From: a virus
DNA length: 64,000 nt
IMG/VR virus record: IMGVR_UViG_3300018080_000002
Coordinates: 64,001 to 128,000 of that record
Direction: 5' to 3' (one strand)
Shown: positions 1 through 64,000 of the stretch, one piece after another
Position numbering within the stretch: position 1 is the first letter of the stretch
Layout of the letters: every line of letters starts with the position of its first letter
Position numbers and translations under genes: made by a program
The notes under the pieces: generated by a model
Databases searched by the model: none
The model's input: the letters and a program-made list of their open reading frames with translations, nothing else
Told to the model about the DNA's origin: nothing

Positions 1-504
1 TTCGCTGTCAAGGGATCGTATGTTGAGGTGGGGTGTTTACGAGGTCGAAGCTTGATTTCGGCTGCATTTCAAAATGATTCAACCAAGTGTATCGGTATCG
101 ATAATTTCAGCGAATACGATCATAATAATGAAAACGAGACAGCATTGTTGCAGAACATTAAGAACAGCGGACAAAAAAACATCAAATTTTTTAATGGTGA
201 TTATAGAGAGATATTGAGCGAGATATTAGATTTTAAGTCAGTAGATGTTTACTTTTATGATGGACCGCATAGATATCAAGATCAACTTGATGGATTAGAA
301 ATTATGCTTCCCTATTTTAAGGATAAATGTGTCATAATTGTAGATGATGTTTGTTGGTCTAATGTTGCAAGGGCAAACGATGATTTTTGTTTGAAACATG
401 CTGATTTTAAGCAGTTTGTTAGGGTTGCGCCTCATGATGGCACATTCCCACATGGGCAATGTCCATGGTGGAATGGATTTGAGATCATATATAGGGATGT
501 ATGA
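1..504 (+). CDS. Class I SAM-dependent methyltransferase (Methyltransf_24-like), 5' truncated
   Basis: Frame open from base 1 (YVEVGCLRGRS motif I); GIDNF, YFYDGPH.Y and IIVDDVCW motifs. Confidence 0.8.
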   Translation, partial: FAVKGSYVEVGCLRGRSLISAAFQNDSTKCIGIDNFSEYDHNNENETALLQNIKNSGQKNIKFFNGDYREILSEILDFKSVDVYFYDGPHRYQDQLDGLEIMLPYFKDKCVIIVDDVCWSNVARANDDFCLKHADFKQFVRVAPHDGTFPHGQCPWWNGFEIIYRDV

Positions 505-534
505 TGCAATAAAATATAAGAATGGAGGCTTATC

Positions 535-696
535 ATGTCATTGACCTTAGCTAAAATATTAATGTTTTTGGTAACTAATAGTGTTTGTAAGAAAATGGCC
601 GCTGTTCTCATCGAAAGAGGAGTTAAATCTACAAAGACTAAACTTGATGACGACATGGCTGAACCTGTTTTAAAATTTCTTCGAGATGAGTTATAG
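535..696 (+). CDS. Small hypothetical protein (53 aa), not in ORF track
   Basis: GGAGG SD then ATG; MSLTLAKILMFLV...VKSTKTKLDDD...EL*. Confidence 0.65.
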   Translation: MSLTLAKILMFLVTNSVCKKMAAVLIERGVKSTKTKLDDDMAEPVLKFLRDEL

Positions 697-702
697 TAAT
701 AT

Positions 703-776
703 TGCGGTGTGGAGAAGTGGCTATCTCAGGGGTCTCATAATCCCCAGATCGTTCGGTTCGAGTCCGACCACCGCAA
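703..776 (+). tRNA. tRNA with CAT anticodon (Met or Ile2)
   Basis: Acceptor TGCGGTG/CACCGCA, D-loop AGTGG, anticodon arm GGGGT-CTCATAA-TCCCC, T-loop TTCGAGT; no encoded CCA. Confidence 0.9.
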
Positions 777-804
777 CTAATTCCGTTATTTCAGAATAGT
801 AAAC

Positions 805-833
805 TCGAAAGCGCATTCGCTTTATAGTATAAT
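805..833 (+). promoter_or_regulatory. Sigma70-like promoter overlapping a CGAAAGCGCATTCG palindrome
   Basis: TCGAAA-17 bp-TATAAT upstream of ORF 873. Confidence 0.5.
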
Positions 834-872
834 TCCATTGTTGATCAACAATTTTTTTGAAGGAGTGCAGTT

Positions 873-1976
873 ATGAGGCATTTAATTTTTCTGCTGTTGT
901 TGATGATCCCTTCGGGGTTATTGGCGCAGGAAATCGAAGAGGAGGAGTATCTTTTTTTACCGGAAAATGATCTCCATTTAGAGGATGGTTACAATGATTT
1001 GAATTTCATGGAAGATTCTGCGGAATTGAATTGTTGGCCTAAACCTCGACCAAAGCCGCCGAAACCTAAACCACCTTGTCCAAAACCTGATCCAGATCCA
1101 TGTCCACCAGATGATCCTGGTCAAGATCCACCACCTCCTTGTCCCGATCCTGATCCACCTTGTCCAAAACCTGATCCAAAACCTGATCCAGATCCATGTC
1201 CAAAGCCTAAGCCTCCGACATGCAATATCTCTGAAGCTGAGTTTAACGAGCTTTTAAGCAAGATGGAGAGCAAGTATAAGCCTATTTTTGAAGGGAATAA
1301 TTTCCGTTTAAGAGTAGAGCGAAAATGGGCTGATCCTACAGTGAATCTCAAGACATCCAGAGTTTTTGGTTATGTGGTTGTTAAAGCATATGGGGGTCTT
1401 GCTAGACGATGTGAGATCACCAGAGATGGTTTCGTATTAGCGATGTGTCATGAGTTTGGAAGATTCCTCGGAGGTTTTTCTAAGAATCGTTGGGGTCAAT
1501 CTGTAGCCGGACAGGGTGATTATTTCTCAACTCTGTCGTGTGGTAGAGAGATGTGGCGCAATGATTATGATGAGAACTCGGCTTACAAGTATAAGACTCC
1601 TGCTTACATTCAGAGCTTATGTGATGAGGTTTTCCATGATGAAAATTCAAGAAACCTCTGTAAGCGTCAGGTGATGGCGGGGAAGTCGATCGCTGACCTA
1701 ATGGCGGTACTTGAGAACAGTTATGTTGAGTTTGACAATCATGATTTTAGCGAAGTCGACAAGACATTAGATTGTCATCCGACCTCTCAATGCAGGATGG
1801 ATTCTTACATTGCTGGAGCCATCTGCAAAAAGAATTGGAATCCGCTTTATATTCCAAAAACAGAGCTAGAATCGGTAAATTATAGCTGTACCGAATATGG
1901 GGGGTATGTTTTAGGGATTAGACCGAAGTGTTGGTATAAGCCTACTCTTCCTTCGTGCAATGGTTCGGGATGCTAA
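873..1976 (+). CDS. Secreted Pro/Cys-rich zincin-like protein, probably catalytically inactive
   Basis: Signal peptide; PKPDPDPCP repeats; YGGLAR...CHEFGR...AGQGDYF...RPKCWYKP, with HExxH and EGQADY degenerate. Confidence 0.65.
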   Translation: MRHLIFLLLLMIPSGLLAQEIEEEEYLFLPENDLHLEDGYNDLNFMEDSAELNCWPKPRPKPPKPKPPCPKPDPDPCPPDDPGQDPPPPCPDPDPPCPKPDPKPDPDPCPKPKPPTCNISEAEFNELLSKMESKYKPIFEGNNFRLRVERKWADPTVNLKTSRVFGYVVVKAYGGLARRCEITRDGFVLAMCHEFGRFLGGFSKNRWGQSVAGQGDYFSTLSCGREMWRNDYDENSAYKYKTPAYIQSLCDEVFHDENSRNLCKRQVMAGKSIADLMAVLENSYVEFDNHDFSEVDKTLDCHPTSQCRMDSYIAGAICKKNWNPLYIPKTELESVNYSCTEYGGYVLGIRPKCWYKPTLPSCNGSGC

Positions 1977-1984
1977 TTCATGTC

Positions 1985-2011
1985 AGGAGGTCCGGTTAAA
2001 TCGGACCTCCT
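1985..2011 (+). terminator. Hairpin, probable terminator
   Basis: AGGAGGTCCGG-TTAAA-TCGGACCTCCT right after the stop; weak U tract. Confidence 0.55.
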
Positions 2012-2186
2012 ATGTACTGGCATATCGTATTTCTGTATGATAGTTTTGTTTGATGTTTTTTAATTTGTAAGCAGAGGTTGTTATGACGTTGAATGATAGT
2101 TTTATTTTAGACTTTCTTTCCAAAAACGCTTACCAGAATTTTTATATTGGAAAATTTATGTTGTAAGAGGAGCGCATAAGAGGGCT

Positions 2187-2387
2187 GTGAATATGTGGAC
2201 ATGGTTAAAAAAGAATTTTATAGACATTCAGGATGAGGAGCTGTTGGCAGAGATTCAAAAGGTTGTTGAGGATGAGGAGCTTTTGAAGAAAAGAAAAAAG
2301 TTGGCAGTATCTAAGTTTGAGAAATTTTTGAAAGAGGGTGGAGCGTTGGCATCTGGCATGTCTCCCAGTGATGACGTTTTAGTATGA
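2187..2387 (+). CDS. Hypothetical protein
   Basis: ORF with SD-like GAGGG. Confidence 0.55.
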   Translation: MNMWTWLKKNFIDIQDEELLAEIQKVVEDEELLKKRKKLAVSKFEKFLKEGGALASGMSPSDDVLV

Positions 2388-2400
2388 TTGGGAATAGAGG

Positions 2401-2925
2401 ATGATTGGAAAATCAAAAGGCTATAGTATGATTTATCACTCTGAAACTGCTAAAATAAGACATAGAATCGATAAATATTTGTTTGAAAAATCAGTGATTG
2501 ATATCGGATGTGGTCCAGACAAAGTTACTCTGGACGCTTTCGGTGTTGATGGTAGACCGCTAAATGGTATTGATTATGTGACGAAGGCGAGAAATGAGAT
2601 TTATCACTTGGATTCTATCCTTGATAAAAGGTTTGATGTTGTTTTTAGCTCTCATGTTCTTGAGCATCTGAAGAGGGATGTCCATGCTCTTAAATCCTGG
2701 TCTAATCTGTTGAATCCTGACGGAGTGATGTTGTTATATTTGCCTGATGATGACTGGTACGATAACGATACGAATCCAGAGCATGTTCAGAGGTATAAAT
2801 ATGTGGATTTTGTGAGGAGGTTCGACCAGTTTGGGGATATTGATTTTTTGGATGTAATAGAGCACTGGCCGGATGTTGGAAAAGATAGATATTCGTTTTT
2901 TGTGGCGTGTAAAAAAAGAATTTAG
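2401..2925 (+). CDS. Class I SAM-dependent methyltransferase
   Basis: IDIGCG, FDVVFSSHVLEH and LLNPDG motifs. Confidence 0.85.
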   Translation: MIGKSKGYSMIYHSETAKIRHRIDKYLFEKSVIDIGCGPDKVTLDAFGVDGRPLNGIDYVTKARNEIYHLDSILDKRFDVVFSSHVLEHLKRDVHALKSWSNLLNPDGVMLLYLPDDDWYDNDTNPEHVQRYKYVDFVRRFDQFGDIDFLDVIEHWPDVGKDRYSFFVACKKRI

Positions 2926-3206
2926 GTATCATCGTTCGGATATTCGATTCTAACGCATCCTGCGTTGCCCATACCGAAGTCGTTTAGAGGTTCATCTCCA
3001 TGAAATTCACCGATGATGTACCCTTCATAGTAAAGTATGTCGTCGTCGTCATACATGCGAAAATAAGATCCTTTTTTGATCTCATCTGGCTTTGCTGTAG
3101 AATCTCTCGGACCCTGCATCCCAACAGCATTACAATTACATGGTGGTTCCAGAGTCTTATCTGCGATATGATCTTTTGTGATGATCCAATCGTATTTTGA
3201 TTTCAT
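2922..3206 (-). CDS. Conserved phage hypothetical protein
   Basis: FRMYDDDDILYYEG...PLNDFG..NAGC..IEY motif; SD AGGAGA. Confidence 0.75.
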   Translation of the reverse strand: MKSKYDWIITKDHIADKTLEPPCNCNAVGMQGPRDSTAKPDEIKKGSYFRMYDDDDILYYEGYIIGEFHGDEPLNDFGMGNAGCVRIEYPNDDT

Positions 3207-3464
3207 TTATCTCTCCTTTTTTTCGTTAAAAATAATGGTTATAAAGGTCAGCATGTGTTTCCATCCAAATCCTTCCATTTGATATCGGTCCTTGGCATCG
3301 CATTTTTTACATATACGACCCCAAAAATCTTTACCGTTAACCGTTTTTACTGCTCGTTGAGACCCCTCCGTAGGTCGCCATTGCTGGCATTCAACGCATT
3401 TGATCTTGCTTGTATGGGCTGAGATTAGCTTTTCAATTTGTTGCTCATATGAATCTGTCATCAT
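3207..3464 (-). CDS. Zinc-finger hypothetical protein
   Basis: CVEC...CKKC; translationally coupled. Confidence 0.6.
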   Translation of the reverse strand: MMTDSYEQQIEKLISAHTSKIKCVECQQWRPTEGSQRAVKTVNGKDFWGRICKKCDAKDRYQMEGFGWKHMLTFITIIFNEKKER

Positions 3465-4063
3465 TCCCTCCCGCGAAAGCTTTGAGCAGGTTTATCACCA
3501 TAGTCAACGCCTGAGTTGCCTGATACCGTCAGAAAAAGAACATCGTATTTTTCGCTGTATTCAACTTTTTTAACGGTCATTTTATCTTCGTAAATAGTAT
3601 TGATCGTGATATCAACACCGTCATCTTCGCATCGAGCAGATCGCGGATAAACAGTGTGAGAAATATCAAAATCAATTTTAACATCGATTATATCGCCGAC
3701 TTTGATGTCTGGTCTATTGTCGTATGTTGACCATTCGTCAATTTCGATTCCTGAGATTTCATATTCGTACTCAGGAGCCTCCGCTGGTTCCCACCAGCTA
3801 CCCGATGATCCTGGTGTTGATCCGACTATTTCATGATCAGTTACTCCGACATTATAGTCTCTTAAATCATGTATGATTTTGTTATCCCAGTTGAGTAAGA
3901 GATAACTTTCCAAATCGGATATTTCTGGGTAAATATCTTGATAATCTTTCGCCAGTTTTTTTAACTTCGACCGTGTCATTGGCTCTGAGCCAAGTGTTTC
4001 GCTGGCTTTGATTTCGGATCGAAATTTGTCCAGAGCCTCTTGTTTAAGATTTGAGTTTTTCAT
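3461..4063 (-). CDS. Hypothetical protein
   Basis: 200-aa ORF with GGGAGA SD. Confidence 0.75.
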   Translation of the reverse strand: MKNSNLKQEALDKFRSEIKASETLGSEPMTRSKLKKLAKDYQDIYPEISDLESYLLLNWDNKIIHDLRDYNVGVTDHEIVGSTPGSSGSWWEPAEAPEYEYEISGIEIDEWSTYDNRPDIKVGDIIDVKIDFDISHTVYPRSARCEDDGVDITINTIYEDKMTVKKVEYSEKYDVLFLTVSGNSGVDYGDKPAQSFRGRE

Positions 4064-4102
4064 GAAGTTTCTCCCTTTTTGTTTTTAACGGTTTTTGCTG
4101 GT

Positions 4103-4549
4103 TTATTTAGATTTGGCTATTTCGATTTCACGCCAGATCAGACAATGTGATTGTCTCTGGCTGGTGTATTTGTCTTTGAGTTTCTGATAGCGTTTTTCTT
4201 CGTCTTTGAGTACTTCATCGCAGATACCTTTGTAAGAGATGCTTTTTTTGCCGAGTAATTCTTTGATTTTGAAATCTTCGATCTCTTCACCAGTGATCAA
4301 GCGTTTTAAGATGTTCATCTCGAAATCGGCTTTGTCGTTGAGCATTTCATGCAATTCGTTTTGGATTTTGCTTAATTTGAGTTCGAGTTTGTCGATGCCA
4401 GCTTGAGCCTTAAGTTTGGCTATTTTGGCTTCGATGTTAGCTTCCATTTTTGCTCGCTCGGTATTCAGATCTGCGATAGTGTCTACGAAAGCTTGGTACT
4501 TGTTAGTTTCTTGAAATTTGTCGACTTTTTTAACGTTTGATTTTTTCAT
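4103..4549 (-). CDS. Coiled-coil hypothetical protein
   Basis: AGGAG SD; heptad pattern. Confidence 0.75.
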   Translation of the reverse strand: MKKSNVKKVDKFQETNKYQAFVDTIADLNTERAKMEANIEAKIAKLKAQAGIDKLELKLSKIQNELHEMLNDKADFEMNILKRLITGEEIEDFKIKELLGKKSISYKGICDEVLKDEEKRYQKLKDKYTSQRQSHCLIWREIEIAKSK

Positions 4550-4617
4550 ACTTTGGCTCCTAGTTTGATGTGAATATTAAAAATTTCTTTAAAACCGTCC
4601 ATGGTTTAAAGTAGTTT

Positions 4618-5595
4618 CTATGGTTTTATGGGCTTTATGGGTTCAGGAAATATTCCAGCATTGGGGTCTAACTCATCAAGAAATACCTTCACTTTTTTCC
4701 CCTTCCTGGTGGTTTTCAATATGGCATGGCCGATCTCTCTTTCGAGTTTAGCCATCCGGTTGAAAGCTTCAGGGTTGGTTTTTCGGACGGTATTCCAGTA
4801 TCCTGCTCCACCTTTGGGACAGCCAACGCAGTTGTTGTTGCAGAACGAGTTATAATTTTCTGGAAGATCAATTCCCAGGCTCTTGAGTATCCAGAAACAA
4901 TTTGCTTTGGATAAGCCATTTTCAATTAGTGGAGTCTCGACTTTTCGGTCTGGATTTCGTGCTTGGAAGTCCTGGCATCTTTTACATTCTGAGTTGTCGT
5001 ATCCGAATATCTCTTTTTTGACGTTCGGGATGAGTGAAAAAATGAGGTCATTAACCTCTCGTTTTAATATTCTTGTGCAGGGACAGCCTTTAGGCGATTT
5101 GATGAATCGCACTTTTTTGATCACTTCCCAGTGATCATTAAATCCCTGCTCGTTTTTCACTGTATCGATAACGACTTTTTTTCCTGCAATTCTTGAGTAC
5201 AGTTTTTGACACTGTTGCATGAATCGAAGGTTGTCTGGCTTTGACGCTGTTCCTGGGTCTATGCAGAGTATTTTTACGTTGTCTGCGCCATATTTTTCTA
5301 TGGCAAGCTTGCAAGCGACTGCGGAGGTTGCGCCAGCAGAGAACCATGCTATGACTGTGGATGTAGTAATAGCAATGAGCAAGTTTTTCAGTTTTTGAAC
5401 TGATACTCCAAGGATTTTTGCGAATTGACGCAATCGATTCAATGGCGGTCTTTTTATCCAGCCAGTTTCGATCTGGCCGATAGTAGATGCAGAGATTCGA
5501 TCGTTCTCATCCATTTTTTCGCTGAACTCTTTTCGTGAAAGATTTAGTTTTTCCCTTTTCTCTCGAATAAATTGCCCTAATTTTGTGGTTTTCAT
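4618..5595 (-). CDS. XRE-family HTH fused to PAPS-reductase-like (PP-loop) domain
   Basis: LGQFIREKREKLNLSRKEF..IGQIETG HTH; AWFSAGATSAVA PP-loop; CTRILKR; NNNCVGCPKGGAGYW. Confidence 0.85.
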   Translation of the reverse strand: MKTTKLGQFIREKREKLNLSRKEFSEKMDENDRISASTIGQIETGWIKRPPLNRLRQFAKILGVSVQKLKNLLIAITTSTVIAWFSAGATSAVACKLAIEKYGADNVKILCIDPGTASKPDNLRFMQQCQKLYSRIAGKKVVIDTVKNEQGFNDHWEVIKKVRFIKSPKGCPCTRILKREVNDLIFSLIPNVKKEIFGYDNSECKRCQDFQARNPDRKVETPLIENGLSKANCFWILKSLGIDLPENYNSFCNNNCVGCPKGGAGYWNTVRKTNPEAFNRMAKLEREIGHAILKTTRKGKKVKVFLDELDPNAGIFPEPIKPIKP

Positions 5596-5612
5596 ATCCC
5601 TCTCCTATATTT

Positions 5613-5656
5613 GCGTTTCGTTTTAAAACTCATCAGTGGTCGAAATGACCAGACGC
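5613..5656 (-). ncRNA. Type III hammerhead ribozyme
   Basis: Minus strand GCGUC^UGGUC-AUUUC-GACCA-CUGAUGA-GUU-UUAA-AAC-GAAACGC: full core, GUC cleavage triplet, stems I, II and III. Confidence 0.88.
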
Positions 5657-6025
5657 GACAGAGTTTTAAAGACTCTGAAAACTCTCTGTCCCTGACATCA
5701 CATTTCAAATGGAATAAAGACGCTGTTCTGAAGTACCTATCGTCAAATCTGACTAGGATCTGACGCTGGCTTACCAGTCTCAAGGTGTGATAGGACTGAC
5801 GATGATCGACTAACCATTTGCCCGTAAGGCTGGCCTCGGTTATCACCGTGGGTGTTTTAAGCCCAAATGATTGAATCCTTATGTCCGGTTGTTCAGGATC
5901 GGATTCGTTGGGGTGTCGGCAAGTTAGACCATCCTTGTAACCCCTGGGGATCGTGCATCATCCCCCCGTCATGTGATCTCAAACCGCTGATCGTACTACC
6001 CTTATTTACTCACCCTCACTGGCTT
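5657..6025 (-). ncRNA. Candidate large structured ncRNA or leader, ~370 nt
   Basis: GC-richer than its surroundings, with many nested helices; no convincing ORF. Confidence 0.6.
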
Positions 6026-6030
6026 TCTTA

Positions 6031-6076
6031 CTAACGATCGTTAGTTCTAACGAACGTTAGTAATAACGATCGGCAT
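6031..6076. promoter_or_regulatory. Three tandem palindromic operator-like repeats with 16-bp period
   Basis: CTAACGATCGTTAG (perfect palindrome), CTAACGAACGTTAG, ATAACGATCGGCAT. Confidence 0.7.
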
Positions 6077-6193
6077 TTTTTTTAAAAACTTTAGTTTTCT
6101 TAAAATATTTTTAAAGTTGTTGTAATTATGGGGAAAATTTGGGGTGAATTTGGGGAATTTTTTCTGAGGCCAAATTTTTGCGGTCAGTTTTTG

Positions 6194-6202
6194 TGATATA
6201 AT
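6194..6202 (+). promoter_or_regulatory. Extended -10 promoter
   Basis: TGATATAAT ~30 nt upstream of the SNase start. Confidence 0.45.
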
Positions 6203-6231
6203 TGAGGAAAGAATTATCACAGGAGGGATGT

Positions 6232-6711
6232 ATGAGGTTGATATCTTTACTAATTTTATCAATTAGTACCCATTTTATAGTCCCCTCTGAAATATTTGGC
6301 TATGATTTCAATAAGGTAGAGTATATTCGGAATTACGATGGCGATACGCTCAAAGTCAATATCAAGGGGATTCATCCCTTGTTGGGTCGAAATATCAGCA
6401 TTAGACTGGCTGATATCGATACAGCAGAGATCGGGGGATCTAAAAAATGTGAGCAGGAAATGGCGAAATTAGCGCAATCCTGCGTTGAAAATCTCATCAT
6501 AGGGTCTGATAGGGTTGATATCAAAAACGCGCAGAGAGGCAAGTATTTCCGCGTTGTGGCCGATGTTTATCTTGAGGGGTTTCATCTCAATACTTTGCTG
6601 CTGAAATTGGGGTTAGCGGTCCACTATAGCGGGGGGAAAAGACCGGATGTAGACTGGTGTGAAATGTTGGTCAAGGCGAAGCGGAATCGAGCACTCAATC
6701 GGTGTTTATAG
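6232..6711 (+). CDS. Thermonuclease (SNase-like) with signal peptide
   Basis: YDGDTL, IRLADIDTAE and GKYFRVVA motifs; AGGAGG SD before ATG 6232. Confidence 0.9.
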   Translation: MRLISLLILSISTHFIVPSEIFGYDFNKVEYIRNYDGDTLKVNIKGIHPLLGRNISIRLADIDTAEIGGSKKCEQEMAKLAQSCVENLIIGSDRVDIKNAQRGKYFRVVADVYLEGFHLNTLLLKLGLAVHYSGGKRPDVDWCEMLVKAKRNRALNRCL

Positions 6712-6714
6712 CAC

Positions 6715-6975
6715 ATGCAGGAGGAATCGTTTTGTCGGTTGGTTTATGCCAGCGAGTCGATCAAAGCGTTTTTTTATATCTCTGGTGTGCGGAGAGTGAT
6801 ACCGAGAACTCAGGGTGTCAAAACCCGCCAGCGATTTCGTTTTTACCCCAAAAAACGCCTCATGACAGAGTACCGATTTTTCAAAAAGCGCAGAAAACAG
6901 TCTTACATGGGTCTGATTGAGATAGACGAGAGAGTTTTCGATTATGAGATTGAAGAGGATGATGACGATGAGTAG
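6715..6975 (+). CDS. Hypothetical protein
   Basis: ORF with acidic C-terminal tail. Confidence 0.5.
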   Translation: MQEESFCRLVYASESIKAFFYISGVRRVIPRTQGVKTRQRFRFYPKKRLMTEYRFFKKRRKQSYMGLIEIDERVFDYEIEEDDDDE

Positions 6976-7026
6976 GATTCTTTTTTGGCTCTTTACGGGA
7001 TACTTTCGAGATCTTTATTAGCTCTG

Positions 7027-7225
7027 AAAAAGAAACCAAAAAATCGCTCCAGCCATCCAAAAAATCGCGCAACCAACAAAAACATATAAAGAAAAAATTC
7101 AGAAAATCGCGGAACCAAAAAATTCCAACAAATATTTCCATTTACCCCCCAAACAAAAAGTCGCGCAACCAAAAACAAAATACAACCGTTACGTAAAATG
7201 GATACAAACCACAAACCCTTCAATT
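7027..7225. repeat. A/C-rich region with repeated AAAA(A/G)TCGC(G/T)... units and A-tracts
   Basis: Four copies: AAAAAATCGCTCC, AAAAAATCGCGCAACC, GAAAATCGCGGAACC, AAAAAGTCGCGCAACC; local skew inversion. Confidence 0.6.
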
Positions 7226-7355
7226 AAACCCTAATCTACTGTAACATAAGAGTTGAAGAGGAATAACTTACTAAGATACAGTAACAAGTAGATGTTACTA
7301 TGTCAGCATTACGCAAATGGAAGAAACAGTATGACTACACAGATAAGAGCTTAAT

Positions 7356-8372
7356 ATGACGGATGATATCAAAAAAAGGATCTTCCCAGATGGTAAGAGG
7401 AATAGGAAGAAATTAGAGGATAAACAGGACGCTTATGCGAAAATACTGGAGGAACAGCATGAACGAGTGAAGGAGATGAGGCGAAATAAAAAGATTATTA
7501 AGGGTGCTGAGATTGAGGATTCTTTGAAGCGTAATAAGGCTCATCACTCTAAGAAAAAGCAGTCATCGAAAAAGCAAACGATGTTTGATTATGGCATTCG
7601 ACCTTCAAAGCTAGAGAAATTGAAATGTTTCCCAGAGGTCGTTAGCCTTATAAAAACGGGATATCCTGCAACTGCGATCGCAAAATATATCCGTGAGGAG
7701 AGGAAAGAGTATACTGATGTTTCATTTGATGCTGTATATAAAGCGGTTCGCACATTCATTCATAAGATGCCTCCTGGAGAGGTGATTCGAGAGCGATTGC
7801 CTGGTTATTACAACACGGTTATGAACTCTATCGAAGATCAGATTGATGGAGTGAAAGCCTTGAGCGACTTGTTTCACATTCAATTTGATAGGTTGATGAT
7901 CGATTATCAGAATGAGAAAAAGGTTAATAAGCTGATTGATAGCAATACCAAAAACGTCCAGGCTGCTACAGATATAGCTTATAAACTGGAGGAGGTTCGT
8001 TATCGATTAGTTGGTCATCATGCGCGATATGGTGTTAAAGTAGAGTCAGATAAGCCATCTACAGAGGATCAATTGAGGGATATTCGTGGTAAGATTTCTC
8101 AGAAATATGGTACTCGAATGGCTAATATTGCGTCTGATCCTATCCGCAGGAGAAAGCTCTTAAATATTTTTGAGAGGATCACGAATATCGGAGAGGATAG
8201 GTTTTTAGAGGTTATTAGTAAGTATAATGAGGATGATATTGAAACGATTGATGTAACGAATACATCTCAGGAGAACACAGATGACGAACGAACAGAGATC
8301 GTTGAAGGAAGTGGAGACAGCAACGGAGAGAACTCAGCAGAAAATGGAGGAGCTGAAACCGAGGCTACATAG
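7356..8372 (+). CDS. Putative terminase small subunit
   Basis: HTH-like segment, helical core, ETIDVT-type C-terminus; lies upstream of TerL. Confidence 0.45.
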   Translation: MTDDIKKRIFPDGKRNRKKLEDKQDAYAKILEEQHERVKEMRRNKKIIKGAEIEDSLKRNKAHHSKKKQSSKKQTMFDYGIRPSKLEKLKCFPEVVSLIKTGYPATAIAKYIREERKEYTDVSFDAVYKAVRTFIHKMPPGEVIRERLPGYYNTVMNSIEDQIDGVKALSDLFHIQFDRLMIDYQNEKKVNKLIDSNTKNVQAATDIAYKLEEVRYRLVGHHARYGVKVESDKPSTEDQLRDIRGKISQKYGTRMANIASDPIRRRKLLNIFERITNIGEDRFLEVISKYNEDDIETIDVTNTSQENTDDERTEIVEGSGDSNGENSAENGGAETEAT

Positions 8373-8625
8373 ATATTTCAAATTAATTGACGGTTTCAGT
8401 CATAATCCGTTGTTGAGATATGGACGAAATGACCCTTGTATATGTGGCAGTAATAAAAAGTTTAAGAAATGTTGTTTGCCAAAATTACCAAGGGGTGTCC
8501 CATCTCCGATTGCAGATGATATGAAAAATAAGAGTGTTGGTACTCAAGCGGCTATCCTGTTAGAATATATAAAAGAGCAACAAAAACATAAGGATAGCAA
8601 TAATGAGGACATCAAAGAGCAATGA
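8281..8625 (+). CDS. SEC-C motif protein
   Basis: GRNDPCICGSNKKFKKCC. Confidence 0.85.
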   Translation: MTNEQRSLKEVETATERTQQKMEELKPRLHRYFKLIDGFSHNPLLRYGRNDPCICGSNKKFKKCCLPKLPRGVPSPIADDMKNKSVGTQAAILLEYIKEQQKHKDSNNEDIKEQ

Positions 8626-8857
8626 TGATAAGCTATTCGTTATACGCCACTGGGACATTGATCACGATGATTCGTCGGTGGTTGCTAGAGGGTATCTCGC
8701 TGATGATGAGAGCCGTACAATCCGCATAGTAGAAATTCCTGTCATTTCGTTTCGTGTTGTTTGTAATCATAAAATTGCTAGTGCTGGTAGTCAGTTAGTG
8801 ACTCGATTGCGTTCTGGCCACTTCAAGCTTTATGATATGAATAAGGTGGAGGGCTAG
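8603..8857 (+). CDS. Hypothetical protein
   Basis: Overlapping ORF in the operon. Confidence 0.5.
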   Translation: MRTSKSNDDKLFVIRHWDIDHDDSSVVARGYLADDESRTIRIVEIPVISFRVVCNHKIASAGSQLVTRLRSGHFKLYDMNKVEG

Positions 8858-9009
8858 TTAGCCTTTGCGGCTGTTTATAGGCTTTTTTGTTCATGTATAG
8901 AAAACTGTCGTTCTTCATTTTTTGTTTGGGGGGATGCTGGTGATTGTGTTCTAGGGACGGAAAGCGAGTATCGGCATTCCTATTTAATTTTTTTATGAAG
9001 GGGGGAGCG

Positions 9010-9348
9010 ATGGATATATTATCAAATTCTGCTGAACTTACGGCTATTCTTGTTTTGTCTCTTGGATTGATAAAAATCATTGAAATGCTGGTTAAAAAGA
9101 TTGGCAAAAAGGATAGTGCTCTACTTTCCGATGAACGTACATGGTTAAGAAACACCAATGAGATATTATCGAAGACCGATTCTAGCGGTGTTCCGTTGGT
9201 CTATGTTCCGCGTAGCTGTTCAGAATCTCAGGACAGACTGTTAGAGAAAATGTCTGCTATATCTTCGTCGCAGGAAAAAATTTGCTACATTCTTGAGAAT
9301 GTTGTTAAGCATTTAGAGAATATTGAGCTGTTAAAAAATAAACAGTAG
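9010..9348 (+). CDS. Single-TM membrane protein (holin-like?)
   Basis: GGGGGAG SD; N-terminal hydrophobic helix and coiled-coil tail. Confidence 0.55.
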   Translation: MDILSNSAELTAILVLSLGLIKIIEMLVKKIGKKDSALLSDERTWLRNTNEILSKTDSSGVPLVYVPRSCSESQDRLLEKMSAISSSQEKICYILENVVKHLENIELLKNKQ

Positions 9349-9367
9349 TAGACCAGGAAAATGTAAG

Positions 9368-9395
9368 TTGATAAAACTTATGAGTTGACTATAAT
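9368..9395 (+). promoter_or_regulatory. Sigma70-like promoter
   Basis: TTGATA-16 bp-TATAAT. Confidence 0.45.
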
Positions 9396-9451
9396 AATGT
9401 TATTATGTTCAGGAATGATGTTTGTTTTTTTTTGTTACGAGGTAATGGCGT

Positions 9452-9913
9452 ATGGATCAGAAAGATTATTTGAAGTTTCACAAGGATTTTACCTCCAGAA
9501 TGTATCAGATAGTCGAGTCTGATTCTAGGGGTAGTGAGAACGGAGATCCTTTTACTGACTTTATGTTCGTAGAGGATATCGGTGTTTGTTCAGCTCTTTA
9601 TGGGTATCTGATAAATAAGTCGGATCGCTTTAGAAAGATCGTAAAATACCTTAAAAGAGGGGTCGATAAGTTTCCGATGGAGGCGATTGAAGAGACCTTG
9701 CTCGAAGAGGCGAATTACAACGTGCTTTTGGCAGCTTATTTAAAGGATATGCGGACTAAAAAGAGCGGCGAAGAGGAAAAAAAAAGACGTAGTGACGATA
9801 CTGGTAATAGTAAAGAGGATTCTCGCTTACCTCCGTCCGAAAGGCGGGATTCAGAATCCGAGAACGTATCGGAGTCTGTCGATAAGTTAGGTCGAGAGTC
9901 GATTATATACTAA
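9452..9913 (+). CDS. Divergent nucleotide-modification-associated (Nmad1/DUF1599-like) protein
   Basis: GDPFTDF...KSDR...EAIEETLLEEANY resembles DPFANF...DK..R...ES..DTL.DLANY. Confidence 0.5.
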   Translation: MDQKDYLKFHKDFTSRMYQIVESDSRGSENGDPFTDFMFVEDIGVCSALYGYLINKSDRFRKIVKYLKRGVDKFPMEAIEETLLEEANYNVLLAAYLKDMRTKKSGEEEKKRRSDDTGNSKEDSRLPPSERRDSESENVSESVDKLGRESIIY

Positions 9914-9947
9914 CATTGGAAAAACTCTTTTCAGATATTATAGGTGT

Positions 9948-9980
9948 GGTCACAGTGATGAGTTGCTGTGACCTTTTTTT
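9948..9980 (+). terminator. Rho-independent terminator
   Basis: GGTCACAGTGA-TGAG-TTGCTGTGACC followed by T7. Confidence 0.85.
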
Positions 9981-10329
9981 GTGCAATAAGATCGTGACAT
10001 TTTTATGTCGAGGTAAAAGCTGCTCACCCCTTTAGAGGCAAGTAGAGTCGAATTGACGAGAGTTTTTGAAATGATTGAGATTATTTTTTTAGGTGAAAAA
10101 ATAAGGTCTGAGTCGATGTTGAGTAAAGTTTGCACGTAGATGATTATTTTGTAGGCAAGATAGACTGCAAAATCGATAAAAACAGGCCAAAAAGACCCTA
10201 TTTTGACGTTTGTATGTAAGATTGAATTGCTGAGTTTCCCCTGGAGACAAGGTGATCACACTAACTGTAATTATTGAAATTTGATGTTTTGTCAAATGAT
10301 CAGGTTTGTATGTATGTGATGAGTTAAAC

Positions 10330-10575
10330 ATGAGTAAAAAACGGCGGTATGACTACAGAACGTTGTCTGATGAAGAGATCAAGACACTAAAACATGCTCG
10401 ATGGAAACGTTGTCCTTTCTGTGGCGATAAGGTCGAGGTGTTTGAGAATTATCCCTATTCAAAGGTTTTCCAGGACGCATGGCTTAGATGTTTAGGGTGC
10501 GACATCTCTGTAGGTCCGTATTCAAAGAGAATAGCTTTAAAGGCAAGATGGAATATGAGGGTAGACGATGATTAG
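10330..10575 (+). CDS. Lar-like (restriction alleviation) zinc-ribbon protein
   Basis: CPFCG...CLGC...RWNMR. Confidence 0.7.
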   Translation: MSKKRRYDYRTLSDEEIKTLKHARWKRCPFCGDKVEVFENYPYSKVFQDAWLRCLGCDISVGPYSKRIALKARWNMRVDDD

Positions 10576-10714
10576 TAAACTGTGGTGGAATATCAAGTAT
10601 TGGTTCAAGTGTGTTTTTGTAATTCCTGATGATAACTCAGAGGTGATGAGGAAATCAGGTGAAGCTATGGAATTTCTGAAAAGCCTTGAGGCTAAAGAGA
10701 GGGGTAAATCATGA
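10568..10714 (+). CDS. Small hypothetical protein (48 aa)
   Basis: Overlaps both neighbouring genes; GAGG SD. Confidence 0.5.
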   Translation: MISKLWWNIKYWFKCVFVIPDDNSEVMRKSGEAMEFLKSLEAKERGKS

Positions 10715-11607
10715 AATTGATGTTAGCTATTTTGTTTTTGGTGATATCCTGTAGTCATCAGAGCGAAGGGATGTTGACTGATCCGGCAGAGTTTGTGCCA
10801 ACACCGCCAGGAGATTTTGGCAGTTTTTATCTATCAGGTCCAGATCTGCATGGGATTCGCGGCGGTCGGTTCGATGTGGATAAGTGTTGTCCGAAGTGCA
10901 AAAAATGCAAAGACGATGAATTGAAAGAGGAGTTGAAAGAGGCTGAAGAGGAGATCAAACGCCTTGAGGACATGCTTGAGAAAAATGATGAGTTTCTGCG
11001 AAAGGCCGAAAAAGACTTAGAGGATGCGGAGGAGGATCTGGAAAAGGCTGAAAAAGATCTGGAGAAATGCCAGGACAAAGAGGAATGTCCTAAGTGTAAG
11101 AAATGCGAAAAGTGCGAAAAGTGCGAAAAGTGCGAAAAGTGTAAAGAGTGTGAGAAATGTGAAGAGTGTCCTCCAGAGAAAGAATGTCCTGATAAGGACT
11201 CGGATAAGGATGATGATAAGAACATCCCCCCACCAGAGGAGACTGCTGATGGAGCATTGAAAGATCTCTTTGAAGAGATGAATAAGATCAGATCGAAATA
11301 TGGAGCGGGACCATTGGTTTTAAATCCCAGGCTAAATTGTGCGGCAAAAAAACATAGTGAGGATATTGGCAGAACGAGGCGTTGCTCTCATACAGGTTCC
11401 GATGGTTCGAGTCCTTGGAAACGGGCTGAGAGATGTGGGATCAAAGCATATGGTGAGATAGTAGCGTGTGGTCAAGGGACTCCGAAAGCTGCGATAGATG
11501 CTTGGTTTAAGAGTTCTGGCCATAGAAATCTAATGCTCAATAAGAAATTTAAAAAGGTCGGGGTTGGTATGAAAAACAATTACTGGACTGCGATCTTTGC
11601 ATATTAA
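10711..11607 (+). CDS. Lipoprotein with coiled coil, Cys repeats and CAP/SCP domain
   Basis: Lipobox VISC; (CEK)n; LNCAAKKHSEDI...SHTGSDGS...GEIVA...W.KSSGHR.LML. Confidence 0.85.
   Translation: MKLMLAILFLVISCSHQSEGMLTDPAEFVPTPPGDFGSFYLSGPDLHGIRGGRFDVDKCCPKCKKCKDDELKEELKEAEEEIKRLEDMLEKNDEFLRKAEKDLEDAEEDLEKAEKDLEKCQDKEECPKCKKCEKCEKCEKCEKCKECEKCEECPPEKECPDKDSDKDDDKNIPPPEETADGALKDLFEEMNKIRSKYGAGPLVLNPRLNCAAKKHSEDIGRTRRCSHTGSDGSSPWKRAERCGIKAYGEIVACGQGTPKAAIDAWFKSSGHRNLMLNKKFKKVGVGMKNNYWTAIFAY
11086..11169 (+). repeat. 9-bp tandem repeat (TGCGAAAAG) encoding CxxCxxC
   Basis: Directly visible. Confidence 0.9.
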
Positions 11608-11618
11608 GGGGGTGAGTT

Positions 11619-13571
11619 ATGAAAAAGATATTATTTTTGATTTTTATTTTGGTGTTGGGGTGTGCTGCATCTTGGAAAATCACAGAGCAGACAGCGACAA
11701 GGATTGTGATGGAGCTGGTGGAAGATCCAGTTGATCCTACTCCGATACCTCCTGTCGAAGATCCTGTGGAGGTTCCTGCTGATGGTAATGCTTGGTTAAT
11801 GGGGTATTATGTCGGGTATCAGAGAGGTCTATATCCACCGGAAAAGGTAGATTTTACCAGTATCACGCATTTGATGGTTGGTAGAGTTGTGCCAAAGGCT
11901 GACGGGACATTAACTACGGATCTGGATATCGATGATACGAATGGACCAGCTTTGGCGAAATCGCTGGCGGGTTTGGCGCATAAAAATTTAAGAAAAGCCA
12001 TTCTTATGATTGGTGGTGATGGTGCTCACTCTGGTTGGGTTGGGTCAGCCAGTTCAGCAAACAGATCTAAGTTTGTGGATAACCTGTTATCGGTTATGGA
12101 TGCCTGGGGATATGATGGTTTAGATTTGGATTGGGAGCCTATTCTGGATTATGATAAGCCAGACTTGTTAGCATTGATAAAAGAGCTTAGGGCAAAAAGA
12201 CCGAATATGATTTTGACGATCCCTGTCGGTTGGGTTAATGCCAACCTTAAAAATGCTGATCCATGGTTGAAAAATATAGAACCATATGTTGATCGCATAA
12301 ACGTTATGTCATATTTGATGGGTGGTCCTTGGAGCGGTTGGCTGAGTTGGCATTCATCGGCATTGTCCGGTCATGGTGCTCAATATCCTAGTTCTATCGA
12401 GGTATCTGCTGAAGGATATCGATCTGTGGGGATACCAGCGGGGAAAATAGGTATTGGAGTGGGTTTTTTTGGCGTATGTTGGAAAGGTGTGACTGGTCCT
12501 AAACAATCTACATCTGGAGCATCGATAGTCGCCAGTGACAATACGATGAGCTATCGAAATATCCTTGCAAGTTATTTGGTTGAATCTGCATATAAATGGG
12601 ATTCAACAGCTTATGTTCCATATCTTTCATATCCGAACGGATACGGTCCTCTGGGATGTAATTTTATCTCGGCAGAGGATGAATCATCAGTATCACGCAA
12701 AGGGGAATATGTTCGAGTAAATGGTCTTGGAGGAGCTATTGTTTGGACTGTTAATCAGGGGTATTTGCCAGATAAGGATGATAATCCACTGTTGGTTTCA
12801 TTAGCAAACGGGATGTTTGTCGATAGCCAGCCTTTACCGATTCCTGTTCCGACTCCTGATGTTGGACAGGATATTAGCGGGAATATTAGTGGCATTTTTG
12901 AGGTTAGCAAATCTCCATATAATGTTGTTGGTGATGTCCATGTACCTAAAGGAAAAACTTTGATTATCGAGCCAGGAGTTAAGCTGATTTTTAAGGGTCA
13001 TTATAAAATGACGGTTGAAGGTATTTTGGTTTCTAAGGGAACATCTCAATTGCCTATTATTTTCACGGCAGATGATACTGCTGAGGGGTGGAATGGTTTG
13101 AGATGGCAAACTGGTACTGGGCATGATACGACAGGTTTAAATATTATTAAACATACTGTCTTTGAATATGGGAACAAAACTAAAGTGGTTATTAACGGTT
13201 CATATAAAGAAAATCGTGCTGGAGCGTTATTTGTATATGGAGTAGAAAATATTCAGATTGAGGACAATGTTTTTAGATATAACAGATCAAACGACAAATG
13301 CGGTGCAGTTATGATGCTGGCCATAGACGCTCCTATTTCTTTTAAAAATAATTCTTTTGAGGGTAACGAATCTTATCAGCATGGGGGAGCATTATGTTTT
13401 ACCCATGGCAAGTATCAAGATTTGTACGGCGGGTCATTTCAGAATAATAAATCGGCAAAAAATTATGGTGCAATTTATGTTTATGATACGAAGGTGACTC
13501 TTCATAATGTAGGGTTTTCAGGGAACATACCGAATAATTATAATACGAATGCAGTTAGTATTGCTGATTGA
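11619..13571 (+). CDS. GH18 chitinase-like lipoprotein with C-terminal beta-helix
   Basis: Lipobox VLGC; GYDGLDLDWE catalytic motif; INVMSY; GGAIVW; beta-helix repeats. Confidence 0.85.
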   Translation: MKKILFLIFILVLGCAASWKITEQTATRIVMELVEDPVDPTPIPPVEDPVEVPADGNAWLMGYYVGYQRGLYPPEKVDFTSITHLMVGRVVPKADGTLTTDLDIDDTNGPALAKSLAGLAHKNLRKAILMIGGDGAHSGWVGSASSANRSKFVDNLLSVMDAWGYDGLDLDWEPILDYDKPDLLALIKELRAKRPNMILTIPVGWVNANLKNADPWLKNIEPYVDRINVMSYLMGGPWSGWLSWHSSALSGHGAQYPSSIEVSAEGYRSVGIPAGKIGIGVGFFGVCWKGVTGPKQSTSGASIVASDNTMSYRNILASYLVESAYKWDSTAYVPYLSYPNGYGPLGCNFISAEDESSVSRKGEYVRVNGLGGAIVWTVNQGYLPDKDDNPLLVSLANGMFVDSQPLPIPVPTPDVGQDISGNISGIFEVSKSPYNVVGDVHVPKGKTLIIEPGVKLIFKGHYKMTVEGILVSKGTSQLPIIFTADDTAEGWNGLRWQTGTGHDTTGLNIIKHTVFEYGNKTKVVINGSYKENRAGALFVYGVENIQIEDNVFRYNRSNDKCGAVMMLAIDAPISFKNNSFEGNESYQHGGALCFTHGKYQDLYGGSFQNNKSAKNYGAIYVYDTKVTLHNVGFSGNIPNNYNTNAVSIAD

Positions 13572-13589
13572 TGTTTGGAGTAAAGGGTC

Positions 13590-13775
13590 ATGGTTGACTT
13601 GATAAAATATGAAGATGAGAGTGATTGGGATGCGTTTACAGAGTGCATGTGTCTGGATATTGTCGAAGAGGGTGATTTTAGAGATTACCTTTTAGATAAC
13701 GGTTATACCGTTGATAGTTTGACTCTTAGTGAATTGGAAGTTTTGTATAAAGAGTTTGATAATGACGGATTTTAA
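13590..13775 (+). CDS. Acidic hypothetical protein
   Basis: ORF with SD. Confidence 0.6.
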   Translation: MVDLIKYEDESDWDAFTECMCLDIVEEGDFRDYLLDNGYTVDSLTLSELEVLYKEFDNDGF

Positions 13776-13787
13776 AAGGAGATCGTA

Positions 13788-14210
13788 ATGAGTGTAAAAG
13801 TTTTGATCCTTAAAGGATTACCTGGTAGCGGTAAGAGTGCTTATGCAAAAGAACTAATGGATAAGGAAAAGGATTGGGTTAGGGTCAGCAGGGACAATCT
13901 CAGGGATATGCTTTATTTTAAGGATTTTCACTGGGCAAAAGAGAAAATGCTGGTCAGGATCATGAAAGAAATAATTGTTGATCTTGTGAGAATCGGCAAA
14001 AATGTCATTGTTGATAATACTCATTTAGATCCAAGTCATATAGAAATTGTTCATGATGCTTTGGTTTATAGTGGTGTGGATACAGATGTCGAAATTAAGT
14101 TTATTGACACACCCTTAGATGAATGTATAGCTAGGGATAGTTTGAGATCTGATTCTGTTGGTGAAACGGTTATTAGAAAAATGTACGAGAAATGGCTTGA
14201 AGAGAAATAA
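13788..14210 (+). CDS. Polynucleotide 5'-kinase-like P-loop protein (PseT N-domain)
   Basis: GLPGSGKS, SRDNLR, VIVDNTH, ECIARD..R. Confidence 0.85.
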   Translation: MSVKVLILKGLPGSGKSAYAKELMDKEKDWVRVSRDNLRDMLYFKDFHWAKEKMLVRIMKEIIVDLVRIGKNVIVDNTHLDPSHIEIVHDALVYSGVDTDVEIKFIDTPLDECIARDSLRSDSVGETVIRKMYEKWLEEK

Positions 14211-14353
14211 ATACCATAAGTTAGCACATGAAAAGATATTGAGTAGAGGTCGTCTTATTGTTAGATGTAACATAGATAACTGTGGTGCTTGTTCTTATAT
14301 CCAAGATGCTTATAGAGTGCGTTTTTTAAAAAATAATAGTTGGAGTAAGAAAT

Positions 14354-14566
14354 ATGTTATCGTCAGGCGTAAAGGTACTATTGTTGATCGGATTATTCAG
14401 TTTTTTAACAGGCTGTGGTAGGTGTCAGAGGACGATTACTCATTGGACGGGTGATTTGACATACAAATGTTCTAAAGGTGGAGCTGAGTATGTTCAATCA
14501 GACAGCGGTATCGCGGTTCATGTGAATCCTGATACTGGATTGCCATATCATTGCACTGGAAGATAG
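14354..14566 (+). CDS. Small lipoprotein
   Basis: Hydrophobic signal with LTGC lipobox. Confidence 0.65.
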   Translation: MLSSGVKVLLLIGLFSFLTGCGRCQRTITHWTGDLTYKCSKGGAEYVQSDSGIAVHVNPDTGLPYHCTGR

Positions 14567-14574
14567 ATTTTTAT

Positions 14575-14742
14575 GGGGATAGCGGTTACATCTGGTAACA
14601 GGTGTTGACAGGAGTGAGCGAGGTGCCTTGGCTAGACCGATCGGGCAATGGCCGAAAGTCCTAAAGAGCATCGATTGGAACCCGTACTGATCTCTCATTA
14701 TCCATTAGGTTTTGATGCAGATTGGTTGATGCTCCTATCCCC
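14575..14742 (+). ncRNA. Candidate structured ncRNA, ~168 nt
   Basis: Closing stem GGGGATAG/CTATCCCC; hairpin GTTAC/GTAAC; 11-bp GAGCATCGATT/GGTTGATGCTC; intergenic. Confidence 0.55.
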
Positions 14743-14790
14743 TCCCCTTAAAATACGAAAGCGCATTCGTTTTTTTCCAAGGAGGTTATT

Positions 14791-14991
14791 ATTTCGAGTT
14801 GTATATATTGTGATGGTGGAGATGTAATTGTCTCGACTAGCACTCGTAGGGGTGCGTATAAAGGAATTGAGGTTGATCATAAATATGAATACTTTGAGTG
14901 TTTGTCGTGTGGTAAAACGTTTCAAACGATAAAACAGAAAGCTCAAGAGATTGCTGAAATACAGGAACAGATTAGGAAGAAAGATCGATGA
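14791..14991 (+). CDS. YgiT/MqsA-type zinc-finger protein with ATT start, not in ORF track
   Basis: AAGGAGG-ttatt-ATT; CIYCDGG...YKG.....YFECLSCGKTF; stop overlaps next ATG (ATGA). Confidence 0.7.
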   Translation: MSSCIYCDGGDVIVSTSTRRGAYKGIEVDHKYEYFECLSCGKTFQTIKQKAQEIAEIQEQIRKKDR

Positions 14992-15797
14992 ATATTATAG
15001 GTGACGTGCATGGTGAGTATGATGCTTTAGTAAAGCTGGCAAAGAAAATGCCAGACGATGAGTTTATATCAGTAGGAGACATGATTGATAGAGGTGCAAA
15101 ATCCAAAGAGGTCATGGATTTTTTCAGAAAAAACGGCAGAGCGGTCCTGGGCAACCATGAACATCAGTTATTGGATCTTTGGAATAAGGGTGATTATTAT
15201 GATTGTTTGATTTGGGGTGCGTTTAACGGTGGTTTTAAGACGCTTACAAGCATGATTTCATTTGTGGATGACATAAAGAGAGTGGTGTCCTGGAATAATG
15301 AGGTTTTATTTACAGTTAAGTATGGAAAGATGTTTGTCGAAGAGGGAATATTGGATGATATGATTGAGGGGTTTTCTAAAGATATTTGTGATCTTGTAAA
15401 GGAGATGATCCCAAAAGATTACATTGATTGGTTGCAATCGTTGCCATTGTATATCGATGAGGATGGTGTTTTCATTTCTCATGCTGCAAAGAATCCAGAG
15501 CTACAATTAGAGGATGTCTGCGATCTCAGGTATGGTCCTAACAATGAATATGCGATAGAGGATTTACCTCATAAATTAAAGCCTAAAGGATCGTATAACG
15601 ATAATATATTGTGGAATACTGGAAACCCTAGACGGATGAAAGACAAATATCAGGTGCATGGTCATAAGAGACAGACGAGTCCTTGGAAATATATGGATCA
15701 GTTTGGAGAGTTTGGCATCAATATCGATACCGTCCCTCAGATGCTTACAGGAATCCATCTGCCATCAAAAAAAGTGTATCAGGAGGAGATTGGATGA
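14988..15797 (+). CDS. Metallophosphoesterase (Ser/Thr phosphatase/ApaH-like)
   Basis: GDVHG, GDMIDRG, GNHE, SHA, VHGH, NIDT. Confidence 0.9.
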   Translation: MNIIGDVHGEYDALVKLAKKMPDDEFISVGDMIDRGAKSKEVMDFFRKNGRAVLGNHEHQLLDLWNKGDYYDCLIWGAFNGGFKTLTSMISFVDDIKRVVSWNNEVLFTVKYGKMFVEEGILDDMIEGFSKDICDLVKEMIPKDYIDWLQSLPLYIDEDGVFISHAAKNPELQLEDVCDLRYGPNNEYAIEDLPHKLKPKGSYNDNILWNTGNPRRMKDKYQVHGHKRQTSPWKYMDQFGEFGINIDTVPQMLTGIHLPSKKVYQEEIG

Positions 15798-15855
15798 CGT
15801 TGTCAAGAAAAAAATGTATTCTGGTATTAATAGATACTAGGTATGGGGTTTAATT

Positions 15856-16878
15856 ATGGAAATCATTAAGAAACGTTTGAAAATGATTGAACAGGCTTTA
15901 TATGAGGGTGGTATGCCCAAAGTGCCTAAAGAGATGATAAAGCCTGTAATGGACTGGGTAAAATCTGTTCATAAGTTTGGAGTTAGTAAAACAAAGACTT
16001 TTAGGTTCCCGAAGGGAATTAAGATTTATGGAAAAGAGACAGGACAGCCGATTGAGATAAAAGTCATATTGAAACCGTTCCAAACGAGAGAGGGTTCGTG
16101 GAGTGTATATGGCGGAAAGTTACAGTTAAATTCTGAGGCATCGATCGAAGAAATTGAGACGACTTTGTATCATGAACTTATTCATTTCATGCAGTCCTGG
16201 GATAAGAGGAATATCGGGGTTCCAAAGTCTAGGTCTGTTATAGTAAAGGGTGCGAAGTTCAAGAGTGAGAGAGAACGCGGATATATTTCATGGTTAGCAA
16301 ATCCGTATGAGTATAAGACGTTTTTGGCTGATAAGATAAACGGTTTGAGTAAGCATATTTTAAGTCTGGCAAGTAGGGATCAAGGTGTTGATGTTCAAGA
16401 CATGATAAGAGGTGTCGTAAAGAATTTTATGGACAAGAATGAGAATTATAAAAGACTTGATTCTAAAACTAGACGAGTATTTGCTACTGACTTAACGGTA
16501 GGCTTGAACAAAGATCCAAGGATCAAGAATCTTATCAATAGGCGAAAAGGTCAGCAGGATGTTGATGTTGATTCGATCAAAAAATCTCTTAGATCTGTAG
16601 CTAAGAGGACAGGTTTAGATATTTTTATGCCGAAAGCAGGAAAAGAGTTAAGCCAAGGTGGTGAGGAGAAACAATTATGGATTCAAGGCGATAATCCGAA
16701 GGACGTTGTTCATGTATTTAACTTGCTACGAAAGAGATACGGCACTGAGCTTGGTTTGGATTATATGGTGGATAAGGGAAAGCCAACCGTCAGGGTTTTC
16801 TATGATCAGAGTGAGTTAAGAAAATTTAGAGAGATGGTTAAATTTTTAGGAAAAATAGATAGGGTAGGTAAATTGTAA
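15856..16878 (+). CDS. HExxH metallopeptidase-like protein, putative head-internal
   Basis: LYHELIH, Y..NPYE; leader ending ALYE. Confidence 0.6.
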   Translation: MEIIKKRLKMIEQALYEGGMPKVPKEMIKPVMDWVKSVHKFGVSKTKTFRFPKGIKIYGKETGQPIEIKVILKPFQTREGSWSVYGGKLQLNSEASIEEIETTLYHELIHFMQSWDKRNIGVPKSRSVIVKGAKFKSERERGYISWLANPYEYKTFLADKINGLSKHILSLASRDQGVDVQDMIRGVVKNFMDKNENYKRLDSKTRRVFATDLTVGLNKDPRIKNLINRRKGQQDVDVDSIKKSLRSVAKRTGLDIFMPKAGKELSQGGEEKQLWIQGDNPKDVVHVFNLLRKRYGTELGLDYMVDKGKPTVRVFYDQSELRKFREMVKFLGKIDRVGKL

Positions 16879-17654
16879 TGAAGGTAAAGTTTCTTGGCGT
16901 AGGATCTGCGTTTTATCCAGATCTAGGTAATACGAGTATTTTGATCAACGATAGGGTGCTTATTGATTGCGGTTCAACAGTACCAGCCGAATTGATGAGA
17001 TTGAAAAAAATTGAAGAGATCACTGACATCATCATTACTCATCTCCATTCCGATCATGTTGGTGGTTTAGAATTACTTGGTCAGATTTATTATTATGCTT
17101 TAAAAAAGAGACCTCGTTTATGGCTTACAGAAACCATGAGGAGGGATCTTTGGGAAAAGGTGCTGAGAGGTGGTTTAGAGTATTCTGTGTCACCAGTCGG
17201 CTCTATCCTCAAATGTGAGCTAGAGACTTATTTTAACTTAGAGTGGGGGATTACTCCGAAACCTGGTGTTGTTGGTTGTTATGAAGTCAATACTCCAGAC
17301 GTCAGCATTATGTTAGAGTTGACGGAGCATGTCCCAGGAATGGAATCATATTCGATGATCACAGATGACGGGGTAATTTATTCCTCAGACATCAAACATT
17401 GTCTGTATGATCAGGGGTATGCGATCGAAGAGTTTGACGGATTGAAAGCAATATTTCATGATTGTAGTCTGGTTGATTTGGGGGTTCAAAACGTCCATCC
17501 GTATATCGAGAGTTTGTTAGAGGGTATTCCAGAGGAATATCGGGGAATTACGTGGTTCGTACATTATGGGAATCAATATAAGGACTGGGAAGAAAAGATT
17601 CAGCCTTTAGGGTTTCCAGGGTTTGTTAGAAAAGGCCAGGATTTTATTTTTTGA
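16878..17654 (+). CDS. MBL-fold hydrolase, Apyc1 (anti-Pycsar)-like
   Basis: LGVGSAF, LIDCG, THLHSDHVGGLE, LW..LRGGL, YSSD, FHDC, VH, HY. Confidence 0.8.
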   Translation: MKVKFLGVGSAFYPDLGNTSILINDRVLIDCGSTVPAELMRLKKIEEITDIIITHLHSDHVGGLELLGQIYYYALKKRPRLWLTETMRRDLWEKVLRGGLEYSVSPVGSILKCELETYFNLEWGITPKPGVVGCYEVNTPDVSIMLELTEHVPGMESYSMITDDGVIYSSDIKHCLYDQGYAIEEFDGLKAIFHDCSLVDLGVQNVHPYIESLLEGIPEEYRGITWFVHYGNQYKDWEEKIQPLGFPGFVRKGQDFIF

Positions 17655-17862
17655 GGAGTACGAGATGCAAATTTTGATCAAAAAAGATGGTGTTCATCTG
17701 TATATCGAACATGCTGGAAACAACGTTATCAAGTTCACAGTCGGCAAGCTGGCAGACAAGGATTATGATGGAAAGCCGGATTTATATACGGTTGCTTTAA
17801 AGCAAGAGGAGTTGGAAAAGGCGGTTCGATTTGTGGTTGGAGAGGGGTCTTCAATTAGTTGA
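17644..17862 (+). CDS. Hypothetical protein
   Basis: GAGGAG SD suggests a start at MQILIKK (about 17665). Confidence 0.6.
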   Translation, partial: LFFEEYEMQILIKKDGVHLYIEHAGNNVIKFTVGKLADKDYDGKPDLYTVALKQEELEKAVRFVVGEGSSIS

Positions 17863-19880
17863 TGACGTTTTTGTTAATATGCTTGGTGAATTTTCATATG
17901 ATAAAACAAGAGGGTTTAAGACATCGTAGCTATTATACAGCGAAAGAATATCAGCTCTCATTAAAAGACGACCTTGAGACGTTGGATGATGATGAGATGG
18001 ATTTCGTCTTTCAGATGTTTGACGATAAGTTTGCTCAGGATATGGAGACGATTGAATATAAGACTATTCCTGTCGATATGGAAACGTTTTTGTTAGATCC
18101 GTATTATCTTGGCATTGTCGGGAAAACGTTGTTTCCGGCATGGTTGGACGATCTCATAGAGCTGTTTAGCGGGGAATATCACGAAGCTATTATTGGCGGT
18201 GCGATAGGTACTGGGAAATCTACATTTGCCCATGTGGCAGTTATCCGTATGCTGTACGAGGCTAGTTGTTTGGCCAATCCTCAAGCTTCGTATGGCATCA
18301 TGGATGGCACTCCTATATGCTTTGCGAATGTCGGTGTGAGTAAGACCAATGCTGAAAAGGTAGTCTATGAGGGCATTGCTAGTAAGCTGAGGCTATCCGA
18401 ATATTTCATGAACGTCTATCGTCCTGTGAATGCCTCCAAGAAAGAGATTTTATTTTTAGACAACATTCAGATTACGCCAGGTAGTTCTACAGAGTCAGGA
18501 ATTATCGGTATGAATATTTTTGGTGGAATCATGGATGAATCTAATTTTATGGATGATAGAGCTAAAAAAGGTACTAAGCAAAATATTGCATTAAACATGT
18601 ATGCTGCAATCCAAAGGCGTATGAAATCTCGATTTATGCAACAGGGCAAACTTCCAGGGATTTTGATGTTAATTTCGTCTAAACGAACACAAGATGATTT
18701 TACAGAGCAGCGGATTAGAGGAGCAATTGGCGATAAGCATGTGTTTGTGCGAGATTATTCCCAATGGGGGACGAGAAAACGATCGGTTTTTTCTCCAAGA
18801 TCATTCAAGGTATTGATAGGGAATGATAGGCTCCAGTCTAAAATTATAAAGGATGATAAAGAGATTGAGGAAATAAAATCCAAGTCTTATGATGATGAGG
18901 TTCATATAATTGATGTGCCTGAAGATTATAGGCTAGATTTTGAAAATGATTTAACTGGTGCGATTCGAGATATAGCAGGAATCTCAACAGAGGCTATTAG
19001 CAATTTTCTCCAAAATAGAGAAAAGATTTTTGAGATGATAAATAAAAGCAGATCTCATCCTTTTAGTGTCGAGTCGTTTGATATGAGTAAGCCGGGGGGT
19101 TTTCTTTGGGAAAAGCTTTGTCATAAGGTATATGACGAGAAAGATCCCAAGAAATTTGAATGGCGTCCTTGGTTGAATCCTCAAGCGGTTAGACATATCC
19201 ATATTGACCCTAGTTTGTCGACTGATTCCACTGGATTTGCTATGGGTCATATCTCTCATATGACTGAGGTGATCAGAAAGAGGCGTGATGAGGATGGTCG
19301 AGAGGTTATTTATAAGGAGGTTGCTCCATTTGTAGTCATTGATTTTGTTTTAGAGATAGTGCCTCCTCTGGGTGAGGAAATAATGCTAGGGAATGTGCGT
19401 CAGTTGGTCTATGATCTCTCGGCACATGGATTCCCGATTAGGTTGATAACGATGGACTCATTTCAATCTGCTGACTCTAAGCAGCAGTTTATGAATAAAG
19501 GTTATAGGGCTGAAATTTTGTCTTTAGATATAAGCCCTGAGCCATATCAAAATGTTAAACTTGCTATTTATGAAAATAGAGTTGACTGTTATTATTATAA
19601 GAAATTGATTGATGAGCTAAAGACATTAGAGAAAGATAATACGACCGGAAAAGTGGACCATATGGCAACTAAAAGCAAAGATGTTTCGGATGCTTTTGGT
19701 GGAGTTATCCATTCGTTGACGACGATGGTTAAGTATCCTGCGCCTCCGATGGAAAGGGGTATCAGTGAATCAACGGAGTCTGATGACGAAGGGGATCGAT
19801 GGATTTTACAAGGTAGACATGCCGAGTTTGACAAGGCTGGGAACAAGACTGAATTACCCCTACCGTTTTTAAAGGGATAG
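17859..19880 (+). CDS. terL: Terminase large subunit
   Basis: GGAIGTGKS Walker A, GGIMDE Walker B, LISS, HIDPSLSTDSTG nuclease, KVDH...SKDVSDA; start may be ATG 17898. Confidence 0.92.
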   Translation: MMTFLLICLVNFHMIKQEGLRHRSYYTAKEYQLSLKDDLETLDDDEMDFVFQMFDDKFAQDMETIEYKTIPVDMETFLLDPYYLGIVGKTLFPAWLDDLIELFSGEYHEAIIGGAIGTGKSTFAHVAVIRMLYEASCLANPQASYGIMDGTPICFANVGVSKTNAEKVVYEGIASKLRLSEYFMNVYRPVNASKKEILFLDNIQITPGSSTESGIIGMNIFGGIMDESNFMDDRAKKGTKQNIALNMYAAIQRRMKSRFMQQGKLPGILMLISSKRTQDDFTEQRIRGAIGDKHVFVRDYSQWGTRKRSVFSPRSFKVLIGNDRLQSKIIKDDKEIEEIKSKSYDDEVHIIDVPEDYRLDFENDLTGAIRDIAGISTEAISNFLQNREKIFEMINKSRSHPFSVESFDMSKPGGFLWEKLCHKVYDEKDPKKFEWRPWLNPQAVRHIHIDPSLSTDSTGFAMGHISHMTEVIRKRRDEDGREVIYKEVAPFVVIDFVLEIVPPLGEEIMLGNVRQLVYDLSAHGFPIRLITMDSFQSADSKQQFMNKGYRAEILSLDISPEPYQNVKLAIYENRVDCYYYKKLIDELKTLEKDNTTGKVDHMATKSKDVSDAFGGVIHSLTTMVKYPAPPMERGISESTESDDEGDRWILQGRHAEFDKAGNKTELPLPFLKG

Positions 19881-19983
19881 TTATTTGATTTCATTGTGTG
19901 TTATGATTTGTTATTGATAATCAATTGTCTGCTTTTCATTTTTCCGTAATCGAAAATTTGTTGATGAACATATATTAGTAGGA

Positions 19984-22932
19984 ATGGCGATGGCTAAAGA
20001 TAATGGTTTGCTAAACTTTTTACGGCATGTATTTGTCGATGAGTATAATATTCCTTCCGAATTGTCTCCTAACACCAGACAGGTGATGATGCCTGGGACT
20101 GGTCATAGCAGTTATTTTCAGAATATCGATACAAATTTTGGGTTAACAAGTTCTTGGCTGAAGGATTATCTCACCATAGAAAACGATCTGATTTCCAGAT
20201 ACGTTGACTATGAGGATATGGATGACTTGCCAGAGCTTTCTGCATCTTTAGATATATATTCGGACGATGCAACACAGCCAGACGGTATTACGGGAAAGAC
20301 TGTTAGGGTTGATTGCCAGGACCAAACCATATGTCAGATTCTTGAAGATCTTTACGAAAAGAATTTAAGGATTGACGAAGAGGTTTGGGAAATGGCTCGA
20401 ACCTTATGTAAGTACGGCAATGACTTTGAGGAAATTGTTATCAAGGATGGTGAGGGTGTTATAGACCTCAACTTTTTACCTCCACCGACAGTGAGGCGCA
20501 TAGAGGATACTGAAGGATCTTTGCTAGGATTTGTTCAGGATTACACGGCGAATTTTAAGATCACGACAGAGGAATTTCTGGAGCGTATTAAGAATCGGGA
20601 AGAGGAAGAGAAATATGTAGAGGAGCAGATGGAAAGAGGCTCTTTACCAGTCAAGAGTTTCGAGAACTGGGAAGTGGTACACATGCGTCTACGATCCAAG
20701 CAAAGACGATCTATGTATGGCTATGGGGTGTTGGATTCTGTTAGATGGATCGTAAAACGGTTGATGCTGATCGAAGACAGTATGCTCGTATATCGTCTAT
20801 GTTTACATGGTGATAGTAACGTTTGGACGGATAATGGGTATAAAAAAATTAAGGATATTGTAAAAGATGATGTTGTTTATTGTTATAACAATAAGGGTAT
20901 TTTAAACAAAACTAAGGTTGTTTATAAAAAACATAATGGTAAGGATACTATCTATAAAGTATCAAGTAGGCGAAGGCAGATTTTTGCCAATAAAACGCAT
21001 CCTATTTTAGTGGAGTCGGTTGAGCATAATGGCAGTGGGAATAGGAATACAATTAAACTTGAGTATGTAGAGGTTCAGAATATTGAGCCTAATATGTATA
21101 AGTTTATCATGCCGAAAGTAGAGTCAGGTGAAGATATAATATTGAATTTTCCTGATGTTTCTAAGAGAGCTTTTATCAAGTCTGATTTCTTAGGGAAAAT
21201 AGAATTAAAAAAAGGTCCACGTTTTTTAATGGAAAAATGCGGAGTTAATAGTCAGAAAATCAAACCATTCCTTAATGGTGATATTTCTCTTACAGAACGA
21301 GCAGCACTCTCATTAATGTCAGAAAATGGCTATGATGAGAGTGTTTTGGATATATACGATGATTGGGGAAGTATTGATGTTTCTGGTTTACCGAAAACTG
21401 TGGATGAAGATTTTTCCAGATGGTTTGGATTTATGATAGGTGATGGGTTTTTATCCGATCATACTCATAAAAGTGGATATATTGCTAGAAATACTGTCGG
21501 TTTTGCCTGTGGGAATAAGTTTGAAGTGAATAATAAGTATAAGGACTTATTTAAAAAGTATGTAGGCAATGTAAAAGAAAATTTTAAAGGTGATAGGCTG
21601 AATAGTTATTGTATTTGTTCGAGACAATTTTATGAGTTTATGATTTTGAATGGGTATATAAAGGGTGCTCATAATAAAAGAATACCTGAGTGGGTTTTTA
21701 GGAGTGAACTAAAAATTAGAAAGGCTTTTATTTTTGGTCTTATTGATGCTGATGGGATGGTTAGAGATAATGGAAAAGATGTTTCTATTGAGATGTGTAA
21801 TAAAGATCTAGTAAATGATCTTAGAATTTTGTGCATGCAATCTGGTTACAGTGTAGGAAAAGAGATCAAGAGACGAGAAAGGTCTGGTGGTCATATAATA
21901 GAAGGCGATCATCGTGCTCCTGAGACTGTATCATATTGTTTGAATTTTAGTTTCAATGAATCTGAGGATAGAGAAAACATTTTAAATGTAGAGATTGTGG
22001 GCATAGACGATATTTATGATATTGGAGTGGAGGCTGAAGAACATAATTTTGTTTCCGATGGTGTTGTCGTACATAATACTAGAGCACCAGAGCGTTTGGC
22101 TTTTTACGTAGATGTTGGTGACATTCCTCCAAACGAAGCTTTAGGGTACGTCAAAAAGGTCAAGAACGAGTATAAAAAGAAAAAGTGGGTTGATCCTAAT
22201 ACGGGAAAACTCGATATGTCTTACAATCCTTTGAGCGCGGATGAAGATTTTTTTGTCCCAGTAAGAGGGGATAAGAGGTCGGCCAGCATTGAGAGTATAG
22301 GTGGAGCGAACTACCAGCCGACAGACGATGTTAATTACTTCAAAGATAAGTTATATTCAGGACTTAAGATTCCAAGAGACTTTTTAAACTATACTGAGGG
22401 TGGAGCTTCCAAGGCAAACTTATCCACAGAGGATATGCGGTTTGCCCGATCTATTCTTCGCATCCAGCGAGAGATCAGAAACGGTTTGAAAAAGGTTGGC
22501 AGGGTGCATTTGGCATCATTCGGCATACAGCCAGATATTGTCGAGTGGGAAGTTATGCTCAATCCTCCATCGAGTATATTTGAGTTAGCTCAGATGGAGG
22601 TAAGGAATGCTCAGTTGGACCTAGCAGATAGATATAGGGCTTTTGCCAGCCAGTATTGGATTATGCGCGAAATACTGCATATGACGGATGAGGAGATTGA
22701 ATCTATCAATACTGAGCGTAAAAAGGAAACCTTGGATAAAACCAGTTATCCTGAGTTTGAGGCTAGGGATTATCCCAGAAATTTCTTCAATGGAAATCGA
22801 GAGGCTGAAAAAATTCTTTCTGAGAATTGGGAAAAAATGATGACGCAGAGTCCATATCTCAAAAAGAGATTTGATGAATTACGAGGATTGATTTCTGATA
22901 TGAGAATCCATTTACAGAAACGGAGAAAATAA
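19984..22932 (+). CDS. Portal protein (T4 gp20-like) containing an intein
   Basis: LMLIEDSMLVYRL|TRAPER.AFYVDVG...EDFFVPVRG...LKIP. Confidence 0.93.
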   Translation: MAMAKDNGLLNFLRHVFVDEYNIPSELSPNTRQVMMPGTGHSSYFQNIDTNFGLTSSWLKDYLTIENDLISRYVDYEDMDDLPELSASLDIYSDDATQPDGITGKTVRVDCQDQTICQILEDLYEKNLRIDEEVWEMARTLCKYGNDFEEIVIKDGEGVIDLNFLPPPTVRRIEDTEGSLLGFVQDYTANFKITTEEFLERIKNREEEEKYVEEQMERGSLPVKSFENWEVVHMRLRSKQRRSMYGYGVLDSVRWIVKRLMLIEDSMLVYRLCLHGDSNVWTDNGYKKIKDIVKDDVVYCYNNKGILNKTKVVYKKHNGKDTIYKVSSRRRQIFANKTHPILVESVEHNGSGNRNTIKLEYVEVQNIEPNMYKFIMPKVESGEDIILNFPDVSKRAFIKSDFLGKIELKKGPRFLMEKCGVNSQKIKPFLNGDISLTERAALSLMSENGYDESVLDIYDDWGSIDVSGLPKTVDEDFSRWFGFMIGDGFLSDHTHKSGYIARNTVGFACGNKFEVNNKYKDLFKKYVGNVKENFKGDRLNSYCICSRQFYEFMILNGYIKGAHNKRIPEWVFRSELKIRKAFIFGLIDADGMVRDNGKDVSIEMCNKDLVNDLRILCMQSGYSVGKEIKRRERSGGHIIEGDHRAPETVSYCLNFSFNESEDRENILNVEIVGIDDIYDIGVEAEEHNFVSDGVVVHNTRAPERLAFYVDVGDIPPNEALGYVKKVKNEYKKKKWVDPNTGKLDMSYNPLSADEDFFVPVRGDKRSASIESIGGANYQPTDDVNYFKDKLYSGLKIPRDFLNYTEGGASKANLSTEDMRFARSILRIQREIRNGLKKVGRVHLASFGIQPDIVEWEVMLNPPSSIFELAQMEVRNAQLDLADRYRAFASQYWIMREILHMTDEEIESINTERKKETLDKTSYPEFEARDYPRNFFNGNREAEKILSENWEKMMTQSPYLKKRFDELRGLISDMRIHLQKRRK
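20800..22077 (+). mobile_element. Intein with LAGLIDADG homing endonuclease (426 aa)
   Basis: CLHGDS N-terminus, HPIL block B, FGFMIGDG and FGLIDADG motifs, VVHN|T C-terminus. Confidence 0.95.
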
Positions 22933-23430
22933 ATGGGAAAGAAAAAAGCAGGCGTTAAGATTGAGTCAGATATGAGTAACGAAAACGAAAAGTCATTTAT
23001 TAAATCGTATGAGGTTGTAGGCGCAGAGAGACCTTTCATTCAAACCGATGTGGTTGAGGCTTTGATGAAAGGCTCTTACGAGGATAAGGTTCGTAAGGTG
23101 TCTAGTCTTGTCGGAGAGAATAGGAAATTGTTTCTTAGTCATGATGTAGATGATATCAGTGTAAGTCCGGTCGCTACTTTCGATAGTCATGTGATTGTGG
23201 CAACGGATGAGGGCAAGCTGTTTAAATCAGAGATTGCAATGAATGAGGATGATGGTTCATACTCATTAGGTAATGTCGAAGAAATGGAGATTCCTTCAGT
23301 AGATGCTCAACATCTTAAAGACTTTAGAGAAAGCAAGTTATCTGAAATGATAGATGATTTTTGCCGAAACAAAGTTTTTGATCGTAGCAGAATGAAGGAC
23401 TTAGTTTCTTTGAATAGCTTGATCGGGTAA
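22933..23430 (+). CDS. Hypothetical head-region protein
   Basis: Directly follows the portal gene. Confidence 0.75.
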   Translation: MGKKKAGVKIESDMSNENEKSFIKSYEVVGAERPFIQTDVVEALMKGSYEDKVRKVSSLVGENRKLFLSHDVDDISVSPVATFDSHVIVATDEGKLFKSEIAMNEDDGSYSLGNVEEMEIPSVDAQHLKDFRESKLSEMIDDFCRNKVFDRSRMKDLVSLNSLIG

Positions 23431-23459
23431 GGCTGAACGTTCCAATGTACTCGTAAGGA

Positions 23460-23487
23460 TTGATGTTGACAAGCAAAATGATATAAT
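23460..23487 (+). promoter_or_regulatory. Sigma70-like promoter for the head operon
   Basis: TTGATG-16 bp-TATAAT with extended TG. Confidence 0.5.
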
Positions 23488-23663
23488 GGACTATATCGAA
23501 CTATATTCATTGATTTTTGCTAGTTAGGTAGATTTGAAAAAAGATACCATATTGATCTTGTAAAGTCCGGTTAACACAGAATTAAGAATAATTTTTTTTC
23601 TGTTAAACGATTTAGGGGTTTTATTGCATACCAATCAGCTCATCGAACAGAGGGGGCTTATAA

Positions 23664-25046
23664 ATGTTCAAAAAGAAAATTAATTCATTGAAGGAAGATT
23701 TTCAGACGTTAGGACTTATTAGAGAGGAGACCAGAACGTCTGATGGTCAGGAGGATCTCACCGAAGCGAAGGTGGTGAAGAAAAAAACGGGTGCGAAAGC
23801 CAAGCAGGCTGCACGTAAAAGAAAGATCGAGTATCGTAAGAAAAAGTCAGAGATCAAGAGGAAAGCCAAAAAGTATCGCCAGAGTGCGAAGGGCAAAAAG
23901 ACTATCGCAAAGCATGAAAAGGTAGTCAAACGAATGGGTGGAACGAAAAAAGGAAAATACATTCGTACATCCAGCATTGAGAGAAATGCGAATATTATCG
24001 AAGAAATTTCAAGATTGAATAAAGCTCTGTTAGGGGAATCTAGGCCAGAGCTTTTTTCTGAGCAGGAGTTAAAAGAACTGCGTAAGTCTATTAAGAATAC
24101 TCATCATCTAGCGGCTGTCTTAGCTAAGAGATTGGCTGAGTACATTGAGCAATGCGGTGAAGATATCCCTCATGATATTCTTACAAAGCATTTCAAAGAG
24201 GCTGCTCCATCGATCAATCCGAAAGCACCAAGCCGAAAAAATCCAGGCATTAACCCTGACAAAGATTTAAGTAAAAATCGTGTAGGGGAAGATCAGCCAA
24301 CAGACATGGAAGATGAGCATGGCATCAGTGATCCTAAGTCTGAAGCGGAGAAAAATGTTCAGAAAGAAAACATGGATGGCGAAACTCCAGATGATTTAGA
24401 CGATGATGAAATGGATTACATCGGTGATGAGGATGCCGATGGTGACGTTGATGATCTCGATGATGTCGACAATGAGTATGATGAAGAAAACGATCAGGGT
24501 GAAGATGGAACAGATGGTCCTGATAATGATAGCGGTGATCCTGAGCATGATTACATCGGCGATGACGACAAAGACGGTTATCAGGATGATGTCGATGAGC
24601 CTAGTCATGTAGGCGAAGATGATGATGAGGATGATTTATCTCTTGATATTGATGGAGATGGAGATGCCGATTTAGACATAGACATCGATGATGACGACGA
24701 TGACCTGGGTGCTGTGGATGACGATGACGACGACGATTTTGACGATGATGATGTTTCTGATGATTTTGACGATGATGATGATGATGATGATGAGTATGAC
24801 GAGGATGTCATGCCTACAGTGAAGGATTTCTTGGAAGAGGTTCAGGATATCAGTGGGAAGTCAAGTAAGCTGCTTAGTAAGCTTGATGATAAGACGATTA
24901 GCCCAGGATTAGCCAAAGATGTTTTAACTTCATTGGTCAATTATCTTGGTGGTGCGATGGAGCTATATACAGATTTGAATAAGTATGCAGCCAAGCCAGA
25001 TTATGAAAACAAAAATCTGACTGGTATGCCATCCAAGGTAAAATAA
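23664..25046 (+). CDS. Prohead core-like protein (basic N-terminus, poly-Asp region)
   Basis: Between portal and protease; LTE site followed by a K/R-rich block; D-rich block. Confidence 0.65.
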   Translation: MFKKKINSLKEDFQTLGLIREETRTSDGQEDLTEAKVVKKKTGAKAKQAARKRKIEYRKKKSEIKRKAKKYRQSAKGKKTIAKHEKVVKRMGGTKKGKYIRTSSIERNANIIEEISRLNKALLGESRPELFSEQELKELRKSIKNTHHLAAVLAKRLAEYIEQCGEDIPHDILTKHFKEAAPSINPKAPSRKNPGINPDKDLSKNRVGEDQPTDMEDEHGISDPKSEAEKNVQKENMDGETPDDLDDDEMDYIGDEDADGDVDDLDDVDNEYDEENDQGEDGTDGPDNDSGDPEHDYIGDDDKDGYQDDVDEPSHVGEDDDEDDLSLDIDGDGDADLDIDIDDDDDDLGAVDDDDDDDFDDDDVSDDFDDDDDDDDEYDEDVMPTVKDFLEEVQDISGKSSKLLSKLDDKTISPGLAKDVLTSLVNYLGGAMELYTDLNKYAAKPDYENKNLTGMPSKVK

Positions 25047-25070
25047 TAGATTTTGTGTAGAGGTATTGAT

Positions 25071-26651
25071 ATGGCGAAAGAACTACTTCAGGATTCAGTG
25101 CCGTTTAAGCTCGTTTTGGAAGAGAGTGAGAATGGCAGATTGGTAGCTAAAGGTCAGTTTGGTGCCGTTGATATCCCTACTGCTAATAAAAGAATGTATC
25201 CCCGCAGAATCATAGAGCGTGAATTATCCCGTCTAATGAAGGATGCAAAGGAACGCCGATTATATGGCGAGCTAGACCATCCTGGAGACGGGAAAACCAA
25301 ATTATCTCGCTCCAGTCATTTGATTACCAATCTTTCTTTGCAGGAGGATGGATCAGTTGTCGGTATGGCTGAAATCCTTAGTACCAGGAATGGGAAGGAG
25401 CTACAGGCTATTAGAAATGATGGCGGTCAAGTGGGGATTAGTAGTAGAGGATTTGGTTCGGTTAAAACCAACAATGAAGGTATCGATGTTGTTCAGGATG
25501 ACTTTACTCTCATGACATATGATTTCGTTGCAGATCCCGCTGCTGGCGGTAGCTACCCTGAATTTTCAAATGCTAATAGTGAGGATAGCGAAATGGCGAA
25601 AAAGAAATCTGATGAGAATAAAGATGCGAAGGAAAAAGAGATCCTGACATCTGAGAAAAAACCTGACGAAACTAAGCCAAAGGTTGATGAGGCTGTAATA
25701 TCCAAAGAGCCGGAAGAGAAAGTTGAGCATGAAAAAGAGATTGCTACGCTAAAGGCTAGTTTCAAAAAACAATTGAGTGAAGCTATAAAAGACGTGACTG
25801 AGAAAGTCAGATCCGAGGTTCGTAGTGAACTCCTTTCTGATCCAAAGGTTGCAGGAGCGATGACAGCGATTGAGTCTGTTAAATCGACCTTAAGACCTTA
25901 TATATTAGAGGCGGATGTTAACAAAGAGCTGGAGGTTCGTGAGAGCCGCATTAATGATCTTACATCTCAGGTGGATTCAATTCTCGAAGAGAAAAAATCT
26001 CTTGAATCTAAAATCGAAGAGTTTACTTCAGCGACTAAGGAGCTTGGTTTTAAGTTATTCTTAGAACGAGCGGTTAAGGGTCATCAAGAGTATGACTCTA
26101 TTATTGAAAAAGTTGGTGATGTAAATAGCTTCGCATCCCTTGAGGCTCTAGGTCATAGGGTTAATTTGATTATCTCTGAATACGATGACGTTAAAGAGGT
26201 TGTCAAAGATATCAAGACTGAGAGTGATGGTAGGGTGAAAGCTCTTGAGGGCAAGGTGAAAACCCTTGAGGAACAATTAAGCAAATCTCTTGAGGTTAGC
26301 AGAAACTTTGGTGTTCAGGCTTATCTTAGAGAGCGAGTTGTCAATCATCCAAGAGCTAAAGAAATTCTTTCGGAAGCTAAATTTCAAAAGCTTGAATCGA
26401 AAGAAAATGTTGACGAGTTTATTGCGTCCTATCGAGTGGTCAAGCGTAATGTAAACGAAGATTACCGTTCACGCATTAGGCGGTTTGTCAACAAAGACTC
26501 CTTAGTGGAAGATAGCATTAAGGGGACAAGGGTAGTTGATAGGAAGCAAAAGATAGAGGAGACCTCAGTAAATGAGGCTACTAATCCGCTATCAGGCGTT
26601 CCTGGCGTGACATTGGAAGATGTCGAGAGACTATCTGGAGTACGTAAATAG
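25071..26651 (+). CDS. Prohead protease (gp21-like) fused to scaffold-like coiled coil
   Basis: NKRMYP, GELDHP, SSHLI, GISSRGFGS, YDFVADP. Confidence 0.92.
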   Translation: MAKELLQDSVPFKLVLEESENGRLVAKGQFGAVDIPTANKRMYPRRIIERELSRLMKDAKERRLYGELDHPGDGKTKLSRSSHLITNLSLQEDGSVVGMAEILSTRNGKELQAIRNDGGQVGISSRGFGSVKTNNEGIDVVQDDFTLMTYDFVADPAAGGSYPEFSNANSEDSEMAKKKSDENKDAKEKEILTSEKKPDETKPKVDEAVISKEPEEKVEHEKEIATLKASFKKQLSEAIKDVTEKVRSEVRSELLSDPKVAGAMTAIESVKSTLRPYILEADVNKELEVRESRINDLTSQVDSILEEKKSLESKIEEFTSATKELGFKLFLERAVKGHQEYDSIIEKVGDVNSFASLEALGHRVNLIISEYDDVKEVVKDIKTESDGRVKALEGKVKTLEEQLSKSLEVSRNFGVQAYLRERVVNHPRAKEILSEAKFQKLESKENVDEFIASYRVVKRNVNEDYRSRIRRFVNKDSLVEDSIKGTRVVDRKQKIEETSVNEATNPLSGVPGVTLEDVERLSGVRK

Positions 26652-26720
26652 TATTGTCGTTTTGTCGTTGTTCGTAAGCAAGTAGGATTTTTTTTAGATT
26701 TTTTTTCTTGGAGATAAGAA

Positions 26721-28178
26721 ATGGACGAAATGAGAAAAATGCTTACCGAGCAGCAGAATAAAGCTTCGGAAAGTTATGTTGGTCAGTTACTCGAAAAGTG
26801 GAACCCGCTCCTAAAAGGTGTCAGGTCTGATTACACCAGGGGAACGATGGCTGTTCTTTTTGAGAACCAAGCAAACTATTTAAAAGATTTAACCGAAGAA
26901 ACTCGTACAACCAATGTTGGTGAGTATCTTAAGTATGTATTTCCGATTCTTCGTCGCGTATGGCCGAACCTTATTGCAAACGAAATCGTTTCAGTTCAGC
27001 CCATGACAGCTCCTATTGGCGGTATCTTTTACTTTGAAGTAAAGTATGCCAATACCAAAGGGACCGTGACTGCTGGTGATAATTTCATCCAGAATTTCAA
27101 CCGATATTACAGTTCCGAAACTATCGATAAGGAAGTTATCGGTACGGCTACGGGATCTGGTGCCAGTTTTACCTCCACTCTGGACTATACGCCAATCAGA
27201 AATGGCTCAGTCCACAGTGATGCCTTGTTAACCGTTTGGACAACCGCATCTGGTGTTGATACCCAAGTTGGTGTCGATGACGGATCTGCTGGTGGTCTTA
27301 TCACTGAGTATGCAAGCTCTGGTGTTAGCGGTACGGTCAATTACACGACTGGCGTTATCGAAGTTACTTTCCCAAGTAATCCCGACGCGGATACATCGAT
27401 TTGGGTTAAGTATGACTATGATATGGAATGCAATGAGACTATTCCTCAAGCCAATCTCGATATCGAATTGGTCGAAATTCGAGCCAGAACTCGTAAGATG
27501 AAGGCTCTTTGGTGCTCCGAAGCTGCCGACGATCTTAAAGCGTTTCATGGAATCGATGCTGAAGCGGAATTGGTTGCTGCTCTTGCAGCCGAGATTTCTC
27601 TTGAAATTGACCGTGAGATGATCATGGATCTCTACAATGGCGCGACTGGTGGAACCGAAACTTGGGATTATGCTGGTGCCGCTGCTGGTGTTAGTGAGAT
27701 TGATTGGATCAGAACAATCGTTACGGTCTTAAGCCGACTATCCAACAAAATCTACAAGCAATCGTTACGTGGAGCTGCTAACTTCATCGTTACATCTCCT
27801 GACGTTGCTTCGGTTTTTGAGCAATTGGGTACTCATGGTGATTTCCGATCTATTTTTGCTCCTGCCAATGCAGAGACATTTGTAGCTCCTGAGTCGCCAC
27901 AGACCTTCGGTGTTCAGAAAATTGGTACGCTCCATCAGAAATGGATCGTTTACAAAGATCCATATTTCCCAAGCAACAAAATCCTCCTTGGATACAAAGG
28001 CTCTAGTTTCTTAGATGCTGGCTTTGTTTGGGCACCGTATGTACCGCTACAAATGACTGCTACTTTCTTAGATCCGCAAGATTTCTCATTCAGAAAAGGG
28101 ATGAGAACACGCTATGCTAAGAAAATGGTCCGTAGCGAATTTTACGGAGTTGTTACCGTAAATAATCTGCCTGCTTAA
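26721..28178 (+). CDS. Major capsid protein (T4 gp23-like)
   Basis: LFENQ, ILRRVWP.LIA.EIVSVQPM, RKMKA.W, EISLEIDRE, APYVPL, GMRTRY. Confidence 0.96.
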   Translation: MDEMRKMLTEQQNKASESYVGQLLEKWNPLLKGVRSDYTRGTMAVLFENQANYLKDLTEETRTTNVGEYLKYVFPILRRVWPNLIANEIVSVQPMTAPIGGIFYFEVKYANTKGTVTAGDNFIQNFNRYYSSETIDKEVIGTATGSGASFTSTLDYTPIRNGSVHSDALLTVWTTASGVDTQVGVDDGSAGGLITEYASSGVSGTVNYTTGVIEVTFPSNPDADTSIWVKYDYDMECNETIPQANLDIELVEIRARTRKMKALWCSEAADDLKAFHGIDAEAELVAALAAEISLEIDREMIMDLYNGATGGTETWDYAGAAAGVSEIDWIRTIVTVLSRLSNKIYKQSLRGAANFIVTSPDVASVFEQLGTHGDFRSIFAPANAETFVAPESPQTFGVQKIGTLHQKWIVYKDPYFPSNKILLGYKGSSFLDAGFVWAPYVPLQMTATFLDPQDFSFRKGMRTRYAKKMVRSEFYGVVTVNNLPA

Positions 28179-28219
28179 TATCAGGTAGATCGACTAATTC
28201 AGCGATAAAAGTTCTACGA

Positions 28220-28256
28220 GGCTAGGTTAGGGTTTCCTTAGCCTAGCCGTTTTTTT
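28220..28256 (+). terminator. Rho-independent terminator after MCP
   Basis: GGCTAGGTTAGGG-TTT-CCTTAGCCTAGCC-G-T7. Confidence 0.9.
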
Positions 28257-28266
28257 GGAGTCGTTT

Positions 28267-29025
28267 ATGAGAGAACGTAAAGATATAGAACTGCTGCTCA
28301 AAAAATTTCTGAAAAAATCCCCTAGAAAAGATGATGAAGTACATGCCTTTGCAGAAAAAGCAGGGATAGATCCACACGATTTAGAGGGTATGATATACTC
28401 GATAGCGTTTAAAGCATTGAATGGTAGGTATCTGAAACACTGGGATGTTCCAGATGATAAGTTTGATCCTGATGAGTTGGCTATGGGTGTTGAGATTGAA
28501 TTAGAGCATACAGGAGATAGGAAAATAGCAGAGGTGATAGCAAAGGCTCATTTGTTGGAGTTGCCTGACTATTACACTCGGCTTAAGAAAATGGAAAACG
28601 AAAGCGATTTCGCAGAGTGGTGCGAACAGGCATATGCAAATGCTAAAAGTCTAAAGATGATGTGCGAGTCCTCGTCAAAGCAGGGTTTTTTTGAAAAGAA
28701 AGGCGGAAAACTGAGCGGAGTCTATTTTGGAAATGACTTTGATCATAAGATTAGTTTTGATTATGTTTCGGACAAGACTGCGGAAATGCTTAAGGGGTTG
28801 GATGATGGTGTGTACTCAGTCAATTACAACCCGTCAAACAGCAGCATTGAAAATGTTGCAAAGATAGATGTGAGAAAAGAGCTGAGTAAGCTGAAAAAGA
28901 CTAAGAGTAAGATTGTCAAGTTTAGAACCACACAGAAGCAGAGGTTTACCAAGTCTGCTAGAACAAGAATCCACCAAGCTGATGATATCAGGAGAAGAAA
29001 GATAGATTGGCTTGAAAGGGTGTAG
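28267..29025 (+). CDS. DUF5661-like phage protein
   Basis: ELAMGVEIELEHT...IAKAHL.E.PDYYTRL. Confidence 0.7.
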   Translation: MRERKDIELLLKKFLKKSPRKDDEVHAFAEKAGIDPHDLEGMIYSIAFKALNGRYLKHWDVPDDKFDPDELAMGVEIELEHTGDRKIAEVIAKAHLLELPDYYTRLKKMENESDFAEWCEQAYANAKSLKMMCESSSKQGFFEKKGGKLSGVYFGNDFDHKISFDYVSDKTAEMLKGLDDGVYSVNYNPSNSSIENVAKIDVRKELSKLKKTKSKIVKFRTTQKQRFTKSARTRIHQADDIRRRKIDWLERV

Positions 29026-29034
29026 GAGTTTGAA

Positions 29035-29538
29035 ATTTATAAAAATAGAGAGCTGATCAATAAGACAAATGAACAATTATTAGATATTATATTTGAATCT
29101 ATTGTTCCCAAACATAGATATGCTTTTAATGCTGTTAAGTCTTTGCATAAAAAACAGTGGTTCCAAGGAAAACATAAGGATTGGGGTTCAGATGAATCCG
29201 ATTATTTTTTTCCTTTTGATAAATATAAAAATATGGCAGAGGAGTTTTTTTTAGTTTCGATTCCTGTGAAAGATCTGGATATTGTGGATGTTGGTGATAA
29301 AGATAGACTAAATAGATATGTGGAATTGATAAAATCAGGTGTGGATATGGGTCCATCATGGGGTGTCTACGGTAGATTTAGACGGAGCGGAGAGTTTGTG
29401 GAGCCTCATACTAAAGGTAAGATTAGCGTATTAGATGGAAACCATAGGGCTTTAGCATCTAAAAAGGCGGGTAAATCTCATATTATGGTTATAATTCCAG
29501 ATATTTCTTTTAATAAATATGTTGAGGACACACCATGA
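29035..29538 (+). CDS. ParB/Srx-like domain protein; probable ATT start with leader
   Basis: VLDGNHRALA; frame open to ATT 29035, start context homologous to gene 30618. Confidence 0.7.
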   Translation: MYKNRELINKTNEQLLDIIFESIVPKHRYAFNAVKSLHKKQWFQGKHKDWGSDESDYFFPFDKYKNMAEEFFLVSIPVKDLDIVDVGDKDRLNRYVELIKSGVDMGPSWGVYGRFRRSGEFVEPHTKGKISVLDGNHRALASKKAGKSHIMVIIPDISFNKYVEDTP

Positions 29539-30608
29539 TTACTACTCATTTGAATGAGTTTTTATTAGTAAATCAAAAGGCTGTTTCTTTGATGGAGATG
29601 GTTTTTTCTGGATATACGAAATACGATAATCTTACGGTATTTTTTTCCAAGCAGAGAAAGCCCTCTATAGCTATTTTGAGAAAAGGCAATAGGTATGATG
29701 TTTTGTTTTTCAAGCAAGGTAGGATGGGTCTAGTCCTTTATAATATTTTGGGTATGGGTAGAGGACAGGGGGTTTCTGACGAGAAAATTTTTGATTTGAT
29801 GTTGGAGAAATCTAAGGAAGTTGGTTTGTTGAAAAAGTTTCATTCCAATTTAACTGGACCAAAACTGATTGATTTATTGATAGTAAAAAGCGGTGTTCAG
29901 ACTGAAGTTTTAAAAGACATTTTTCCAGATATTGATTTTGAGGAAAAGGGTGTTAAGACTCAGATTGGAAAATTCAATATTATAGGCTTATCTAAGAAAA
30001 ACGAAAAGATCGTAGAATCATTGATTGACAAATCGTCCGATCTAATCAGGAAAGCAGGATATGGTCATATACTTTATGGCGATGTGGTTATTGTTACTAG
30101 GGGTTCTATATCCCAGAGAGCTGCGGCTGATTATGGCGAAAAATCAGACAATATCAGGTTGAAATTACCTGTTAAAATATTTGATCATGCTGTCCAGAGT
30201 CTCATTCATGAGTTGGGACATAGGCAATATTATAAATTTAAGACTGACCAAACAGCGGTCCATCGGCGATGGCTCCAGGCTACTAGTAAATATCCCATAT
30301 TGCGAATAGGAGACCGGGTAAAAGAACCTGATTCTGATAGGGAATTTTCGGTTACTGGTATTAAGTCTATTCGATCTGGAAACGTCAAGTACCAAGGATA
30401 TTATATGGATGATCCTGGCAGAAAATTGATTGCTAGTGATCATATAGCTCTTTGGGATAAGCTGACTGGAGAGAGCGACAGGGATGTTTTATCTGTATCA
30501 CGATATGCCATGAGTAATGAGAGAGAGTTTTATGCAGAGGTTTTTGCTCATGGGGTTTTAGGAAATAAAAATGCTTTGCAATGGATCAAAGAGGTGTCAT
30601 CTAAGTAG
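29535..30608 (+). CDS. Zn metallopeptidase (MPTase/lethal-factor-like) protein
   Basis: LIHELGH...SRYAMSNEREFYAEVF. Confidence 0.75.
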   Translation: MITTHLNEFLLVNQKAVSLMEMVFSGYTKYDNLTVFFSKQRKPSIAILRKGNRYDVLFFKQGRMGLVLYNILGMGRGQGVSDEKIFDLMLEKSKEVGLLKKFHSNLTGPKLIDLLIVKSGVQTEVLKDIFPDIDFEEKGVKTQIGKFNIIGLSKKNEKIVESLIDKSSDLIRKAGYGHILYGDVVIVTRGSISQRAAADYGEKSDNIRLKLPVKIFDHAVQSLIHELGHRQYYKFKTDQTAVHRRWLQATSKYPILRIGDRVKEPDSDREFSVTGIKSIRSGNVKYQGYYMDDPGRKLIASDHIALWDKLTGESDRDVLSVSRYAMSNEREFYAEVFAHGVLGNKNALQWIKEVSSK

Positions 30609-30617
30609 GGGTTTAAA

Positions 30618-30992
30618 ATGTATAAAGCTAGGGATTTAATTGACGAGACTAACAATGTGGTGTCTTCGGTATTAGATGAAGAATCAATGAAAGTTATTAG
30701 GAAAGTAGATCAAGCTAAACCTGAAGATAAGGTTACAAGTGATTTTTTTGAGTATCTTTTGAGTAAAAAATTGAGAGTTGGATATAATGTTGATGATATG
30801 AGGGGTATTATTGATTTGGGTGAAATTGGAGATTTATATTTTGGTATGTCGTCTAATGATCCTAGTGTTTTTTTCTCTATAAATGATAAACATTTTACCC
30901 ATAGTTTTAAAGTTAGCATGGGTGAAAGTGTTAAATCTGTAATTGAATCTATTTTGAAATTTCGTAAGGTAGTTAATAATTACAGTGAATAA
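30618..30992 (+). CDS. Leader-bearing hypothetical protein
   Basis: MYKARDLIDETNNVVSSVLDEE. Confidence 0.7.
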   Translation: MYKARDLIDETNNVVSSVLDEESMKVIRKVDQAKPEDKVTSDFFEYLLSKKLRVGYNVDDMRGIIDLGEIGDLYFGMSSNDPSVFFSINDKHFTHSFKVSMGESVKSVIESILKFRKVVNNYSE

Positions 30993-31015
30993 TTGATGAA
31001 TGGAGGTTTGATTTT

Positions 31016-31582
31016 ATGTCGAATATTTTAAAAGAATTTGAAAGTTTTGGTTTAATAAACAAAAAAAAGACTACTCAAGAGGCTTACATTGATCCTGAGC
31101 AAGAGCAGGAACAGGACGGTGCAGAACCAGAGGGTCCAGAGGATGATGAGCCTAGAGCAGATGATATTGGGCAAGACTCTGAAGAGGAGGGTATGATCCA
31201 GGTTCCAGAGGAAACCAAAGAAAAGGTCATGGAGCTGCATAAGCTGGCTGGTGAAGTCTATGGATTGATGGCTGGTGAGCCTGAGACGGGTCAGGAAACA
31301 GAGGAATCATATGATGCCCAACCAGACGACGAAACTCCTCCTGAAGCTGTTGGCGATCCTGACGATACTCCTGAAGATGATAAGACCGTTGATGCTACTA
31401 TTGATGAGCTTATATCGACAAGTTGGGGTGGTGATAACGAGAGTCAGGGGAAAGCGATAGAGCTGCTTAAGGGGTTGGCTTTTTCTGATGATCCGAAAGC
31501 GAATGCGTTTATGATGAAACTGGATGAGTTGACATCCGGTATGGACGCTAGTGCGTTAGGTGAGAGTAAAAAGAAAGCTTAA
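31016..31582 (+). CDS. Acidic hypothetical protein, putative head-internal
   Basis: GGAGG SD; E/D-rich. Confidence 0.75.
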   Translation: MSNILKEFESFGLINKKKTTQEAYIDPEQEQEQDGAEPEGPEDDEPRADDIGQDSEEEGMIQVPEETKEKVMELHKLAGEVYGLMAGEPETGQETEESYDAQPDDETPPEAVGDPDDTPEDDKTVDATIDELISTSWGGDNESQGKAIELLKGLAFSDDPKANAFMMKLDELTSGMDASALGESKKKA

Positions 31583-31595
31583 ATAGAGGTCCAGT

Positions 31596-32366
31596 ATGGA
31601 TAATGCAGAATTAATTCATATCGTCCAGAAAAAGCTTGGGATGCCTCAAGTAAAAGTAGAGATGGATGAATCTCAATGGGATGAGATGGTAGATGAGACT
31701 AAGCGTTGGTTCCTTGGTAAGAAAGGGATTATAGGCGCAAAGTCGATGTATATTGTTCCTAAGAGACCAGTTAAGTTTAGTACGATAGATACCACTCATG
31801 GGGTGGACAGCATCGTAGATGTTATCTTTGGTGTAGATCCTGCGTTAAATGGTCTGTTTTATGATTGCATTTTCGGGGTATTTACCAATGGGTATCCTAT
31901 TGTGGGAGCGTCTGTTTTTAAAACCCATTTCGGTCTATTTTCCTCTAGTCGCTATGCTCAGATGGTTATGGCTTTAGAGGAAAGACATAGGATCTATGGT
32001 TCTGAATATGACTGGTGGATTCTCGAAGGTGAGAATTATGATGGTGATGATAATCTGATCATAGACGGTCGAGATGATGGTACAGGGGTGCTCTGTATCG
32101 TTAAATTTAAGCCAAGGTTAAAGCCTAGAGATCTCAACTTAGAATGGCTCAAATCGAGAGATGAGGAGCTTGTTGTTCGTTGGGCTACAGCAGAGGCTAA
32201 GGAGATTCTTGGTCATATCCGATCTAAGTATCCAAGTTATCAGACACCTGGAGGAGATGTTTCTTTGAATGGGGAGGCGTTGCTTGAGCAGGCTAAATCC
32301 GAAAAGGAAATTTTAAACGTAGAGATATCGGAAAGCCAATTCCCGATGCCTTTTATTACGGGGTGA
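31596..32366 (+). CDS. Neck/head adaptor (T4 gp13-like)
   Basis: LG.PQVKVEM...LGHIRSKY...PGGDVSLNGE...PMPFITG. Confidence 0.85.
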   Translation: MDNAELIHIVQKKLGMPQVKVEMDESQWDEMVDETKRWFLGKKGIIGAKSMYIVPKRPVKFSTIDTTHGVDSIVDVIFGVDPALNGLFYDCIFGVFTNGYPIVGASVFKTHFGLFSSSRYAQMVMALEERHRIYGSEYDWWILEGENYDGDDNLIIDGRDDGTGVLCIVKFKPRLKPRDLNLEWLKSRDEELVVRWATAEAKEILGHIRSKYPSYQTPGGDVSLNGEALLEQAKSEKEILNVEISESQFPMPFITG

Positions 32367-32635
32367 TGATTATGAATTTTGTAGAAAACGATAATAAACT
32401 TGCAACGAAAGTGATGTTTGGACAGACATTGACGGAGGCAAGTAACGAAGAAAAAATAAGCAAACTTGAGGTCAAGTTTAACAAGTTAAGGGAAAAGGCT
32501 GAGGTTCTGAGAGATAGGCAGTTTAAGTTAGAGGATGAGCTTGAAAAGATTGTTAAGGCTGCGGATAAACTTGGAGCTGAAGAATTGTCTGGAGTGCATT
32601 TGGATGGTCTGTCTCTATCAGATTTGATGTCTTGA
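32363..32635 (+). CDS. Leader-bearing small coiled-coil protein
   Basis: ..FGQTLTE|AS; cargo resembles those of 53382 and 53656. Confidence 0.7.
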   Translation: MMIMNFVENDNKLATKVMFGQTLTEASNEEKISKLEVKFNKLREKAEVLRDRQFKLEDELEKIVKAADKLGAEELSGVHLDGLSLSDLMS

Positions 32636-32672
32636 GTAATGCGAAAGCGATTTCGTTTTTTAAGGAGTATGT

Positions 32673-33650
32673 ATGCGTAAGGTAGTCGTCACAGGGGGAT
32701 GTGGCTTTATTGGAAGTGCGTTTGTTCGTTTATTTCATGAGAAATACGATATTCTGATTGTTGATAAATTCACATATGCGGCAGATCCTATTAGGATAGA
32801 GGGGTGTAAGCATAGCATTTGGAAAGAGGATATTGCTAAGGAAAATTGGCATGATGAACTGGTGAGATGGAAACCGGATGTTATTGTGAATTTCGCGGCT
32901 GAGTCTCATGTTGATAGATCGATTCATTCGGACCAGGTTTTTCTTGATGCGAATACTGGAGGGACTTTAAATCTTTTAAGGTACTGTAACGTCATGGGAT
33001 GTAGGATGGTTCAGGTATCTACAGACGAGGTGTATGGATCTATACGAGAGGGTGCTTTTTTTGAGCATGATAGATTTAACCCTCGTAATCCATACAGTGC
33101 CTCTAAAGCGGCTGCGGAGCATTTCTGCAACGCTTATTATGCGACACATAAGATTGATGTCGTTGGCACCAGAGGAGCTAATACCTACGGTCCTTGGCAG
33201 TATGCTGAAAAACTTATACCTGTAGCTTTAAAGAAATTGTATGATGGAGGTAAAGTCCCGGTATATGGCATAGGTGCTCAGATCAGAGATTGGTTGTATG
33301 TGGATGATCACGCCAAAGCCATTGAGCATGTTATGCTGCATGGTAAGGCTGGAGAGTTTTATAATGTTCCTGGCACCAAAGAATTGCAGAATATTGATTT
33401 AGTCAAATCTTTGATACAGACTTGTAAAGCTAGAGGTTGGGACATAGACGTTGATAATAGCATTGAATTTGTGGCTGATAGAAAGGGTCACGATTTTAGA
33501 TACAGCATGAATGGTGGAAAAATACACAGTATAGGCTTTTTTAAAACAACGATGTTTGAGGATGGATTGAACGCTACTGTGGATCACTATAAGAGGGTGT
33601 TTGATAAACAAAAATGTTTAAGAGGGGTAAGTAATGGGAACAATACCTAG
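32673..33650 (+). CDS. rfbB: dTDP-glucose 4,6-dehydratase
   Basis: TGGCGFIG, AAESHVDRSI, STDEVYG, YSASK, RDWLYV.DH, DRKGHD.RY. Confidence 0.93.
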   Translation: MRKVVVTGGCGFIGSAFVRLFHEKYDILIVDKFTYAADPIRIEGCKHSIWKEDIAKENWHDELVRWKPDVIVNFAAESHVDRSIHSDQVFLDANTGGTLNLLRYCNVMGCRMVQVSTDEVYGSIREGAFFEHDRFNPRNPYSASKAAAEHFCNAYYATHKIDVVGTRGANTYGPWQYAEKLIPVALKKLYDGGKVPVYGIGAQIRDWLYVDDHAKAIEHVMLHGKAGEFYNVPGTKELQNIDLVKSLIQTCKARGWDIDVDNSIEFVADRKGHDFRYSMNGGKIHSIGFFKTTMFEDGLNATVDHYKRVFDKQKCLRGVSNGNNT

Positions 33651-34182
33651 CACAGAAATTTGTGGCCGAGCCATCGCAGACGGAATGTTAGTTCCGATCT
33701 CATATGATGATGGTGCTAAACAGGAATATGGTTTTATCGGCAATGTGAGAAAAGGTGGTCCGACAGATTTTTTCTGGAGAGTAACCAAGGCTGAATTAGT
33801 AGATTGGAAAATCTCGAAAGATGATTTGATGGATTGCGTTCGTCAATTATCTGAGATGGGCAATATAGAGCAGTTGAGAGACATGCTTGGTATTAGCCCA
33901 GGTCAGGGTTTAAAGTATTGCGATTTTGGTCTTAGGAGCGAAACCAATCCTAAGATTTGTTGTCGAGTGGTTGTCAATTCGAGGACAGCATACGGTCATC
34001 CGTACTGGGATGCTGATGGTGGTGCTCCAAGCAATTTCAACGATTATGGTCAGGTAATAGAGATTTATTTCTATTATGATATTCATAATGTCGTATCTGG
34101 GGAAGAAACGGATGATCGATTGGTTGGCGATATGAATAAGCTACTATTTGGAGATGGTGTAACTGTTCCTACTTTACTTTAA
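33634..34182 (+). CDS. Hypothetical protein
   Basis: ORF with SD. Confidence 0.7.
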   Translation: MGTIPSTEICGRAIADGMLVPISYDDGAKQEYGFIGNVRKGGPTDFFWRVTKAELVDWKISKDDLMDCVRQLSEMGNIEQLRDMLGISPGQGLKYCDFGLRSETNPKICCRVVVNSRTAYGHPYWDADGGAPSNFNDYGQVIEIYFYYDIHNVVSGEETDDRLVGDMNKLLFGDGVTVPTLL

Positions 34183-34193
34183 GGAAAGAGAAT

Positions 34194-34406
34194 ATGAGGC
34201 AGTTCAAAAAAAGACCGATCAAGGATTTTATGGCTGTTGACATTAAAGAGGACATAGCCTCTAGCGCGACAGTGCCGGGTTTTACGATTGAGGGTGAATG
34301 GAATGGTATCAATAATTTCATGTCAGATCTTAAATATCACTTAACGATTTTGAGTCAGAAACATGGTGTTAAGGTGGTATCATCTGGGGAACCTGAAGAT
34401 GGGTAG
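34194..34406 (+). CDS. Hypothetical protein
   Basis: ORF in operon. Confidence 0.6.
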   Translation: MRQFKKRPIKDFMAVDIKEDIASSATVPGFTIEGEWNGINNFMSDLKYHLTILSQKHGVKVVSSGEPEDG

Positions 34407-34890
34407 ATTACGAGATGGTTATGAAAATCCTTTGTTCCAGCATTACAGCTCTGAGATAGTAGATTTGTATGGGACTGACGAGGTGATCTTGTATCGATTT
34501 GATGAGGCGTTATCTGATTCTGTAGCAGATCCTCTATGGGACGAGTATGCTCCAGCTCCTAAATATCGAGCTTTTAAAATCAAGGGATTTAGGTTTGACA
34601 TAAGTAGGGATGGCAGCACAAATTCCCCTCATGGAAAAAATACTGAGATCGATGTTACATCTACGATATCCAGAAATCACTTGGACCATGCAGGAGTCCC
34701 TACAGATGTGGATGGGAGGATGGTGAGAGAGGGTGACGTCCTATTGTTTCACGAAAGAGGAGATACGTTCTACTACGATATTATTGGCACGAACAGAAAA
34801 GGTCATGTGAACAACACTGATTCGTGGACATATGTAGAATGTACGATGAAACGACGAGAAAAGTTCACTCCAGAACGAAAACTTCCGTAG
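34399..34890 (+). CDS. Head-closure/neck protein (gp14-like)
   Basis: G..VILY...DPLWDE...EGDVL...YDII; near the gp13-like gene. Confidence 0.55.
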   Translation: MGRLRDGYENPLFQHYSSEIVDLYGTDEVILYRFDEALSDSVADPLWDEYAPAPKYRAFKIKGFRFDISRDGSTNSPHGKNTEIDVTSTISRNHLDHAGVPTDVDGRMVREGDVLLFHERGDTFYYDIIGTNRKGHVNNTDSWTYVECTMKRREKFTPERKLP

Positions 34891-34901
34891 GAGGGTGTTA
34901 T

Positions 34902-35444
34902 ATGCCGCTTAAAAAATCATGCAGTATAAAGGCGTATAAAGACAATGTCGCAGAGTTAATTGGCTCTGGACGCAAACCTAACCAAGCCGTTGCAATCGCC
35001 ATCAGGACGCTAAAAACGGCTTGTGGGGTGGAATCTGATAAGAGGATGAGTCCCAAGCAGATTGTTGGAGAATCGCTAAGATTGCCGAGATTACGCGAAA
35101 TGGCATCCAGTTTAAAAAGCTTTGGAAAATTAGGCTTTTACAACGGATACGATAATTTTGGCGATGTTTTGGATAAATTCGAGGATTTACGGATAGAGTT
35201 ACGACCAACCAAAAATGATTTTAAGGTGATTGAGGATTTTAAAAAGCAGAACGAAAGCGATGGCGATAAGGATCATCGTGATTATTGGTCTGGTATCGCT
35301 AGGCAATGTAATTACGTTACTGATTGTTTGAGATTGTATGGTTTAGCTTTGGAAAATCAGGTTCCAGGTTTGGATGATATTTTTCAGAAAAGAGCGATTC
35401 AGTTGGCTAATAGAGATCGATGGATAAACATAGAGGAGCTATGA
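34902..35444 (+). CDS. Phage protein with MPLKK..QAVAIA N-terminal motif
   Basis: MPLKKSCSIKAYKDNVAELIGSGRKPNQAVAIA. Confidence 0.7.
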   Translation: MPLKKSCSIKAYKDNVAELIGSGRKPNQAVAIAIRTLKTACGVESDKRMSPKQIVGESLRLPRLREMASSLKSFGKLGFYNGYDNFGDVLDKFEDLRIELRPTKNDFKVIEDFKKQNESDGDKDHRDYWSGIARQCNYVTDCLRLYGLALENQVPGLDDIFQKRAIQLANRDRWINIEEL

Positions 35445-35785
35445 TGTATAGGTTAGCAAATGATTTAAACGAATTTGACAAGTTGATCAGAACTCTGAAG
35501 GAAGATGATGATGAGCCTCAGATCAAATCGACAGATAAGGTTGATTATGGTGACGATGATGTCAATGAGGCTGACTTCGGAGCTTATGTCAAAAAGGTCA
35601 AAAATGTCATGAATGCGTTTCGTAAGATAGGCATGAACATAGAGGATTTGATTGCGGATCAATCGACACCCTCTGAGTTGAAAGACTATCTTATGGAGTT
35701 GGATAAGGATGTGAGTAAGAGTTACATGAAATTGTATAAATTTGCTCACAGGGTTAAAGTCAGACATTACAAAAATGGAGAATAA
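35441..35785 (+). CDS. Hypothetical protein, putative head-internal
   Basis: GAGGAG SD; LKE and VNE sites. Confidence 0.7.
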   Translation: MMYRLANDLNEFDKLIRTLKEDDDEPQIKSTDKVDYGDDDVNEADFGAYVKKVKNVMNAFRKIGMNIEDLIADQSTPSELKDYLMELDKDVSKSYMKLYKFAHRVKVRHYKNGE

Positions 35786-35788
35786 GGT

Positions 35789-36142
35789 ATGAGACACGCA
35801 GAAAAAATCAAGACTATTGGTGCTGGACTATTAAGTGAAAGCAATCATGTGTTGAAAAACGATATTGCGGAGACGAATGCGATCTTGGAAAGGGTTGCTC
35901 ATGGTTTAGAGGAAGTGAGGACTGCTGAAGAGGATTTTGAAGAATCTCTTTTTGATGAAATTGTTGAATTTGTAGTTGTGAAATATAAGCAGCAGTATCC
36001 TGACATTACTCCAGATGAACTCGCTATGAAAGCATCTGCTCTGTTCCTTACTCTGAGTAAGGCTAAGTCGGTTGTTAGGAGTGATGCAAAGCGAATGGCT
36101 AAAAAAACGGGATTAGAGAGACAAATAAAAAGAGGTTTGTAA
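35789..36142 (+). CDS. Hypothetical protein, putative head-internal
   Basis: Leader ending LLSE. Confidence 0.7.
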   Translation: MRHAEKIKTIGAGLLSESNHVLKNDIAETNAILERVAHGLEEVRTAEEDFEESLFDEIVEFVVVKYKQQYPDITPDELAMKASALFLTLSKAKSVVRSDAKRMAKKTGLERQIKRGL

Positions 36143-36618
36143 TGCGAGAACAATATTTACAAGAGATGGAAATTATAACTGATTTACTTGAGGGTTCAGG
36201 TGAGTCGGTTGTAGAAAGCGTCAATGATTATTTCTCTGCTGAAGATAAGATGAAGAGTTTGGTAGTGACTTATCTTAAGGCTAGACAATCTCTCAAAGAT
36301 TGGATCGACAAAAACAAGCCGGATGATCCTTTAGCTTTTTTAAGTGATGATCCAGAGCCAAAAGAGGCAAAGTCTTTGAGGTTGAAAAAGGAAAAAGCGG
36401 CAAGTAATGCTGAAAAGTTTTTTACTAAGTTTCTTGCTGCTTATATAGCTGAACCTGAAGTGGGAAGGGCTAATTTCAAATCAGCTATGGATGGATATAT
36501 TGTATCGCCAAAGTCAGTGGAGATTGAGAAAGGCAAAAAGCATGATACGAGGTCAGCTTTGTCTGTTGCTAAAAAGATAGCTCCAAATATTGTAAAGAAT
36601 TATAGACTTTTTGATTAG
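36142..36618 (+). CDS. Leader-bearing protein (MRxQY/EF family)
   Basis: MREQYLQEMEIITDLLE. Confidence 0.75.
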   Translation: MREQYLQEMEIITDLLEGSGESVVESVNDYFSAEDKMKSLVVTYLKARQSLKDWIDKNKPDDPLAFLSDDPEPKEAKSLRLKKEKAASNAEKFFTKFLAAYIAEPEVGRANFKSAMDGYIVSPKSVEIEKGKKHDTRSALSVAKKIAPNIVKNYRLFD

Positions 36619-36624
36619 AGGATT

Positions 36625-36900
36625 GTGATGCGTAATCAATATTTGAAAGAGGTATCGGATATTGTCAATTTCATGATGGGTAAATCGGACGATATCTCTG
36701 AGGAGATTGGAGATCCTATCAATGACGATGATGATGCTGAAAAAAGGCTACAGGTTGCTTTGAAGGACATCAAAGATGTTTTGAAGAAAATACCTCATTT
36801 AAAAGATCGCAAATACATCGCTCGTATATTGGGTCAGGTTCAAGTTGATATGGATGATTTGATGAATTATTTTTCTAAAAAGAAAAGATTCAAGGGTTGA
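36625..36900 (+). CDS. Leader-bearing protein (MRxQY/EF family)
   Basis: MRNQYLKEVSDIVNF..ISEE. Confidence 0.7.
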   Translation: MMRNQYLKEVSDIVNFMMGKSDDISEEIGDPINDDDDAEKRLQVALKDIKDVLKKIPHLKDRKYIARILGQVQVDMDDLMNYFSKKKRFKG

Positions 36901-38087
36901 TGAAAGACAAAGCCTCAACAGGAGTTCCTATTATGGTAGAGGAAGCATTGGGAGACATTGTTGAGAGAGTAAAATCGAAAAGCGAAGCTCGTAGGCTGTC
37001 TATACAGACGGGAAAGGAGATTGATATGGATGGTTTTGACTTACCGGATATGGATGTGACTGTATCTGACGATAAGACCAGAATCATTGAGGACGAAAAG
37101 AAATCTGCTATTAGAATGGCCTTTCTTGGTCTGGGTCAAGGCGGTGGTAACATAGCGGATACATTCTGGAAGTATGGATATAGGCGTGTGTTAATAGTGA
37201 ACACGACTGATCAAGACTTCAAAGACATAGAATGCACGAATCGCTTGGTTATCGGAGATGATGTCAGGGGTGCTGGCAAAGATCCAGCAGTAGGTGCGAA
37301 GGTGTTTGAGGACCACAAAGAGGATGTTCTTACAGCTATAAAGAATGCCTTTGGTAAGGACGTGGAGCAAGTAATGATCTGTGTTGGTGCTGGAGGAGGG
37401 ACCGGAGGAGGTTCTGCTTCAGGTGCAGCCAAAGCGATCAAGGAATTTCTGAAAAACAATGGATCTGAAGATGCAAAAATAGGTTTCATTGTGAGTATGC
37501 CAGCCAAGCCGGAGGGTAGTGTAGTTGTCAATAACGCGGAGACGTTATTGGGTATGTTGCGTGAGTCTGTAAAGTTGAAAGAAATAAGTCCATTGGTGGT
37601 AGCTGATAATGCGAAAATTCTTAAAATTTTTCCGAATACGAAACTTGGTCAACGTTGGGATGTTATCAATCGGAGTGTTTGTGGGCTTTTTGATAGCTTT
37701 AATGTGCTTGCTGCACAGAGTTCCAGTTATGCGACCTTTGATCCACAGGATTACAAAAAGGTTCTTAACAGTGGGATGTTGATATTTGGCAGGAGTGTAT
37801 TAGGGGTTCCTGAGACTGGAACAGAGTTGAGCGATGCTATCAGAAAGAATCTTAAAGGTGGTTTTTTGAGCGAGAGATTTGCTTTAACAGCAGCCACTCA
37901 TGCGGCATCCATTATTGTTGCGAACAAAGACACCTTGGACCAGTTGGACCAGGAGGCTTATGATATGTCGTTTGAAACGCTACAGAGAGTCATAGGTTCA
38001 AAGAAACTGGTAATGTATCAGGGAATTTTCGATAACGAGAAAGTTAAGGGGATACATTATTTTACGGTAGCGGGTGGTTTAGGATAA
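36897..38087 (+). CDS. Tubulin/FtsZ-family GTPase (PhuZ/TubZ-like)
   Basis: GLGQGGGNIA, VNTT.QD, GAGKDP..G, GAGGGTGGG, DNAKI, FDPQD. Confidence 0.9.
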   Translation: MMKDKASTGVPIMVEEALGDIVERVKSKSEARRLSIQTGKEIDMDGFDLPDMDVTVSDDKTRIIEDEKKSAIRMAFLGLGQGGGNIADTFWKYGYRRVLIVNTTDQDFKDIECTNRLVIGDDVRGAGKDPAVGAKVFEDHKEDVLTAIKNAFGKDVEQVMICVGAGGGTGGGSASGAAKAIKEFLKNNGSEDAKIGFIVSMPAKPEGSVVVNNAETLLGMLRESVKLKEISPLVVADNAKILKIFPNTKLGQRWDVINRSVCGLFDSFNVLAAQSSSYATFDPQDYKKVLNSGMLIFGRSVLGVPETGTELSDAIRKNLKGGFLSERFALTAATHAASIIVANKDTLDQLDQEAYDMSFETLQRVIGSKKLVMYQGIFDNEKVKGIHYFTVAGGLG

Positions 38088-38101
38088 ACAAAGGAGAAAA
38101 T

Positions 38102-38968
38102 ATGTTTAAAATAGCTCATGTTTCAGAGGAATTAGCTCCAGGTGAATTTGAGAATGAGATCAAAGAAATCGCATATGCCTTAGATACATATGTTCCGAAA
38201 CCGAAGCTTGGTCAGCCATTCAAAATGAAGATTGAATCAGGATTTTATGATTTGCAATGTTCCCTGAATGAGCATTCTGTCAAAAAGCTTAAACCGATGG
38301 AGATCATTTCTGACGAGATGATGGAAACATCGTGGAATAGGGTGCTTAGATCGGAGGTTCATAAGTTTTATACGAGCAGGGACAGGCTGGAGTCGAAGGG
38401 ATTGCTGCATAAAACGGGTTTATTGCTATACGGACCTCCAGGATCGGGCAAAAGCTCTCTGCTTAAGATGGAGATGAAAAGGTTAGCTCAAGATGGAAAG
38501 GTCATATTTATGGCTCGTAGCCCATATATGATCAAAGAGTCGTTGGCCAATTTCAGGAAAATGGAGCCAAACAGAGATGTAGTGGTTATCCTGGAAGATA
38601 TGGATGAGTACGTTAAATATGGTCTGCATGAGATGTTGGAGACAATGGACGGTATGAACACCGTTGATCATGTCATGTTTGTCGCTACGACGAATAACAT
38701 GGAGGGGATGCCTAACAAGATCTTAAGGACTGGAAGGATCGATAAAAAGATAGAGATACCGATGCCTCATGTAAGAGAGAGGCGAAAGTATCTTGAGATG
38801 AAAACCAACTGGAGGCCATCATTGATTGAAAATGTGGCGGTTAGGACTGAAGGATTTGGGTACTCGGATCTCAGGACATTATGTCATTTCGTGGATGGTT
38901 ATGGAATGAAGATAAGAGATTCATATAGAGAAATACGGAACGATATACGTTCTCGTAATAAGAAATAA
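38102..38968 (+). CDS. AAA+ ATPase
   Basis: LLYGPPGSGKS, ILEDMD, ATTN, RTGRID. Confidence 0.9.
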   Translation: MFKIAHVSEELAPGEFENEIKEIAYALDTYVPKPKLGQPFKMKIESGFYDLQCSLNEHSVKKLKPMEIISDEMMETSWNRVLRSEVHKFYTSRDRLESKGLLHKTGLLLYGPPGSGKSSLLKMEMKRLAQDGKVIFMARSPYMIKESLANFRKMEPNRDVVVILEDMDEYVKYGLHEMLETMDGMNTVDHVMFVATTNNMEGMPNKILRTGRIDKKIEIPMPHVRERRKYLEMKTNWRPSLIENVAVRTEGFGYSDLRTLCHFVDGYGMKIRDSYREIRNDIRSRNKK

Positions 38969-39008
38969 TTTCTGTAGGTGATAATTTTATTTTTTATAGA
39001 GGTATGTT

Positions 39009-39848
39009 ATGCGAAAAGAATTTAAAAAAGAAATGGCAAGAATAGAGTCTGTTTTAGGTCGAGATACTGGCGAAAGAGATTCTATTGAGGAATATTCTGA
39101 ACCTTGGATGAATAAAAAAGTTAAGAGTCAAAAGACTGGTCGAATGGTTAAGATCGGATCATTAGAGCCAGCAGAACGAGCAAAATATCGACCAAAATCA
39201 GAGCAAAAACCAGCTCATCATCATGCTGCTGAAGCCTTGAGGAAGTCGGGACATCACAAGTTGGCAGATAAGGTTATGAGAGATCCAAAGTCTCATGCAA
39301 AAATAGCAGATAAAATGGAAGATATAAATAATCATGGTATTGCTGCTATGTTAAGGGCTGATGATGATACTGATGTTGAGGTTTTAGCCAAGGGTGAGCA
39401 CGATCATCATGAGTTTGATATGAGAGGTAAGCCTGAGAAATATGGTCATGAAAGAGATGATGCCTTGAGGGCAAAATATGAAGCTACTAATCCAGATAAG
39501 AGGATGGGTGACGGGGACGAATTTGATAAATGGCAAGCTCCAGGCCATTTGTCTGCTTTGAGATATCTTCATAAAAACAATCTACATCATACTGATACCT
39601 ATAAGCGTTTGGCTGATAAGGTCAATAAGCATAAGGATAAGTATAAGAAACTTCATGACGAGCATCTGAAGGGCTATAAAGACAATCATAAACAAGCCAA
39701 GGCAGAGTTGAAAGAGACTCAGAAAAGATTCAAAGACAAGTATGATAGGAAATATACGATGGGTGATCATAAGAGCTATTTGCATAGTATTAAAAGCACT
39801 CATGACACACAGAAAGATCTTGGTAGGGTTCTTGGTTTAGATAAATAG
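39009..39848 (+). CDS. His/Lys-rich leader-bearing protein
   Basis: MRKEFKKEMARIESVL; KTGRMV motif. Confidence 0.75.
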   Translation: MRKEFKKEMARIESVLGRDTGERDSIEEYSEPWMNKKVKSQKTGRMVKIGSLEPAERAKYRPKSEQKPAHHHAAEALRKSGHHKLADKVMRDPKSHAKIADKMEDINNHGIAAMLRADDDTDVEVLAKGEHDHHEFDMRGKPEKYGHERDDALRAKYEATNPDKRMGDGDEFDKWQAPGHLSALRYLHKNNLHHTDTYKRLADKVNKHKDKYKKLHDEHLKGYKDNHKQAKAELKETQKRFKDKYDRKYTMGDHKSYLHSIKSTHDTQKDLGRVLGLDK

Positions 39849-39858
39849 GAGATTTCAA

Positions 39859-40161
39859 ATGAGACAAGAATATATTGATGAGATGAAAAAGATCGAATCT
39901 GTTCTTTCTGAGGTTACTTTTAGTGGCGGTGGTTCTGATGATGCAGCTAAGGCATTTAAGATCCTGGGTACTAGGCCAAAATCCTCGGTAACGTCAATTG
40001 GTATAGTTGCTTATGGTACTGGCTTGAGTGAAATTGATGCGGTTTTGTTGAAAAAGCTTTTAAAGATCAAAACATTTACGGGTGTATCATTCAATCCTCA
40101 ATCTAAATTAGAAATCATGTTTGATTTAGGCGATGATTTTGAGGATGAGGATGAGGAATAG
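39859..40161 (+). CDS. Leader-bearing protein
   Basis: MRQEYIDEMKKIESVLSE. Confidence 0.75.
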   Translation: MRQEYIDEMKKIESVLSEVTFSGGGSDDAAKAFKILGTRPKSSVTSIGIVAYGTGLSEIDAVLLKKLLKIKTFTGVSFNPQSKLEIMFDLGDDFEDEDEE

Positions 40162-40175
40162 TTAGGAGATAAGAG

Positions 40176-41057
40176 ATGATTTCATTAGAGAGAAAACTAT
40201 ATGAGGATTCCATTGATGGGTTGGCGTCTGTTTTATGCGAGTCCTCAAGGATCAATGAAGAGTATGATCTTATCCTACAAAAAGAGTCTTTGGGTAAGCC
40301 GAAAGATATTGAAAAGTGGCATAAGGATCTTTTAGCTTGGATGAAAAAATATAAGCTTAAACCAGGCGCACAGCTAAAGATGTCTGGTGGACGTTTGTAT
40401 GATCCTTCCAAGATGGCACCGACCAAAGCTGGTGATGAGTTTGAAAAACTATTAAAGAGAGCCTTAGATCTTAAAATAGGGTCTGAATACAATTTTAGGA
40501 CTGGAGGTAGTATGCAGACCTCTAGTAAGTTGGCTGTCAATATATTTAATAGTGCAGATCTTGTTTTTGGTGAGTATGACGATCTTGAGTATGCTGGTGG
40601 TGATAATACCTATGACTATTGCAAAGTAGAAAATGAGGGTGCTGTTTCTATTATAGACAGGAATTTCGTAGAGAAATTTATTGAGCATTTAGGTGATGAT
40701 ACTGCTTATGTTATCCCGTCAGAAATTAATAATCAGTGGGAAGATTTTGAGGAGCTTGCTCATAAGGCGAATGGGTCTGCTGGTTTGAATCCAAAATTCG
40801 GAGCCATGATTCGTTTTAAGGCTGTTGAGTTATTTGAAGTGCTCAAAAAGTTGGATGGCATAAAGATCTCATTGAACAACATTAAAAAGTCTAAGAATAA
40901 TCCAAAGTATTATTCGACTGTTGAATACAGGATTGAGGTTCCTAAGATTGTTGCATTTTATGTTTCAGTTAAATCTCAGAGATTACGTGATGGATCTTTT
41001 AGAGTGAATGCTGAAGCTGAATTGGATATCAAGCCTGGAAGGTTTCGTTCATTTTAA
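40176..41057 (+). CDS. Hypothetical protein, putative head-internal
   Basis: Leader with LYE, LCE and INE sites. Confidence 0.7.
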   Translation: MISLERKLYEDSIDGLASVLCESSRINEEYDLILQKESLGKPKDIEKWHKDLLAWMKKYKLKPGAQLKMSGGRLYDPSKMAPTKAGDEFEKLLKRALDLKIGSEYNFRTGGSMQTSSKLAVNIFNSADLVFGEYDDLEYAGGDNTYDYCKVENEGAVSIIDRNFVEKFIEHLGDDTAYVIPSEINNQWEDFEELAHKANGSAGLNPKFGAMIRFKAVELFEVLKKLDGIKISLNNIKKSKNNPKYYSTVEYRIEVPKIVAFYVSVKSQRLRDGSFRVNAEAELDIKPGRFRSF

Positions 41058-41074
41058 TAGCAGAGGGTTTTAAC

Positions 41075-43300
41075 ATGCTAAAGTATGGTTTTCTGAAAGA
41101 GACTAATGATGCTGTCTTAGATATTTTTAGAGAGGAAAACGGTTTTCCCAAGAAAAATGAATTAACTGAGGGATGGGGAAACGAAGGTTATGATTTTGAG
41201 GGGGATGATATTGGTGTTAAGGCTTGGAGCGTAACGCCTACGTTCTGGGAGCTTGACCTATATGACAACCTAAAACAGATTGGAAAACGTGGTAAGAGAA
41301 TAAAGCATCTTTATAAAAGGGTGATCCATAAAGAGGGTAGAACGGCATGGCCTGAAACTCTTATAGCTCGTCTTAAGCCTAATATGGGCAAGGCTGAGGT
41401 TATGAAAGAGTTTGATAAGATCATCAAAGAAATGGAAAGAGATACCGAGGCTGAAGTGCAAGTCAGTGGTGGAGAATCTGAGCTTAAAGCTGTGGATAGG
41501 TCTATTATTGAGCCATCCTGGGCAAATAAGTTTATCGATAAGGCTGGTAAGGACATCTCGGTACATTTCAAAAAACCCCATGTAACGATCTCCAGTAAAA
41601 AAGATTCTAAGGCGGCTGATGAACAGAGGATGTACCACTATATTGACGTAGACTGGCATTATGCTAAGAAAGTCAACATGTTAGTGGATGAGCTAATTAA
41701 GGGTGTTGGTCTTTCGTCTGCTGGTAAGATCCTTAAAAGGGAAAAAATCAAGTATAAAGAGCCTTTCCGTATGGACCCGATGTGGGAATCGAAGCAGTTG
41801 CGGTTGAGTGAAGGATCAATAAAGATATCTCCTGATGACCCAGTGAAAAAGCTGTGGGTTGTTTTAAAGTCTGAATTAACTCAGTTTGACAAAAAGCAAT
41901 CGACTAAATCTGGATATAATCATTATGCTCTAGCTCAGTATTTGGAGGCGGTAAATAAAGCTGCAAAGTTGGTTGGCAGTAAGGATGATAAGATACTTAT
42001 TTTTAAGGCATTAATAAAGTCTTTTACATTCAATAGAAATAGGATGAAATTTGATCTTCCTCCATTACAGAGAGTTGCTAAAAAATATGGTGTTGATTAT
42101 GAATCGGTTTCTGCTCTCCATAACAAGCAGGAGTCATCTGATATTGTAGTCAAAGATGGTAAGAAATTCTTCAAGCCTAAAAAGCCTGTTTACCACCGTA
42201 TGCCTGTTGAAAAATTTTCTGACATGACAGAGAGGGAGCTTAATAAGCTCGTACATAAGGCTATTAAGGGTGTTGATGTTCATTTTGGTTTTTCAGATCT
42301 TTTCACAGATAAACAGTTGAATGCTTTGTTGGATAGCGAGGTATTCAATGATTTTTCTCGTAGCACTAAGGACGATATTTATAACGCTCTGGGTGAGAGT
42401 GTGGAGATTTCTGAGTCTAATAAGTTGAAGGATGTTACGAAAAAGACAATAGCCATGTTGTCTGATCTTCGGCATATAGATGATGAAAATTTGGTTTCAG
42501 ATTTCCCGACTACATTATTGATGGTTCTTCATAATTTAGCGGTTATGTCTCAGGATCTTGGGATGGATGATGTTAAACGAGATATTTTGTCTTTGAAGAA
42601 AAGGTTAAATTCTAGTGTTGTTAAGTATCAAATGGGTGAGGCTGTTGGCAAAAATTTGATAGGCAGTGCTCCGAGCTTAGAGAGGATACAAAAATTAATC
42701 AGTAAATATTTTATGGGTAGTAAAGTTGATCTGAAAGAGACCGGAGAAAATGAGTGGTCAGTAGCTACAGGTAAAGGTGTTATCCCGAAGTTAAGAGTCA
42801 TCAAAAAGAAAAATCGTTTTAGGTTCGAGAGAACCGAGAGTAAATATGATCAAATAACGGAAAGAGATACTACTCCTGATGAATGGAAAAAGGCTTTGGA
42901 TGGTAACAGGCGTGTATTAAAGAGCCTGACAGACAAAGTCAAACGGATGCGAAAAGGAGAGACCTTCCCTAATCTGACTATGGATGGAGCTATGGGAGCT
43001 ATTAGGGGGTTGACTGTAGCTATTAAAAACATCGAAAAATCATTGGGTGAGAACGTTGATAGCATTGTAAATGAATCTTCATATGATGTAGCAGCAGATA
43101 GTATTGCTAGATCAGCGGCTTTGAATCCAAAAGCTGTGTTGAAACTTATTGAGAGGCAGGGGTGGGATGGCGATAAATTGGCCGAATTGATCCATGCAAA
43201 AAAAGTAGATGCGATGGATGTTATGGTTGCTCTGGTTGGGAACAAGAAAGGTATGGCTCAAGCAATAAAGAAAATCGAAAAATCATTGGGTGTTTCGTAA
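41075..43300 (+). CDS. Putative polyprotein of head-internal modules
   Basis: Leader like 30618; repeated internal [LIMV]xE|[SAG] sites; 19-bp direct repeat. Confidence 0.65.
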   Translation: MLKYGFLKETNDAVLDIFREENGFPKKNELTEGWGNEGYDFEGDDIGVKAWSVTPTFWELDLYDNLKQIGKRGKRIKHLYKRVIHKEGRTAWPETLIARLKPNMGKAEVMKEFDKIIKEMERDTEAEVQVSGGESELKAVDRSIIEPSWANKFIDKAGKDISVHFKKPHVTISSKKDSKAADEQRMYHYIDVDWHYAKKVNMLVDELIKGVGLSSAGKILKREKIKYKEPFRMDPMWESKQLRLSEGSIKISPDDPVKKLWVVLKSELTQFDKKQSTKSGYNHYALAQYLEAVNKAAKLVGSKDDKILIFKALIKSFTFNRNRMKFDLPPLQRVAKKYGVDYESVSALHNKQESSDIVVKDGKKFFKPKKPVYHRMPVEKFSDMTERELNKLVHKAIKGVDVHFGFSDLFTDKQLNALLDSEVFNDFSRSTKDDIYNALGESVEISESNKLKDVTKKTIAMLSDLRHIDDENLVSDFPTTLLMVLHNLAVMSQDLGMDDVKRDILSLKKRLNSSVVKYQMGEAVGKNLIGSAPSLERIQKLISKYFMGSKVDLKETGENEWSVATGKGVIPKLRVIKKKNRFRFERTESKYDQITERDTTPDEWKKALDGNRRVLKSLTDKVKRMRKGETFPNLTMDGAMGAIRGLTVAIKNIEKSLGENVDSIVNESSYDVAADSIARSAALNPKAVLKLIERQGWDGDKLAELIHAKKVDAMDVMVALVGNKKGMAQAIKKIEKSLGVS

Positions 43301-43517
43301 TTTTCTGACTTATACCTGGAGTCAAGGAATGAAAACTCAGAAAGAAAAGATCAAGGAAGAGAATGACAGGATCTTAGAAAAGATGAGAAATGGAGAGTCG
43401 TTATCGAGATGTAAGCCTCAAGACACCTGGTTTCAGCCAAGGCCGATAATTGAAAAGGATAAAGAGGCTATAAAGAAACTTGAAAAGATGAGCAAAAAGG
43501 ATGAGCCAGTACAATGA
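43290..43517 (+). CDS. Hypothetical protein
   Basis: ORF in operon; start uncertain. Confidence 0.55.
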   Translation: MFRNFLTYTWSQGMKTQKEKIKEENDRILEKMRNGESLSRCKPQDTWFQPRPIIEKDKEAIKKLEKMSKKDEPVQ

Positions 43518-43776
43518 TTTAAGGTTTACAAGATTGATATCTAGTCGCACAAATATGTGTGGCTATAAGAAATTGCCGCATAATTTAAAACAAGAGTTTG
43601 GAGAGGCTCATTTAATGTTTGAAAAAAGTGCTGCTAAGGAGGATTGGGATTCCGATGAGGAAACCACTTTAAGGGATTTACTACTAAGATTAGCGGAGGT
43701 TTTAGTCAGTCGTATAAACGTGAAAGAAAAGGAAAAGTCGTTAGTCAGTATAAAGGGTAATATTGAAAGGTTGTAA
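43501..43776 (+). CDS. Hypothetical protein
   Basis: Coupled ORF. Confidence 0.6.
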   Translation: MSQYNDLRFTRLISSRTNMCGYKKLPHNLKQEFGEAHLMFEKSAAKEDWDSDEETTLRDLLLRLAEVLVSRINVKEKEKSLVSIKGNIERL

Positions 43777-45110
43777 TGTTAAATCTTGGTAATATTGTAA
43801 AGTCCGTACAAAAAGTTTCTAAGGAAATAGAGGAATATCGTAATAGTAGGGTGTTAATTTATAACGAAGATTGTTTGTCTCGTTTAAAAAAAGTCGAAAG
43901 CGATTTCGTTGATTCATTGGTTGCAGATCCACCCGCTGGCATCTCGTTCATGAACAAAGATTGGGATAAAGATAAAGGCGGTAGGGATGAATGGATATCT
44001 TGGATGACTGAAGTAATGAAAGAATGCCACAGAGTAATGAAACCAGGAGCACATGGTTTAGTGTGGGCTATTCCCAGAACATCCCATTGGACTGCTACAG
44101 CATTAGAAGAGGCTGGTTTTGAAGTCAAAGATGTTGTGACGCATCTTTTTGGGTCAGGATTTCCTAAAAGTTTAAATATAAGCAAAGCTATCGATAAGCT
44201 GAAAGGGGTTGATAGGGAAGTTGTTGGTAGTGTTCCACACACAACTGGCATTCATAGAAATCATTCTTTACAGAGGAGTGAGTGGGATGAAAAAGATACT
44301 AAACAAGGCACTTTGAAAAATGATGAGATGAAAATAACCAAACCAGCCACACCCGAAGCTGAACAATGGGATGGCTGGGGTAGTGCGCTAAAACCGAGCA
44401 ATGAACATTGGATTTTAATAAGAAAACCATTATCTGAAAAGTCGATAGCGGAAAATGTTTTAAAACATGGGGCGGGGGGTATTAACATTGACGGGTCTAG
44501 GATTGGTACAAGTGGAAGTGCATTACACGCATCAAAACCAAGATCAAAGAGGACTGGATTTATAAAGGGATTTGTATCGGGCACCGAAACAGAGATAAGA
44601 AATCAAGGCCGATTTCCATCGAACACGGTCATGACACATCATCCTGAATGCGAACTAACGGTGTATCCGGATCATACTACAACATGGGAATGCCATGATG
44701 ATTGCCCGGTGAAGATGTTGGATGATCAATCTGGAATATTGAAAAACGGTGGTGCTGTAGCAGGTAAAGGGTATGAAAAAAATGGGATGTTTTCTATGGG
44801 AAATATAAATAATGCAAAGATTGATTTTGCTGGTGATAAAGGTGGTGCATCCCGATTCTTTTATTGTGCTAAAGCATCACGTTCGGATAGGGGTGAAGGA
44901 AACAATCACCCTACGGTTAAAAACACAAAATTGATGGAATATTTAGTAACACTCGTAACTCCAAAGAACGGTCGGGTATTAGATCCTTTTATGGGTAGTG
45001 GTAGTACAGGTGTGGCGTGTGCTAGACTTGGGTATAGATTTTTCGGAATAGAAAAAGAAAAAGAATATTTTGATATTGCAGACACAAGGATAAAGAACGT
45101 CCTGGATTAG
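43776..45110 (+). CDS. DNA N4-C/N6-A methyltransferase (beta class)
   Basis: DPPAG motif IV, GSGFPKS, HPTVK, VLDPFMGSGSTG motif I. Confidence 0.9.
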   Translation: MLNLGNIVKSVQKVSKEIEEYRNSRVLIYNEDCLSRLKKVESDFVDSLVADPPAGISFMNKDWDKDKGGRDEWISWMTEVMKECHRVMKPGAHGLVWAIPRTSHWTATALEEAGFEVKDVVTHLFGSGFPKSLNISKAIDKLKGVDREVVGSVPHTTGIHRNHSLQRSEWDEKDTKQGTLKNDEMKITKPATPEAEQWDGWGSALKPSNEHWILIRKPLSEKSIAENVLKHGAGGINIDGSRIGTSGSALHASKPRSKRTGFIKGFVSGTETEIRNQGRFPSNTVMTHHPECELTVYPDHTTTWECHDDCPVKMLDDQSGILKNGGAVAGKGYEKNGMFSMGNINNAKIDFAGDKGGASRFFYCAKASRSDRGEGNNHPTVKNTKLMEYLVTLVTPKNGRVLDPFMGSGSTGVACARLGYRFFGIEKEKEYFDIADTRIKNVLD

Positions 45111-45118
45111 AGGTTTGT

Positions 45119-45655
45119 ATGAATAGTTGGCTTTTAATAGAGGAAATAACTGAGGCGGTAAATCGTAAGAGGACACGTCCAAGGAAGATGTCTCTCAGAA
45201 AAGAGAGAACATGGAATAGGATTGATCAGGTCCAGGATGATATTGATGAAATATTGGATAAATTGGGGAAAAAGGAAACTATCTCGGTAGCTAAGATTGT
45301 TGAGTTGAATAACAGAGGTCGGATGCCGACTTTGTTAAAACATGCGGTTGTAGCGATTACCAAATATTTGTTGAAAAAGACCAATGAGAGTCGATCTCAG
45401 GCGTTTATTGGAGGTCATAATATAGCGTTTTGGTCTCTTAGACGGTATGGTTATGTCAAACGAAATGGATATGCCTTAACAGGAAAAGGTGTTCTGCGGA
45501 GTAAGCTGCACGAAAGAGAGGGTGCTGAGGGTGGTCGAAAGACCGACAGGTATGGTATTATGTATAATCAGGTATTCAAACGCAAAAAGAGCTATTCGGG
45601 TAAAGACAAATATCGTCATAAAACTGAACCGAAGATAAGAAATGTGAAAAAATGA
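45119..45655 (+). CDS. Basic hypothetical protein with leader
   Basis: MNSWLLIEEITE|A then R/K-rich. Confidence 0.7.
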   Translation: MNSWLLIEEITEAVNRKRTRPRKMSLRKERTWNRIDQVQDDIDEILDKLGKKETISVAKIVELNNRGRMPTLLKHAVVAITKYLLKKTNESRSQAFIGGHNIAFWSLRRYGYVKRNGYALTGKGVLRSKLHEREGAEGGRKTDRYGIMYNQVFKRKKSYSGKDKYRHKTEPKIRNVKK

Positions 45656-45849
45656 ATATGAAAGAGATCAATGAAAAGCTAAAGTTGATTGAGAGAAATC
45701 TTTTCAATGATGATGAAGAGGGTTTAGCGGATAAGGTAAATTCTCGTTTGAGAAAACGCCAAAAAAAATCTGGTGACAAAATGAAAGATAGATTGCGCCG
45801 TTCTCGTAAGTCTAGGATTTCAGATAGGAAAATTAGTAACAACGCTTGA
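45652..45849 (+). CDS. Small basic protein
   Basis: Leader resembles 15856 (KLKLIE vs RLKMIE); R/K-rich C-terminus. Confidence 0.65.
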   Translation: MNMKEINEKLKLIERNLFNDDEEGLADKVNSRLRKRQKKSGDKMKDRLRRSRKSRISDRKISNNA

Positions 45850-45871
45850 TGTTTACAAGGGGTATGATTAT

Positions 45872-46135
45872 ATGCAGAAATGTACTGGAAAAGTGAAGTG
45901 GTTTAATACCGAAAAGGGTTTTGGATTCTTAGCCAGAGATGGCCATCCAGAGGACATGGAGCCAAAGAAAGGTGTCTTTGTCCATTATGATGCCATTGAG
46001 AGGGTTGATGGTTTAGATAAGAAAACTTTGGTAAAGGACCAGATAGTAGAGTTTTTCGCTGTAACTTCGGAGAAAGGTCTTAAGGCGTTAAGGGTAAAAT
46101 TTGTTGAGGTTGGCGATGACAGTGACGAATCATAA
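45872..46135 (+). CDS. Cold-shock domain protein
   Basis: GKVKWFNTEKGFGF, VFVHY. Confidence 0.92.
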   Translation: MQKCTGKVKWFNTEKGFGFLARDGHPEDMEPKKGVFVHYDAIERVDGLDKKTLVKDQIVEFFAVTSEKGLKALRVKFVEVGDDSDES

Positions 46136-46826
46136 AATGCCTGAACTCCCTTTTCGGTCAACTCCGAATCATGGTGGAGAGATATCGCCGAGGATCATTG
46201 TGTTGAATTACACCCTTAGCAGGACGTTGATTAGTACGGTACGTTGGATGAGTACATCTGAGAGTCAGGCATCAGCACATATCATCATCGGTCGTGATGG
46301 TAAGGCTATGCAGATGTTGCCGTTTAACATCAAGGCATGGCATTGTGGTTTTTCTGAATTTAAGGGATTATCCAGATGTAATGATTTTTCGATAGGCGTT
46401 GAGTTGTGTAATTGGGGACCGCTTCAATACAAGCATGGCATGTATCAAACATGGGCAAAGACTACTGTTCATGATGACGATGTTGTCCAATTTGCTCATG
46501 ACCTAGAGCCTGGTAAGCAGAAATTTTGGGAGCGATACAGGGAGGAACAGATAGCATCCTGTATCAGCATTTGCAAAAAGATCTGCGAGCACTATCCGAT
46601 TGAGGCGATTGTTGGTCATTCCGATATTGCTAGACCGTTGGGTAGGAGCCTTGGACCTGGACCAGCATTTGATATTAACAAGGTCAGGGAAGAGGTTGGC
46701 ATTGGTTATTGTAAAGATACTGACGACTGTATCAAAAGCAGCAATTTTGAGTTATATTTACTCAGGAATGAAATTGAGTCTGTTTTAAAAAAGGTCAATA
46801 GGTTTCTGGATAGGCGTAGCGATTGA
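46116..46826 (+). CDS. Amidase_2 (AmpD-like) protein with degenerate Zn ligands
   Basis: IVLNYT (H to N), SAHIII, AWHCG, SIGVEL.N, GHSDI, SLGPG (D to G). Confidence 0.8.
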   Translation: MTVTNHKMPELPFRSTPNHGGEISPRIIVLNYTLSRTLISTVRWMSTSESQASAHIIIGRDGKAMQMLPFNIKAWHCGFSEFKGLSRCNDFSIGVELCNWGPLQYKHGMYQTWAKTTVHDDDVVQFAHDLEPGKQKFWERYREEQIASCISICKKICEHYPIEAIVGHSDIARPLGRSLGPGPAFDINKVREEVGIGYCKDTDDCIKSSNFELYLLRNEIESVLKKVNRFLDRRSD

Positions 46827-46857
46827 AAGTCGCCATCGATTTCGTTCGGGGGATATC

Positions 46858-47088
46858 GTGAAGGAGTATTTTCTCAAATTTGATTGTCCTAATTTTGTGG
46901 ATTCGGAGAAAGTTCTTCGAGCTATACAAGAGATTTTGGTTACGTACAAATGTAAGATGACTCAATGTGGTGAATTTGAAACGTTAAAAGAGGTGATATT
47001 TAGACATAGCACAGGAGCGTGTAAGGGACGATCGGTTCCACCTAAATACACCAAAAAAGTATCGGACGATTTTAGTGTTAAAGGTTAA
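46858..47088 (+). CDS. Hypothetical protein
   Basis: GGGGG SD plus GTG. Confidence 0.55.
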   Translation: MKEYFLKFDCPNFVDSEKVLRAIQEILVTYKCKMTQCGEFETLKEVIFRHSTGACKGRSVPPKYTKKVSDDFSVKG

Positions 47089-47941
47089 ATTAAAGCCCAG
47101 GGATAAGCGCAGAATCGAGACCTATCTCAGAAAGATAGATAGGCGTGTGTCTGCTTTTTTTCGTGGGACTGCTACTCATGCAGGTCGTCTAGTAGCTCAC
47201 CAGGTTAACCAGAAATTAGATCCTAGTCGAGATCCGCTGTCCAAGGAATACAGTGACGGTGTTAGGACTCTCAGAGTTAAAGGTGCTGAGAGGATTCCAA
47301 AAGACGAGCTAGGATTGCCGAAGCCTCTGACGAGAGTAAGAGAGGAGCATTGGGCTGCTATTGCTGTTAGAGCTGAAGCACAAAAAGGTGACGATCTATT
47401 TAGGCAGTCGAAAAATATTATAATCAAAATCAAGCCACATAGGCGTAAGTTATTGAAAAATAGGATGTCTCATTTGATTCCATTGATTCGATATGGTCCT
47501 TGGACACCAGATACCATACCTTATATCCCAAAGCCATCTGAGGCTTTGGTTTTGTATGTAAAGGTTCCGGTTATGGATCGAAAGTATTTTAGGGATCGAA
47601 ACATTAAAGATATGCGAAAAGTAAGGTCTATGTTGGCTAGGGAAGGGATATCAACGAAAGATCCTTTAAAGAATCTCTCGAAGATATATGCCGTTGAAGA
47701 GATAGAATACTATGCTCTAAGACGGGAATTTGGTTTGTTAGCTGCTGAGAAACCTATTTGGAAACCCTCGATCAAGTTTATGAAGAAAAAGGGTGCCGAA
47801 TATCTAATCACTACTAACAAGCAGTTGTGGCGCACATTGTTTGATCCAAGTTACAAGGGGTATGGTATGTTAGGTCGTTTTACAGAGATCGATGCCGATC
47901 ACGTAAAGTCGTTTCAGTCGTTTCAGGATAAAGTTCGATAA
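47075..47941 (+). CDS. Putative neck/tail-completion protein
   Basis: Basic; LRREFG...KPIWKP; upstream of the tail terminator. Confidence 0.5.
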   Translation: MLKVKLKPRDKRRIETYLRKIDRRVSAFFRGTATHAGRLVAHQVNQKLDPSRDPLSKEYSDGVRTLRVKGAERIPKDELGLPKPLTRVREEHWAAIAVRAEAQKGDDLFRQSKNIIIKIKPHRRKLLKNRMSHLIPLIRYGPWTPDTIPYIPKPSEALVLYVKVPVMDRKYFRDRNIKDMRKVRSMLAREGISTKDPLKNLSKIYAVEEIEYYALRREFGLLAAEKPIWKPSIKFMKKKGAEYLITTNKQLWRTLFDPSYKGYGMLGRFTEIDADHVKSFQSFQDKVR

Positions 47942-47950
47942 TGGAGGAGT

Positions 47951-48277
47951 TTGGATATGGCAAGAAAATTTTTGTCTGAATCCGAGATTGAAACTCCGAT
48001 GGATTACAGCACTCAGACACCTCTCAGTCAGCCTGATGAGCAACATGATCTTGTTGATGAGGCGATATGGGGTGTGATGGACGAGGTGATAGCCTTTGGA
48101 CATTCGGAGTCTGCTGCTGAAAAAAGGGTTCGTGATGCTATTGACAAACTGGTAAAGGATGAAGTTGTATCCGAGACGCCAGAGTATGACGAGCCAGATG
48201 GGGTTAAATCTGCATGGATTTCAAATTCTTTGCCGAGGGTGAAGAACTATCTACGAATGAAGGGAGATATCCTATAA
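47951..48277 (+). CDS. Hypothetical protein
   Basis: GGAGG SD. Confidence 0.7.
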   Translation: MDMARKFLSESEIETPMDYSTQTPLSQPDEQHDLVDEAIWGVMDEVIAFGHSESAAEKRVRDAIDKLVKDEVVSETPEYDEPDGVKSAWISNSLPRVKNYLRMKGDIL

Positions 48278-48991
48278 ATGTCTGGTGCAGGATACGATTT
48301 TAGCCGTAGAACTGGAGAGGTTTTCATAAGAAACTTCGACAGGGGTGTTGTCGAAACGATGGGGGGTTATATTGACAATCCATCTAGTTTTGGTATCGAT
48401 ATGGTTAAGATGCTCGGAGGGGATAAGAAAAATTATTTTATCGATGTCCCTGATGCGAGTGAAGATCCTATACCTGTTATTTTCGGGAATCCCGAAGCAA
48501 TCAAAGAAAGACAGATTTATCCTAGTTTCTTAGTAATAAGGGGTGATCCTGCTCCAGCTTTAAACCGATGGCATTCTGTTGGCCAAAAGGAATACAGGAT
48601 ACCTGGACCAAATGCGGTAGTTGAATACTCTGCTGAGTATGGTGTCAGTGGCTATTCTGAATATGAGGAAACTGTTCAGAATTGGCCTTATGACATACCG
48701 TATCAAATCCAAGTATACGCTCGTTTAGAGAACGAAGTTATTCCAATGCTTAAAAAGGTGTTGAGGACATATAAGCCTTATTGTAGAATAATTTTACAGG
48801 ATTCACTTGAAGAAACAAGGACTTACACTGCATTTCAACAGTCAGTTAATGATATTAGTGAGTTGGTTGATATAGCTGATAGGGTCAAAGCTTATTCCGT
48901 CGAACTTATGGTTGAGGGTGAGCTTACGTTAAGTGATCCTGTTGTTAAGCCGAGTGTTACAGACATTAGGCATACAGTTCATAGGCGTTAG
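48278..48991 (+). CDS. Tail terminator/sheath stabilizer (gp15-like)
   Basis: IPVIFG.PE, PYDI.YQI; immediately before the sheath. Confidence 0.65.
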   Translation: MSGAGYDFSRRTGEVFIRNFDRGVVETMGGYIDNPSSFGIDMVKMLGGDKKNYFIDVPDASEDPIPVIFGNPEAIKERQIYPSFLVIRGDPAPALNRWHSVGQKEYRIPGPNAVVEYSAEYGVSGYSEYEETVQNWPYDIPYQIQVYARLENEVIPMLKKVLRTYKPYCRIILQDSLEETRTYTAFQQSVNDISELVDIADRVKAYSVELMVEGELTLSDPVVKPSVTDIRHTVHRR

Positions 48992-49012
48992 ATTTTTTGG
49001 GAGGATGAAAAA

Positions 49013-50800
49013 ATGCCAGAATTTTTAAGCCCAGGTGTATATATCGAAGAAAGACCTTCCGGGGTTACTCCGATTACTGGTGTTTCTACCTCTAATTTCG
49101 CAGGAGTCGGTTACACAGAAAGGGGACCGTCTAATACTGCTACTTTGGTAACAAGTTTGGAGCAATATCTTCAGACTTTTGGTGGATACACGAAGTATAG
49201 TGATTTAGCGTTGGCGATGACTGCGTTCTTTAACAATGGTGGTTTAAGGGCTTACATTGTGAGAGTGGTAGCATCGGATGCGGTTACGGCTTGGAAAAAC
49301 CTTGCCTCTCTATGGAAGTTTTCAGCTTCATCTGAGGGTGCGTGGGGAAATTTACTCCGAGTTCGTATCCAGGGTAATGAAAACTATTATGACGCTGATA
49401 CGGCGACATATAGTCGTTTTGACGTTTTTGTCGATGAAGAAAGTGCTGATGGCGAGGGAGATTTCTCTACTCAAGAGCAGTATGAAGGTTTGATTTTAGA
49501 TGATTCTGAAGACAAGGATTACATCGTTTCAGTTCTTAATGATCAGTCTGCCTTAGTTGTTGCAGAGGATCTAGGGAATGGCGGTATTCCGACCGATCTT
49601 CAATCCACCCAATATACGGATGTTGCTTTGGGTACTGGTGATAACATTGAACAGAGTTTCAGTGCTAGTGTCTCCGGTATGGTTGAAGTAGCTGAAGATA
49701 CGTTTATCGTAAAAGTTGATAGTTCTCAGGTTGCCGCTGACGATGGTGACGGTGTTATTAGCGGTACTGGCGTAAGCGGAACGATTGATTATGAGACTGG
49801 CGATATCACTCTGTACTTTACCACACCTCCTGGTAGTGGTGCTGCGATCACTGCTGACTTTTACAAGCGTGGTGATGATGCGGTTAATACAGAGCTTGAG
49901 AATGGAAGCGATGGAGATCCTACATCTATCGGTCGAAGTGAGATCAGTGATCCTGGTCTTTCTGACGATAAGCATGGGATCTATGCGATGGATGACGTTG
50001 AAGAAATGTTTTCTCTTGCCGTTCCAGATTTCTCAGATGATGAGCTGATTTCTCTTGATTTGATTTCGTATGCTGAATTGAGGAAATATGCTTTTGCTAT
50101 TCTTGATGTCCCTGCTGGTTACACTCCACAAAAGGCATTGAAGTACAAGCGTACTACGCTTGGAAGTCTGAGCAACTATGCTTCGATCTACTATCCTAAG
50201 ATCACGATTGCTGATCCTTTGAAGGATAATAGGCCGAGAAATATCAGTTGTGTAGGTCACGTTGCTGGTGTATTTGCTCGAACGGATACTCAGCAAACTG
50301 TCGGTAAAGCTCCTGCTGGCGTCAATGACGGTCGGTTAAATTTTGCTCTTGGTCTTGAAAGGGAACTTTCGAGAGGTGAGATGGATTTAATTTATCCTGC
50401 AAACGTTAACCCGCTGTATGTCAGTACAGCTACAGGGAGAGTTGTTTGGGGTGCTAGAACGCTGCAAGTAGTAGGGGATTTCACTCAGATCAACGCACGA
50501 CGATTGTTCCAATTCTTAGAACTGAGCGTTTTCAACCAGACACATGATGTCGTGTTTGAGAACGTTGGTGCTGAGTTATGGTCACGTATCAAGATGAGAG
50601 TTGATGGCTTTTTCTTTGCTTTATTCCAAGACGGATATTTCAAAGGTGATAGCCCAGATCAAGCTTATCGGATTGTGGTTGATCAAAGTAATAACCCACC
50701 CGCTATTCAGGCGCAGAGAATGGTAATTGTTGATTATTATGTGGCAGTTAATGAGCCTGGAGAATTTTTGAGGCATCGTTTTCAAAGACGCTTCGACTGA
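49013..50800 (+). CDS. Contractile tail sheath protein
   Basis: SPGVYIEE, FFNNGG, GHVAGVFARTD, KAPAG, VWGART, INARRL, PGEF. Confidence 0.96.
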   Translation: MPEFLSPGVYIEERPSGVTPITGVSTSNFAGVGYTERGPSNTATLVTSLEQYLQTFGGYTKYSDLALAMTAFFNNGGLRAYIVRVVASDAVTAWKNLASLWKFSASSEGAWGNLLRVRIQGNENYYDADTATYSRFDVFVDEESADGEGDFSTQEQYEGLILDDSEDKDYIVSVLNDQSALVVAEDLGNGGIPTDLQSTQYTDVALGTGDNIEQSFSASVSGMVEVAEDTFIVKVDSSQVAADDGDGVISGTGVSGTIDYETGDITLYFTTPPGSGAAITADFYKRGDDAVNTELENGSDGDPTSIGRSEISDPGLSDDKHGIYAMDDVEEMFSLAVPDFSDDELISLDLISYAELRKYAFAILDVPAGYTPQKALKYKRTTLGSLSNYASIYYPKITIADPLKDNRPRNISCVGHVAGVFARTDTQQTVGKAPAGVNDGRLNFALGLERELSRGEMDLIYPANVNPLYVSTATGRVVWGARTLQVVGDFTQINARRLFQFLELSVFNQTHDVVFENVGAELWSRIKMRVDGFFFALFQDGYFKGDSPDQAYRIVVDQSNNPPAIQAQRMVIVDYYVAVNEPGEFLRHRFQRRFD

Positions 50801-50888
50801 TCTGTGGTCTTTTACCGATTGTAACGGAGATTTAATTATGCTACTCTTTAACCAAGTAAATTTTGTACTTACGTTATGGAGTAGCCGT

Positions 50889-51857
50889 ATGAACAATAAG
50901 TATTTTTTTGACGAGTCCGAATTGGAAAAAATGGTTGAGGGATATAATTCTGGTATGTCTCCTGGTGAGATAGGTAAGGCTTTTGGTGTGTCTAGGCAAG
51001 TAATACATCATTGGTTGAAAAAACGTGGTGTTGAGATCAAGCCTAGATCCCCGTATGGAGTTCTTACGACCAAGAAAGATGTGTCTCAATGGAAGAGATG
51101 GTATCTGGATGATGGTATGAGTGTACGACAGATAGCTAAGAAAGCTGGAGTTGTTAGCTCTACTGTTGTCAAGCATTTGAACAAAGCTGGTATTCAGATG
51201 AGGACAATTTCTGAGGGTAAAACCAAGGTTACTGATGATGATCGAAAAAAGATCATTGATGATTATGAGCTTGGTTTGAACATGGAGGATTGTGCTAGGA
51301 ATGTTGGTTTTTCGATGGATACTGTCAAAAGAGTTTTGTATGAGTCTGGTATTGAGACGAAACGGGGTCGTATGATCAAGTTTAGACGCAAAGAGCAGCA
51401 GGAAAAGATTCGTGATCTTTATAACAAAGGTTGGAGTCTTTCTGCTCTTGAGCGGGAATTAGATACCAGTAGGGATAGCATCAAAGCTGTTTTGAGGATT
51501 TATGGGATTTCGATAAAATCCTATGGAGAGCTGAATGGTTTTGATTTTGAGGATCGGAAAGGCAGAAAATACTTCATGAGGAGTGGTTGGGAGATGTCTT
51601 ATGCGAGATATCTCGATAAACTAGGTCTCGATTGGGATTACGAATTAGAGTCCTTTGATATTGGGGAAGGTCGAAAATATACGCCTGATTTTTGGGTGTA
51701 TAAGAAAGATGGTTCATTAGGTTACATAGTAGAAATCAAAGGGTGGTACACCGAGAAAGCTAAGAGACGAGTGAAACTTTTCAAAGAAAATTTTCCTAAG
51801 TTAAATTTTAAGCTTTTGCAGGAGAAAAATTTGCAAGTTCTAGGTGTTCTGACTTAA
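50889..51857 (+). CDS. Free-standing homing endonuclease-like protein (tandem HTH plus PD-(D/E)XK)
   Basis: Four HTH repeats; RSGWE, YTPDF, VEIKG. Confidence 0.8.
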   Translation: MNNKYFFDESELEKMVEGYNSGMSPGEIGKAFGVSRQVIHHWLKKRGVEIKPRSPYGVLTTKKDVSQWKRWYLDDGMSVRQIAKKAGVVSSTVVKHLNKAGIQMRTISEGKTKVTDDDRKKIIDDYELGLNMEDCARNVGFSMDTVKRVLYESGIETKRGRMIKFRRKEQQEKIRDLYNKGWSLSALERELDTSRDSIKAVLRIYGISIKSYGELNGFDFEDRKGRKYFMRSGWEMSYARYLDKLGLDWDYELESFDIGEGRKYTPDFWVYKKDGSLGYIVEIKGWYTEKAKRRVKLFKENFPKLNFKLLQEKNLQVLGVLT

Positions 51858-51872
51858 GGAGGGTTATTAAAA

Positions 51873-52355
51873 ATGGCTAGAGCACAATCAAGTGATTATT
51901 ATCACGTCATGAAATTTCATGTTGTTGATAATCAAGATAGGCTTAATAGGTTAGCTGGTTTTACCAGCGTGACGGTTCCCGAATACACTCTTGAGGCTGT
52001 AGAGTACAAAGAGGGTATTTGGACGTATCGAAGAAAATATCCTGGGGATGTGACTGTTAGTGATATCACTCTGACGAGGGGTGTTGCTCGACAGGCGACC
52101 TATTTCTATGACTGGATAAAAGAGGCCATAGAGGGTAATCCGTACAGGGTTGACTTTGTTATTTATCAGTATCACAGAGAGGATGTTCAAGGCATGACAT
52201 CTTATCTTGATGCAACGCCATCGAGACGGATTGAATGTTTTGAAGCTTTTCCGATCAGGGTTAAGCCTGGAGCGGATTTTGATTCTCAGACTGGCGATGT
52301 CAGTGTTGAGGAGATGGATCTGGCAATTGAGCGGTTTAACATTGTAGCTGAGTAA
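51873..52355 (+). CDS. Tail tube protein (gp19-like)
   Basis: AGF.SV..PE...EYKEG...KYPG...ITL.RGV...FP. Confidence 0.9.
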   Translation: MARAQSSDYYHVMKFHVVDNQDRLNRLAGFTSVTVPEYTLEAVEYKEGIWTYRRKYPGDVTVSDITLTRGVARQATYFYDWIKEAIEGNPYRVDFVIYQYHREDVQGMTSYLDATPSRRIECFEAFPIRVKPGADFDSQTGDVSVEEMDLAIERFNIVAE

Positions 52356-52366
52356 TTGGAAAAGCT

Positions 52367-52915
52367 ATGGCTAGAGATCAGATTACTGACTTTCTGTTGT
52401 CTAATCGGTTTCATTTACTGGATGTATCTTTGACGATACCTCCAGTATTGATTCCTATATGGGGTTTTACGAGTATCAGTGCTCCAGAGATGACTGTTTC
52501 TTATCGAGAGATAAAAGAGGGTAACTACGAGTTTCCCCGAAAGGTTGTCGAGCGAGCGTCTGTATCTGTTCTAACCCTAGAGAACGGAAGTCAGATCTTC
52601 AATTCCGGTTTTTGGGACTGGATTAGTAAGATGCCGGAAGGTAATTACGAGAAAAAAGATTTATTGTTGATGCACCTGACTGGTATTAACCCGACAGATT
52701 CAGATAGTGTTGGGATAGATATTGGTGGTTTTGGTGTGGCTACAGGGGAATTTGCATTTAGGGTTCCAGGTAAGGCATGGCTGTTAAAAAATTGTGCAGC
52801 GGCTAGGTACAAGGCGGGTTCAGACTTTAGTTCTATGGGTGGTTCAGAGGTTAGCATCCAGCAATTAGATTTAGAGTATGAGGAGTTTCTTGAGTTTAAC
52901 GTAGGTATTGGTTGA
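52367..52915 (+). CDS. Second tail tube-like protein
   Basis: Paralogue: GFTSISAPE...IKEGN...LDLEYE. Confidence 0.8.
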   Translation: MARDQITDFLLSNRFHLLDVSLTIPPVLIPIWGFTSISAPEMTVSYREIKEGNYEFPRKVVERASVSVLTLENGSQIFNSGFWDWISKMPEGNYEKKDLLLMHLTGINPTDSDSVGIDIGGFGVATGEFAFRVPGKAWLLKNCAAARYKAGSDFSSMGGSEVSIQQLDLEYEEFLEFNVGIG

Positions 52916-52923
52916 GGTGTATT

Positions 52924-53382
52924 ATGAGAAACGAAAGCGATTTCGCATCTAAGACAAAATCGATGGATAATGTTCTTACATTTGCGAAGGTGATGTCCAA
53001 GAGTTATAAACAATTGACCGAGGAAGAGTTTGATACGGTCGATGAGCAGTTAGAAAAAGTCAAGATAGCATTCGAGTCGGAGCTGTCTTTATTCATATTT
53101 GAGCTATTAAAAGATTATTCGCATAAGTTCAATTGGAGCTTTGCGTCTCCGAATAGCGAGTTATTTGGTCAAAGCTGGCAGTCTCTACAGGATAGATATC
53201 AGCTCATGGGTGATGCTGATAAAATCGATCTGTATAAAAAGATCGGCATGTATATGATCAAAGTATTTTTAGAGTTGTTTCCGAATGCAGGAGAGCAGGC
53301 AGCGGTAGAGATGGCTATGGTCTTTAAGGATCTTATGGTCGAAAGGCTGAGGGAAAAATCTGTTCAAGCAAGGAAAGTATAA
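52924..53382 (+). CDS. Hypothetical protein
   Basis: GAGG SD before ATG 52924. Confidence 0.7.
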   Translation: MRNESDFASKTKSMDNVLTFAKVMSKSYKQLTEEEFDTVDEQLEKVKIAFESELSLFIFELLKDYSHKFNWSFASPNSELFGQSWQSLQDRYQLMGDADKIDLYKKIGMYMIKVFLELFPNAGEQAAVEMAMVFKDLMVERLREKSVQARKV

Positions 53383-53651
53383 TGAATCTTAAAAAACTAA
53401 ATCGAACCCTCGAAGATATTGAGATGATTTTGAATGAGAATGCGTATATGACTAAGGTTCATGATGAATATGTAAAATTAAATAAGAAGATTCATGAGCA
53501 TCTTATTAGGCAAGGCAAATTAGACCGTCAGTTGGACAAGATCAAGAAATTAGCAAAAAAATATGGGATATTTGAGTTATACATAAATGGTCAGACAATA
53601 CAGATTCAAGAGATAAAAATAGAGGATATTTTTAAGAATATGGGGCATTAG
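53382..53651 (+). CDS. MNLKKLN-leader cassette 1
   Basis: MNLKKLNRTLEDIEMILNE. Confidence 0.8.
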   Translation: MNLKKLNRTLEDIEMILNENAYMTKVHDEYVKLNKKIHEHLIRQGKLDRQLDKIKKLAKKYGIFELYINGQTIQIQEIKIEDIFKNMGH

Positions 53652-53655
53652 TGAT

Positions 53656-53919
53656 ATGAATCTCAAAAAGCTTAATGAACAGATGGAAGAGAGCATTTCG
53701 ATATTAGAGGATAAGACCGAGGAGATGAAAAAAAAGTTGGCTGTTAGGTACGGCAAACTTCAGATGAAGGTCAATAGACTTACTGATATGGAATGGAAAT
53801 GTGGCGAGGAATTGGAAAAGATAAAGAAAATAGCTGAAAGATATAAGATAAGTGAGATTGAAGTTGATGGAGGGACTATTGATTTATCTGATGTTTATCT
53901 AGGTGATATGAAAGCTTAA
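53656..53919 (+). CDS. MNLKKLN-leader cassette 2
   Basis: MNLKKLNEQMEESISILE. Confidence 0.8.
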   Translation: MNLKKLNEQMEESISILEDKTEEMKKKLAVRYGKLQMKVNRLTDMEWKCGEELEKIKKIAERYKISEIEVDGGTIDLSDVYLGDMKA

Positions 53920-53929
53920 GGTGGTAACA

Positions 53930-54661
53930 ATGGATCTCAAAAAACTAAATCGAACCCTCGAAGAGAGCATTCGGATTTTAGAGGAAGATAAGGTTCATAC
54001 CATAATGTTAGAGGCTAAGTCTAAGGTGAATGAGTCGATTATACCGAATATCCAGAAATGGGTTGATGCTGAACCAAGAAATACCATTGGTGATATCTCG
54101 TTTGAGATGGTCGAGGGTCATATTATTATCCCTAAAGATATCGTTACTCAGGAAGTGGTTGATCGGTATACGTATGAAGATAAGTGGGAAGTTGGTGAAG
54201 AGATCAGAGAATGGTTTTGGATGAGCTATGAGGAAAAGGGTAGTAAAGATATCCCTAAAGGTCACTGGGTTGCTTTAATGTTTGATGCTAGTATTATGGG
54301 AAAACCAGCGAAAGATATCAAGACTGCTTTGAATAATTTTATCAAAGAGGAGCGGGATTGGTTCAAGAGTATAGGTGTTAAAGTAAAAACAAAGGTTAAG
54401 CTCACAAAAGCAACTGGTTCAGAGGCAGAACATACAAATGATAGTATTGGTTGGGAATATTTATACACGGAATTTGATTTGACTGATAGTCATATGAGCC
54501 TTTTAGGCAAGATAAAAGATTCTGACGAGTCTTATAAGCCGGATAGCTATGATACGAAGTATTATATCCCCAAGATGGAAAAAAATGGCTTAGTGGTTTC
54601 TCAAGGTGGTGGTTATGTGATTACACCGAAAGGCGAAAAACTTTTGGCTAAGGGTTGGTAA
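53930..54661 (+). CDS. MNLKKLN-leader cassette 3 (C-terminal winged-helix-like segment)
   Basis: MDLKKLNRTLEESIRILEE; GLV...YVITPKG. Confidence 0.8.
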   Translation: MDLKKLNRTLEESIRILEEDKVHTIMLEAKSKVNESIIPNIQKWVDAEPRNTIGDISFEMVEGHIIIPKDIVTQEVVDRYTYEDKWEVGEEIREWFWMSYEEKGSKDIPKGHWVALMFDASIMGKPAKDIKTALNNFIKEERDWFKSIGVKVKTKVKLTKATGSEAEHTNDSIGWEYLYTEFDLTDSHMSLLGKIKDSDESYKPDSYDTKYYIPKMEKNGLVVSQGGGYVITPKGEKLLAKGW

Positions 54662-55047
54662 TGGATCTCAAAAAACTCAACAAAGTTCTCAGAGAAAGTA
54701 TTTCTATTTTACGAACAGAGTCCGATAAGTTTCGAGATCTTCCGATATATGGTGATGCGATTCCAGCGGGAAGCACCTTAATTAAAAAGAAAAGGGCTAA
54801 AAAGGATGCCATTTTTAAGCCTGTATTAATTAAGCAAGATGCTTATAGGACAAATAAAACCATATGGGTAAGAGCTATGGGTGTGTATGAAGGCGGGAAG
54901 GTTGTCAGGAGTTTTGAATATACCAGGAGTGGTAGAGTACAACTGTCGCTATGGTTAAAATACACAGACGACCCTGTGGTTGAAGATAAAATAACAAAAT
55001 ACAGGAAAGGGACTATTAACGATTTGCCAGCATTGATTGTTCGATGA
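54661..55047 (+). CDS. MNLKKLN-leader cassette 4
   Basis: MDLKKLNKVLRESISILRTE. Confidence 0.8.
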   Translation: MDLKKLNKVLRESISILRTESDKFRDLPIYGDAIPAGSTLIKKKRAKKDAIFKPVLIKQDAYRTNKTIWVRAMGVYEGGKVVRSFEYTRSGRVQLSLWLKYTDDPVVEDKITKYRKGTINDLPALIVR

Positions 55048-55060
55048 CATGGGGGTAACG

Positions 55061-55405
55061 ATGAATCTTAAAAAATTAAACCAAGCTCTAGGCGAGAGTA
55101 TTAAGATATTGGAAGGAAAATCGGATAAATATTTAGCTATTAAACGTGGTTCAGGTACAAATAGATACTATTTAACTACTGCAAAAAAATATCGTGGTCG
55201 TTGGATGATTGGTGGTGATGTTGATACAACTAATGTAACTATTCTCAAAAAGGATCAAACGGACGATCGATGGAAAGCTTATACCCTTAAAGGTAATCGT
55301 ATGGTTTTTTCTGATTATGTGGATGAGGATGATTTAAGGAAATATGAGAAAGGTCTGGATGATAAAGATTTGGAAGATGTTGGTTTGAAGGACTTGTATA
55401 AGTGA
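55061..55405 (+). CDS. MNLKKLN-leader cassette 5
   Basis: MNLKKLNQALGESIKILE. Confidence 0.8.
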   Translation: MNLKKLNQALGESIKILEGKSDKYLAIKRGSGTNRYYLTTAKKYRGRWMIGGDVDTTNVTILKKDQTDDRWKAYTLKGNRMVFSDYVDEDDLRKYEKGLDDKDLEDVGLKDLYK

Positions 55406-55411
55406 AAAAAT

Positions 55412-55684
55412 ATGGGAAAAGATATGGACAATAAGACAATCAATGAAACTGTATCTAAGGTACTTTTTAAGGATAAACCCCTTAATGAGTCTTTTCATAT
55501 GAAAGACAGTGTTCTGGATGGTTTTACGTTTGAGGATTTGATTACGACCATTCAGACTAGCGAAGCAAAAATTGATGAAAAAACTGTTCTTAGGATTCTT
55601 GAAAAGGTCATCAAGCTTGATGTTGCTGGTGCTAGGTCTGTTGTTAAAAAGGAAATGAAGAATATTTTAGATGCTTTGCAATAG
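55412..55684 (+). CDS. Leader-bearing protein (different leader)
   Basis: ..VSKVLFKDKPLNE|S, similar to the 32363 leader. Confidence 0.7.
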   Translation: MGKDMDNKTINETVSKVLFKDKPLNESFHMKDSVLDGFTFEDLITTIQTSEAKIDEKTVLRILEKVIKLDVAGARSVVKKEMKNILDALQ

Positions 55685-55693
55685 AGGTATGTT

Positions 55694-56272
55694 ATGAATC
55701 TCAAAAAACTGAATGAAACCTTGGAAGAAAGTATAGAGATACTGTCTGATAATAAGGTTAGAAATCCAAAGACAGGCAGGATGGTGGGTCAGAGATATCT
55801 CAGGAAAGTGATTGCTAAAGAGCATGAGACGATTGGTAATCTTGGTTTTGAGAAACTGGAGACGTTCGTAAAGCATAAAAAGAAAAGAATGAAAAAGATA
55901 AGTGAGGCTGAGGACTTTCGTACTTTGAAGCGTGGAAAAGCAGAGAAATTAATGCGAACTATTCTTGACAAACACACGAAAGGTGTTTTTAAGGATGAAC
56001 ATTGGGCACCTTGGCACAAGATCTTGGATGATTTCGTTGATCATAAGGTTGATTATACGATCGATAAGACTGAGTATTACAAACATCCGAGTACCAAGGA
56101 TGAGATGCCTGATGGTAAGAGGTGGATGCTTACTGTTTATCATGGTGAAAAAGGCGGCTGGAAAGTTAATATAACAGCCTCATTTGGTCCATCTAAGCCG
56201 GGTGATACGGATAAGTACGACATGATTTATACGATAAATTGGTTAGGACGTTTAAGAAAGCCGAAAGATTAG
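55694..56272 (+). CDS. MNLKKLN-leader cassette 6
   Basis: MNLKKLNETLEESIEIL; NPKTGRMV. Confidence 0.8.
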   Translation: MNLKKLNETLEESIEILSDNKVRNPKTGRMVGQRYLRKVIAKEHETIGNLGFEKLETFVKHKKKRMKKISEAEDFRTLKRGKAEKLMRTILDKHTKGVFKDEHWAPWHKILDDFVDHKVDYTIDKTEYYKHPSTKDEMPDGKRWMLTVYHGEKGGWKVNITASFGPSKPGDTDKYDMIYTINWLGRLRKPKD

Positions 56273-56281
56273 AGGTGAAGT

Positions 56282-56620
56282 ATGAATCTTAAAAAATTGA
56301 ATGAACAGCTTGAACGGAGTATTTCTCTCTTGGAGAATAAGGATTCTGTTGATGGAGAATATCTTGTCAAAGTAGAGAGACAACCGATTTATAGTGATTC
56401 AGCTAAACACGCAACGTATAAAGTGTCGCAGAAAAAACTAAAGGTTTCTGATGGTAGTGTTTTCTTAAATGGAAAATCATTTAGGTTGAGTTCGCCTTTT
56501 GATTGGTTGCAAAAGGCGTTAGAAAAAGGTTTTGATTCTTTGAAAGCTGATGAGCATATCGTTTTTACGACACAAAAATTAAAGTATGAGCTGGTCGATA
56601 TAATAAAGAAAATACGTTAG
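56282..56620 (+). CDS. MNLKKLN-leader cassette 7
   Basis: MNLKKLNEQLERSISLLE. Confidence 0.8.
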   Translation: MNLKKLNEQLERSISLLENKDSVDGEYLVKVERQPIYSDSAKHATYKVSQKKLKVSDGSVFLNGKSFRLSSPFDWLQKALEKGFDSLKADEHIVFTTQKLKYELVDIIKKIR

Positions 56621-56629
56621 AGGTGAAGT

Positions 56630-57103
56630 ATGGCCGTAAAAGACGAAATTGATATTGCCAATATGATCATGGCAAAACCAAAAATTAGAATGAATGCTGG
56701 AGAGAAACAGCCAGCTCAGTGCATAGGTGGAGCTAGTAAGACTGGTCCTAATAGCGAGATAGCTACAGGTCAGTTAATGGCCGAGGAAGTTAAAATGAGC
56801 GATTTAAGGCCACAAAGGAGAGCTAAACCCTCATTATCCAATGATCGGAAAAACGAGCTTAAAGAGGCAATGAGGAGGTCTCATCTACATAATACGAGAC
56901 AGGAGCCTATCACTGAGGATATGGGTTTTGAGGAATCTGTTGAGAGTTTATTTGAGGCTGTGAATAATATTGAGTTAGGGATCGAGGAAATTGGTTCACA
57001 AACTGGTCGAGTTGGTCGTAAGATGGTTGAGGAGTGGGATATGCTACTCAAGCGTCTGAAAAGGTTTGAGTTGTATTATGATCGAGCAATGTCAAAATTA
57101 TAA
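56630..57103 (+). CDS. Hypothetical protein
   Basis: Same 16-nt stop/SD/start linker as 56282. Confidence 0.7.
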   Translation: MAVKDEIDIANMIMAKPKIRMNAGEKQPAQCIGGASKTGPNSEIATGQLMAEEVKMSDLRPQRRAKPSLSNDRKNELKEAMRRSHLHNTRQEPITEDMGFEESVESLFEAVNNIELGIEEIGSQTGRVGRKMVEEWDMLLKRLKRFELYYDRAMSKL

Positions 57104-57115
57104 GGTGATTGTCGT

Positions 57116-57769
57116 ATGATAGAACAGTTGATTGAGCTGGAGGCTGCGAATAGATATCAGCCTTGGGTTGATCCTGGGTTAGATCCTGAATTTGTAAGGA
57201 TGAAAGATGCCGTTCAAGAGCATACCGTGCTTTGTATTTATCGTTTATATACAGCATATCAATTTCTAAAACATGCTTTACGAATGGTTCATGGCAACGT
57301 AGCTGATATTGGTGTTTATAAGGGTGGATCTGTCAGGCTTTTTGGAGAAATGGCGACCAAAGCTGGTCGAAAGACTTATGGCTTTGATACTTTTACTGGA
57401 GAACCGGAAACTGCTCCTTGGATAGATATTCATAAAGAGGGCGATTTTTCTGATGTTAATTTTGAAGATGTTCAAAAATTTGTGAAGAATTTTGATGTTG
57501 AGTTGTTTAAGGGGGTATTTCCTGAGACTGGGGACGTTATTAAAGACGATAGATTTTGTTTTGTTCATATAGATGTTGATTTGTATTTATCATGCCAGGA
57601 TTGTTTAGAGTTTTTTTGTCCGAGAATGTCTGATGGAGCGATTATTTTATTGGATGATTATGGCACCAAGTCATGTCCAGGTATCAAGCTTGCTACGGAT
57701 GAGTTTGTTTTTGACAAAGATAAAAGTTTGATATTTTTGCCGACAGGACAGGCGGTGATTATCTGTTAG
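57116..57769 (+). CDS. TylF/MycF/NovP-family sugar O-methyltransferase
   Basis: GVYKGGS, FDTFTG.P, KG.FPET, FVHIDVDLY, LLDDY. Confidence 0.9.
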   Translation: MIEQLIELEAANRYQPWVDPGLDPEFVRMKDAVQEHTVLCIYRLYTAYQFLKHALRMVHGNVADIGVYKGGSVRLFGEMATKAGRKTYGFDTFTGEPETAPWIDIHKEGDFSDVNFEDVQKFVKNFDVELFKGVFPETGDVIKDDRFCFVHIDVDLYLSCQDCLEFFCPRMSDGAIILLDDYGTKSCPGIKLATDEFVFDKDKSLIFLPTGQAVIIC

Positions 57770-57779
57770 GAGAATAACG

Positions 57780-58148
57780 ATGGATCTACGTAGTCTGAAT
57801 AAAAAGCTGGAGGAATCTATTTCTCTTTTAAATGAGGGAAAGACTGCTGATGGAACAGTCACCATTGAAGGATGGTATGACAAGGACGATAACGAGTGGA
57901 ATCTGGAGATTGAATATACGGTTGCTGACTATGAGTATGGTGCTGATAGAGATAGCAGGCGGGGTATGAGGCGAGTAGACCTTGAGGATTGGAGCGTTTC
58001 TCATGCTGAGTTAGTTTATCCGACCAAAAAAGATCTGGAGCCTGGGGAAAAATTGCCTAAATTCAATGAAAGAAAGCTCTCTCGCAAAGAATTGAAGGAT
58101 CTCGGAGATCAGATTGAGGATTTGGCTAGGGAAGATTATCATGGATAA
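57780..58148 (+). CDS. MNLKKLN-leader cassette 8
   Basis: MDLRSLNKKLEESISLLNE. Confidence 0.8.
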   Translation: MDLRSLNKKLEESISLLNEGKTADGTVTIEGWYDKDDNEWNLEIEYTVADYEYGADRDSRRGMRRVDLEDWSVSHAELVYPTKKDLEPGEKLPKFNERKLSRKELKDLGDQIEDLAREDYHG

Positions 58149-58326
58149 AATATCGGAACAAACGACTACTGCTAATGTCCCTGGATTTGTTGTCCCATTG
58201 GGGATGAAATCTCCATTTATGACGAAAAAGGACTATGCTGATTTCGTTAAAAATGCTTCCAAATCTAAAAAATCCAGAAAAATGAGTTACCCTCTCCTGC
58301 GTTGGGATTACTTCCTTAGAAAATAA
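58141..58326 (+). CDS. Small hypothetical protein
   Basis: MDKISE|QTTTANVPG. Confidence 0.6.
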   Translation: MDKISEQTTTANVPGFVVPLGMKSPFMTKKDYADFVKNASKSKKSRKMSYPLLRWDYFLRK

Positions 58327-58410
58327 AATCCAACTATGTGTATTGACTTAATAAGTTTTTCTTTTTAAACTTTGAGCATGTTTTGTGTATTATATACGTA
58401 AGGGTGTAAC

Positions 58411-58641
58411 ATGGGTAAACCGATTGTAGGCAAAGTTCGTTTGAATTTGTTTATGCAGGCAAAGTTGTATATCGAATTGTGTCATATCGCGGAGACTGAT
58501 GATCGAAGCATGGCTGACGTTATCAGGGAAGCGTGTAGAGATTACGTGGTTCGATACAAAAGACGTGGAACGCATAAGTATTTTAATCAAGGAGTAAGCG
58601 ATGAGCGAAGTGACGAAAGAGGTAGGGACAACGACAGTTGA
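58411..58641 (+). CDS. Ribbon-helix-helix (CopG-like) regulator
   Basis: RLNLFM..LY.EL..IA....RSMADVIREA...Y. Confidence 0.75.
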   Translation: MGKPIVGKVRLNLFMQAKLYIELCHIAETDDRSMADVIREACRDYVVRYKRRGTHKYFNQGVSDERSDERGRDNDS

Positions 58642-59401
58642 TCAGATTGTTTCAGGGGTAAAGAGTGATACTAAATCCAGCCATACCTGTATAGAGCTGC
58701 CGACAGGTTATATCGATCAGGATGGAAATCTTCAAAAAGCGGTGGATATCAGACCGTACACAGGTGAGGAGGAGGATATATTAGCCTCTCAGAAAATGCC
58801 TATGTATCGAAGATTGGGCAAGTTGCTGGAGAATTGTGTAACCAGGATTGGTGATATTGATGATCCGAAGAGATTGAAAAGCATTATTCGTCAGTTAGTT
58901 TTTTCTGACAGATTGTTTTTGATCGTACAAGTAAGGGCTGCAACAAACGGAAATATCTATTCTTTAGATGTAAAATGCCCTGAAGAGGATTGTGGCTTGA
59001 ACAGTATGCAGCATATTGATCTAGCTGATATCAAATGGGTTGGATTGCAAGATCCCATGAAGCGTCAATACTCGTTTAAGCTGCCTGGTAGTGGTGTTGA
59101 TGTGACATGGAACGTTATGGATGGAATAAGAGAGGAGAGGATTCATCAGCATTCCTTGGATCGAGATTTATTATCTGTGGGAATTTTGGCTAGGTTGAAC
59201 GATCTCGATACTCGCCGAGTTACGATGGCGATGGTTAAAAAGATGACGCCTCCACAGAGACGAGCATTAAGGAAAGAGTTTGAAAAGGCTGAAGGGACTT
59301 TAGATGATCAGGTAACGTTTGAGTGTAAGCATTGCGGTCATGAATGGACGGATTCTGTTGATTACGCGCAACCAAGTTTTTTCTTCCCTACGGACGAGTA
59401 G
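58601..59401 (+). CDS. Baseplate hub/tail assembly chaperone (gp26/gp51-like)
   Basis: ELPTG, EEEDIL, DR.FL..VR, CP..C, LPGSG, CKHCG, FFFP end. Confidence 0.8.
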   Translation: MSEVTKEVGTTTVDQIVSGVKSDTKSSHTCIELPTGYIDQDGNLQKAVDIRPYTGEEEDILASQKMPMYRRLGKLLENCVTRIGDIDDPKRLKSIIRQLVFSDRLFLIVQVRAATNGNIYSLDVKCPEEDCGLNSMQHIDLADIKWVGLQDPMKRQYSFKLPGSGVDVTWNVMDGIREERIHQHSLDRDLLSVGILARLNDLDTRRVTMAMVKKMTPPQRRALRKEFEKAEGTLDDQVTFECKHCGHEWTDSVDYAQPSFFFPTDE

Positions 59402-59550
59402 AATATCTGGAATATCACATTGAATTATTGATGTATAATTTCAATGCGAGCTATTCGTCCGTTATGCAGATGCCAGTTGATCGTCGCTATCGTATAGTGG
59501 AGAGGATCGAGAATGAGTTGCGTAAAAGAAAGAATCAGAAACAGGCTTAG
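59377..59550 (+). CDS. -1 frameshift extension of the chaperone (gpGT-like)
   Basis: Slippery T TTT TTC at 59377-59383; -1 frame reads ...EYHIELLMYNFNASYSSVMQMPVDRR...*. Confidence 0.7.
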   Translation, partial: FFLPYGRVEYLEYHIELLMYNFNASYSSVMQMPVDRRYRIVERIENELRKRKNQKQA

Positions 59551-59559
59551 GAGTGTAAC

Positions 59560-60195
59560 ATGGAAGATCGTAAGCCGTGGAGATTGACCTGGGATGAAGA
59601 GGGATATACTTATGCTTATTTTGTTAAAGGGAAAGACAGTGATAGGCATGAGGAGTTATTTAAGGAAGTTGTTAACCGACATATAGATAACAAGGCAGAT
59701 TGTCTGCAAGTGGGTATCCCTCATGGTATTGATCGAGAATTTGGTGGAGAGGGTAAGAAATTTGGCAAAAATTTCATAGCCATTGATTTATATGATCAGA
59801 ATCCCGAAATAGATTACAATGTGGATTTGTCCGATACTCCTTTCGATAGTGATTGTTTTGATTTTATAGTTTGTCCGGCAATATTAGAACATGTTAAAGA
59901 TCCGTTTAAATGCGTAGATGAAATATATAGAATCCTTAAAAATGGCGGTGAAGTATGGTGTGAGGTTCCATTTTTTCAACCCTTTCATCCATTTAAGGGC
60001 TATAATGAAGATGATATGGGATTAGCATTAGATGATCAACAGATCGAATTTACAGGCGATGAGGATCATGGTGGAGATTACTGGAGGTTTACGCCTCAAG
60101 GTGTAAGGCAATTATTTAGGCGATTTGAATTGATCGAGATGTTCCTATGTAGAGAGGGTGGAATTTGTTTCTATGGCCGTAAACCGGAGGCATGA
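59560..60195 (+). CDS. Class I SAM-dependent methyltransferase
   Basis: FDFIVC.AILEHVKDP..EIYRILK.GG, DYWRFT. Confidence 0.85.
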   Translation: MEDRKPWRLTWDEEGYTYAYFVKGKDSDRHEELFKEVVNRHIDNKADCLQVGIPHGIDREFGGEGKKFGKNFIAIDLYDQNPEIDYNVDLSDTPFDSDCFDFIVCPAILEHVKDPFKCVDEIYRILKNGGEVWCEVPFFQPFHPFKGYNEDDMGLALDDQQIEFTGDEDHGGDYWRFTPQGVRQLFRRFELIEMFLCREGGICFYGRKPEA

Positions 60196-60977
60196 ATTTG
60201 AAAACCGATATTACAGGGACTCTTTTTGTTAAAGATAATTTTAGATTAGATTACTGTTTAGAGGAATCGGTCAGGAGTTTACTTCCTTTTTGCGATGAAA
60301 TAATTGTTTTGGATTGCGGGAGTCGGGATGGCACTCAGGAATTGATCAGAAATCTTGCCAATGAGAATACTAAAATTAAAGCTGTTTATGACCATCCTTG
60401 GGATGTTGCGTATGGGTATCATAGGCTAAGGATTATTGCAGATGATGCTCGTAGAATGGTTAAGACCAATTGGCATTTCATGTTACAGGCTGATGAGGTT
60501 GTTCATGAAGATAGTGTTCCATTTATTTTAGATGCTGTTAAATCGGGTTGTGGTGATAGGTTTTTCTGTCGTCGTTATAATTTATTTGGAGGCATGGATC
60601 ACTATATAAGATTTGGAAGTTCGTATCAGCCGTGTAATGATCAAGTAGTACGGTTAGGTAAACAGGTTTTTGCAGTTGTTGGAGATGCCGAGAATATTGA
60701 TTCGGATCATGCTGTTGATGATTATTTGGATAAGATAAATATCGTGCATTACGGTTTTGTTAGAACGGGGTCTATTTTGTTGGATAAGGCTATCGAGATG
60801 CAGGAATGGTTTGGATTAGGGGTTGATTCTCGGTTGTTGGCTATGAAGAAAAGAGGAGAAATTTATGAATCTGAGGTCTTTATATCCAAAGATTATTTAG
60901 ATGCGATACCATTTAGCCATCCGAAAGTTGCTCAAAAATGGGTTGATAGTAGGCGTAATGATTTAACAAGGAAGTGA
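60192..60977 (+). CDS. Glycosyltransferase family 2
   Basis: SLLPFCDEIIVLDCGSRDGT, LQADE, HYG. Confidence 0.85.
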   Translation: MNLKTDITGTLFVKDNFRLDYCLEESVRSLLPFCDEIIVLDCGSRDGTQELIRNLANENTKIKAVYDHPWDVAYGYHRLRIIADDARRMVKTNWHFMLQADEVVHEDSVPFILDAVKSGCGDRFFCRRYNLFGGMDHYIRFGSSYQPCNDQVVRLGKQVFAVVGDAENIDSDHAVDDYLDKINIVHYGFVRTGSILLDKAIEMQEWFGLGVDSRLLAMKKRGEIYESEVFISKDYLDAIPFSHPKVAQKWVDSRRNDLTRK

Positions 60978-60980
60978 TAG

Positions 60981-63900
60981 ATGGACAAGAAATATCTTGG
61001 CTTAGGTTTTACGTTTGCGGCCATTGATGATGGTTTGAAAAATGCTTTTCGTCAGACTGCAAATAGTTTTGGACAGCTTGATGACCAAATGGGATCAGTG
61101 AACAAAAAGGGTAAGACCTTTTCTGAGATGTTTGAAGGTCTGAAAATGATCGGATTAGGTGCTGCTTACTCTAAGCTTAAGGATATCAGTGCAGCGATAC
61201 AGGGTGTTGATACCAGTGATGTTACGTTCGGCACCTTAGAAACATTTGAGATGCAGTTTAAGTCTTTGACGGGATCTGTTGAGGCGGCCAAGGATTTAAG
61301 GTCTGTAATGATGCGGATAGCCACAGAGACTAATGCGACTGTGGAGGATTTGTCAGGTGCGTCAATATCTCTATCTCAGTCAGGCATTGATATGAATCGT
61401 ATCAATAAAAGCATGACTATGATGGGTCAGTTGATGGGTGTCTTTAAGGTTGGAGCTGAGGATACAGCAGATATTTTTCGACAAGGATTGAGCGAACAGG
61501 GTTTAAAACTCAGTGTGAATCAGATGCAACAGCTCATTAAAGAGTCGTTTGCGTTCGGGAAAGGGATGGATACTGCGGTTGGTACTACGGTGACGAACCT
61601 TAATGGTATGAAAGACATCCTAGCGGCTGTTATCAATCAGCAGGAAAACTTTCGATTGAGGGGTATCGGAGCATTAGATGCAGCTAAATCTATCCAGAGA
61701 TTATCATATTCATTCCAAGTGTTAGGGTTAAGCCAGGGGGATGCTACGAAAACCTCCATAGATCTTTTCTCAAGAACCAAGGATATTGTTGGTAGTTTTA
61801 AAGATATGACTGCGGGATTGGATCAGAATGTTGATGAATATGCGGCATTAGCAAGGATCATGGGTGATACCAATAAATTAAACAAGGCTTTGCTATCCAA
61901 TGATCCTACTGTGATTTTCAACACTCTCTCAGCAGCTTTAGGCCGAGCGAGAAAGATGGGTGGTCAGTCACAACAGGTTATGGAACGTTGGGTAGAGGCT
62001 AATTTTAAGGGTTTGGGTGTTACTCGATTATTAACATCGAATACTCAGCGTTTAAATAAGGCTCTTGCTGGTGGTACTAAGCAGTTAAATATGTTTCGTA
62101 AGGGGTCTGTGGACGCATATGATGACTATGTCAAGGCGACTTTGGGGACTACTACAGCCTTACGAGAACAGATCAAAACAACCAGAGAGGCTACCGAGGT
62201 AGCGTTACAGTTTGCCATTAACAAGGATGTCAACCAGGGTCTTGAGAGGCAATTTACGGCCAATAAAAAGCTAAATGCAGCTATTGTCGAATACAATAAG
62301 ATCATGTCTGATACGACTATGACAGATCAGCAGAGGACAAAAGCTCTCGATGAGTTTAATAAAAAACACGATGAGGCTACACGTAGCTTGATGGATTTTG
62401 CTATTTTGGCAGAAAAAGTGGAAAAAGCTCCGTTGCCAGAGGCATTAAATGCGATTGCTAAAGAGATGGGCTTTGTTGGTTTTGATAATGATCAGTTACA
62501 GACGATAGCGGACGCCAATACCAGATTTTCTCTGTTATTTGGCTCAATTGATAAGGTGATTGATAAGGCGTTGGTCCTTGGTGGTATTTGGTTGATTTTC
62601 AGGAAACCTATTGTTGGTCTGGGCAAATTATTTTCCAAGGTGTTTACGATTCCTGCAAAGTTGTTAGGTAAAACAGCGACTATGGTTATGCCTAAGATTT
62701 TACCTCAGTTTTTTAAAGATTTGCCGACATGGATAAAATTATATTCTGAAGAGGCCATTAAGGTCTTTAAGGGAAACTGGTTTAATGCGGTGAAATGGAC
62801 CGGGAAGAAAATGTTGGTTTTTTCCAAACGAGCGGTGCAGATCATGGCTAGACCTTTTACTTTCTTTTGGAAAGAATTGCCACAGCTCTTATATAAAAAC
62901 ATGCCATCCATTACCAAAGCTATGATGAAAGCCTTTCAGGTATCGATTTCTTTTATCAAGGATATTCCCACTTGGACTAAATTGTATTGGGAAGAGGGAA
63001 TCAAGATTATCAAGCGTAAGGCTATTGATCTTGGCAAATGGTTTGTAACGACTGGCTGGAGGTTTATCAAGGATATTCCGACATGGATCAACCTTTATTT
63101 TGACGAGGGTATTCGGGTTCTTAAGAGTAAATGGTCTAGCGGGGTGAAGTGGTTGATCAATACGACTAAGAGTTTCCCTGGAGTTATGCTGAAGTCTTTT
63201 CAGTGGTTATGGACGACTTTGCCACAAAAAGTCATGGGAATATTGCCGCAAATAGGCGGGAAAATAACCGCTTTTATGGCGAAATTCGGAGCCAAAGGTG
63301 GTTTCTTAGCGAAAGTGTTTAGCACCGCTACTTTGAAAGGAGCTTTGGGATTTCTTGCTAAGTTTACTGGTCCGATATTTGCGATTGCTGATGCCATTTA
63401 TATTTTATGGAGAGACTGGGGTAAGTTTACATCCTCTCTTGAAGGATTGACTCTTGGTGAGAAAATAGCGGCAAGCTTTAGGTTTGGTGTCGGTGTTTTG
63501 GCTGAGGTGTTGGATGATGTCTTATTTGGCATACCTTCGATGATCACCAAATATTTCTCTGGTATGACTCTGCGAGAGGGCATCGAAAACGTCTTTGATT
63601 GGATGAAATATGGATTTAAAGCGGTGGTCGATGTCTGGACTGAGTGGATAACATTGCCTTTCCAGAAAGCTAAGGAGGGGTTTGCTGAACTCATGGTCGA
63701 CATGATGGAGTCTATGAATAAGGCTGCTGATATGTTGCCAGGTTTTATCGGAGATAAGCTTAAAATCGATGATCAGACGATTCAATACTGGAAGGATGTG
63801 GCAGATGGTGCAGCCAAGGTCCGAGAAAGTGTTGAGGGTATGTCTTTAGAAAAAGCCATAGGTGAGATTGGTAAGATCGGAGATGCGGCAAAGCAGATGG

Positions 63901-64000
63901 CTGCTTTAGACAAATTTATGGCCGAATATGCTGGTCGAGAGGATGTGACTACTGGAGGACTGAAGCAACTAGCTAAAATGAGATCTGATATTGGTAAGAA
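60981..64000 (+). CDS. Tape measure protein, 3' truncated (not in ORF track)
   Basis: ATG 60981 MDKKYLGLGFTFAAIDDG; long A/G/L-rich helical frame to the window end; follows the chaperone. Confidence 0.85.
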   Translation, partial: MDKKYLGLGFTFAAIDDGLKNAFRQTANSFGQLDDQMGSVNKKGKTFSEMFEGLKMIGLGAAYSKLKDISAAIQGVDTSDVTFGTLETFEMQFKSLTGSVEAAKDLRSVMMRIATETNATVEDLSGASISLSQSGIDMNRINKSMTMMGQLMGVFKVGAEDTADIFRQGLSEQGLKLSVNQMQQLIKESFAFGKGMDTAVGTTVTNLNGMKDILAAVINQQENFRLRGIGALDAAKSIQRLSYSFQVLGLSQGDATKTSIDLFSRTKDIVGSFKDMTAGLDQNVDEYAALARIMGDTNKLNKALLSNDPTVIFNTLSAALGRARKMGGQSQQVMERWVEANFKGLGVTRLLTSNTQRLNKALAGGTKQLNMFRKGSVDAYDDYVKATLGTTTALREQIKTTREATEVALQFAINKDVNQGLERQFTANKKLNAAIVEYNKIMSDTTMTDQQRTKALDEFNKKHDEATRSLMDFAILAEKVEKAPLPEALNAIAKEMGFVGFDNDQLQTIADANTRFSLLFGSIDKVIDKALVLGGIWLIFRKPIVGLGKLFSKVFTIPAKLLGKTATMVMPKILPQFFKDLPTWIKLYSEEAIKVFKGNWFNAVKWTGKKMLVFSKRAVQIMARPFTFFWKELPQLLYKNMPSITKAMMKAFQVSISFIKDIPTWTKLYWEEGIKIIKRKAIDLGKWFVTTGWRFIKDIPTWINLYFDEGIRVLKSKWSSGVKWLINTTKSFPGVMLKSFQWLWTTLPQKVMGILPQIGGKITAFMAKFGAKGGFLAKVFSTATLKGALGFLAKFTGPIFAIADAIYILWRDWGKFTSSLEGLTLGEKIAASFRFGVGVLAEVLDDVLFGIPSMITKYFSGMTLREGIENVFDWMKYGFKAVVDVWTEWITLPFQKAKEGFAELMVDMMESMNKAADMLPGFIGDKLKIDDQTIQYWKDVADGAAKVRESVEGMSLEKAIGEIGKIGDAAKQMAALDKFMAEYAGREDVTTGGLKQLAKMRSDIGK

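Follow-up and report, generated by a model that had tools for sequence, protein, structure and literature searches.

The window analysed here comprises 64,000 nucleotides (bases 64001-128000) of the genome of an uncultured, T4-like phage, a circularly assembled contig of 157,357 bp. The question that it raises is why a 14-base near-palindrome, CGAAAGCGATTTCG, recurs in it four times without a single change and, in variant forms, at several further positions, in genes as well as in the gaps between them. A first-pass annotation had read these copies as a genome-wide protein-binding site (parS- or tubC-like, or a LacI-like operator) or, alternatively, as a GNRA-capped hairpin. Each of the exact, variant and weak copies that it had reported was found in its place, and these are given below in window coordinates, followed by the two exact copies located beyond the window.

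28599..28612, plus strand: exact CGAAAGCGATTTCG, in the ORF 28255-29025 (DUF5661 protein), in the frame N-ESDF-A
32642..32655, plus strand: exact CGAAAGCGATTTCG, intergenic, ahead of T6 and of the AAGGAG ribosome-binding site that serves the epimerase/dehydratase gene 32673-33650
43895..43908, plus strand: exact CGAAAGCGATTTCG, in the N6/N4 DNA methylase gene 43776-45110
52932..52945, plus strand: exact CGAAAGCGATTTCG, codons 7-11 of the ORF 52912-53382
806..819, plus strand: variant CGAAAGCGCATTCG, intergenic, directly past a tRNA gene
14756..14769, plus strand: variant CGAAAGCGCATTCG, intergenic, with T7 and AAGGAGG downstream of it
6826..6839, plus strand: variant CGCCAGCGATTTCG
11956..11969, minus strand: variant CGCCAGCGATTTCG, inside the plus-strand GH18 gene 11619-13571
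35252..35265, plus strand: variant CGAAAGCGATGGCG, in the ORF 34824-35444; an identical 14-mer lies at genome position 29116, minus strand
46831..46844, plus strand: variant CGCCATCGATTTCG, intergenic, past an amidase gene
31494..31507, plus strand: weak copy CGAAAGCGAATGCG with one good half-site, in the ORF 31016-31582; membership doubtful
Genome positions 131773 and 143867: exact CGAAAGCGATTTCG, beyond the window

At position 806, CGAAAGCGCATTCG overlaps a sigma-70-like promoter, recognised by eye (TCGAAA-17-TATAAT), of a secreted metalloprotease gene.

The recurrence of CGAAAGCGATTTCG is far beyond chance, as had been claimed: the whole genome contains six exact copies against an expectation of about 0.001 (0.0007-0.002 with Markov models of orders 1-5), none of its 14-mers is repeated more often, and 0 of 100 dinucleotide-preserving shuffles of the window produced a single exact copy. 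The excess extends to imperfect forms, with 16 strand matches at two mismatches or fewer in the window (0.42 expected), and to the core AGCGATTTCG, counted 11 times on the plus strand and twice on the minus strand, where 0.2 and 0.08 occurrences are expected, respectively. The remark that several copies lie within genes was also correct, five of the six exact ones being contained in ORFs.

Together with its variants, CGAAAGCGATTTCG forms a family of 16-23 sites genome-wide that can be written CG[AC][AC]A-N-CG-N-T[GT][GT]CG, a pattern with 16 occurrences in the genome and 0 in simulations. None of these 16 sites departs from the central CG, which is a feature also of the 14-16 bp palindromes of the LacI/GalR type. 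The three-CpG skeleton noticed at first reading is real, since CG-N4-CG-N4-CG is found 40 times where 5.7 +/- 1.9 are expected, and it is specific to this spacing: with spacers of N2, N3, N5 or N6, the three-CpG pattern stays at or under expectation, and codon periodicity by itself lifts other dinucleotides at N4 spacing just 1.6-3 fold. More precisely, a 4-bp centre is flanked in these sites by inverted 5-bp arms, of the CGAAA or CGCCA type and more rarely CGAAT, and the sites fall into discrete classes, each exactly repeated. All exact copies of CGAAAGCGATTTCG have the same asymmetric bases at positions 6 and 9. The CGCCAGCGATTTCG class counts five exact copies in the genome, three on the plus and two on the minus strand, and the CGAAAGCGATGGCG class is oriented 1:1. 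The only one-mismatch copy of CGAAAGCGATTTCG, which begins with TG, is located at genome position 48992, inside a MerR-type HTH gene (genome 48783-49301).

Four of the five coding exact copies, as well as the one-mismatch copy, are read in the frame that yields the peptide ESDF, the remaining coding copy reading KAIS. The word could thereby be a by-product of this peptide, of codon bias, of a mobile mini-element or of gene conversion, with no functional site behind it, and the first-pass annotation itself had allowed for a motif conserved only as ESDF. However, all five ESDF peptides are encoded by GAA-AGC-GAT-TTC (AGC accounts for 13% of Ser codons and TTC for 22% of Phe codons), the chance of which is, by arithmetic from codon usage, about 1e-10. 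Besides, the flanking C and G fall outside the four codons, one exact copy is intergenic, and comparable words occur in relatives. In the methylase, the F of ESDF stands where 84 of 93 homologues have Ser, and around the site the protein is just as long as they are, with no insertion. Regarding the ORF 52912-53382, the sole protein for which this comparison was made, the orthologues of the nearest relatives lack ESDF, and site turnover is shown at that one position. Because the rare codons are identical, a conserved Ser has been overwritten and ESDF is missing from these orthologues, the motif is selected in DNA rather than merely kept as a peptide, and the by-product explanation is barely credible. 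A mobile repeat of the REP or MITE type and a gene conversion tract were likewise discarded, since the flanks of the copies have no similarity to one another and the methylase has no insertion.

The sites are also spaced more evenly than chance would have it. For a set of 17 sites, the coefficient of variation of the spacing is 0.51 (P=0.003) and the minimum gap is 2.6 kb (P=0.005), the evenness hinging on which variants are counted, as the a-priori set with at most two mismatches gives P=0.055 for the coefficient of variation. Genome-wide, the density amounts to about one site per 7-9 kb, and the exact copies are concentrated in the late-gene 40% of the genome. In relatives, the minimum gap between their own sites gives P values of 0.0004 (G001), 0.003-0.004 (L167/G006) and 0.0003 (G014).

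These relatives provide a further piece of evidence. The distant ones lack CGAAAGCGATTTCG and carry instead private 14-bp words, likewise built of 5-bp arms and a 4-bp centre, such as TCTAA-TTGA-TTAGA, TCCAA-TTGA-TTGGA, GGACC-GTAT-GGTCC, CGACC-ACGT-GGTCG and CGTCC-ATAT-GGACG. Of the contigs from related phages that were examined, at least nine show this arrangement, with a 14-bp word that differs between lineages; in G006 and G022, the word family is GGACCATAYGGNCC, with the 5-4-5 build and even spacing, and in G019, G024 and G029 no word was detected. As for bacteria, the matches listed comprise single scattered occurrences of CGAAAGCGATTTCG and no genome with many copies, and thus give no sign of the known host repeat that had been envisaged.

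In the light of these data, the 14-mers are on balance probably sites at which a sequence-specific protein docks onto the double-stranded DNA of the phage. This explanation is the most likely one because related phages each carry a 14-base word of their own. The general idea of a genome-wide protein-binding site is therefore retained from the first reading as the best-supported one, on account of the enrichment and of the selection in DNA, while its attributions to parS, tubC and LacI found no support. Recognition of the duplex, rather than of a single strand, is suggested by the presence of the CGCCAGCGATTTCG class on both strands and by G006, where a single transcription direction contains the word as well as its exact reverse complement. 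The reader would bind the two inverted 5-bp arms around the 4-bp centre with its invariant CG, either as a dimer or through tandem HTH domains, and point substitutions would have created the 16-23 or so sites in coding and intergenic DNA, which is also where the short palindromes of ParB-parS/KorB-OB systems lie. Given the even spacing over the whole genome, coverage of the chromosome, and not particular positions, would be what is selected; given the different word in each lineage, the reader and its word would appear to drift together. Binding may then mark or organise the whole phage chromosome, or regulate it globally, in the manner of ParB/KorB loading sites or of the Cluster O repeats discussed below.

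As to the reader, the best candidate, and a partial one, may be the clade-wide protein with a basic N-domain and a MerR-type HTH encoded at genome 48783-49301. Its family is present in 18 of 25 relatives, and the protein of the phage under study (G0) aligns with it along its entire length. Nevertheless, G014, a complete genome, and G001 are both word-rich and lack this family, which is present in G019, G024 and G029, where no word was found. Another candidate, as reader or as enzyme, lies in the window:

50838..51857, plus strand: protein of 339 aa that combines several tandem HTH modules with a PD-(D/E)XK nuclease domain, encoded between the sheath and tube genes

This protein is common only to three related lineages (G001, G010 and G011), and a LacI HTH match within it scores 24.6 bits, below the cut-off of 27; no LacI-family protein was found in the phage. 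As for a parS-like site, searching the genome in all six frames gave no match to the ParB N-terminal domain (PF02195) at E<=1, 11 of 14 control genomes being positive, and the ORF 29026-29535, which had been regarded as ParB-like, has no Pfam match and displays a DGNHR motif and no HTH. The tubulin gene is confirmed at 36897-38084. However, instead of a cluster of sites at this gene, as a tubC-like role would imply, the nearest one is 1.6 kb off, inside another gene; no TubR-like family was found among the ORFs upstream, and the relative G005 possesses a tubulin (42% identity) but no such word.

The same HTH-nuclease protein leads to a different explanation, namely that the words are targets of a site-specific phage endonuclease or nickase, serving as fixed single-strand interruptions or as programmed cuts for replication, recombination or packaging. 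Fixed single-strand interruptions exist in T5-like phages. The PD...(D/E)xK motif is intact, the gene occupies the same place in G001 and also occurs in G010 and G011, three relatives that carry words; the dyad with its 4-bp centre would suit a dimeric nuclease leaving a 4-nt stagger, and even spacing is also in line with this role. However, the complete and word-rich G014 has no such nuclease, none was found in G022, G006 or G033, its homologues in IMG/VR match the nuclease domain only and belong to unrelated phages, and HTH-nuclease proteins of this sort are commonly mobile homing endonucleases, so that the endonuclease explanation seems distinctly unlikely. The phage might alternatively have copied operators of a host regulator of the LacI/PurR/CcpA type, which are 14-bp palindromes centred on a CG, thereby tying itself into the physiology of its host. 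The word CGAAAGCGATTTCG differs mainly at its two outermost positions from TGAAAGCGCTTTCA, an ideal cre, the copy at genome 48992 begins with TG, and differing hosts would give lineage-specific words. Nonetheless, most sites lie deep in genes and remote from promoters, their spacing is even and not promoter-linked, positions 6 and 9 are asymmetric in every exact copy, and the word is found as single scattered occurrences among the bacterial matches listed, which leaves host operators with a slim chance.

The orientation of the main word has to be considered as well, since the coding strand carries every one of the six exact copies and, with the one-mismatch copy, the word runs along transcription 7 to 0. 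This is compatible with a signal in RNA or in one DNA strand, in which a 5-bp stem capped by a GCGA (GNRA) tetraloop, formed by the transcript or by the non-template strand, would function as a weak terminator, as an RNA stability or processing site, or in ops- or nut-like loading of elongation factors along the long late operons. In the same line, the intergenic copies at 32642, 14756 and genome 1894 are followed by T6-7 and lie 6-9 nt upstream of the Shine-Dalgarno sequence, with which a wider fold pairs in two of these three cases. However, base composition by itself predicts about 4.5:1 for the strand carrying CGAAAGCGATTTCG, so that the bias stays within this prediction; the hairpin alone reaches just -2.7 to -3.6 kcal/mol, the in-gene copies do not depart from shuffles (z of -0.8, +0.8 and -1.0) and the best fold at 28599 bypasses it, the CGCCAGCGATTTCG class has the 10-mer in common yet is unable to form the stem and sits on both strands, the words of relatives occur with their reverse complement inside one transcription direction, and Rfam gives no match. 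A signal in a single strand is accordingly unlikely, and the GNRA-capped hairpin put forward initially is weak; an intrinsic terminator or stable hairpin was rejected, the stem being weak and the T-runs confined to intergenic copies, with no U-run at the in-gene ones. The orientation of the main word in the late region could also reflect stoperator-like roadblocks, at which a phage repressor would halt elongation in an orientation-dependent way and silence late genes in a carrier or lysogenic state, all the more so as the phage carries an XRE-type HTH gene. In the known case, that of Cluster A (L5 gp71 type), one phage protein binds more than 20 genome-spread 13-bp sites whose orientation follows transcription (PMC9283540). 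The present sites resemble these in being many, short and spread genome-wide, with a main word oriented along transcription, for which composition already predicts about 4.5:1, but stoperators are asymmetric, monomer-bound and placed in short intergenic gaps of temperate phages, whereas the sites described here are dyads, mostly intragenic, and occur in both orientations in the variant classes and in relatives; their density is, in addition, far under one per operon gap. Stoperator-like roadblocks are thus very unlikely.

Docking sites for a duplex-binding protein, which we favour, have a published precedent as dispersed private palindromes in one mycobacteriophage cluster, where the function is not known: Cluster O carries a 17-bp dyad, TGTTCGG-NNN-CCGAACA, in 34 copies in Corndog, for which a dimeric DNA-binding protein was proposed (PMC4351075). 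In both systems the inverted arms do not vary, the asymmetry of the short centre slightly favours one orientation, and there are copies in genes and gaps that are private to a phage group, the word being absent from relatives, and are lost by single base changes. They differ in that the present word spans 14 bp (5-4-5), contains three CpGs and combines several types of arm, that it occurs once per 7-9 kb as opposed to about once per 2 kb, and that it belongs to a T4-like myovirus whose relatives have other words, whereas Cluster O keeps one word at mostly conserved positions. A second likeness is with KorB/OB of plasmid RK2, ParB-parS and Noc, in which dispersed short palindromes are loading sites for a protein that reaches distant DNA (PMC11790492), so that coverage and spacing would outweigh position. 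The readers of those systems are, however, ParB-family CTPases, of which the N-terminal domain is not detectable here.

The dispersed private palindromes described here occur in a deep-branching T4-like group and are a robust, clearly bounded instance of the same unexplained kind that is published from that single mycobacteriophage cluster. As a tentative proposal, it is possible that a clade of uncultured T4-like phages possesses an undescribed chromosome-marking system, in which a fast-evolving protein, perhaps with a basic N-domain and a MerR-type HTH for words of the CG/GG type, reads a private, evenly spaced 14-bp word (5-4-5) maintained genome-wide by selection, even at the cost of conserved residues. 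Such a system, if true, might have a part in organising, condensing or packaging the DNA of the phage, or in identifying it as its own. The palindromes themselves are tractable: each lineage has a single word, the half-site grammar is clear, the spacing is even, and the cost is visible in protein sequence. Should the reader protein be found, it would represent a general way for large phages to mark their whole chromosome, and its recognition code, relating the word to the HTH residues, would be testable with synthetic DNA and proteins, with no need for culture.

The eleven sites named in the first-pass annotation as members of a dispersed palindrome family are all present in the window at the coordinates it listed, and the abundance claimed there for the main word, the near-palindromic 14-mer CGAAAGCGATTTCG, is borne out. 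Four exact copies are found in the window and six in the whole phage genome (G0), where 0.0007-0.002 are expected under Markov models of order 1 to 5. This 14-mer is the most repeated one in G0, and all six copies lie on the + strand, the two located outside the window being at genome positions 131773 and 143867. Its core AGCGATTTCG occurs 11 times on the + strand and twice on the - strand (0.2 and 0.08 expected, respectively), while the variants CGCCAGCGATTTCG (five copies, three on + and two on -) and CGAAAGCGCATTCG (three copies) are themselves exact repeats and CGAAAGCGATGGCG is present once on each strand. The proposed skeleton of three CpG dinucleotides also stands, with 40 occurrences of CG-N4-CG-N4-CG versus 5.7 +/- 1.9 expected; CpG triplets spaced by N2, N3, N5 or N6 are at or under expectation, and other dinucleotides at the N4 spacing are raised only 1.6-3 fold by codon periodicity. 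Read as 5-bp arms around a 4-bp centre (5-4-5), the family shows three arms, CGAAA, CGCCA and the less frequent CGAAT, and the centre N-CG-N, the pattern CG[AC][AC]A-N-CG-N-T[GT][GT]CG being found at 16 sites in G0 and at none in simulations. Chance or composition as the source of the word is ruled out by the shuffle and Markov expectations together with the skeleton spacing counts.

As the first-pass annotation had remarked, copies do lie mid-gene: five of the six exact ones fall within ORFs, four in the frame that encodes the peptide ESDF and one in a frame reading KAIS, the sixth being intergenic, and a copy with one mismatch at genome position 48992 is again in the ESDF frame. ESDF occurs five times in the proteome, where 0.75 are expected, and all five instances are spelled GAA-AGC-GAT-TTC, with AGC accounting for 13% of Ser codons and TTC for 22% of Phe codons. 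The motif additionally fixes one base in each flanking codon, and our own arithmetic puts the probability of drawing these codons for all five peptides at about 1e-10. Homologues of the N6/N4 DNA methylase (43776-45110) have ..ES(D/N)S(V/I)DSL.TDPPAGI at the site, where the F of the G0 protein corresponds to Ser in 84 of 93 of them; since no change in length accompanies the exchange, the word arose here through substitution and cost the protein a conserved Ser. For the ORF at 52912-53382, the orthologues of the nearest relatives reached are 64-77% identical and devoid of ESDF, so that, judging from these sequences, the site in this ORF, at least, is not conserved in position. These nearest relatives were compared through their proteins only, and a 160-kb Logan contig (capsid protein 82% identical) through a single protein, DNA of close relatives being absent from the phage, plasmid, IMG/VR and GTDB collections. 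The 70 bases on each side of the copies show neither mutual similarity nor a second motif, and the copies can therefore be part neither of a longer repeat nor of a conversion tract. Taken together, codons, frames and homologues rule out the peptide as an explanation: the motif is not merely kept as ESDF, given that the same rare codons recur, that another frame is used and that orthologues lack the peptide. The sequence comparisons thus indicate that the signal resides in the nucleotides rather than in the protein.

The copies are also spaced more evenly along the genome than expected by chance. When sites are limited to the 17 that either repeat exactly or differ from the main word by one mismatch, the CV of the gaps is 0.51 (P=0.003), the shortest gap 2.6 kb (P=0.005) and the longest 15.8 kb (P=0.0005). 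The effect is weaker for the a-priori set of 23 sites at two mismatches or fewer (CV 0.70, P=0.055; largest gap, P=0.02), and the six exact copies are restricted to the late-gene region, at genome 92.6-143.9 kb.

G0 is a single contig of 157,357 bp with overlapping ends, and the window spans its bases 64001-128000. Its G+C content is 40%, G exceeds C with a skew of about +0.27 to +0.3, and the + strand carries about 90% of the genes, which were called by a crude longest-ORF rule. Its products include a major capsid protein of the T4 gp23 type, a portal, a prohead protease, sheath, tube and baseplate proteins, as well as a TubZ-like tubulin and an AAA ATPase. No cultured phage in the collection searched has a capsid protein more than 38% identical to that of G0, which is therefore an uncultured, deep-branching T4-like myovirus. 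Besides, an apparently full dTDP-rhamnose pathway is present (RmlA-like nucleotidyl transferase, 4,6-dehydratase/epimerase, RmlC-like epimerase and RmlD-like reductase), at the following positions:

Window 32673-33650: dTDP-rhamnose pathway gene
Genome 31721-32488: dTDP-rhamnose pathway gene
Genome 40160-40732: dTDP-rhamnose pathway gene
Genome 40699-41583: dTDP-rhamnose pathway gene

Glycosyl- and methyltransferases are located at window 59560-60974, and these sugar-pathway genes are shared by the related contigs G001 and G033. A pooled Pfam scan of the small ORFs at genome 34.7-111.1 kb also returned one Anti-Pycsar Apyc1 (E 1e-22) and one each of a cold-shock domain, a Lar restriction alleviation protein, a zeta-toxin-like kinase and DUF2061.

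The G0 word was found neither in 1.2 Mb of related IMG/VR contigs, whose capsid proteins are 45-58% identical, nor in five whole records. Many of these relatives instead possess a 14-bp word of their own, likewise built as 5-4-5 and well over expectation in every case.

Private words of related phage contigs from IMG/VR
G001, 129 kb: TCTAA-TTGA-TTAGA, 13 copies with perfect arms, 21 at one mismatch or fewer
G014, complete, 160 kb: TCCAA-TTGA-TTGGA, 23 copies
G033, partial: TCCAA-TTGA-TTGGA, 3 copies
G006, 24 kb: GGACC-GTAT-GGTCC, 7 copies
G022, partial: GGACC-GTAT-GGTCC, 6 copies
G010, 145 kb: CGACC-ACGT-GGTCG, 12 copies
G028, 64 kb: CGACC-ACGT-GGTCG, 7 copies
G026, 63 kb: CGACC-ACGT-GGTCG, 3 copies
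G015, 168 kb: CGTCC-ATAT/ATGT-GGACG, 10 copies
G007, 126 kb: CGTCC-ATAT/ATGT-GGACG, 4 copies

The word common to G006 and G022 is GGACCATAYGGNCC. The search for such a word was negative in G019, G024 and G029 and in G005, whose genome is complete; several of the relatives are fragments, in which absences are weak evidence. The private words have fixed arms and a centre with slight variation around one preferred, usually asymmetric form, and a word and its exact reverse complement both occur within one transcription direction. Minimum gaps exceed chance here as well (P=0.0004 for G001, 0.003-0.004 for L167/G006 and 0.0003 for G014). As read from its sequence, the G001 word TCTAATTGATTAGA carries stop codons in three of three frames on one strand and in two of three on the other, which explains why about half of its copies lie in the intergenic 6% of the genome, often directly after a stop codon, whereas the G0 word is free of stops and can occupy genes. 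Placement therefore looks dictated by coding capacity and not by gene regulation. Many of the about 21 sites of G001 (IMGVR_UViG_3300033074_002026) extend to AAAG-...-CTTT and start 2-3 nt after a TAA stop, and in G010 (IMGVR_UViG_3300017971_000207) another word besides the palindrome, GCCCGAGAG / CTCTCGGGC, is abundant too, at up to 16 scattered copies.

The word could alternatively act as a signal on RNA or on a single DNA strand, and the first-pass annotation had suggested a GNRA-capped hairpin. In favor of this, the intergenic copies at 32642, 14756 and genome 1894 are followed by T6-7 and then by a Shine-Dalgarno sequence, and two of the three are part of wider folds that pair with it. 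However, folding into CGAAA-GCGA-UUUCG yields only -2.7 to -3.6 kcal/mol, shuffled sequence folds as well as the in-gene copies do (z -0.8, +0.8 and -1.0), and the best fold at 28599 omits the hairpin, which makes the idea unlikely. In the CGCCAGCGATTTCG class the stem is even impossible, yet the 10-mer core is shared and both strands are occupied. The strand bias of the exact copies (6/6) is not significant, since composition alone favors the coding-strand orientation by about 4.5:1. A known RNA family is ruled out as well, Rfam giving no match at the sites and only a tRNA in the window; at gathering threshold, it reports no hammerhead ribozyme at window 5613-5656. At window 14740-14785 and 32630-32668, the Shine-Dalgarno sequence of the following gene is predicted to pair with a CCUCC or UCUUGAG stretch upstream of it (folds of -12.3 and -9.0 kcal/mol, with z-scores of -2.9 and -1.8), and translational masking may take place there. 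Such folds may represent a local secondary use, and they do not explain the family.

For the protein presumed to bind the word, its reader, every candidate was judged by its distribution over a small number of genomes, several of which are incomplete. Two HTH proteins are concerned:

Window 50838-51857: HTH-nuclease, 339 aa, encoded between sheath and tube, in which several HTH modules in tandem are combined with an intact PD-(D/E)XK nuclease domain
Genome 48783-49301, outside the window (L003:10783-11298): MerR-type protein, 172 aa

The HTH-nuclease, of the DUF1064 / endonuclease I-like type, is common to G001 (at the same gene position), G010 and G011, and is rejected as a universal reader by its absence from the complete genome G014. 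The sheath-tube gap holds an unrelated Ala-rich gene of 200 aa in G006 and G022, and extra tube paralogues in G005. Among 122 small ORFs compared with Pfam, only one XRE-type and one MerR-type HTH were detected. An XRE-PP-loop fusion (window 4618-5595) counts as a further candidate reader. The MerR-type gene harbors the only one-mismatch copy of the word, TGAAAGCGATTTCG, 57 nt upstream of its HTH-coding part. Proteins of its clade-wide family have a basic N-domain (WY..N...LN..RR.RY..DPEY), followed by a single or double MerR-type HTH and then by a conserved tail; the family occurs in 18 of 25 relatives and adjoins a helicase gene wherever inspected. All five or six checkable genomes with CG/GG words have it (G0, G010, G028, G015, G007 and, weakly, G026), and G022 has the N-domain only, with an RGRP-like basic tail. 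The family is missing in G014 and G001, which have TCYAA-type words, and it is present, as a distinct HTH variant (GKGISTIR), in G019, G024 and G029, where no word was found; it is thus rejected as a universal reader, and its distribution makes it a candidate for one branch only.

The ParB attribution fails, a six-frame search of G0 having revealed no ParB N-terminal domain. The ORF at 29026-29535 contains a ParB/sulfiredoxin-like motif (VLDGNHRALA), with neither a Pfam match nor an HTH, and has no detectable homologue in G001, G005 or G022. A tubC-like role and a link to tubulin and TubR are likewise not supported: no site cluster is seen at the tubulin gene, tubulin occurs in the word-less G005, and the ORFs upstream of the G0 tubulin gene are not TubR-like. 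Phage topoisomerase II as the reader of a dyad with a 4-bp stagger is dismissed for want of a PF00521 match, and the BLAST profile expected of a reader (all word-bearing genomes, not G005) is displayed only by a gp32-like SSB, which is not sequence-specific. A VIPR guide-array link was discarded since two variants sit within ordinary genes, including one for a DEDD exonuclease. A conserved site position in the gene that follows the capsid gene was discarded too, as the genes compared are not homologous. Metalloprotease paralogues with an upstream site in G0 and G001 are not DNA-binding proteins. In G0, a tRNA gene (703-776) precedes site 806, and a sigma-70-like promoter recognised by eye (TCGAAA-17-TATAAT) overlaps this site and serves the gene of a secreted HExxH metalloprotease (873-1976); the product of that gene has a Pro/Asp/Lys-rich linker of ~60 aa, with a paralogue at genome 59224-60084 and an orthologue in G001. 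Finally, a host repeat is not indicated, only single scattered occurrences being present among the matches listed in the IMG/VR and GTDB scans.

The closest published description to the G0 array is the 17-bp dyad repeat of unknown function in the Cluster O mycobacteriophages, whose authors suspect that a dimeric protein binds it and are sceptical of a role in transcription (PMC4351075). Rival readings of the G0 sites are, besides the signal on RNA or one DNA strand, nuclease or nick sites, stoperator-like roadblocks (cf. PMC9283540) and host LacI-type operators, and an ordinary promoter-bound regulator fits the site pattern less well than a chromosome-wide protein. In the latter model, a dimeric or tandem-HTH protein would bind the 14-bp dyads on duplex DNA, each subunit reading one 5-bp arm, with the central CG common to all sites. 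KorB/ParB-type clamps load at their sites and then spread or slide (PMC11790492), and the protein could do the same. Selection would keep at least one site every few kb over the chromosome, replacing elsewhere those that are lost. From the site pattern we infer binding, reader and purpose alike: it most likely reflects a protein that reaches or marks the whole phage chromosome, which could serve the organisation, the packaging or the self-recognition of the phage DNA.

Follow-up and report, generated by a model that had tools for sequence, protein, structure and literature searches.

A candidate type III hammerhead ribozyme directly ahead of an HTH/PAPS-reductase-like gene in an uncultured T4-like myovirus

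Genetic setting of the motif

The stretch of DNA analysed (the window, 64,000 nucleotides) covers bases 64001-128000 of a virus record that is 157,357 bp long and carries direct terminal repeats. Among the products encoded are a Gp23-type major head protein, a T4-type portal, a prohead protease and a tail sheath, and the source is an uncultured T4-like myovirus. MCP identity to the nearest cultured phage is <38%.

The motif is located in a 606-nt gap between two divergent genes, one predicting a staphylococcal-nuclease-like protein and the other a 325-aa protein that combines an XRE-type HTH with a PAPS-reductase-like PP-loop domain (Table 1). The HTH covers residues 10-69 of the 325-aa protein (Pfam HTH_3, 1.7e-11). 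The protein also matches PHROG 424 (2e-35), its homologues carry PF01507, and its N-terminus aligns with that of its closest homologue, P0002 (54% identity). The gene is the first of a leftward block of four. As there is no gene upstream of the motif on the minus strand, the HTH/PAPS-reductase-like gene can be transcribed only through the hammerhead.

Table 1. Features in and around the gap that contains the hammerhead motif, in order of position and with the motif resolved into its parts
Feature	Position	Strand	Basis or remark
Four-gene leftward block, headed by the HTH/PAPS-reductase-like gene	2922-5595	-	
Downstream gene, 325 aa, XRE-type HTH and PAPS-reductase-like PP-loop domain	4618-5595	-	
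Shine-Dalgarno AGGAGAGGG	5606-5598	-	begins 6 nt past the hammerhead
Type III hammerhead ribozyme motif, stem III 5′ strand to 3′ strand	5613-5656	-	reading; RF00008
Core GAAA (5619-5616; G12-A15.1) and stem III 3′ strand CGC (5615-5613)	5613-5619	-	
Stem II GUU (5629-5627)/AAC (5622-5620), 3 bp, loop UUAA	5620-5629	-	
Core CUGAUGA (C3-A9)	5630-5636	-	reading; Rfam alignment
Stem I hairpin UGGUC/GACCA, 5 bp, loop AUUUC	5637-5651	-	reading; Rfam alignment
Predicted cleavage site, C17 (5652)/U1.1 (5651), GUC triplet	5651-5652	-	motif position; Rfam alignment
Hairpin abutting the hammerhead 5′ side, GACAGAG (5690-5684)/CUCUGUC (5663-5657)	5657-5690	-	-7.6 kcal/mol
Noncoding stretch, hammerhead to divergent nuclease gene, 545 nt	5657-6201	-	
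UUUAAAACUC, arm of competing helix	5661-5670	-	inverted repeat I3
Staphylococcal-nuclease-like gene, right of gap	6202-6711	+	

No credible ORF was found in the part of the gap between the motif and the nuclease gene (5657-6201). Neither a sigma-70-like promoter nor a terminator was detected in 5400-6400, and the T4 late-promoter motif TATAAATA was not enriched. Three palindromic units phased at 16 bp, namely CTAACGATCGTTAG, CTAACGAACGTTAG and a degenerate third, occupy 6031-6078 and are unique in the window. These may mark a control region and are possible operator sites for the downstream gene's HTH protein. Transcription probably starts near them, and the leader released would then be ~370-420 nt; the noncoding stretch preceding the operon is put at ~370-540 nt overall.

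A number of other features were recorded in the window. The only tRNA, tRNA-Met (CAU), is at its left end (703-777, plus strand). A gene predicting a CAP (cysteine-rich secretory protein) domain protein (10711-11607, plus strand) adjoins one for a 650-aa protein (11619-13571, plus strand) composed of a GH18 chitinase-like domain and a beta-helix, an uncommon pair of cargo genes to find immediately before the structural module. Separate genes predict an AAA_33 P-loop kinase (13788-14210, plus strand, 140 aa) and a calcineurin-like phosphoesterase (14988-15797, plus strand, 269 aa), which is compatible with, but not proof of, an RNA-end healing pair. The 258-aa metallo-beta-lactamase-fold protein encoded at 16878-17654 (plus strand) matches the Pfam family Anti-Pycsar Apyc1 with 81 bits against a cut-off of 50, so that a counter-defence enzyme degrading cyclic nucleotides seems a better description of it than RNase Z. 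The portal ORF (19984-22932, plus strand) predicts 982 aa, compared with 563 aa in a phage with 82% MCP identity (L111, 4580-6271). Its match to the portal PHROG is confined to residues 697-921, and residues 265-364 match an anaerobic ribonucleotide reductase PHROG, so the ORF could contain an intein or an inserted domain.

The hammerhead motif and its match to known models

The minus strand from 5656 to 5613 reads GCGU-C / UGGUC-AUUUC-GACCA / CUGAUGA / GUU-UUAA-AAC / GAAA-CGC. An earlier note on this DNA had described a canonical type III hammerhead with a complete core, which would be cleaved between 5652 and 5651 at 56 nt before the start codon, and direct reading bears out the letters, all of the coordinates and the predicted site. 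Stems I, II and III are of 5, 3 and 4 bp, respectively, with no mismatches. In stem III, ACGC pairs with GCGU, the 5′ strand being G5656-C-G-U5653. Stem II includes a single G-C pair (10.1-11.1). In the Rfam alignment stem II gains a fourth pair, U-A, closed by a 2-nt loop, which is sterically unlikely.

The motif passes the acceptance rules given for hammerheads in PMC3088659. The conserved core is present as CUGAUGA (5636-5630) and GAA (5619-5617). The A15.1-U16.1 pair is formed by A5616 and U5653, and position 17 is C5652 and hence not G. Both of the standard pairs adjacent to the core are found, U1.1-A2.1 as U5651-A5637 and G10.1-C11.1 as G5629-C5620. The topology is that of type III, with loops closing stems I and II and stem III open, and the alignment to the type III model is full-length.

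A cut after C5652 would leave a 5′ untranslated region (UTR) of 56 nt. The hammerhead ends 17 nt ahead of the ATG (5595-5593), and the Shine-Dalgarno sequence lies between the two. On the other side, the hairpin at 5690-5657 ends 0-2 nt before stem III, though 22% of random 45-mers from the locus are at least as stable. Hammerhead cleavage yields a 2′,3′-cyclic phosphate and a 5′-OH, and fast cleavage at physiological Mg2+ needs a tertiary contact or pseudoknot between loop I and loop II. Between loop I (AUUUC) and loop II (UUAA) of this motif, only 2-3 A-U pairs can be drawn.

The Hammerhead_3 model of Rfam 15 (RF00008, clan CL00010) aligns to 5659-5610 over its full length (1-54) with 42.3 bits. 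The E value was 1.2e-7 in a 1-kb search, 7.8e-6 when the whole 64-kb window was compared with all 4227 families, and 4.4e-9 when RF00008 alone was used against the 157-kb genome. No second match was found in the genome, and the hammerhead is a single copy. The comparison with Rfam models that the earlier note had proposed thus gave a full-length and significant alignment, but the score is ~6 bits short of the gathering threshold of 48.5 bits, which is a database cut-off and not a structural feature, and a default scan of the window reports only the tRNA. In its full catalytic core, A15.1-U16.1 pair, GUC site, looped stems I and II and open stem III this copy resembles RF00008, whereas it differs in the sub-threshold score, in the 3-bp stem II with a 4-nt loop, and in being AU-rich with a predicted fold of only -8.4 kcal/mol. 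No other ribozyme family was detected in the window at E < 0.1 among the 4227 Rfam families. A type II descriptor match at ~31447-31494 (plus strand) had no Rfam support at E < 0.1 and was taken as chance.

The motif pattern alone is unspecific. A loose descriptor constructed here, requiring the core and three helices with loops of up to ~60 nt, gave 8 type III matches when run on 150 random sequences of 64 kb, and one of the 8 was no worse than 5/3/4 bp. Within the window, CUGAUGA followed by GAAA within 6-30 nt occurs 8 times, and only this copy has the helices. What speaks against chance is therefore the covariance-model score, together with the compactness of 44 nt and the position, which is intergenic, on the strand that encodes the next gene and directly before the ribosome-binding site (RBS). 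Taken together, these features identify the element as a genuine type III hammerhead motif, as judged from sequence, in a familiar position.

Other phage hammerheads and the search for relatives

Hammerheads in phages have been described previously. In prophages they flank genes, and in haloviruses HF1 and HF2 one is found 13 nt before the start codon of a helicase gene; it was proposed that the ribozymes process long transcripts, and their function was left open (Perreault et al. 2011, PMC3088659). A 2019 review found the roles of bacterial hammerheads to be largely elusive (PMC6765202). When IMG/VR was scanned by pattern for type III hammerheads sharing the junction sequences of this copy, 22 loci were identified, 20 of them distinct. 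Of the 20 phage loci whose downstream sequence could be read, 16 have the ribozyme 1-34 nt ahead of a start codon, and the genes that follow are mutually unrelated. The same layout before a start codon was seen for a hammerhead in one CPR genome contig. The location just upstream of the RBS, to which the earlier note drew attention, is therefore that of most of the phage hammerheads sampled.

A stable hairpin ending 0-5 nt before the ribozyme is present in 15 of 19 other phage hammerheads. These hairpins are mostly within the most stable 10%, and that of the window is weaker. In several of the loci a noncoding gap of 270-640 nt follows a divergent gene, as in the window, though for most of the other phage hammerheads the upstream sequence consists of the previous gene and the hairpin. 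Several of the sampled ribozymes have a loop I-loop II pseudoknot (loop I starts UGAU), which this copy lacks.

The element shares with the hammerheads of Perreault et al. 2011 a phage setting, a location a few nt before the RBS or start codon, and tolerance of weak stems. It differs from them in being unclustered, as the lone hammerhead of a 157-kb T4-like genome, and in that it follows a long leader heading a divergent operon rather than lying between two cistrons. Four loci of the present sample (L012, L019, L024 and L025) do have clusters, in which 3-6 hammerheads, some of type II and some of type III, are spread over a few kb; L024 has two of type III and four of type II. Multiple ribozymes flanking genes or short blocks were not seen here, with one hammerhead in 157 kb.

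Two further sets of loci were recorded during the scan. In L021, a type III hammerhead (7841-7894, plus strand) is 23 nt before an ArdC-like anti-restriction gene (7914-8777, plus strand) that predicts ArdcN and zincin-like peptidase domains, echoing the ardA association in PMC3088659. Near-identical hammerheads are found in L006 (369-420, minus strand), L022 (938-989, plus strand) and L023 (10-61, minus strand), and their loops I and II are able to pair (CCC/GGG, ACC/GGU and GCC/GGU). The gene behind the ribozyme in L006 and in L022 begins MRILSFGGGVDSS, a PP-loop-like motif. The L006 and L023 contigs end within ~370 nt downstream of the ribozyme; L023, probably a third case of the SFGGGVDSS protein, stops 12 nt past it. 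A link between hammerheads and PAPS-reductase-like proteins via the SFGGGVDSS protein of L006 and L022 was rejected, as this protein has no Pfam match and gives E = 0.086 against the protein of the window.

Relatives carrying the element were not found. A blastn search of 4600-6300 against phages returned no match. The locus of P0002, which also has the HTH fusion, contains no hammerhead and shows no synteny or shared neighbours with the window; the P0002 gene is preceded by a hairpin and then an AT-rich stretch. The strict descriptor found no hammerhead in 80 viral loci encoding PAPS-reductase-like homologues, and the relaxed descriptor found in them only long, loop-heavy matches of a type also seen throughout the window. 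Two metagenome pattern scans gave no match and three unrelated hammerheads, respectively, but no relative, and a scan of genome contigs gave only the unrelated CPR hammerhead. A search of viral contigs for kin phages using an MCP peptide pattern was also negative. The phage with 82% MCP identity was reached via two Logan contigs, and in the part that could be reached the region upstream of its structural genes is not syntenic with the window. On these sequence comparisons, in which no hammerhead-bearing relative was found, the element appears to be in a variable part of the genome.

Fold stability and possible roles of the element

The predicted hammerhead fold is the weakest of 21 phage hammerheads compared (-8.4 kcal/mol, versus -12.6 to -35.3 kcal/mol for the others) and is not the MFE structure even when the motif is folded alone, though nearest-neighbour energies omit the tertiary pairs of the hammerhead core. 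With 60 nt of native upstream sequence, the best active fold is 5.6 kcal/mol above the MFE, the largest gap compared, the range for the other phage hammerheads being 0-3.9 kcal/mol. The predicted ensemble share is 0.03 for the motif alone and between 1e-3 and 3e-5 with native flanks. This thermodynamic marginality was missed by the earlier note. With so weak a fold, cutting may be incomplete and depend on context.

Several helices compete with the active fold. UUUAAAACUC (5670-5661) is perfectly complementary over 10 bp to GAGUUUUAAA (5631-5622), and the two arms bracket stem I. This helix, which is present in both the MFE and the centroid folds, sequesters G8 and A9 together with the 5′ strand of stem II and so gives an inactive fold. 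The inverted repeat (5622-5631/5661-5670) overlaps the palindromic stem II sequence GTTTTAAAAC. Further predicted competitors are GUUUU/GAAAC, and 5699-5695 with the cleavage-site strand.

The reading preferred here, to which a probability of roughly 0.6 is given, is that the element is a true type III hammerhead, one of the phage and bacterial hairpin-hammerhead-RBS kind, and would cut a long 5′ leader off the mRNA of the leftward operon. The layout is observed, and from it we infer cleavage, its extent and its effects on stability and translation. Transcription would begin within the noncoding stretch 5657-6201. The upstream hairpin (5690-5657) and stem I would fold first, and once stems II and III are complete the ribozyme would cut after C5652 while transcription continues. 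The leader would be freed with a 3′ hairpin and a 2′,3′-cyclic phosphate, and the mRNA of the HTH/PAPS-reductase-like gene and of the three genes behind it would acquire a fixed 56-nt 5′ UTR. Its 5′ nucleotide, carrying a 5′-OH, would be paired in the stem I hairpin, with the RBS 6 nt past the ribozyme. The expected outcome is a RiboJ-like effect, in which neither the leader nor the site of transcription start would any longer affect expression and stability.

RiboJ-type hammerheads normalise 5′ UTRs and raise mRNA stability (PMC7536230). The proposed effect here is similar in that a hammerhead between a variable leader and the RBS would give all transcripts one shared, hairpin-first 5′ UTR. 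However, RiboJ is an engineered form of the hammerhead of a satellite RNA, and its added hairpin, of 23 nt, is downstream, whereas here the extra hairpin is upstream, and the comparison concerns function only and not ancestry. The glmS ribozyme likewise acts from a 5′ UTR, where self-cleavage determines what becomes of the mRNA that follows, and its cleavage leads on to degradation by cellular RNases (PMC6765202). It differs in having another fold, in being cofactor-dependent and in that cleavage lowers expression, and nothing at the present locus hints at a ligand.

Two proposals for the fate of the new 5′ end, made in the earlier note, are not supported. Protection of a 5′-OH end from RNase E is E. 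coli biology, so the argument depends on the host, and no cultured phage exceeds 38% MCP identity. In Firmicutes, the 5′-OH product of glmS is degraded and not protected. The gene at 13788, put forward as a PNK-like kinase that could act on this end, predicts only the generic 140-aa AAA_33 P-loop kinase, which has no phosphatase domain and is encoded 8 kb away on the other strand. Such a role would also contradict the proposed protection, because phosphorylation makes a 5′-OH end more like an RNase E substrate.

The motif may instead descend from a hammerhead and be dead or nearly so in the native transcript, either as a relic or as a recently acquired and poorly adapted copy. This is unlikely but carries some weight, given that the fold is the weakest of the set and not the MFE, that its predicted ensemble share is small, that several competing helices are predicted, and that it is a single copy without conserved relatives. 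In addition, riboJ57, an AU-rich RiboJ variant of low stability, is a hammerhead insulator that fails in vivo (PMC7536230). On the other hand, all ~13 core positions and the three core-adjacent pairs are intact, which is unexpected under drift. The omission of core tertiary pairs from the energies weakens the thermodynamic argument, local helices are favoured first when RNA folds during transcription, and among natural active hammerheads stem II often has only two bp and weak stems III are common (PMC3088659).

A conditional switch was also considered, and is improbable. In this case 5670-5661 would pair either with 5687-5680, leaving the ribozyme free, or with 5631-5622, sequestering the core in an off state, and some factor or the speed of transcription would set how much leader is removed and hence the amount of HTH/PAPS-reductase-like protein. 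The perfect 10-bp inverted repeat around stem I, the two mutually exclusive partners of 5670-5661 and the 5.6 kcal/mol advantage of the inactive fold are in its favour. However, the penalty from shuffled upstream sequences averages 3.8 kcal/mol and attains 5.6 kcal/mol in 16% of trials, so the competition is what a weak ribozyme meets in any context, and the competing helix is not supported as a designed switch (p = 0.16 versus shuffled flanks). No ligand- or protein-binding element was identified, and no relatives were found in which the alternative helix might be conserved. Allosteric hammerheads are not known to occur naturally.

It is more doubtful still that the upstream RNA is the main product, i.e. 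a stable phage non-coding RNA with an exact 3′ end, with any effect on the mRNA being secondary. The 545 noncoding nt before the ribozyme, a GC content that rises to 0.48-0.55 in 5750-5999, and the hairpin that abuts the cleavage site are consistent with such an RNA. Against it, the fold z-score of the leader is -0.89 on the minus strand (+0.41 on the plus strand), no Rfam family matches the leader at E < 0.1, and blastn found no leader-like DNA in phage or plasmid collections or elsewhere in the phage's own genome. No credible small ORF was found either, and the leader is supported neither as a structured RNA nor as a coding region. Most other phage hammerheads simply follow the previous gene and a hairpin, and a special upstream RNA is therefore not needed to account for the arrangement. 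The earlier claim that cleavage releases an upstream structured RNA holds to the extent that the sequence is noncoding as far as the divergent gene and a cut would detach it as a leader, but the same results do not support the description of it as structured.

Elements of these two readings could be combined, in that the ribozyme may be deliberately marginal and conditional, gated by the competing helix or the leader, and/or the hairpin-capped leader RNA with its cyclic-phosphate end may be functional. This appears improbable, but if true it would make the element a conditional hammerhead of natural origin, controlling how much of the HTH/PAPS-reductase-like regulator is expressed. A chance match, evolutionarily unrelated to hammerheads, is highly improbable: the loose descriptor matches random 64-kb sequence about once per 20-150 windows, the Rfam score is under the gathering threshold and homologues of the element are absent, but against this stand the E values for the window and the genome, a compact motif built from the commonest variants (GUC, CUGAUGA and G10.1-C11.1), and a location on the right strand directly ahead of an RBS as in other phage hammerheads.

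The element adds one example to the arrangement of a hammerhead before a phage gene that has been known since 2011, and for which the role is still unproven. Compact AU-rich copies such as this one are overlooked when the Rfam gathering threshold is applied. If the preferred reading of leader removal by an active hammerhead is correct, the location in a leader rather than between two genes, and in a genome with no other hammerhead, makes the effect on one mRNA measurable without the complication of cistron separation. As this copy is near the lower limit of helix stability, it can also show how weak natural hammerheads may be and yet work.

Follow-up and report, generated by a model that had tools for sequence, protein, structure and literature searches.

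A block of about 370 nt separates two divergent genes of a T4-like phage, and it raises the question of whether it is an RNA with a function of its own or the leader of a messenger, trimmed off by a probable ribozyme. An initial annotation had described it as a highly structured RNA of no recognised family, with G-U pairs that favour the minus strand, bounded at its 3' end by a hammerhead, and had proposed that operators, RNA, ribozyme and the adjoining enzyme form one unit. We asked which of these claims stand and what arrangement best explains the locus.

Genomic context of the block

The window that was analysed, 64,000 nt in length, comprises bases 64001-128000 of a complete IMG/VR virus record (IMGVR_UViG_3300018080_000002) of 157,357 bp, with direct terminal repeats and 40% GC; coordinates are those of the window unless the genome is named. 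Since the genome encodes a Gp23-family major capsid protein (MCP; PF07068) together with a T4-type portal, prohead protease and tail sheath, the phage is a T4-like myovirus.

The block (5657-6025, minus strand) occupies the spacer that separates a leftward gene from a rightward one. The leftward gene (4618-5595, minus strand), the first of a leftward operon, encodes a 325-aa protein in which an XRE-type helix-turn-helix (HTH) domain (Pfam HTH_3, E 1.7e-11) is fused to a PAPS-reductase-like (PP-loop) domain (PHROG 424, phosphoadenosine phosphosulfate reductase, E 2e-35); nearly all of the 606 homologues of this protein are about 250 aa long and align to the enzyme part of the query only. The Shine-Dalgarno (SD) sequence AGGAGAGGG (5598-5606, minus strand) lies 2 nt 5' of its ATG (5595-5593). 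The rightward gene (plus strand) is staphylococcal-nuclease-like; its open reading frame is listed from 6202, and a 159-aa gene call on an independent assembly sets the start at ATG 6232. Where the neighbours of homologues of this nuclease were checked, the contexts were unrelated. An extended -10 element, TGATATAAT, at 6194-6202 (plus strand), about 30 nt upstream of the nuclease ATG 6232 (after the SD sequence GGAGGG), is a likely rightward promoter.

At the 5' edge of the block stand three operator-like sites (6031-6076) at intervals of 16 bp. Those at 6031 and 6047 are perfect 14-bp palindromes, CTAACGNNCGTTAG, and the one at 6064 is degenerate; a pattern count places them nowhere else in the 157-kb genome. 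Because the TGATATAAT promoter is 120-165 bp away from them, the palindromes more likely control the leftward unit. A sigma-70 scan found no sigma-70-type promoter for that unit.

The closest phage relative, a 160-kb genome recovered from Logan contigs (L155), has an MCP 82% identical to that of the present phage, and synteny with it holds at 7587-8598. The approximately 30 kb of its genome that were read contain, at the syntenic place, nothing that corresponds to the region between about 2000 and 7355. This region contains a methyltransferase gene, five leftward genes including that for the HTH/PAPS-reductase, the leader block, the hammerhead, the nuclease gene and an 86-aa open reading frame. 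As the relative lacks it at the syntenic place and synteny resumes at 7587, the region looks like a variable accessory island of a T4-like genome.

To the left lies a region rich in RNA genes, where ARAGORN finds 18 tRNA genes at genome positions 57,986-64,777, just left of the window and reaching into it (703-776). Among the tRNA genes is a 543-aa open frame of the TROVE/Ro60 family, with Pfam matches at about 60.4-61.2 kb of the genome; a gene for RtcB ligase is absent from the phage genome.

Composition and coding potential

GC-rich, ORF-free blocks in AT-rich genomes are a classic sign of structured RNA. The block has a GC content of 47.5%, against 40% for the genome, which places it at the 98.5th percentile of genome windows, and it holds no long open reading frame with a normal start. 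When the genome was searched for 300-nt windows of at least 46% GC with no open reading frame of 100 aa or more, only the tRNA arrays, the leader block and a stretch of the window at 14401-14775 were recovered. This composition argues for an RNA gene, and it keeps alive the possibility of a non-coding RNA private to this phage.

The longest open frame in the block, of 121 codons (5595-5957, minus strand), traverses the ribozyme and has as its only start a GTG at 5846. It matches no Pfam or PHROG family, and phmmer found no counterpart among 1.84 billion representative proteins. A reading of the block as coding sequence or pseudogene was rejected, six-frame translation, Pfam, PHROGs and phmmer all being empty.

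A hammerhead ribozyme at the 3' boundary

The 3' boundary is indeed a hammerhead. The Rfam model for type III hammerheads (RF00008, Hammerhead_3) matches 5610-5659 on the minus strand with 42.3 bits (E-value 1.5e-7 locally and 4.4e-9 genome-wide), core and stems spanning 5613-5656, and this is the single hammerhead in the whole genome. The score falls below the Rfam gathering score of 48.5, mainly because of a very short, AU-rich stem II. The core is complete, with CUGAUGA at 5636-5630, GAAA at 5619-5616 and the cleavage triplet GUC at 5654-5652. All three helices are present: stem I has 5 bp (UGGUC/GACCA) and a loop AUUUC, stem II has 3 bp (GUU/AAC; one G-C and two A-U) and a loop UUAA, and stem III has 4 bp (GCGU/ACGC). 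Stems I and II are capped and stem III is open, II and III being minimal. The hammerhead fold is not the minimum free energy (MFE) fold of its region.

Hammerhead cleavage leaves a 2',3'-cyclic phosphate on the 5' product and a 5'-OH on the 3' product. Judged from its sequence, the present ribozyme is probably self-cutting; alignment to the hammerhead consensus puts the predicted cleavage site after C5652 of the GUC triplet (5651-5652, minus strand), that is, 56 nt upstream of the HTH/PAPS-reductase ATG (5595). In predicted folds, the mean unpaired probability of the SD sequence is 0.56 in the precursor and 0.69 in the cleaved RNA; with a change of only this size, folding by itself shows no evident benefit for translation and unmasking is not the main effect of cleavage; it is more likely that the cut defines the 5' end, insulates the mRNA from the leader or alters stability. 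The idea of an anti-RBS clamp was likewise discarded, the complement to the ribosome-binding site (RBS) being only 4 bp long and SD accessibility being barely altered by cleavage.

Folding of the block compared with chance

Every helix listed in the initial annotation can be read on the minus strand at its place, and most of them recur in predicted folds. Folding statistics, expressed as z-scores against dinucleotide-preserving shuffles, did not bear out the description of the block as highly structured. For 5660-6025 on the minus strand the ensemble energy gives z = -0.36, and mean base-pair distance (z = -0.06) and positional entropy (z = +0.05) lie at the shuffle mean. The MFE z-score of the same stretch is -0.52 on the minus strand and +0.73 on the plus strand, so that the supposed strand preference survives as a slight and weak one, and the block as a whole, at about -0.5, is no better than the shuffles. 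When the flanks are included, the MFE z-score is -0.61 on the minus strand and +0.20 on the plus strand, and for subdomains values range from +0.58 to -1.93.

The best predicted fold belongs to a 216-nt core (5760-5975, minus strand), a multibranch structure closed by the UGACG/CGUCA pairing, for which the z-scores of -1.85 and -1.61 are marginal. Between 3 and 5% of shuffles fold equally well, and the ensemble is better defined than that of about 97% of them. This core was picked after seeing the data, so these values are not significant on their own, and we regard them as suggestive. The hairpin GACAGAGAGUUUU / AAAACUCUGUC that adjoins the hammerhead (5657-5690, minus strand) is alone no stabler than shuffles (z = +0.53). 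No GNRA or UNCG tetraloop occurs among the hairpin loops of the leader. The predicted fold varies with the stretch that is folded, and the 9-bp AAUCAUUUG/CAAAUGGUU helix is missing from the best core fold. These results show that the leader block, as a whole, has no folding beyond chance, an outcome that the initial annotation itself had named as counting against its claim. The initial observation is thus confirmed in part: the block is non-coding, its helices can be read and the ribozyme does bound it, but its structure does not exceed what shuffles reach.

Searches for homologues of the leader

When 5300-6500 was compared by cmscan with 4227 Rfam families at E<=10, the hammerhead and noise were the only matches, so the leader remains, as first described, an RNA of no recognised family. 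A full Rfam scan at gathering thresholds also gave no RNA family for it. GOLLD, ROOL, HEARO, OLE, raiA, RNase P, tmRNA, group I and II introns and riboswitches were considered as candidates and set aside, none of their covariance models matching at E<=10; ARAGORN, too, found no tmRNA. The leader is single-copy in its own genome and has no blastn match in 50,697 phage records. Over 2.8-5 kb, two further assemblies of this phage match the sequence at 100% identity and show no population variation.

If RNA, ribozyme and enzyme belonged together, they would be expected to occur together, and among the homologues of the enzyme examined they do not. The nearest homologue of the enzyme (P0002; 54% identity), found in 2.3-kb metagenome contigs, is the only close one that is also fused to an HTH; its 216-nt upstream spacer contains a terminator-like hairpin and an AT-rich stretch, with no hammerhead and no similarity to the leader. 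In 80 viral PAPS-reductase loci nhmmer found no match to the leader, and their flanks held no hammerhead. An nhmmer search among metagenome relatives of the HTH-fused enzyme added no further case linked to the leader or to a ribozyme.

Searches that started from the ribozyme or from the phage gave a similar picture. At 60 loci (13 + 40 + 7) with similar type III hammerheads, from IMG/VR and GTDB, nhmmer detected no upstream similarity to the leader, and a loop-anchored pattern scan and an exact hammerhead-string scan were empty or at chance level. Fifty T4-like relatives from IMG/VR, with MCPs of 45-58% identity, amount to 3.9 Mb and include four that are at least 90% complete; they contain no type III hammerhead, and BLAST of the leader against them gave chance matches of 14-19 nt only. 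The core in its predicted fold was also made into a single-sequence covariance model, which had no match in these 50 relatives or in 42 other loci. Together, the BLAST, nhmmer and covariance-model searches for leader homologues covered about 4.5 Mb of related or hammerhead-bearing DNA. Within all data searched, the leader is a lineage-specific orphan.

Comparison with known hammerheads and large RNAs

For comparison, type III hammerheads were collected by pattern from IMG/VR and GTDB. In 17 of the 32 evaluable distinct phage or bacterial examples, an SD sequence and a start codon opening at least 30 codons follow within 45 nt. Since these 17 stand just before an RBS and a start, the arrangement of the present ribozyme is an ordinary one, and comparison hammerheads of the same design precede unrelated genes. 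Four IMG/VR phage contigs (L108, L121, L137 and L140) carry two type III hammerheads each, close together, in agreement with the tandem sets that Perreault et al. 2011 (PMC3088659) describe.

In phages and prophages, hammerheads flank genes and have been proposed to cut long transcripts into gene-length mRNAs (PMC3088659). The ribozyme studied here resembles phage type III hammerheads (RF00008; PMC3088659) in having the full core, three stems with stem III open, and a place just 5' of an RBS; it differs from them in its sub-gathering score, owing to the very short AU-rich stem II, and, unlike the tandem phage ribozymes, it is single and is preceded by a long non-coding leader rather than by a gene. 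Our literature search found no link of hammerheads to PAPS reductase.

A parallel is offered by the haloviruses HF1 and HF2. In HF2 an early transcript has a hammerhead ahead of its first ORF, and the mapped 5' end of this transcript is within three nt of the cleavage site (PMC3088659). As described for HF1/HF2 (PMC3088659), the ribozyme here would follow the promoter and precede the first cistron of a polycistronic unit, and its cleavage would set the mature 5' end. The comparison, made by description only, has its limits: HF1 and HF2 have an archaeal host and a helicase as the downstream gene, and the HF2 ribozyme is a core variant. Our analysis suggests that the order of promoter/operators, leader, hammerhead and first cistron matches the HF2-type pattern.

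Engineered and large natural RNAs provide further points of reference. RiboJ is an engineered insulator in which the sTRSV hammerhead, with an added 23-nt hairpin, is placed upstream of an RBS. As in RiboJ, the ribozyme would remove a variable upstream leader and give the mRNA a fixed, structured 5' end before the RBS; unlike that engineered part with its extra 23-nt hairpin, the 5'-terminal hairpin here would be stem I itself. With GOLLD and ROOL, and also HEARO, OLE and raiA, the leader shares a length of several hundred nt, a non-coding nature, a phage genome and a position near tRNA genes. In contrast to them, it has no covariance-model match (E<=10) and no conserved family, and it is not a member of any of these classes.

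Interpretation of the locus

With modest confidence, we lean towards reading the block as a long 5' leader, specific to this lineage, which belongs to an accessory leftward operon and is cut off by an ordinary phage hammerhead. Leftward transcription would most likely start at or just upstream of the palindromes (6031-6076), and the transcript would pass through the non-coding block and then through the minimal type III hammerhead. To judge from the intact core, the ribozyme would cut between C5652 and U5651, releasing a leader of about 370-430 nt that ends in a 2',3'-cyclic phosphate; release of this 5' product is to be expected because stem III has only 4 bp. The HTH/PAPS-reductase mRNA would be left with a fixed 56-nt 5' UTR consisting of a 5'-OH end, the stem I hairpin and then an open SD sequence. 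The ribozyme may thus act as a natural insulator and end-maker, as hammerheads before many phage genes may do, and the leader itself would be a by-product or have a local role private to this phage. The unit foreseen in the initial annotation is, in this sense, partly supported: the parts are co-linear and probably form one leftward transcription unit, which is plausible from their arrangement, while a conserved RNP or regulatory RNA system is not supported, the RNA and ribozyme being absent beside the homologues of the enzyme examined.

Three other explanations were weighed against this one. The block might be a functional structured non-coding RNA private to the phage lineage, acting in trans or as a cis sensor, for which the hammerhead makes a precise 3' end. 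Its GC-rich, ORF-free composition at the 98.5th percentile, with tRNA arrays and one candidate small RNA as its only counterparts in the genome, points in this direction, as do the z-scores of -1.6 to -1.85 and the well-defined ensemble of the core, the slight folding preference for the minus strand and the closeness, within a few kb, of the RNA-rich region that holds 18 tRNAs and the Ro60/TROVE gene. The whole block, however, folds at z -0.5 with no stable tetraloops and a fold that depends on the stretch chosen; it matches no Rfam family, BLAST, nhmmer and covariance-model searches of about 4.5 Mb gave no homologue, and the independent assemblies are identical. We therefore regard this explanation as unlikely. 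A more specific form of it, in which the block is a new lineage-restricted, structured trans-acting RNA of about 370-430 nt (for example a decoy or scaffold), whose 3' end with its 2',3'-cyclic phosphate is made by the hammerhead and not by a terminator, and which is possibly tied to Ro60/Y-RNA-like machinery of the phage, appears decidedly doubtful.

It is also conceivable, and in our view rather unlikely, that the hammerhead came with the island as a relic, inactive or very slow, and that the block is spacer DNA, possibly a decayed gene or a recombination scar, in which case the mRNA would keep the whole leader or begin at a nearer promoter. The sub-threshold Rfam score, the weak 3-bp stem II and the 4-bp stem III, an MFE fold that is not the hammerhead fold, the absence of the island from the syntenic place in the closest relative and the 121-codon open frame spanning the block are all consistent with such decay. 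All core nucleotides are intact, however, the placement before an SD sequence is typical, and the open frame lacks a homologue in 1.84 billion proteins as well as any Pfam or PHROG match. Very improbable, finally, is the proposal that operators, large RNA, ribozyme and HTH/PP-loop enzyme are one conserved unit, such as an RNP or an RNA modified or bound by the enzyme. The four parts are co-linear and probably co-transcribed, and the operator-like sites are found at this spot only in the genome; the only close HTH-fused homologue, however, has neither leader RNA nor ribozyme, the 80 viral PAPS-reductase loci show no leader similarity or hammerhead and the metagenome scan added none, and hammerheads of the same design stand elsewhere before unrelated genes.

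If the block is a leader, as we prefer, the locus adds one more natural phage hammerhead that acts as 5'-end maker and insulator, here at the very start of an accessory operon. Such a reading would help to annotate accessory islands, and the ribozyme, with only 3 bp in stem II, would be of use as a minimal insulator part of natural origin; no new class would be opened. The residual interest lies in the GC-rich orphan block: if it proved to be a stable RNA, this would show that ribozymes can replace terminators for phage small RNAs.

Other features of the window

The window contains another GC-rich block, about 210 nt in length and free of long open reading frames, at 14567-14778 (plus strand), immediately downstream of a small lipoprotein gene. 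The helix GGGGAUAG/CUAUCCCC closes it, and at its end stand a hairpin and U-run that resemble an intrinsic terminator; the MFE z-score of the block is -1.59, and no Rfam family matches it at E<=1. We consider it a candidate phage small RNA.

The portal open reading frame (19984-22932, plus strand) encodes 982 aa, against 563 aa in the relative with the 82%-identical MCP, and its residues 265-364 match a PHROG annotated as anaerobic ribonucleotide reductase large subunit. The greater length of the frame, together with this internal match, suggests that an element, possibly an intein, is inserted in the portal gene.

What the first reader, a model, noticed from the sequence alone, without database searches (positions are those of the whole stretch)
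53382..58148. Tandem array of eight genes with one conserved leader (M[ND]LKKLNxxLEESIxILE) fused to different cargos: a putative capsid-loading cassette system
Seen: ORFs at 53382, 53656, 53930, 54661, 55061, 55694, 56282 and 57780 share an ~18-aa amphipathic leader that usually ends at or near an [IL]xE motif, then diverge (only cassettes 1 and 2 have related cargos). Similarity extends to DNA: AAAAAACTAAATCGAACCCTCGAAGA (26 nt) is identical in cassettes 1 and 3. The linker TTAGAGGTGAAGTATG occurs at 56269 and 56617, and ATAGAGGTATGTTATG precedes both 39009 and 55694. Known: T4 internal proteins use a short capsid-targeting sequence removed by gp21 after [IL]xE, and IPI is a variable anti-restriction locus. 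This phage has a gp21-like protease, and its MCP has LTE sites. Inference: the leader is a new capsid-targeting signal and a recombination handle for swapping small ejected effectors, possibly anti-defence proteins.
Basis: partly seen in the sequence, partly recalled or inferred. Interest (0 to 1): 0.9.

Follow-up and report, generated by a model that had tools for sequence, protein, structure and literature searches.

The report
Shared leader on eight phage genes
Eight neighbouring small genes of an uncultured 157-kb T4-like phage begin with the same 18-20-residue helix and are otherwise mostly unrelated, which most likely marks them for loading into the phage head, as the known capsid-targeting tag of phage T4 internal proteins does; this has not been shown experimentally.

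Summary
Eight same-strand ORFs (53382-58148) start with MNLKKLNxxLEESIxILE, and nothing else in the circular 157,357-bp genome does.

- **Selection acts on the peptide.** 40-50% of identical residues use different codons, so this is not an RNA or DNA element.
- **Cargos are mostly unrelated.** Only c1/c2 are clearly related; c4/c5 are marginal.
- **The head module is T4-type.** It has a gp20-like portal, a Peptidase_S77 (gp21-like) protease with catalytic His and Ser fused to a scaffold-like tail, and a gp23-family capsid protein whose [LI]xE sites cluster in its propeptide.
- **Every leader has at least one [LI]xE site.** No position is shared by all eight.
- **The leader is portable.** The C-terminal domain of cassette 6 recurs in other phages behind a related leader (P0016), behind unrelated short N-termini, and behind a 2H-phosphoesterase-like domain.

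Best reading (about 0.5): a new sequence family of T4-style capsid-targeting propeptides on ejected internal proteins. That is a new variant of a known kind.

No virion data exist. A docking helix for another partner is not excluded. Cargo functions remain unknown.

This scan has reported similar leader families on other phage DNA before.

The parts
53382..53651 (+). Cassette 1 (89 aa). Leader MNLKKLNRTLEDIEMILNE; basic cargo related to cassette 2.
53656..53919 (+). Cassette 2 (87 aa). Leader plus a cargo paralogous to cassette 1 (E 3e-10).
53930..54661 (+). Cassette 3 (243 aa). Leader plus an orphan cargo with a weak C-terminal winged-helix match (PF14947 at its cut-off; Sso10a-like below cut-off).
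54661..55047 (+). Cassette 4 (128 aa). Leader plus a basic cargo (pI 10.0).
55061..55405 (+). Cassette 5 (114 aa). Leader plus a cargo with marginal similarity to cassette 4.
55694..56272 (+). Cassette 6 (192 aa). Leader, then a 55-aa basic linker, then a conserved ~115-aa alpha/beta domain (KGVFKDEHW...KGGW...ASFGPS...YDxIY) that is also found in other phages behind other N-termini.
56282..56620 (+). Cassette 7 (112 aa). Leader plus cargo; the gene is bracketed by the exact 16-nt repeat TTAGAGGTGAAGTATG.
57780..58148 (+). Cassette 8 (122 aa). The most diverged leader (MDLRSLNKKLEESISLLNE) plus an acidic cargo. The cargo resembles ~100-aa phage proteins in the ESM Atlas, which are about the length of the cargo without the leader (lead only).
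55412..55684 (+). Leader-less 90-aa ORF interspersed in the array.
56630..57103 (+). Leader-less 157-aa ORF interspersed in the array.
57116..57769 (+). TylF-like SAM-dependent O-methyltransferase embedded in the array.
25053..26651 (+). Prohead protease and presumed processing enzyme. It has a Peptidase_S77 domain (residues 30-168) with His and Ser conserved against T4 gp21, plus a ~360-aa coiled-coil C-terminal extension rich in [LI]xE that looks like a scaffold.
26721..28178 (+). Gp23-family major capsid protein. Four of its six [LI]xE motifs, including LTE at 57-59, lie in the N-terminal 60 residues, ahead of the conserved core.
23664..25046 (+). Highly acidic 460-aa protein between portal and protease; a candidate prohead core or scaffold component.
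51873..52915 (+). Two gp19-like tail tube genes immediately upstream. Together with the conserved 156-aa gene at 52912-53382 they form the left border of the variable region.
58601..59401 (+). PF12322 T4_baseplate-family gene, the conserved right border of the variable region. The tape-measure-like ORF starts at 60981.

Best explanation
The 18-20-residue leader is a capsid-targeting propeptide that works like the CTS of phage T4 internal proteins.

Proposed mechanism (all steps inferred):
1. The eight proteins are made late, together with the tail genes.
2. Their N-terminal amphipathic helix binds the prohead core. The likely partners are the scaffold-like C-terminal part of the protease and/or the acidic 460-aa protein.
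3. The gp23-like shell assembles around this core.
4. The gp21-like S77 protease cuts after a Glu of one or more [LI]xE sites in the leader and frees the cargo inside the head.
5. The cargos, mostly small and basic, with one carrying a winged-helix-like end, leave with the DNA at the next infection.

Shown here: the shared leader, peptide-level selection on it, its portability, and the T4-type head machinery. Inferred: binding to the core, cleavage, packaging, ejection, and any anti-defence role.
For: (1) Eight N-terminal leaders stand on mostly unrelated cargos, and nowhere else in the genome.
(2) Conservation is at the amino-acid level. 40-50% of identical residues use different codons, and Ser13 is AGC/AGT in six cassettes (Ile in cassette 1) and TCT in cassette 8.
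(3) The leader is an amphipathic helix: hydrophobic moment 0.41-0.68, in the top 0.3-4% of shuffles. AF2 models it as a separate low-confidence helix ahead of a confidently folded cargo domain.
(4) The head module is T4-type: Portal_T4, Peptidase_S77 with catalytic His and Ser aligned to T4 gp21 (5JBL), and a Gp23 capsid protein.
(5) [LI]xE occurs in all eight leaders, against 17.6% of other genes at residues 6-22 and 2% of composition-matched shuffles. The motif is also concentrated in the capsid propeptide and in the protease's scaffold-like tail (0.028 per residue against 0.0115 for the proteome).
(6) Portability: the cassette-6 domain recurs with a related leader (P0016, 24.7 bits at the same positions), with other short N-termini, and fused to a 2H-phosphoesterase-like domain. 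The cassette-8 cargo resembles phage proteins of ~100 aa, about the cargo's length without the leader.
(7) All genes from the sheath to the PF12322 gene lie on one strand, and those from the sheath through cassette 8 are separated by at most 37 nt (13 nt or less from the first tube gene on), so late co-expression is likely.
(8) Precedent: T4 internal-protein propeptides are 10-19 residues long, target the core and are cut at L/I-x-E. Multiple sites per propeptide are usual in related phages. T-even internal proteins share only the CTS (PMC9026906, PMC3012670).
Against: - There are no virion proteomics and no cleavage data.
- No single [LI]xE position is shared by all eight leaders. Cassettes 4 and 6 lack the distal site.
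- The leader's composition alone makes the motif likely, at about 60% per leader.
- The leader has no sequence similarity to the T4 CTS.
- The array lies in the tail module, between the tube and tape-measure genes, not beside the head genes.
- Three cargos are acidic or near neutral, unlike the basic T4 internal proteins.
- Related phage fragments carry no such leader family, so there is no comparative support beyond P0016.
Confidence: 0.5

Rival explanations
1. The helix is an uncleaved docking module. It plugs interchangeable small proteins onto another common partner: a tail, tape-measure or baseplate component, giving tail-associated or tail-lumen cargo, or an intracellular phage or host hub.
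For: The array sits between the tube and tape-measure genes, in a region that varies between related phages. Amphipathic helices are generic docking elements. Earlier scan notes describe shared N-terminal docking tags on virion proteins of other phages.
Against: No candidate receptor has been identified. The cargos look intracellular, being small and basic, and one has a winged-helix-like end. The tube lumen of a DNA phage is occupied by the tape measure (established knowledge). The T4-type protease and motif pattern fit a cleavable head tag better.
Confidence: 0.25
2. The genes are an ordinary tandem paralogue family from a hyperplastic accessory region. The N-terminal helix is the conserved functional core, for example all members binding one host target, and the rest diverges fast. 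No virion targeting is involved.
For: The arrangement is tandem. c1/c2 are clearly paralogous and c4/c5 marginally so. The genes are orphans typical of fast-evolving accessory genes.
Against: The cassette-6 domain exists independently of the leader and is fused to other modules elsewhere. Cargo lengths range from 67 to 223 aa and composition varies widely. Predicted late co-transcription with tail genes suits host take-over proteins poorly unless they are packaged (inference).
Confidence: 0.17
3. The leader is a recognition sequence for a modifying enzyme, analogous to RiPP leaders or shared enzyme tags. A candidate enzyme is the TylF-like methyltransferase inside the array, or the nearby methyltransferase and glycosyltransferase.
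For: A TylF-like methyltransferase lies between cassettes 7 and 8. A second methyltransferase and a GT2 glycosyltransferase follow the array. An earlier scan note found one phage leader linked to a radical-SAM enzyme.
Against: TylF-type enzymes methylate sugars, not peptides (established knowledge). No RRE, radical-SAM or peptide-modifying enzyme was seen. The cargos are folded domains rather than short core peptides.
Confidence: 0.05

Closest known systems
[quoted passage not shown]
   Same: A short N-terminal propeptide (10-19 aa in T4; 18-20 aa here) is shared by otherwise unrelated small proteins. The phage has a gp21-family S77 protease, a gp23 capsid protein and a gp20 portal. L/I-x-E motifs occur in the leader. 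The cargo set is variable and accessory (PMC9026906, PMC3012670).
   Different: There is no sequence similarity to MKTYQEFIAE. The helix is longer and there is no single fixed cleavage position. Eight genes sit in one tandem array inside the tail module. Some cargos are acidic. The protease is fused to a scaffold-like extension. Packaging and cleavage are untested.
Propeptide-bearing inner-body and ejection proteins of phiKZ-like giant phages (phiKZ, 201phi2-1, SPN3US)
   Same: Many head-internal proteins are processed after Glu by a gp21-related protease, with redundant sites in their propeptides (PMC9026906).
   Different: Those phages use S/A-x-E sites and paralogous protein families, without one short shared leader. 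This phage is 157 kb with a T4-type head module.
N-terminal packing signals of eCIS/PVC payloads
   Same: N-terminal address tags sit on diverse cargos encoded beside contractile-tail genes (from my own knowledge; not tested here).
   Different: PVC signals are ~50-aa disordered regions without a conserved sequence, and they load cargo into a DNA-free tube. Here the tag is an 18-aa conserved helix in a bona fide DNA phage with a tape measure.

Membership tests
T4-type CTS-bearing internal proteins | A short N-terminal propeptide shared by otherwise unrelated small proteins | tested here: met
   Eight leaders score 38-44 bits against the leader HMM. The cargos are unrelated except c1/c2.
T4-type CTS-bearing internal proteins | The phage encodes a gp21-family (Peptidase_S77) prohead protease with catalytic residues, plus a T4-type prohead (gp20, gp23) | tested here: met
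   PF03420 57 bits, PF07068 257 bits, PF07230 228 bits. His (GELDHP) and Ser (SSRGFGS) align to T4 gp21 in 5JBL.
T4-type CTS-bearing internal proteins | An L/I-x-E cleavage site at the end of the propeptide | tested here: inconclusive
   All eight leaders have at least one site, but at varying positions: 10-12 in five and 16-19 in six. Leader composition alone gives roughly 60% per leader.
T4-type CTS-bearing internal proteins | Sequence homology to the T4 CTS (MKTYQEFIAE) | tested here: not met
   Direct comparison of the leader consensus MNLKKLNxxLEESIxILE with the T4 CTS shows no alignable similarity beyond Met1 and acidic residues.
T4-type CTS-bearing internal proteins | Proteins present in the head, leader removed, and ejected with the DNA | not testable with these tools
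T4-type CTS-bearing internal proteins | Small basic mature proteins | tested here: inconclusive
   Five cargos have pI 8.7-10.0 and three have pI 4.6-6.2.
eCIS/PVC payloads with N-terminal packing signal | A ~50-aa disordered, non-conserved N-terminal signal, and a DNA-free particle with an open tube lumen | tested here: not met
   The leader is an 18-aa conserved amphipathic helix. The genome encodes a portal, a capsid protein and a 1251-aa tape-measure-like ORF.
RiPP-like leader recognised by a maturase | A linked peptide-modifying enzyme (RRE, radical-SAM or similar) and a short core peptide | tested here: inconclusive
   Only a TylF-like methyltransferase lies within the array. The cargos are 67-223 aa and at least one is a folded domain. 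No genome-wide search for maturases was made.

The most novel reading that the evidence does not exclude
The leader is not a head tag. It would be an address for a different virion compartment or assembly line encoded around it, for example loading small effectors onto the tape measure or tail lumen of a DNA phage. Alternatively it would be a general, sequence-readable loading tag whose cargo repertoire, including a domain that other phages fuse to a 2H phosphoesterase, forms a new set of injected counter-defence proteins.
Probability: 0.12. Interest if true: 0.75.

Novelty: new variant of a known kind. Interest (0 to 1): 0.45.

Why it matters
If the leader is a capsid-targeting tag, the injected protein cargo of an uncultured T4-like phage can be read directly from its sequence. 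It would also show that distant T4-like lineages have evolved their own unrelated targeting helices. Such a tag could serve as a second, orthogonal tag for packaging foreign proteins in phage heads. The eight cargos are orphan proteins and would be candidates for first-minute host take-over or counter-defence functions. That includes the conserved cassette-6 domain, which other phages fuse to a 2H-phosphoesterase-like module. The principle has been known from T4 since the 1990s, so the gain is in breadth rather than concept.

Tried and rejected
**RNA or DNA element, or recombination handle.** Rejected as the main constraint because synonymous differences are abundant. The 16-nt junction repeats are largely the common TAGAGGT stop-plus-RBS junction.

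**Searches for leader relatives**
- The word-indexed search of 5.8 billion proteins found only the phage's own eight, plus a one-residue variant of cassette 1 on a 3.9-kb contig. Only 8000 candidates were scored.
- The exhaustive HMM search of 1.84 billion representatives found only the phage's own eight plus long repetitive proteins.
- The IMG/VR peptide-pattern scan found nothing.
- Degenerate DNA-pattern scans of IMG/VR and of metagenome contigs gave only chance matches, none at an N-terminus in an array.
- The one true relative, P0016, was found only through its cargo. It scores 24.7 bits, below what a 20-aa profile can detect database-wide.

**Family, fold and homologue searches on the cargos**
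- PHROGs, Pfam and NCBIfam gave nothing except the weak winged-helix match in c3.
- tblastn of c4, c5, c7, c8 and P0017 against 50,697 phage records found no match.
- AF2 of c3 was unusable, with pLDDT 36.
- The fold search with the cassette-6 model gave a best Z of 6.6, within background.

**Other checks**
- The resemblance of the acidic protein's N-terminus and of a G001 gene (MKKFDLKKLIRESII...) to the leader is not supported by the HMM.
- T4 late-promoter and sigma-70 scans were uninformative.
- Related phage fragments G001-G003 have no leader-only families.

Full report
**What is there**

The window is bases 64001-128000 of a 157,357-bp contig with a terminal overlap, so it is a complete uncultured phage genome. 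Between 53382 and 58148, eight + strand ORFs of 87-243 aa begin with the same peptide. They start at 53382, 53656, 53930, 54661, 55061, 55694, 56282 and 57780. The consensus is MNLKKLNxxLEESISILE.

Each leader ATG has a Shine-Dalgarno-like motif 6-9 nt upstream. A profile of the first 22 residues scores the eight at 38-44 bits, and nothing else in six-frame translations of the genome exceeds 7 bits.

After about residue 20 comes a short polar stretch, and then similarity is lost. Among the cargos only c1/c2 are related (32% identity over 59 aa, E 3e-10), and c4/c5 are marginal (E 0.11).

Three leader-less genes are interspersed: a 90-aa ORF, a 157-aa ORF and a TylF-like methyltransferase.

The junction repeats are built around TAGAGGT, a stop-plus-RBS string found 30 times in the genome.

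**What is being conserved**

Leader DNA is only 47-75% identical between cassettes. In 40-50% of positions with the same amino acid, the codon differs. Leu uses six codons. Ser13 is AGC/AGT in six cassettes (Ile in cassette 1) and TCT in cassette 8.

Selection therefore acts on the peptide, not on an RNA structure or a recombination site.

The peptide is a strongly amphipathic helix, with hydrophobic moment 0.41-0.68, in the top 0.3-4% of shuffles. AlphaFold2 of cassette 6, using a five-sequence alignment, gives the following:
- a helix at residues 2-19 with low confidence
- a low-confidence linker
- a confident alpha/beta domain at residues ~75-190 (pLDDT 74-89)

So the leader is not part of the cargo fold.

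**Context**

The head module is T4-type:

| Gene | Coordinates | Evidence |
|---|---|---|
| Portal_T4 portal, interrupted by an intein | 19984-22932 | |
| Very acidic 460-aa protein | 23664-25046 | |
| Prohead protease: Peptidase_S77 domain (PF03420, 57 bits) plus ~360 aa of charged, coiled-coil sequence | 25053-26651 | |
| Gp23-family capsid protein (257 bits) | 26721-28178 | |

The protease aligns to T4 gp21 (5JBL), and the catalytic His and Ser contexts are kept. The start of the capsid propeptide aligns to that of T4 gp23.

[LI]xE, the T4 gp21 site (PMC9026906), shows this pattern:
- four of the six occurrences in the capsid protein lie in its first 60 residues, including LTE at 57-59
- it is 2.5-fold enriched in the protease's C-terminal extension, at 0.028 per residue against 0.0115 for the proteome

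This is what a T4-like maturation scheme predicts.

The array itself lies in the tail module. The order is:
1. sheath (49013-50800)
2. an HTH-nuclease gene
3. two gp19-like tube genes
4. a conserved 156-aa gene
5. the array
6. a PF12322 baseplate-family gene (58601-59401)
7. a methyltransferase
8. a GT2 glycosyltransferase
9. a 1251-aa tape-measure-like ORF starting at 60981

All are on one strand. Gaps from the sheath through cassette 8 are at most 37 nt, and 13 nt or less from the first tube gene on; beyond cassette 8 the gaps reach about 160 nt. This suggests late co-transcription, which is an inference.

In two related IMG/VR fragments the stretch between the tube genes and the PF12322 gene holds different genes. 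It spans about 1 kb in L002 and about 3 kb in L001, so this is a variable accessory slot.

**Distribution**

Leader-based searches found only the phage's own eight proteins:
- the word-indexed 5.8-billion-protein search, with only 8000 candidates scored
- the exhaustive HMM search of 1.84 billion representatives
- degenerate pattern scans of IMG/VR and of metagenome contigs

They also found a one-residue variant of cassette 1 on a 3.9-kb contig.

The cargo search for cassette 6 was more informative. Its C-terminal domain occurs in:
- P0016 (138 aa), which starts MFFKKLNEQLEKSIRLLEAED. This is the same leader (24.7 bits at identical positions), joined directly to the domain without the 55-aa linker.
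- P0019 and L118, behind other short N-termini. L118 lies in a T4-like fragment that has its own S77 protease.
- L133 and L134, also behind other short N-termini.
- P0017 and P0018, behind a ~190-aa domain with two H-x-S motifs and a weak 2'-5' RNA ligase (2H) match at E 0.04.

The cassette-8 cargo resembles ~100-aa phage proteins in the ESM Atlas, about the length of the cargo without the leader (TM 0.58-0.64). This is a lead only.

The leader is therefore a portable module, and it exists in at least one other phage. A 20-residue profile cannot detect diverged copies database-wide, so "unique to this phage" cannot be claimed.

**Interpretation**

The closest known system is the capsid targeting sequence of T4 internal proteins. 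According to the reviews PMC9026906 and PMC3012670:
- propeptides of 10-19 residues give affinity for the prohead core
- they are removed by gp21 at L/I-x-E
- they are the only thing that the diverse, often counter-defence, internal proteins of T-even phages share
- redundant sites within propeptides are documented for related giant phages

Every feature that sequence alone can test fits, with two reservations.

First, no [LI]xE position is common to all eight leaders. Residues 10-12 carry it in five and residues 16-19 in six, and leader composition alone makes a site likely. All eight having a site occurred in 2% of shuffles, and 17.6% of other genes have a site at residues 6-22.

Second, the leader has no sequence similarity to the T4 CTS. 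It would be an analogue within a homologous assembly system, not a homologue of the tag.

I therefore put the capsid-targeting reading at about 0.5. The rivals are:
- an uncleaved docking helix for another partner, including tail components, at about 0.25
- a plain diverging paralogue family at about 0.17
- an enzyme-recognition tag at about 0.05

**Cargo functions remain unknown**

- PHROGs, Pfam and NCBIfam give only a weak winged-helix or Sso10a-like C-terminus for cassette 3.
- The cassette-6 domain has no fold match above background, with a best Z of 6.6.
- Cultured phages have no homologues of c4, c5, c7, c8 or P0017.
- Five cargos are basic (pI 8.7-10.0) and three are acidic or near neutral.
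- An anti-defence role is possible by analogy with IPI, but nothing here tests it.

**Novelty**

The principle is established for T4 and anticipated for its relatives. This scan has already reported comparable leader families in other phages.

What is new here:
- a distinct, longer leader family
- an eight-gene tandem array in the tail module of a distant T4-like phage
- a cargo domain that is shuffled between leaders and an enzyme-like module

This makes it a new variant of a known kind, of moderate interest.

Noticed in passing
window 36142-36618, 36628-36900, 39009-39848, 39859-40161: A second N-terminal leader family (MR.[EQ][YF]..E[MV]..I...[LM]) sits on four otherwise unrelated genes. 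These genes flank a tubulin/TubZ-like gene (36897-38087) and an AAA ATPase (38102-38968). The 39009/39859 pair scores 44 in the N-terminal comparison. The gene at 39009 and cassette 6 share both the identical 16-nt upstream junction and a KTGRMV motif.
   Followed up: partly
window 19984-22932: The T4-type portal gene is interrupted by an intein with a LAGLIDADG homing-endonuclease domain (Pfam Intein_splicing, LAGLIDADG_3, Hom_end).
   Followed up: no
window 25053-26651: The S77 prohead protease is fused to a ~360-aa charged, coiled-coil extension rich in [LI]xE. It looks like a gp21-gp22 (protease-scaffold) fusion.
   Followed up: partly
window 50838-51857: A gene with tandem HTH domains and an endonuclease I/DUF1064-like C-terminus lies between the sheath and tube genes. 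It is probably a homing endonuclease.
   Followed up: no
window 57116-57769, 59560-60195, 60192-60977: A TylF-like O-methyltransferase, a second SAM methyltransferase and a GT2 glycosyltransferase are embedded in the tail module. They may be connected with virion glycosylation, which another first-stage note on this genome suggested.
   Followed up: no
P0017, P0018 (proteins from other metagenomic phages): The cassette-6 C-terminal domain is fused to a ~190-aa N-terminal domain with two H-x-S motifs (HVSVS, HISLA) and a weak 2H-phosphoesterase (2'-5' RNA ligase) match at E 0.04. This is a possible nucleotide-signal-degrading enzyme with an unknown partner domain.
   Followed up: partly
window 56269-56284 and 56617-56632: Cassette 7 is bracketed by an exact 16-nt direct repeat (TTAGAGGTGAAGTATG). 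This is a possible trace of insertion or duplication of a single cassette.
   Followed up: partly
G001 (record of L118) 23365-22601, minus strand: In another T4-like fragment, the gene between the tube gene and the PF12322 gene starts MKKFDLKKLIRESIIEVMKE. This looks like the leader by eye but is not detected by the leader HMM.
   Followed up: partly
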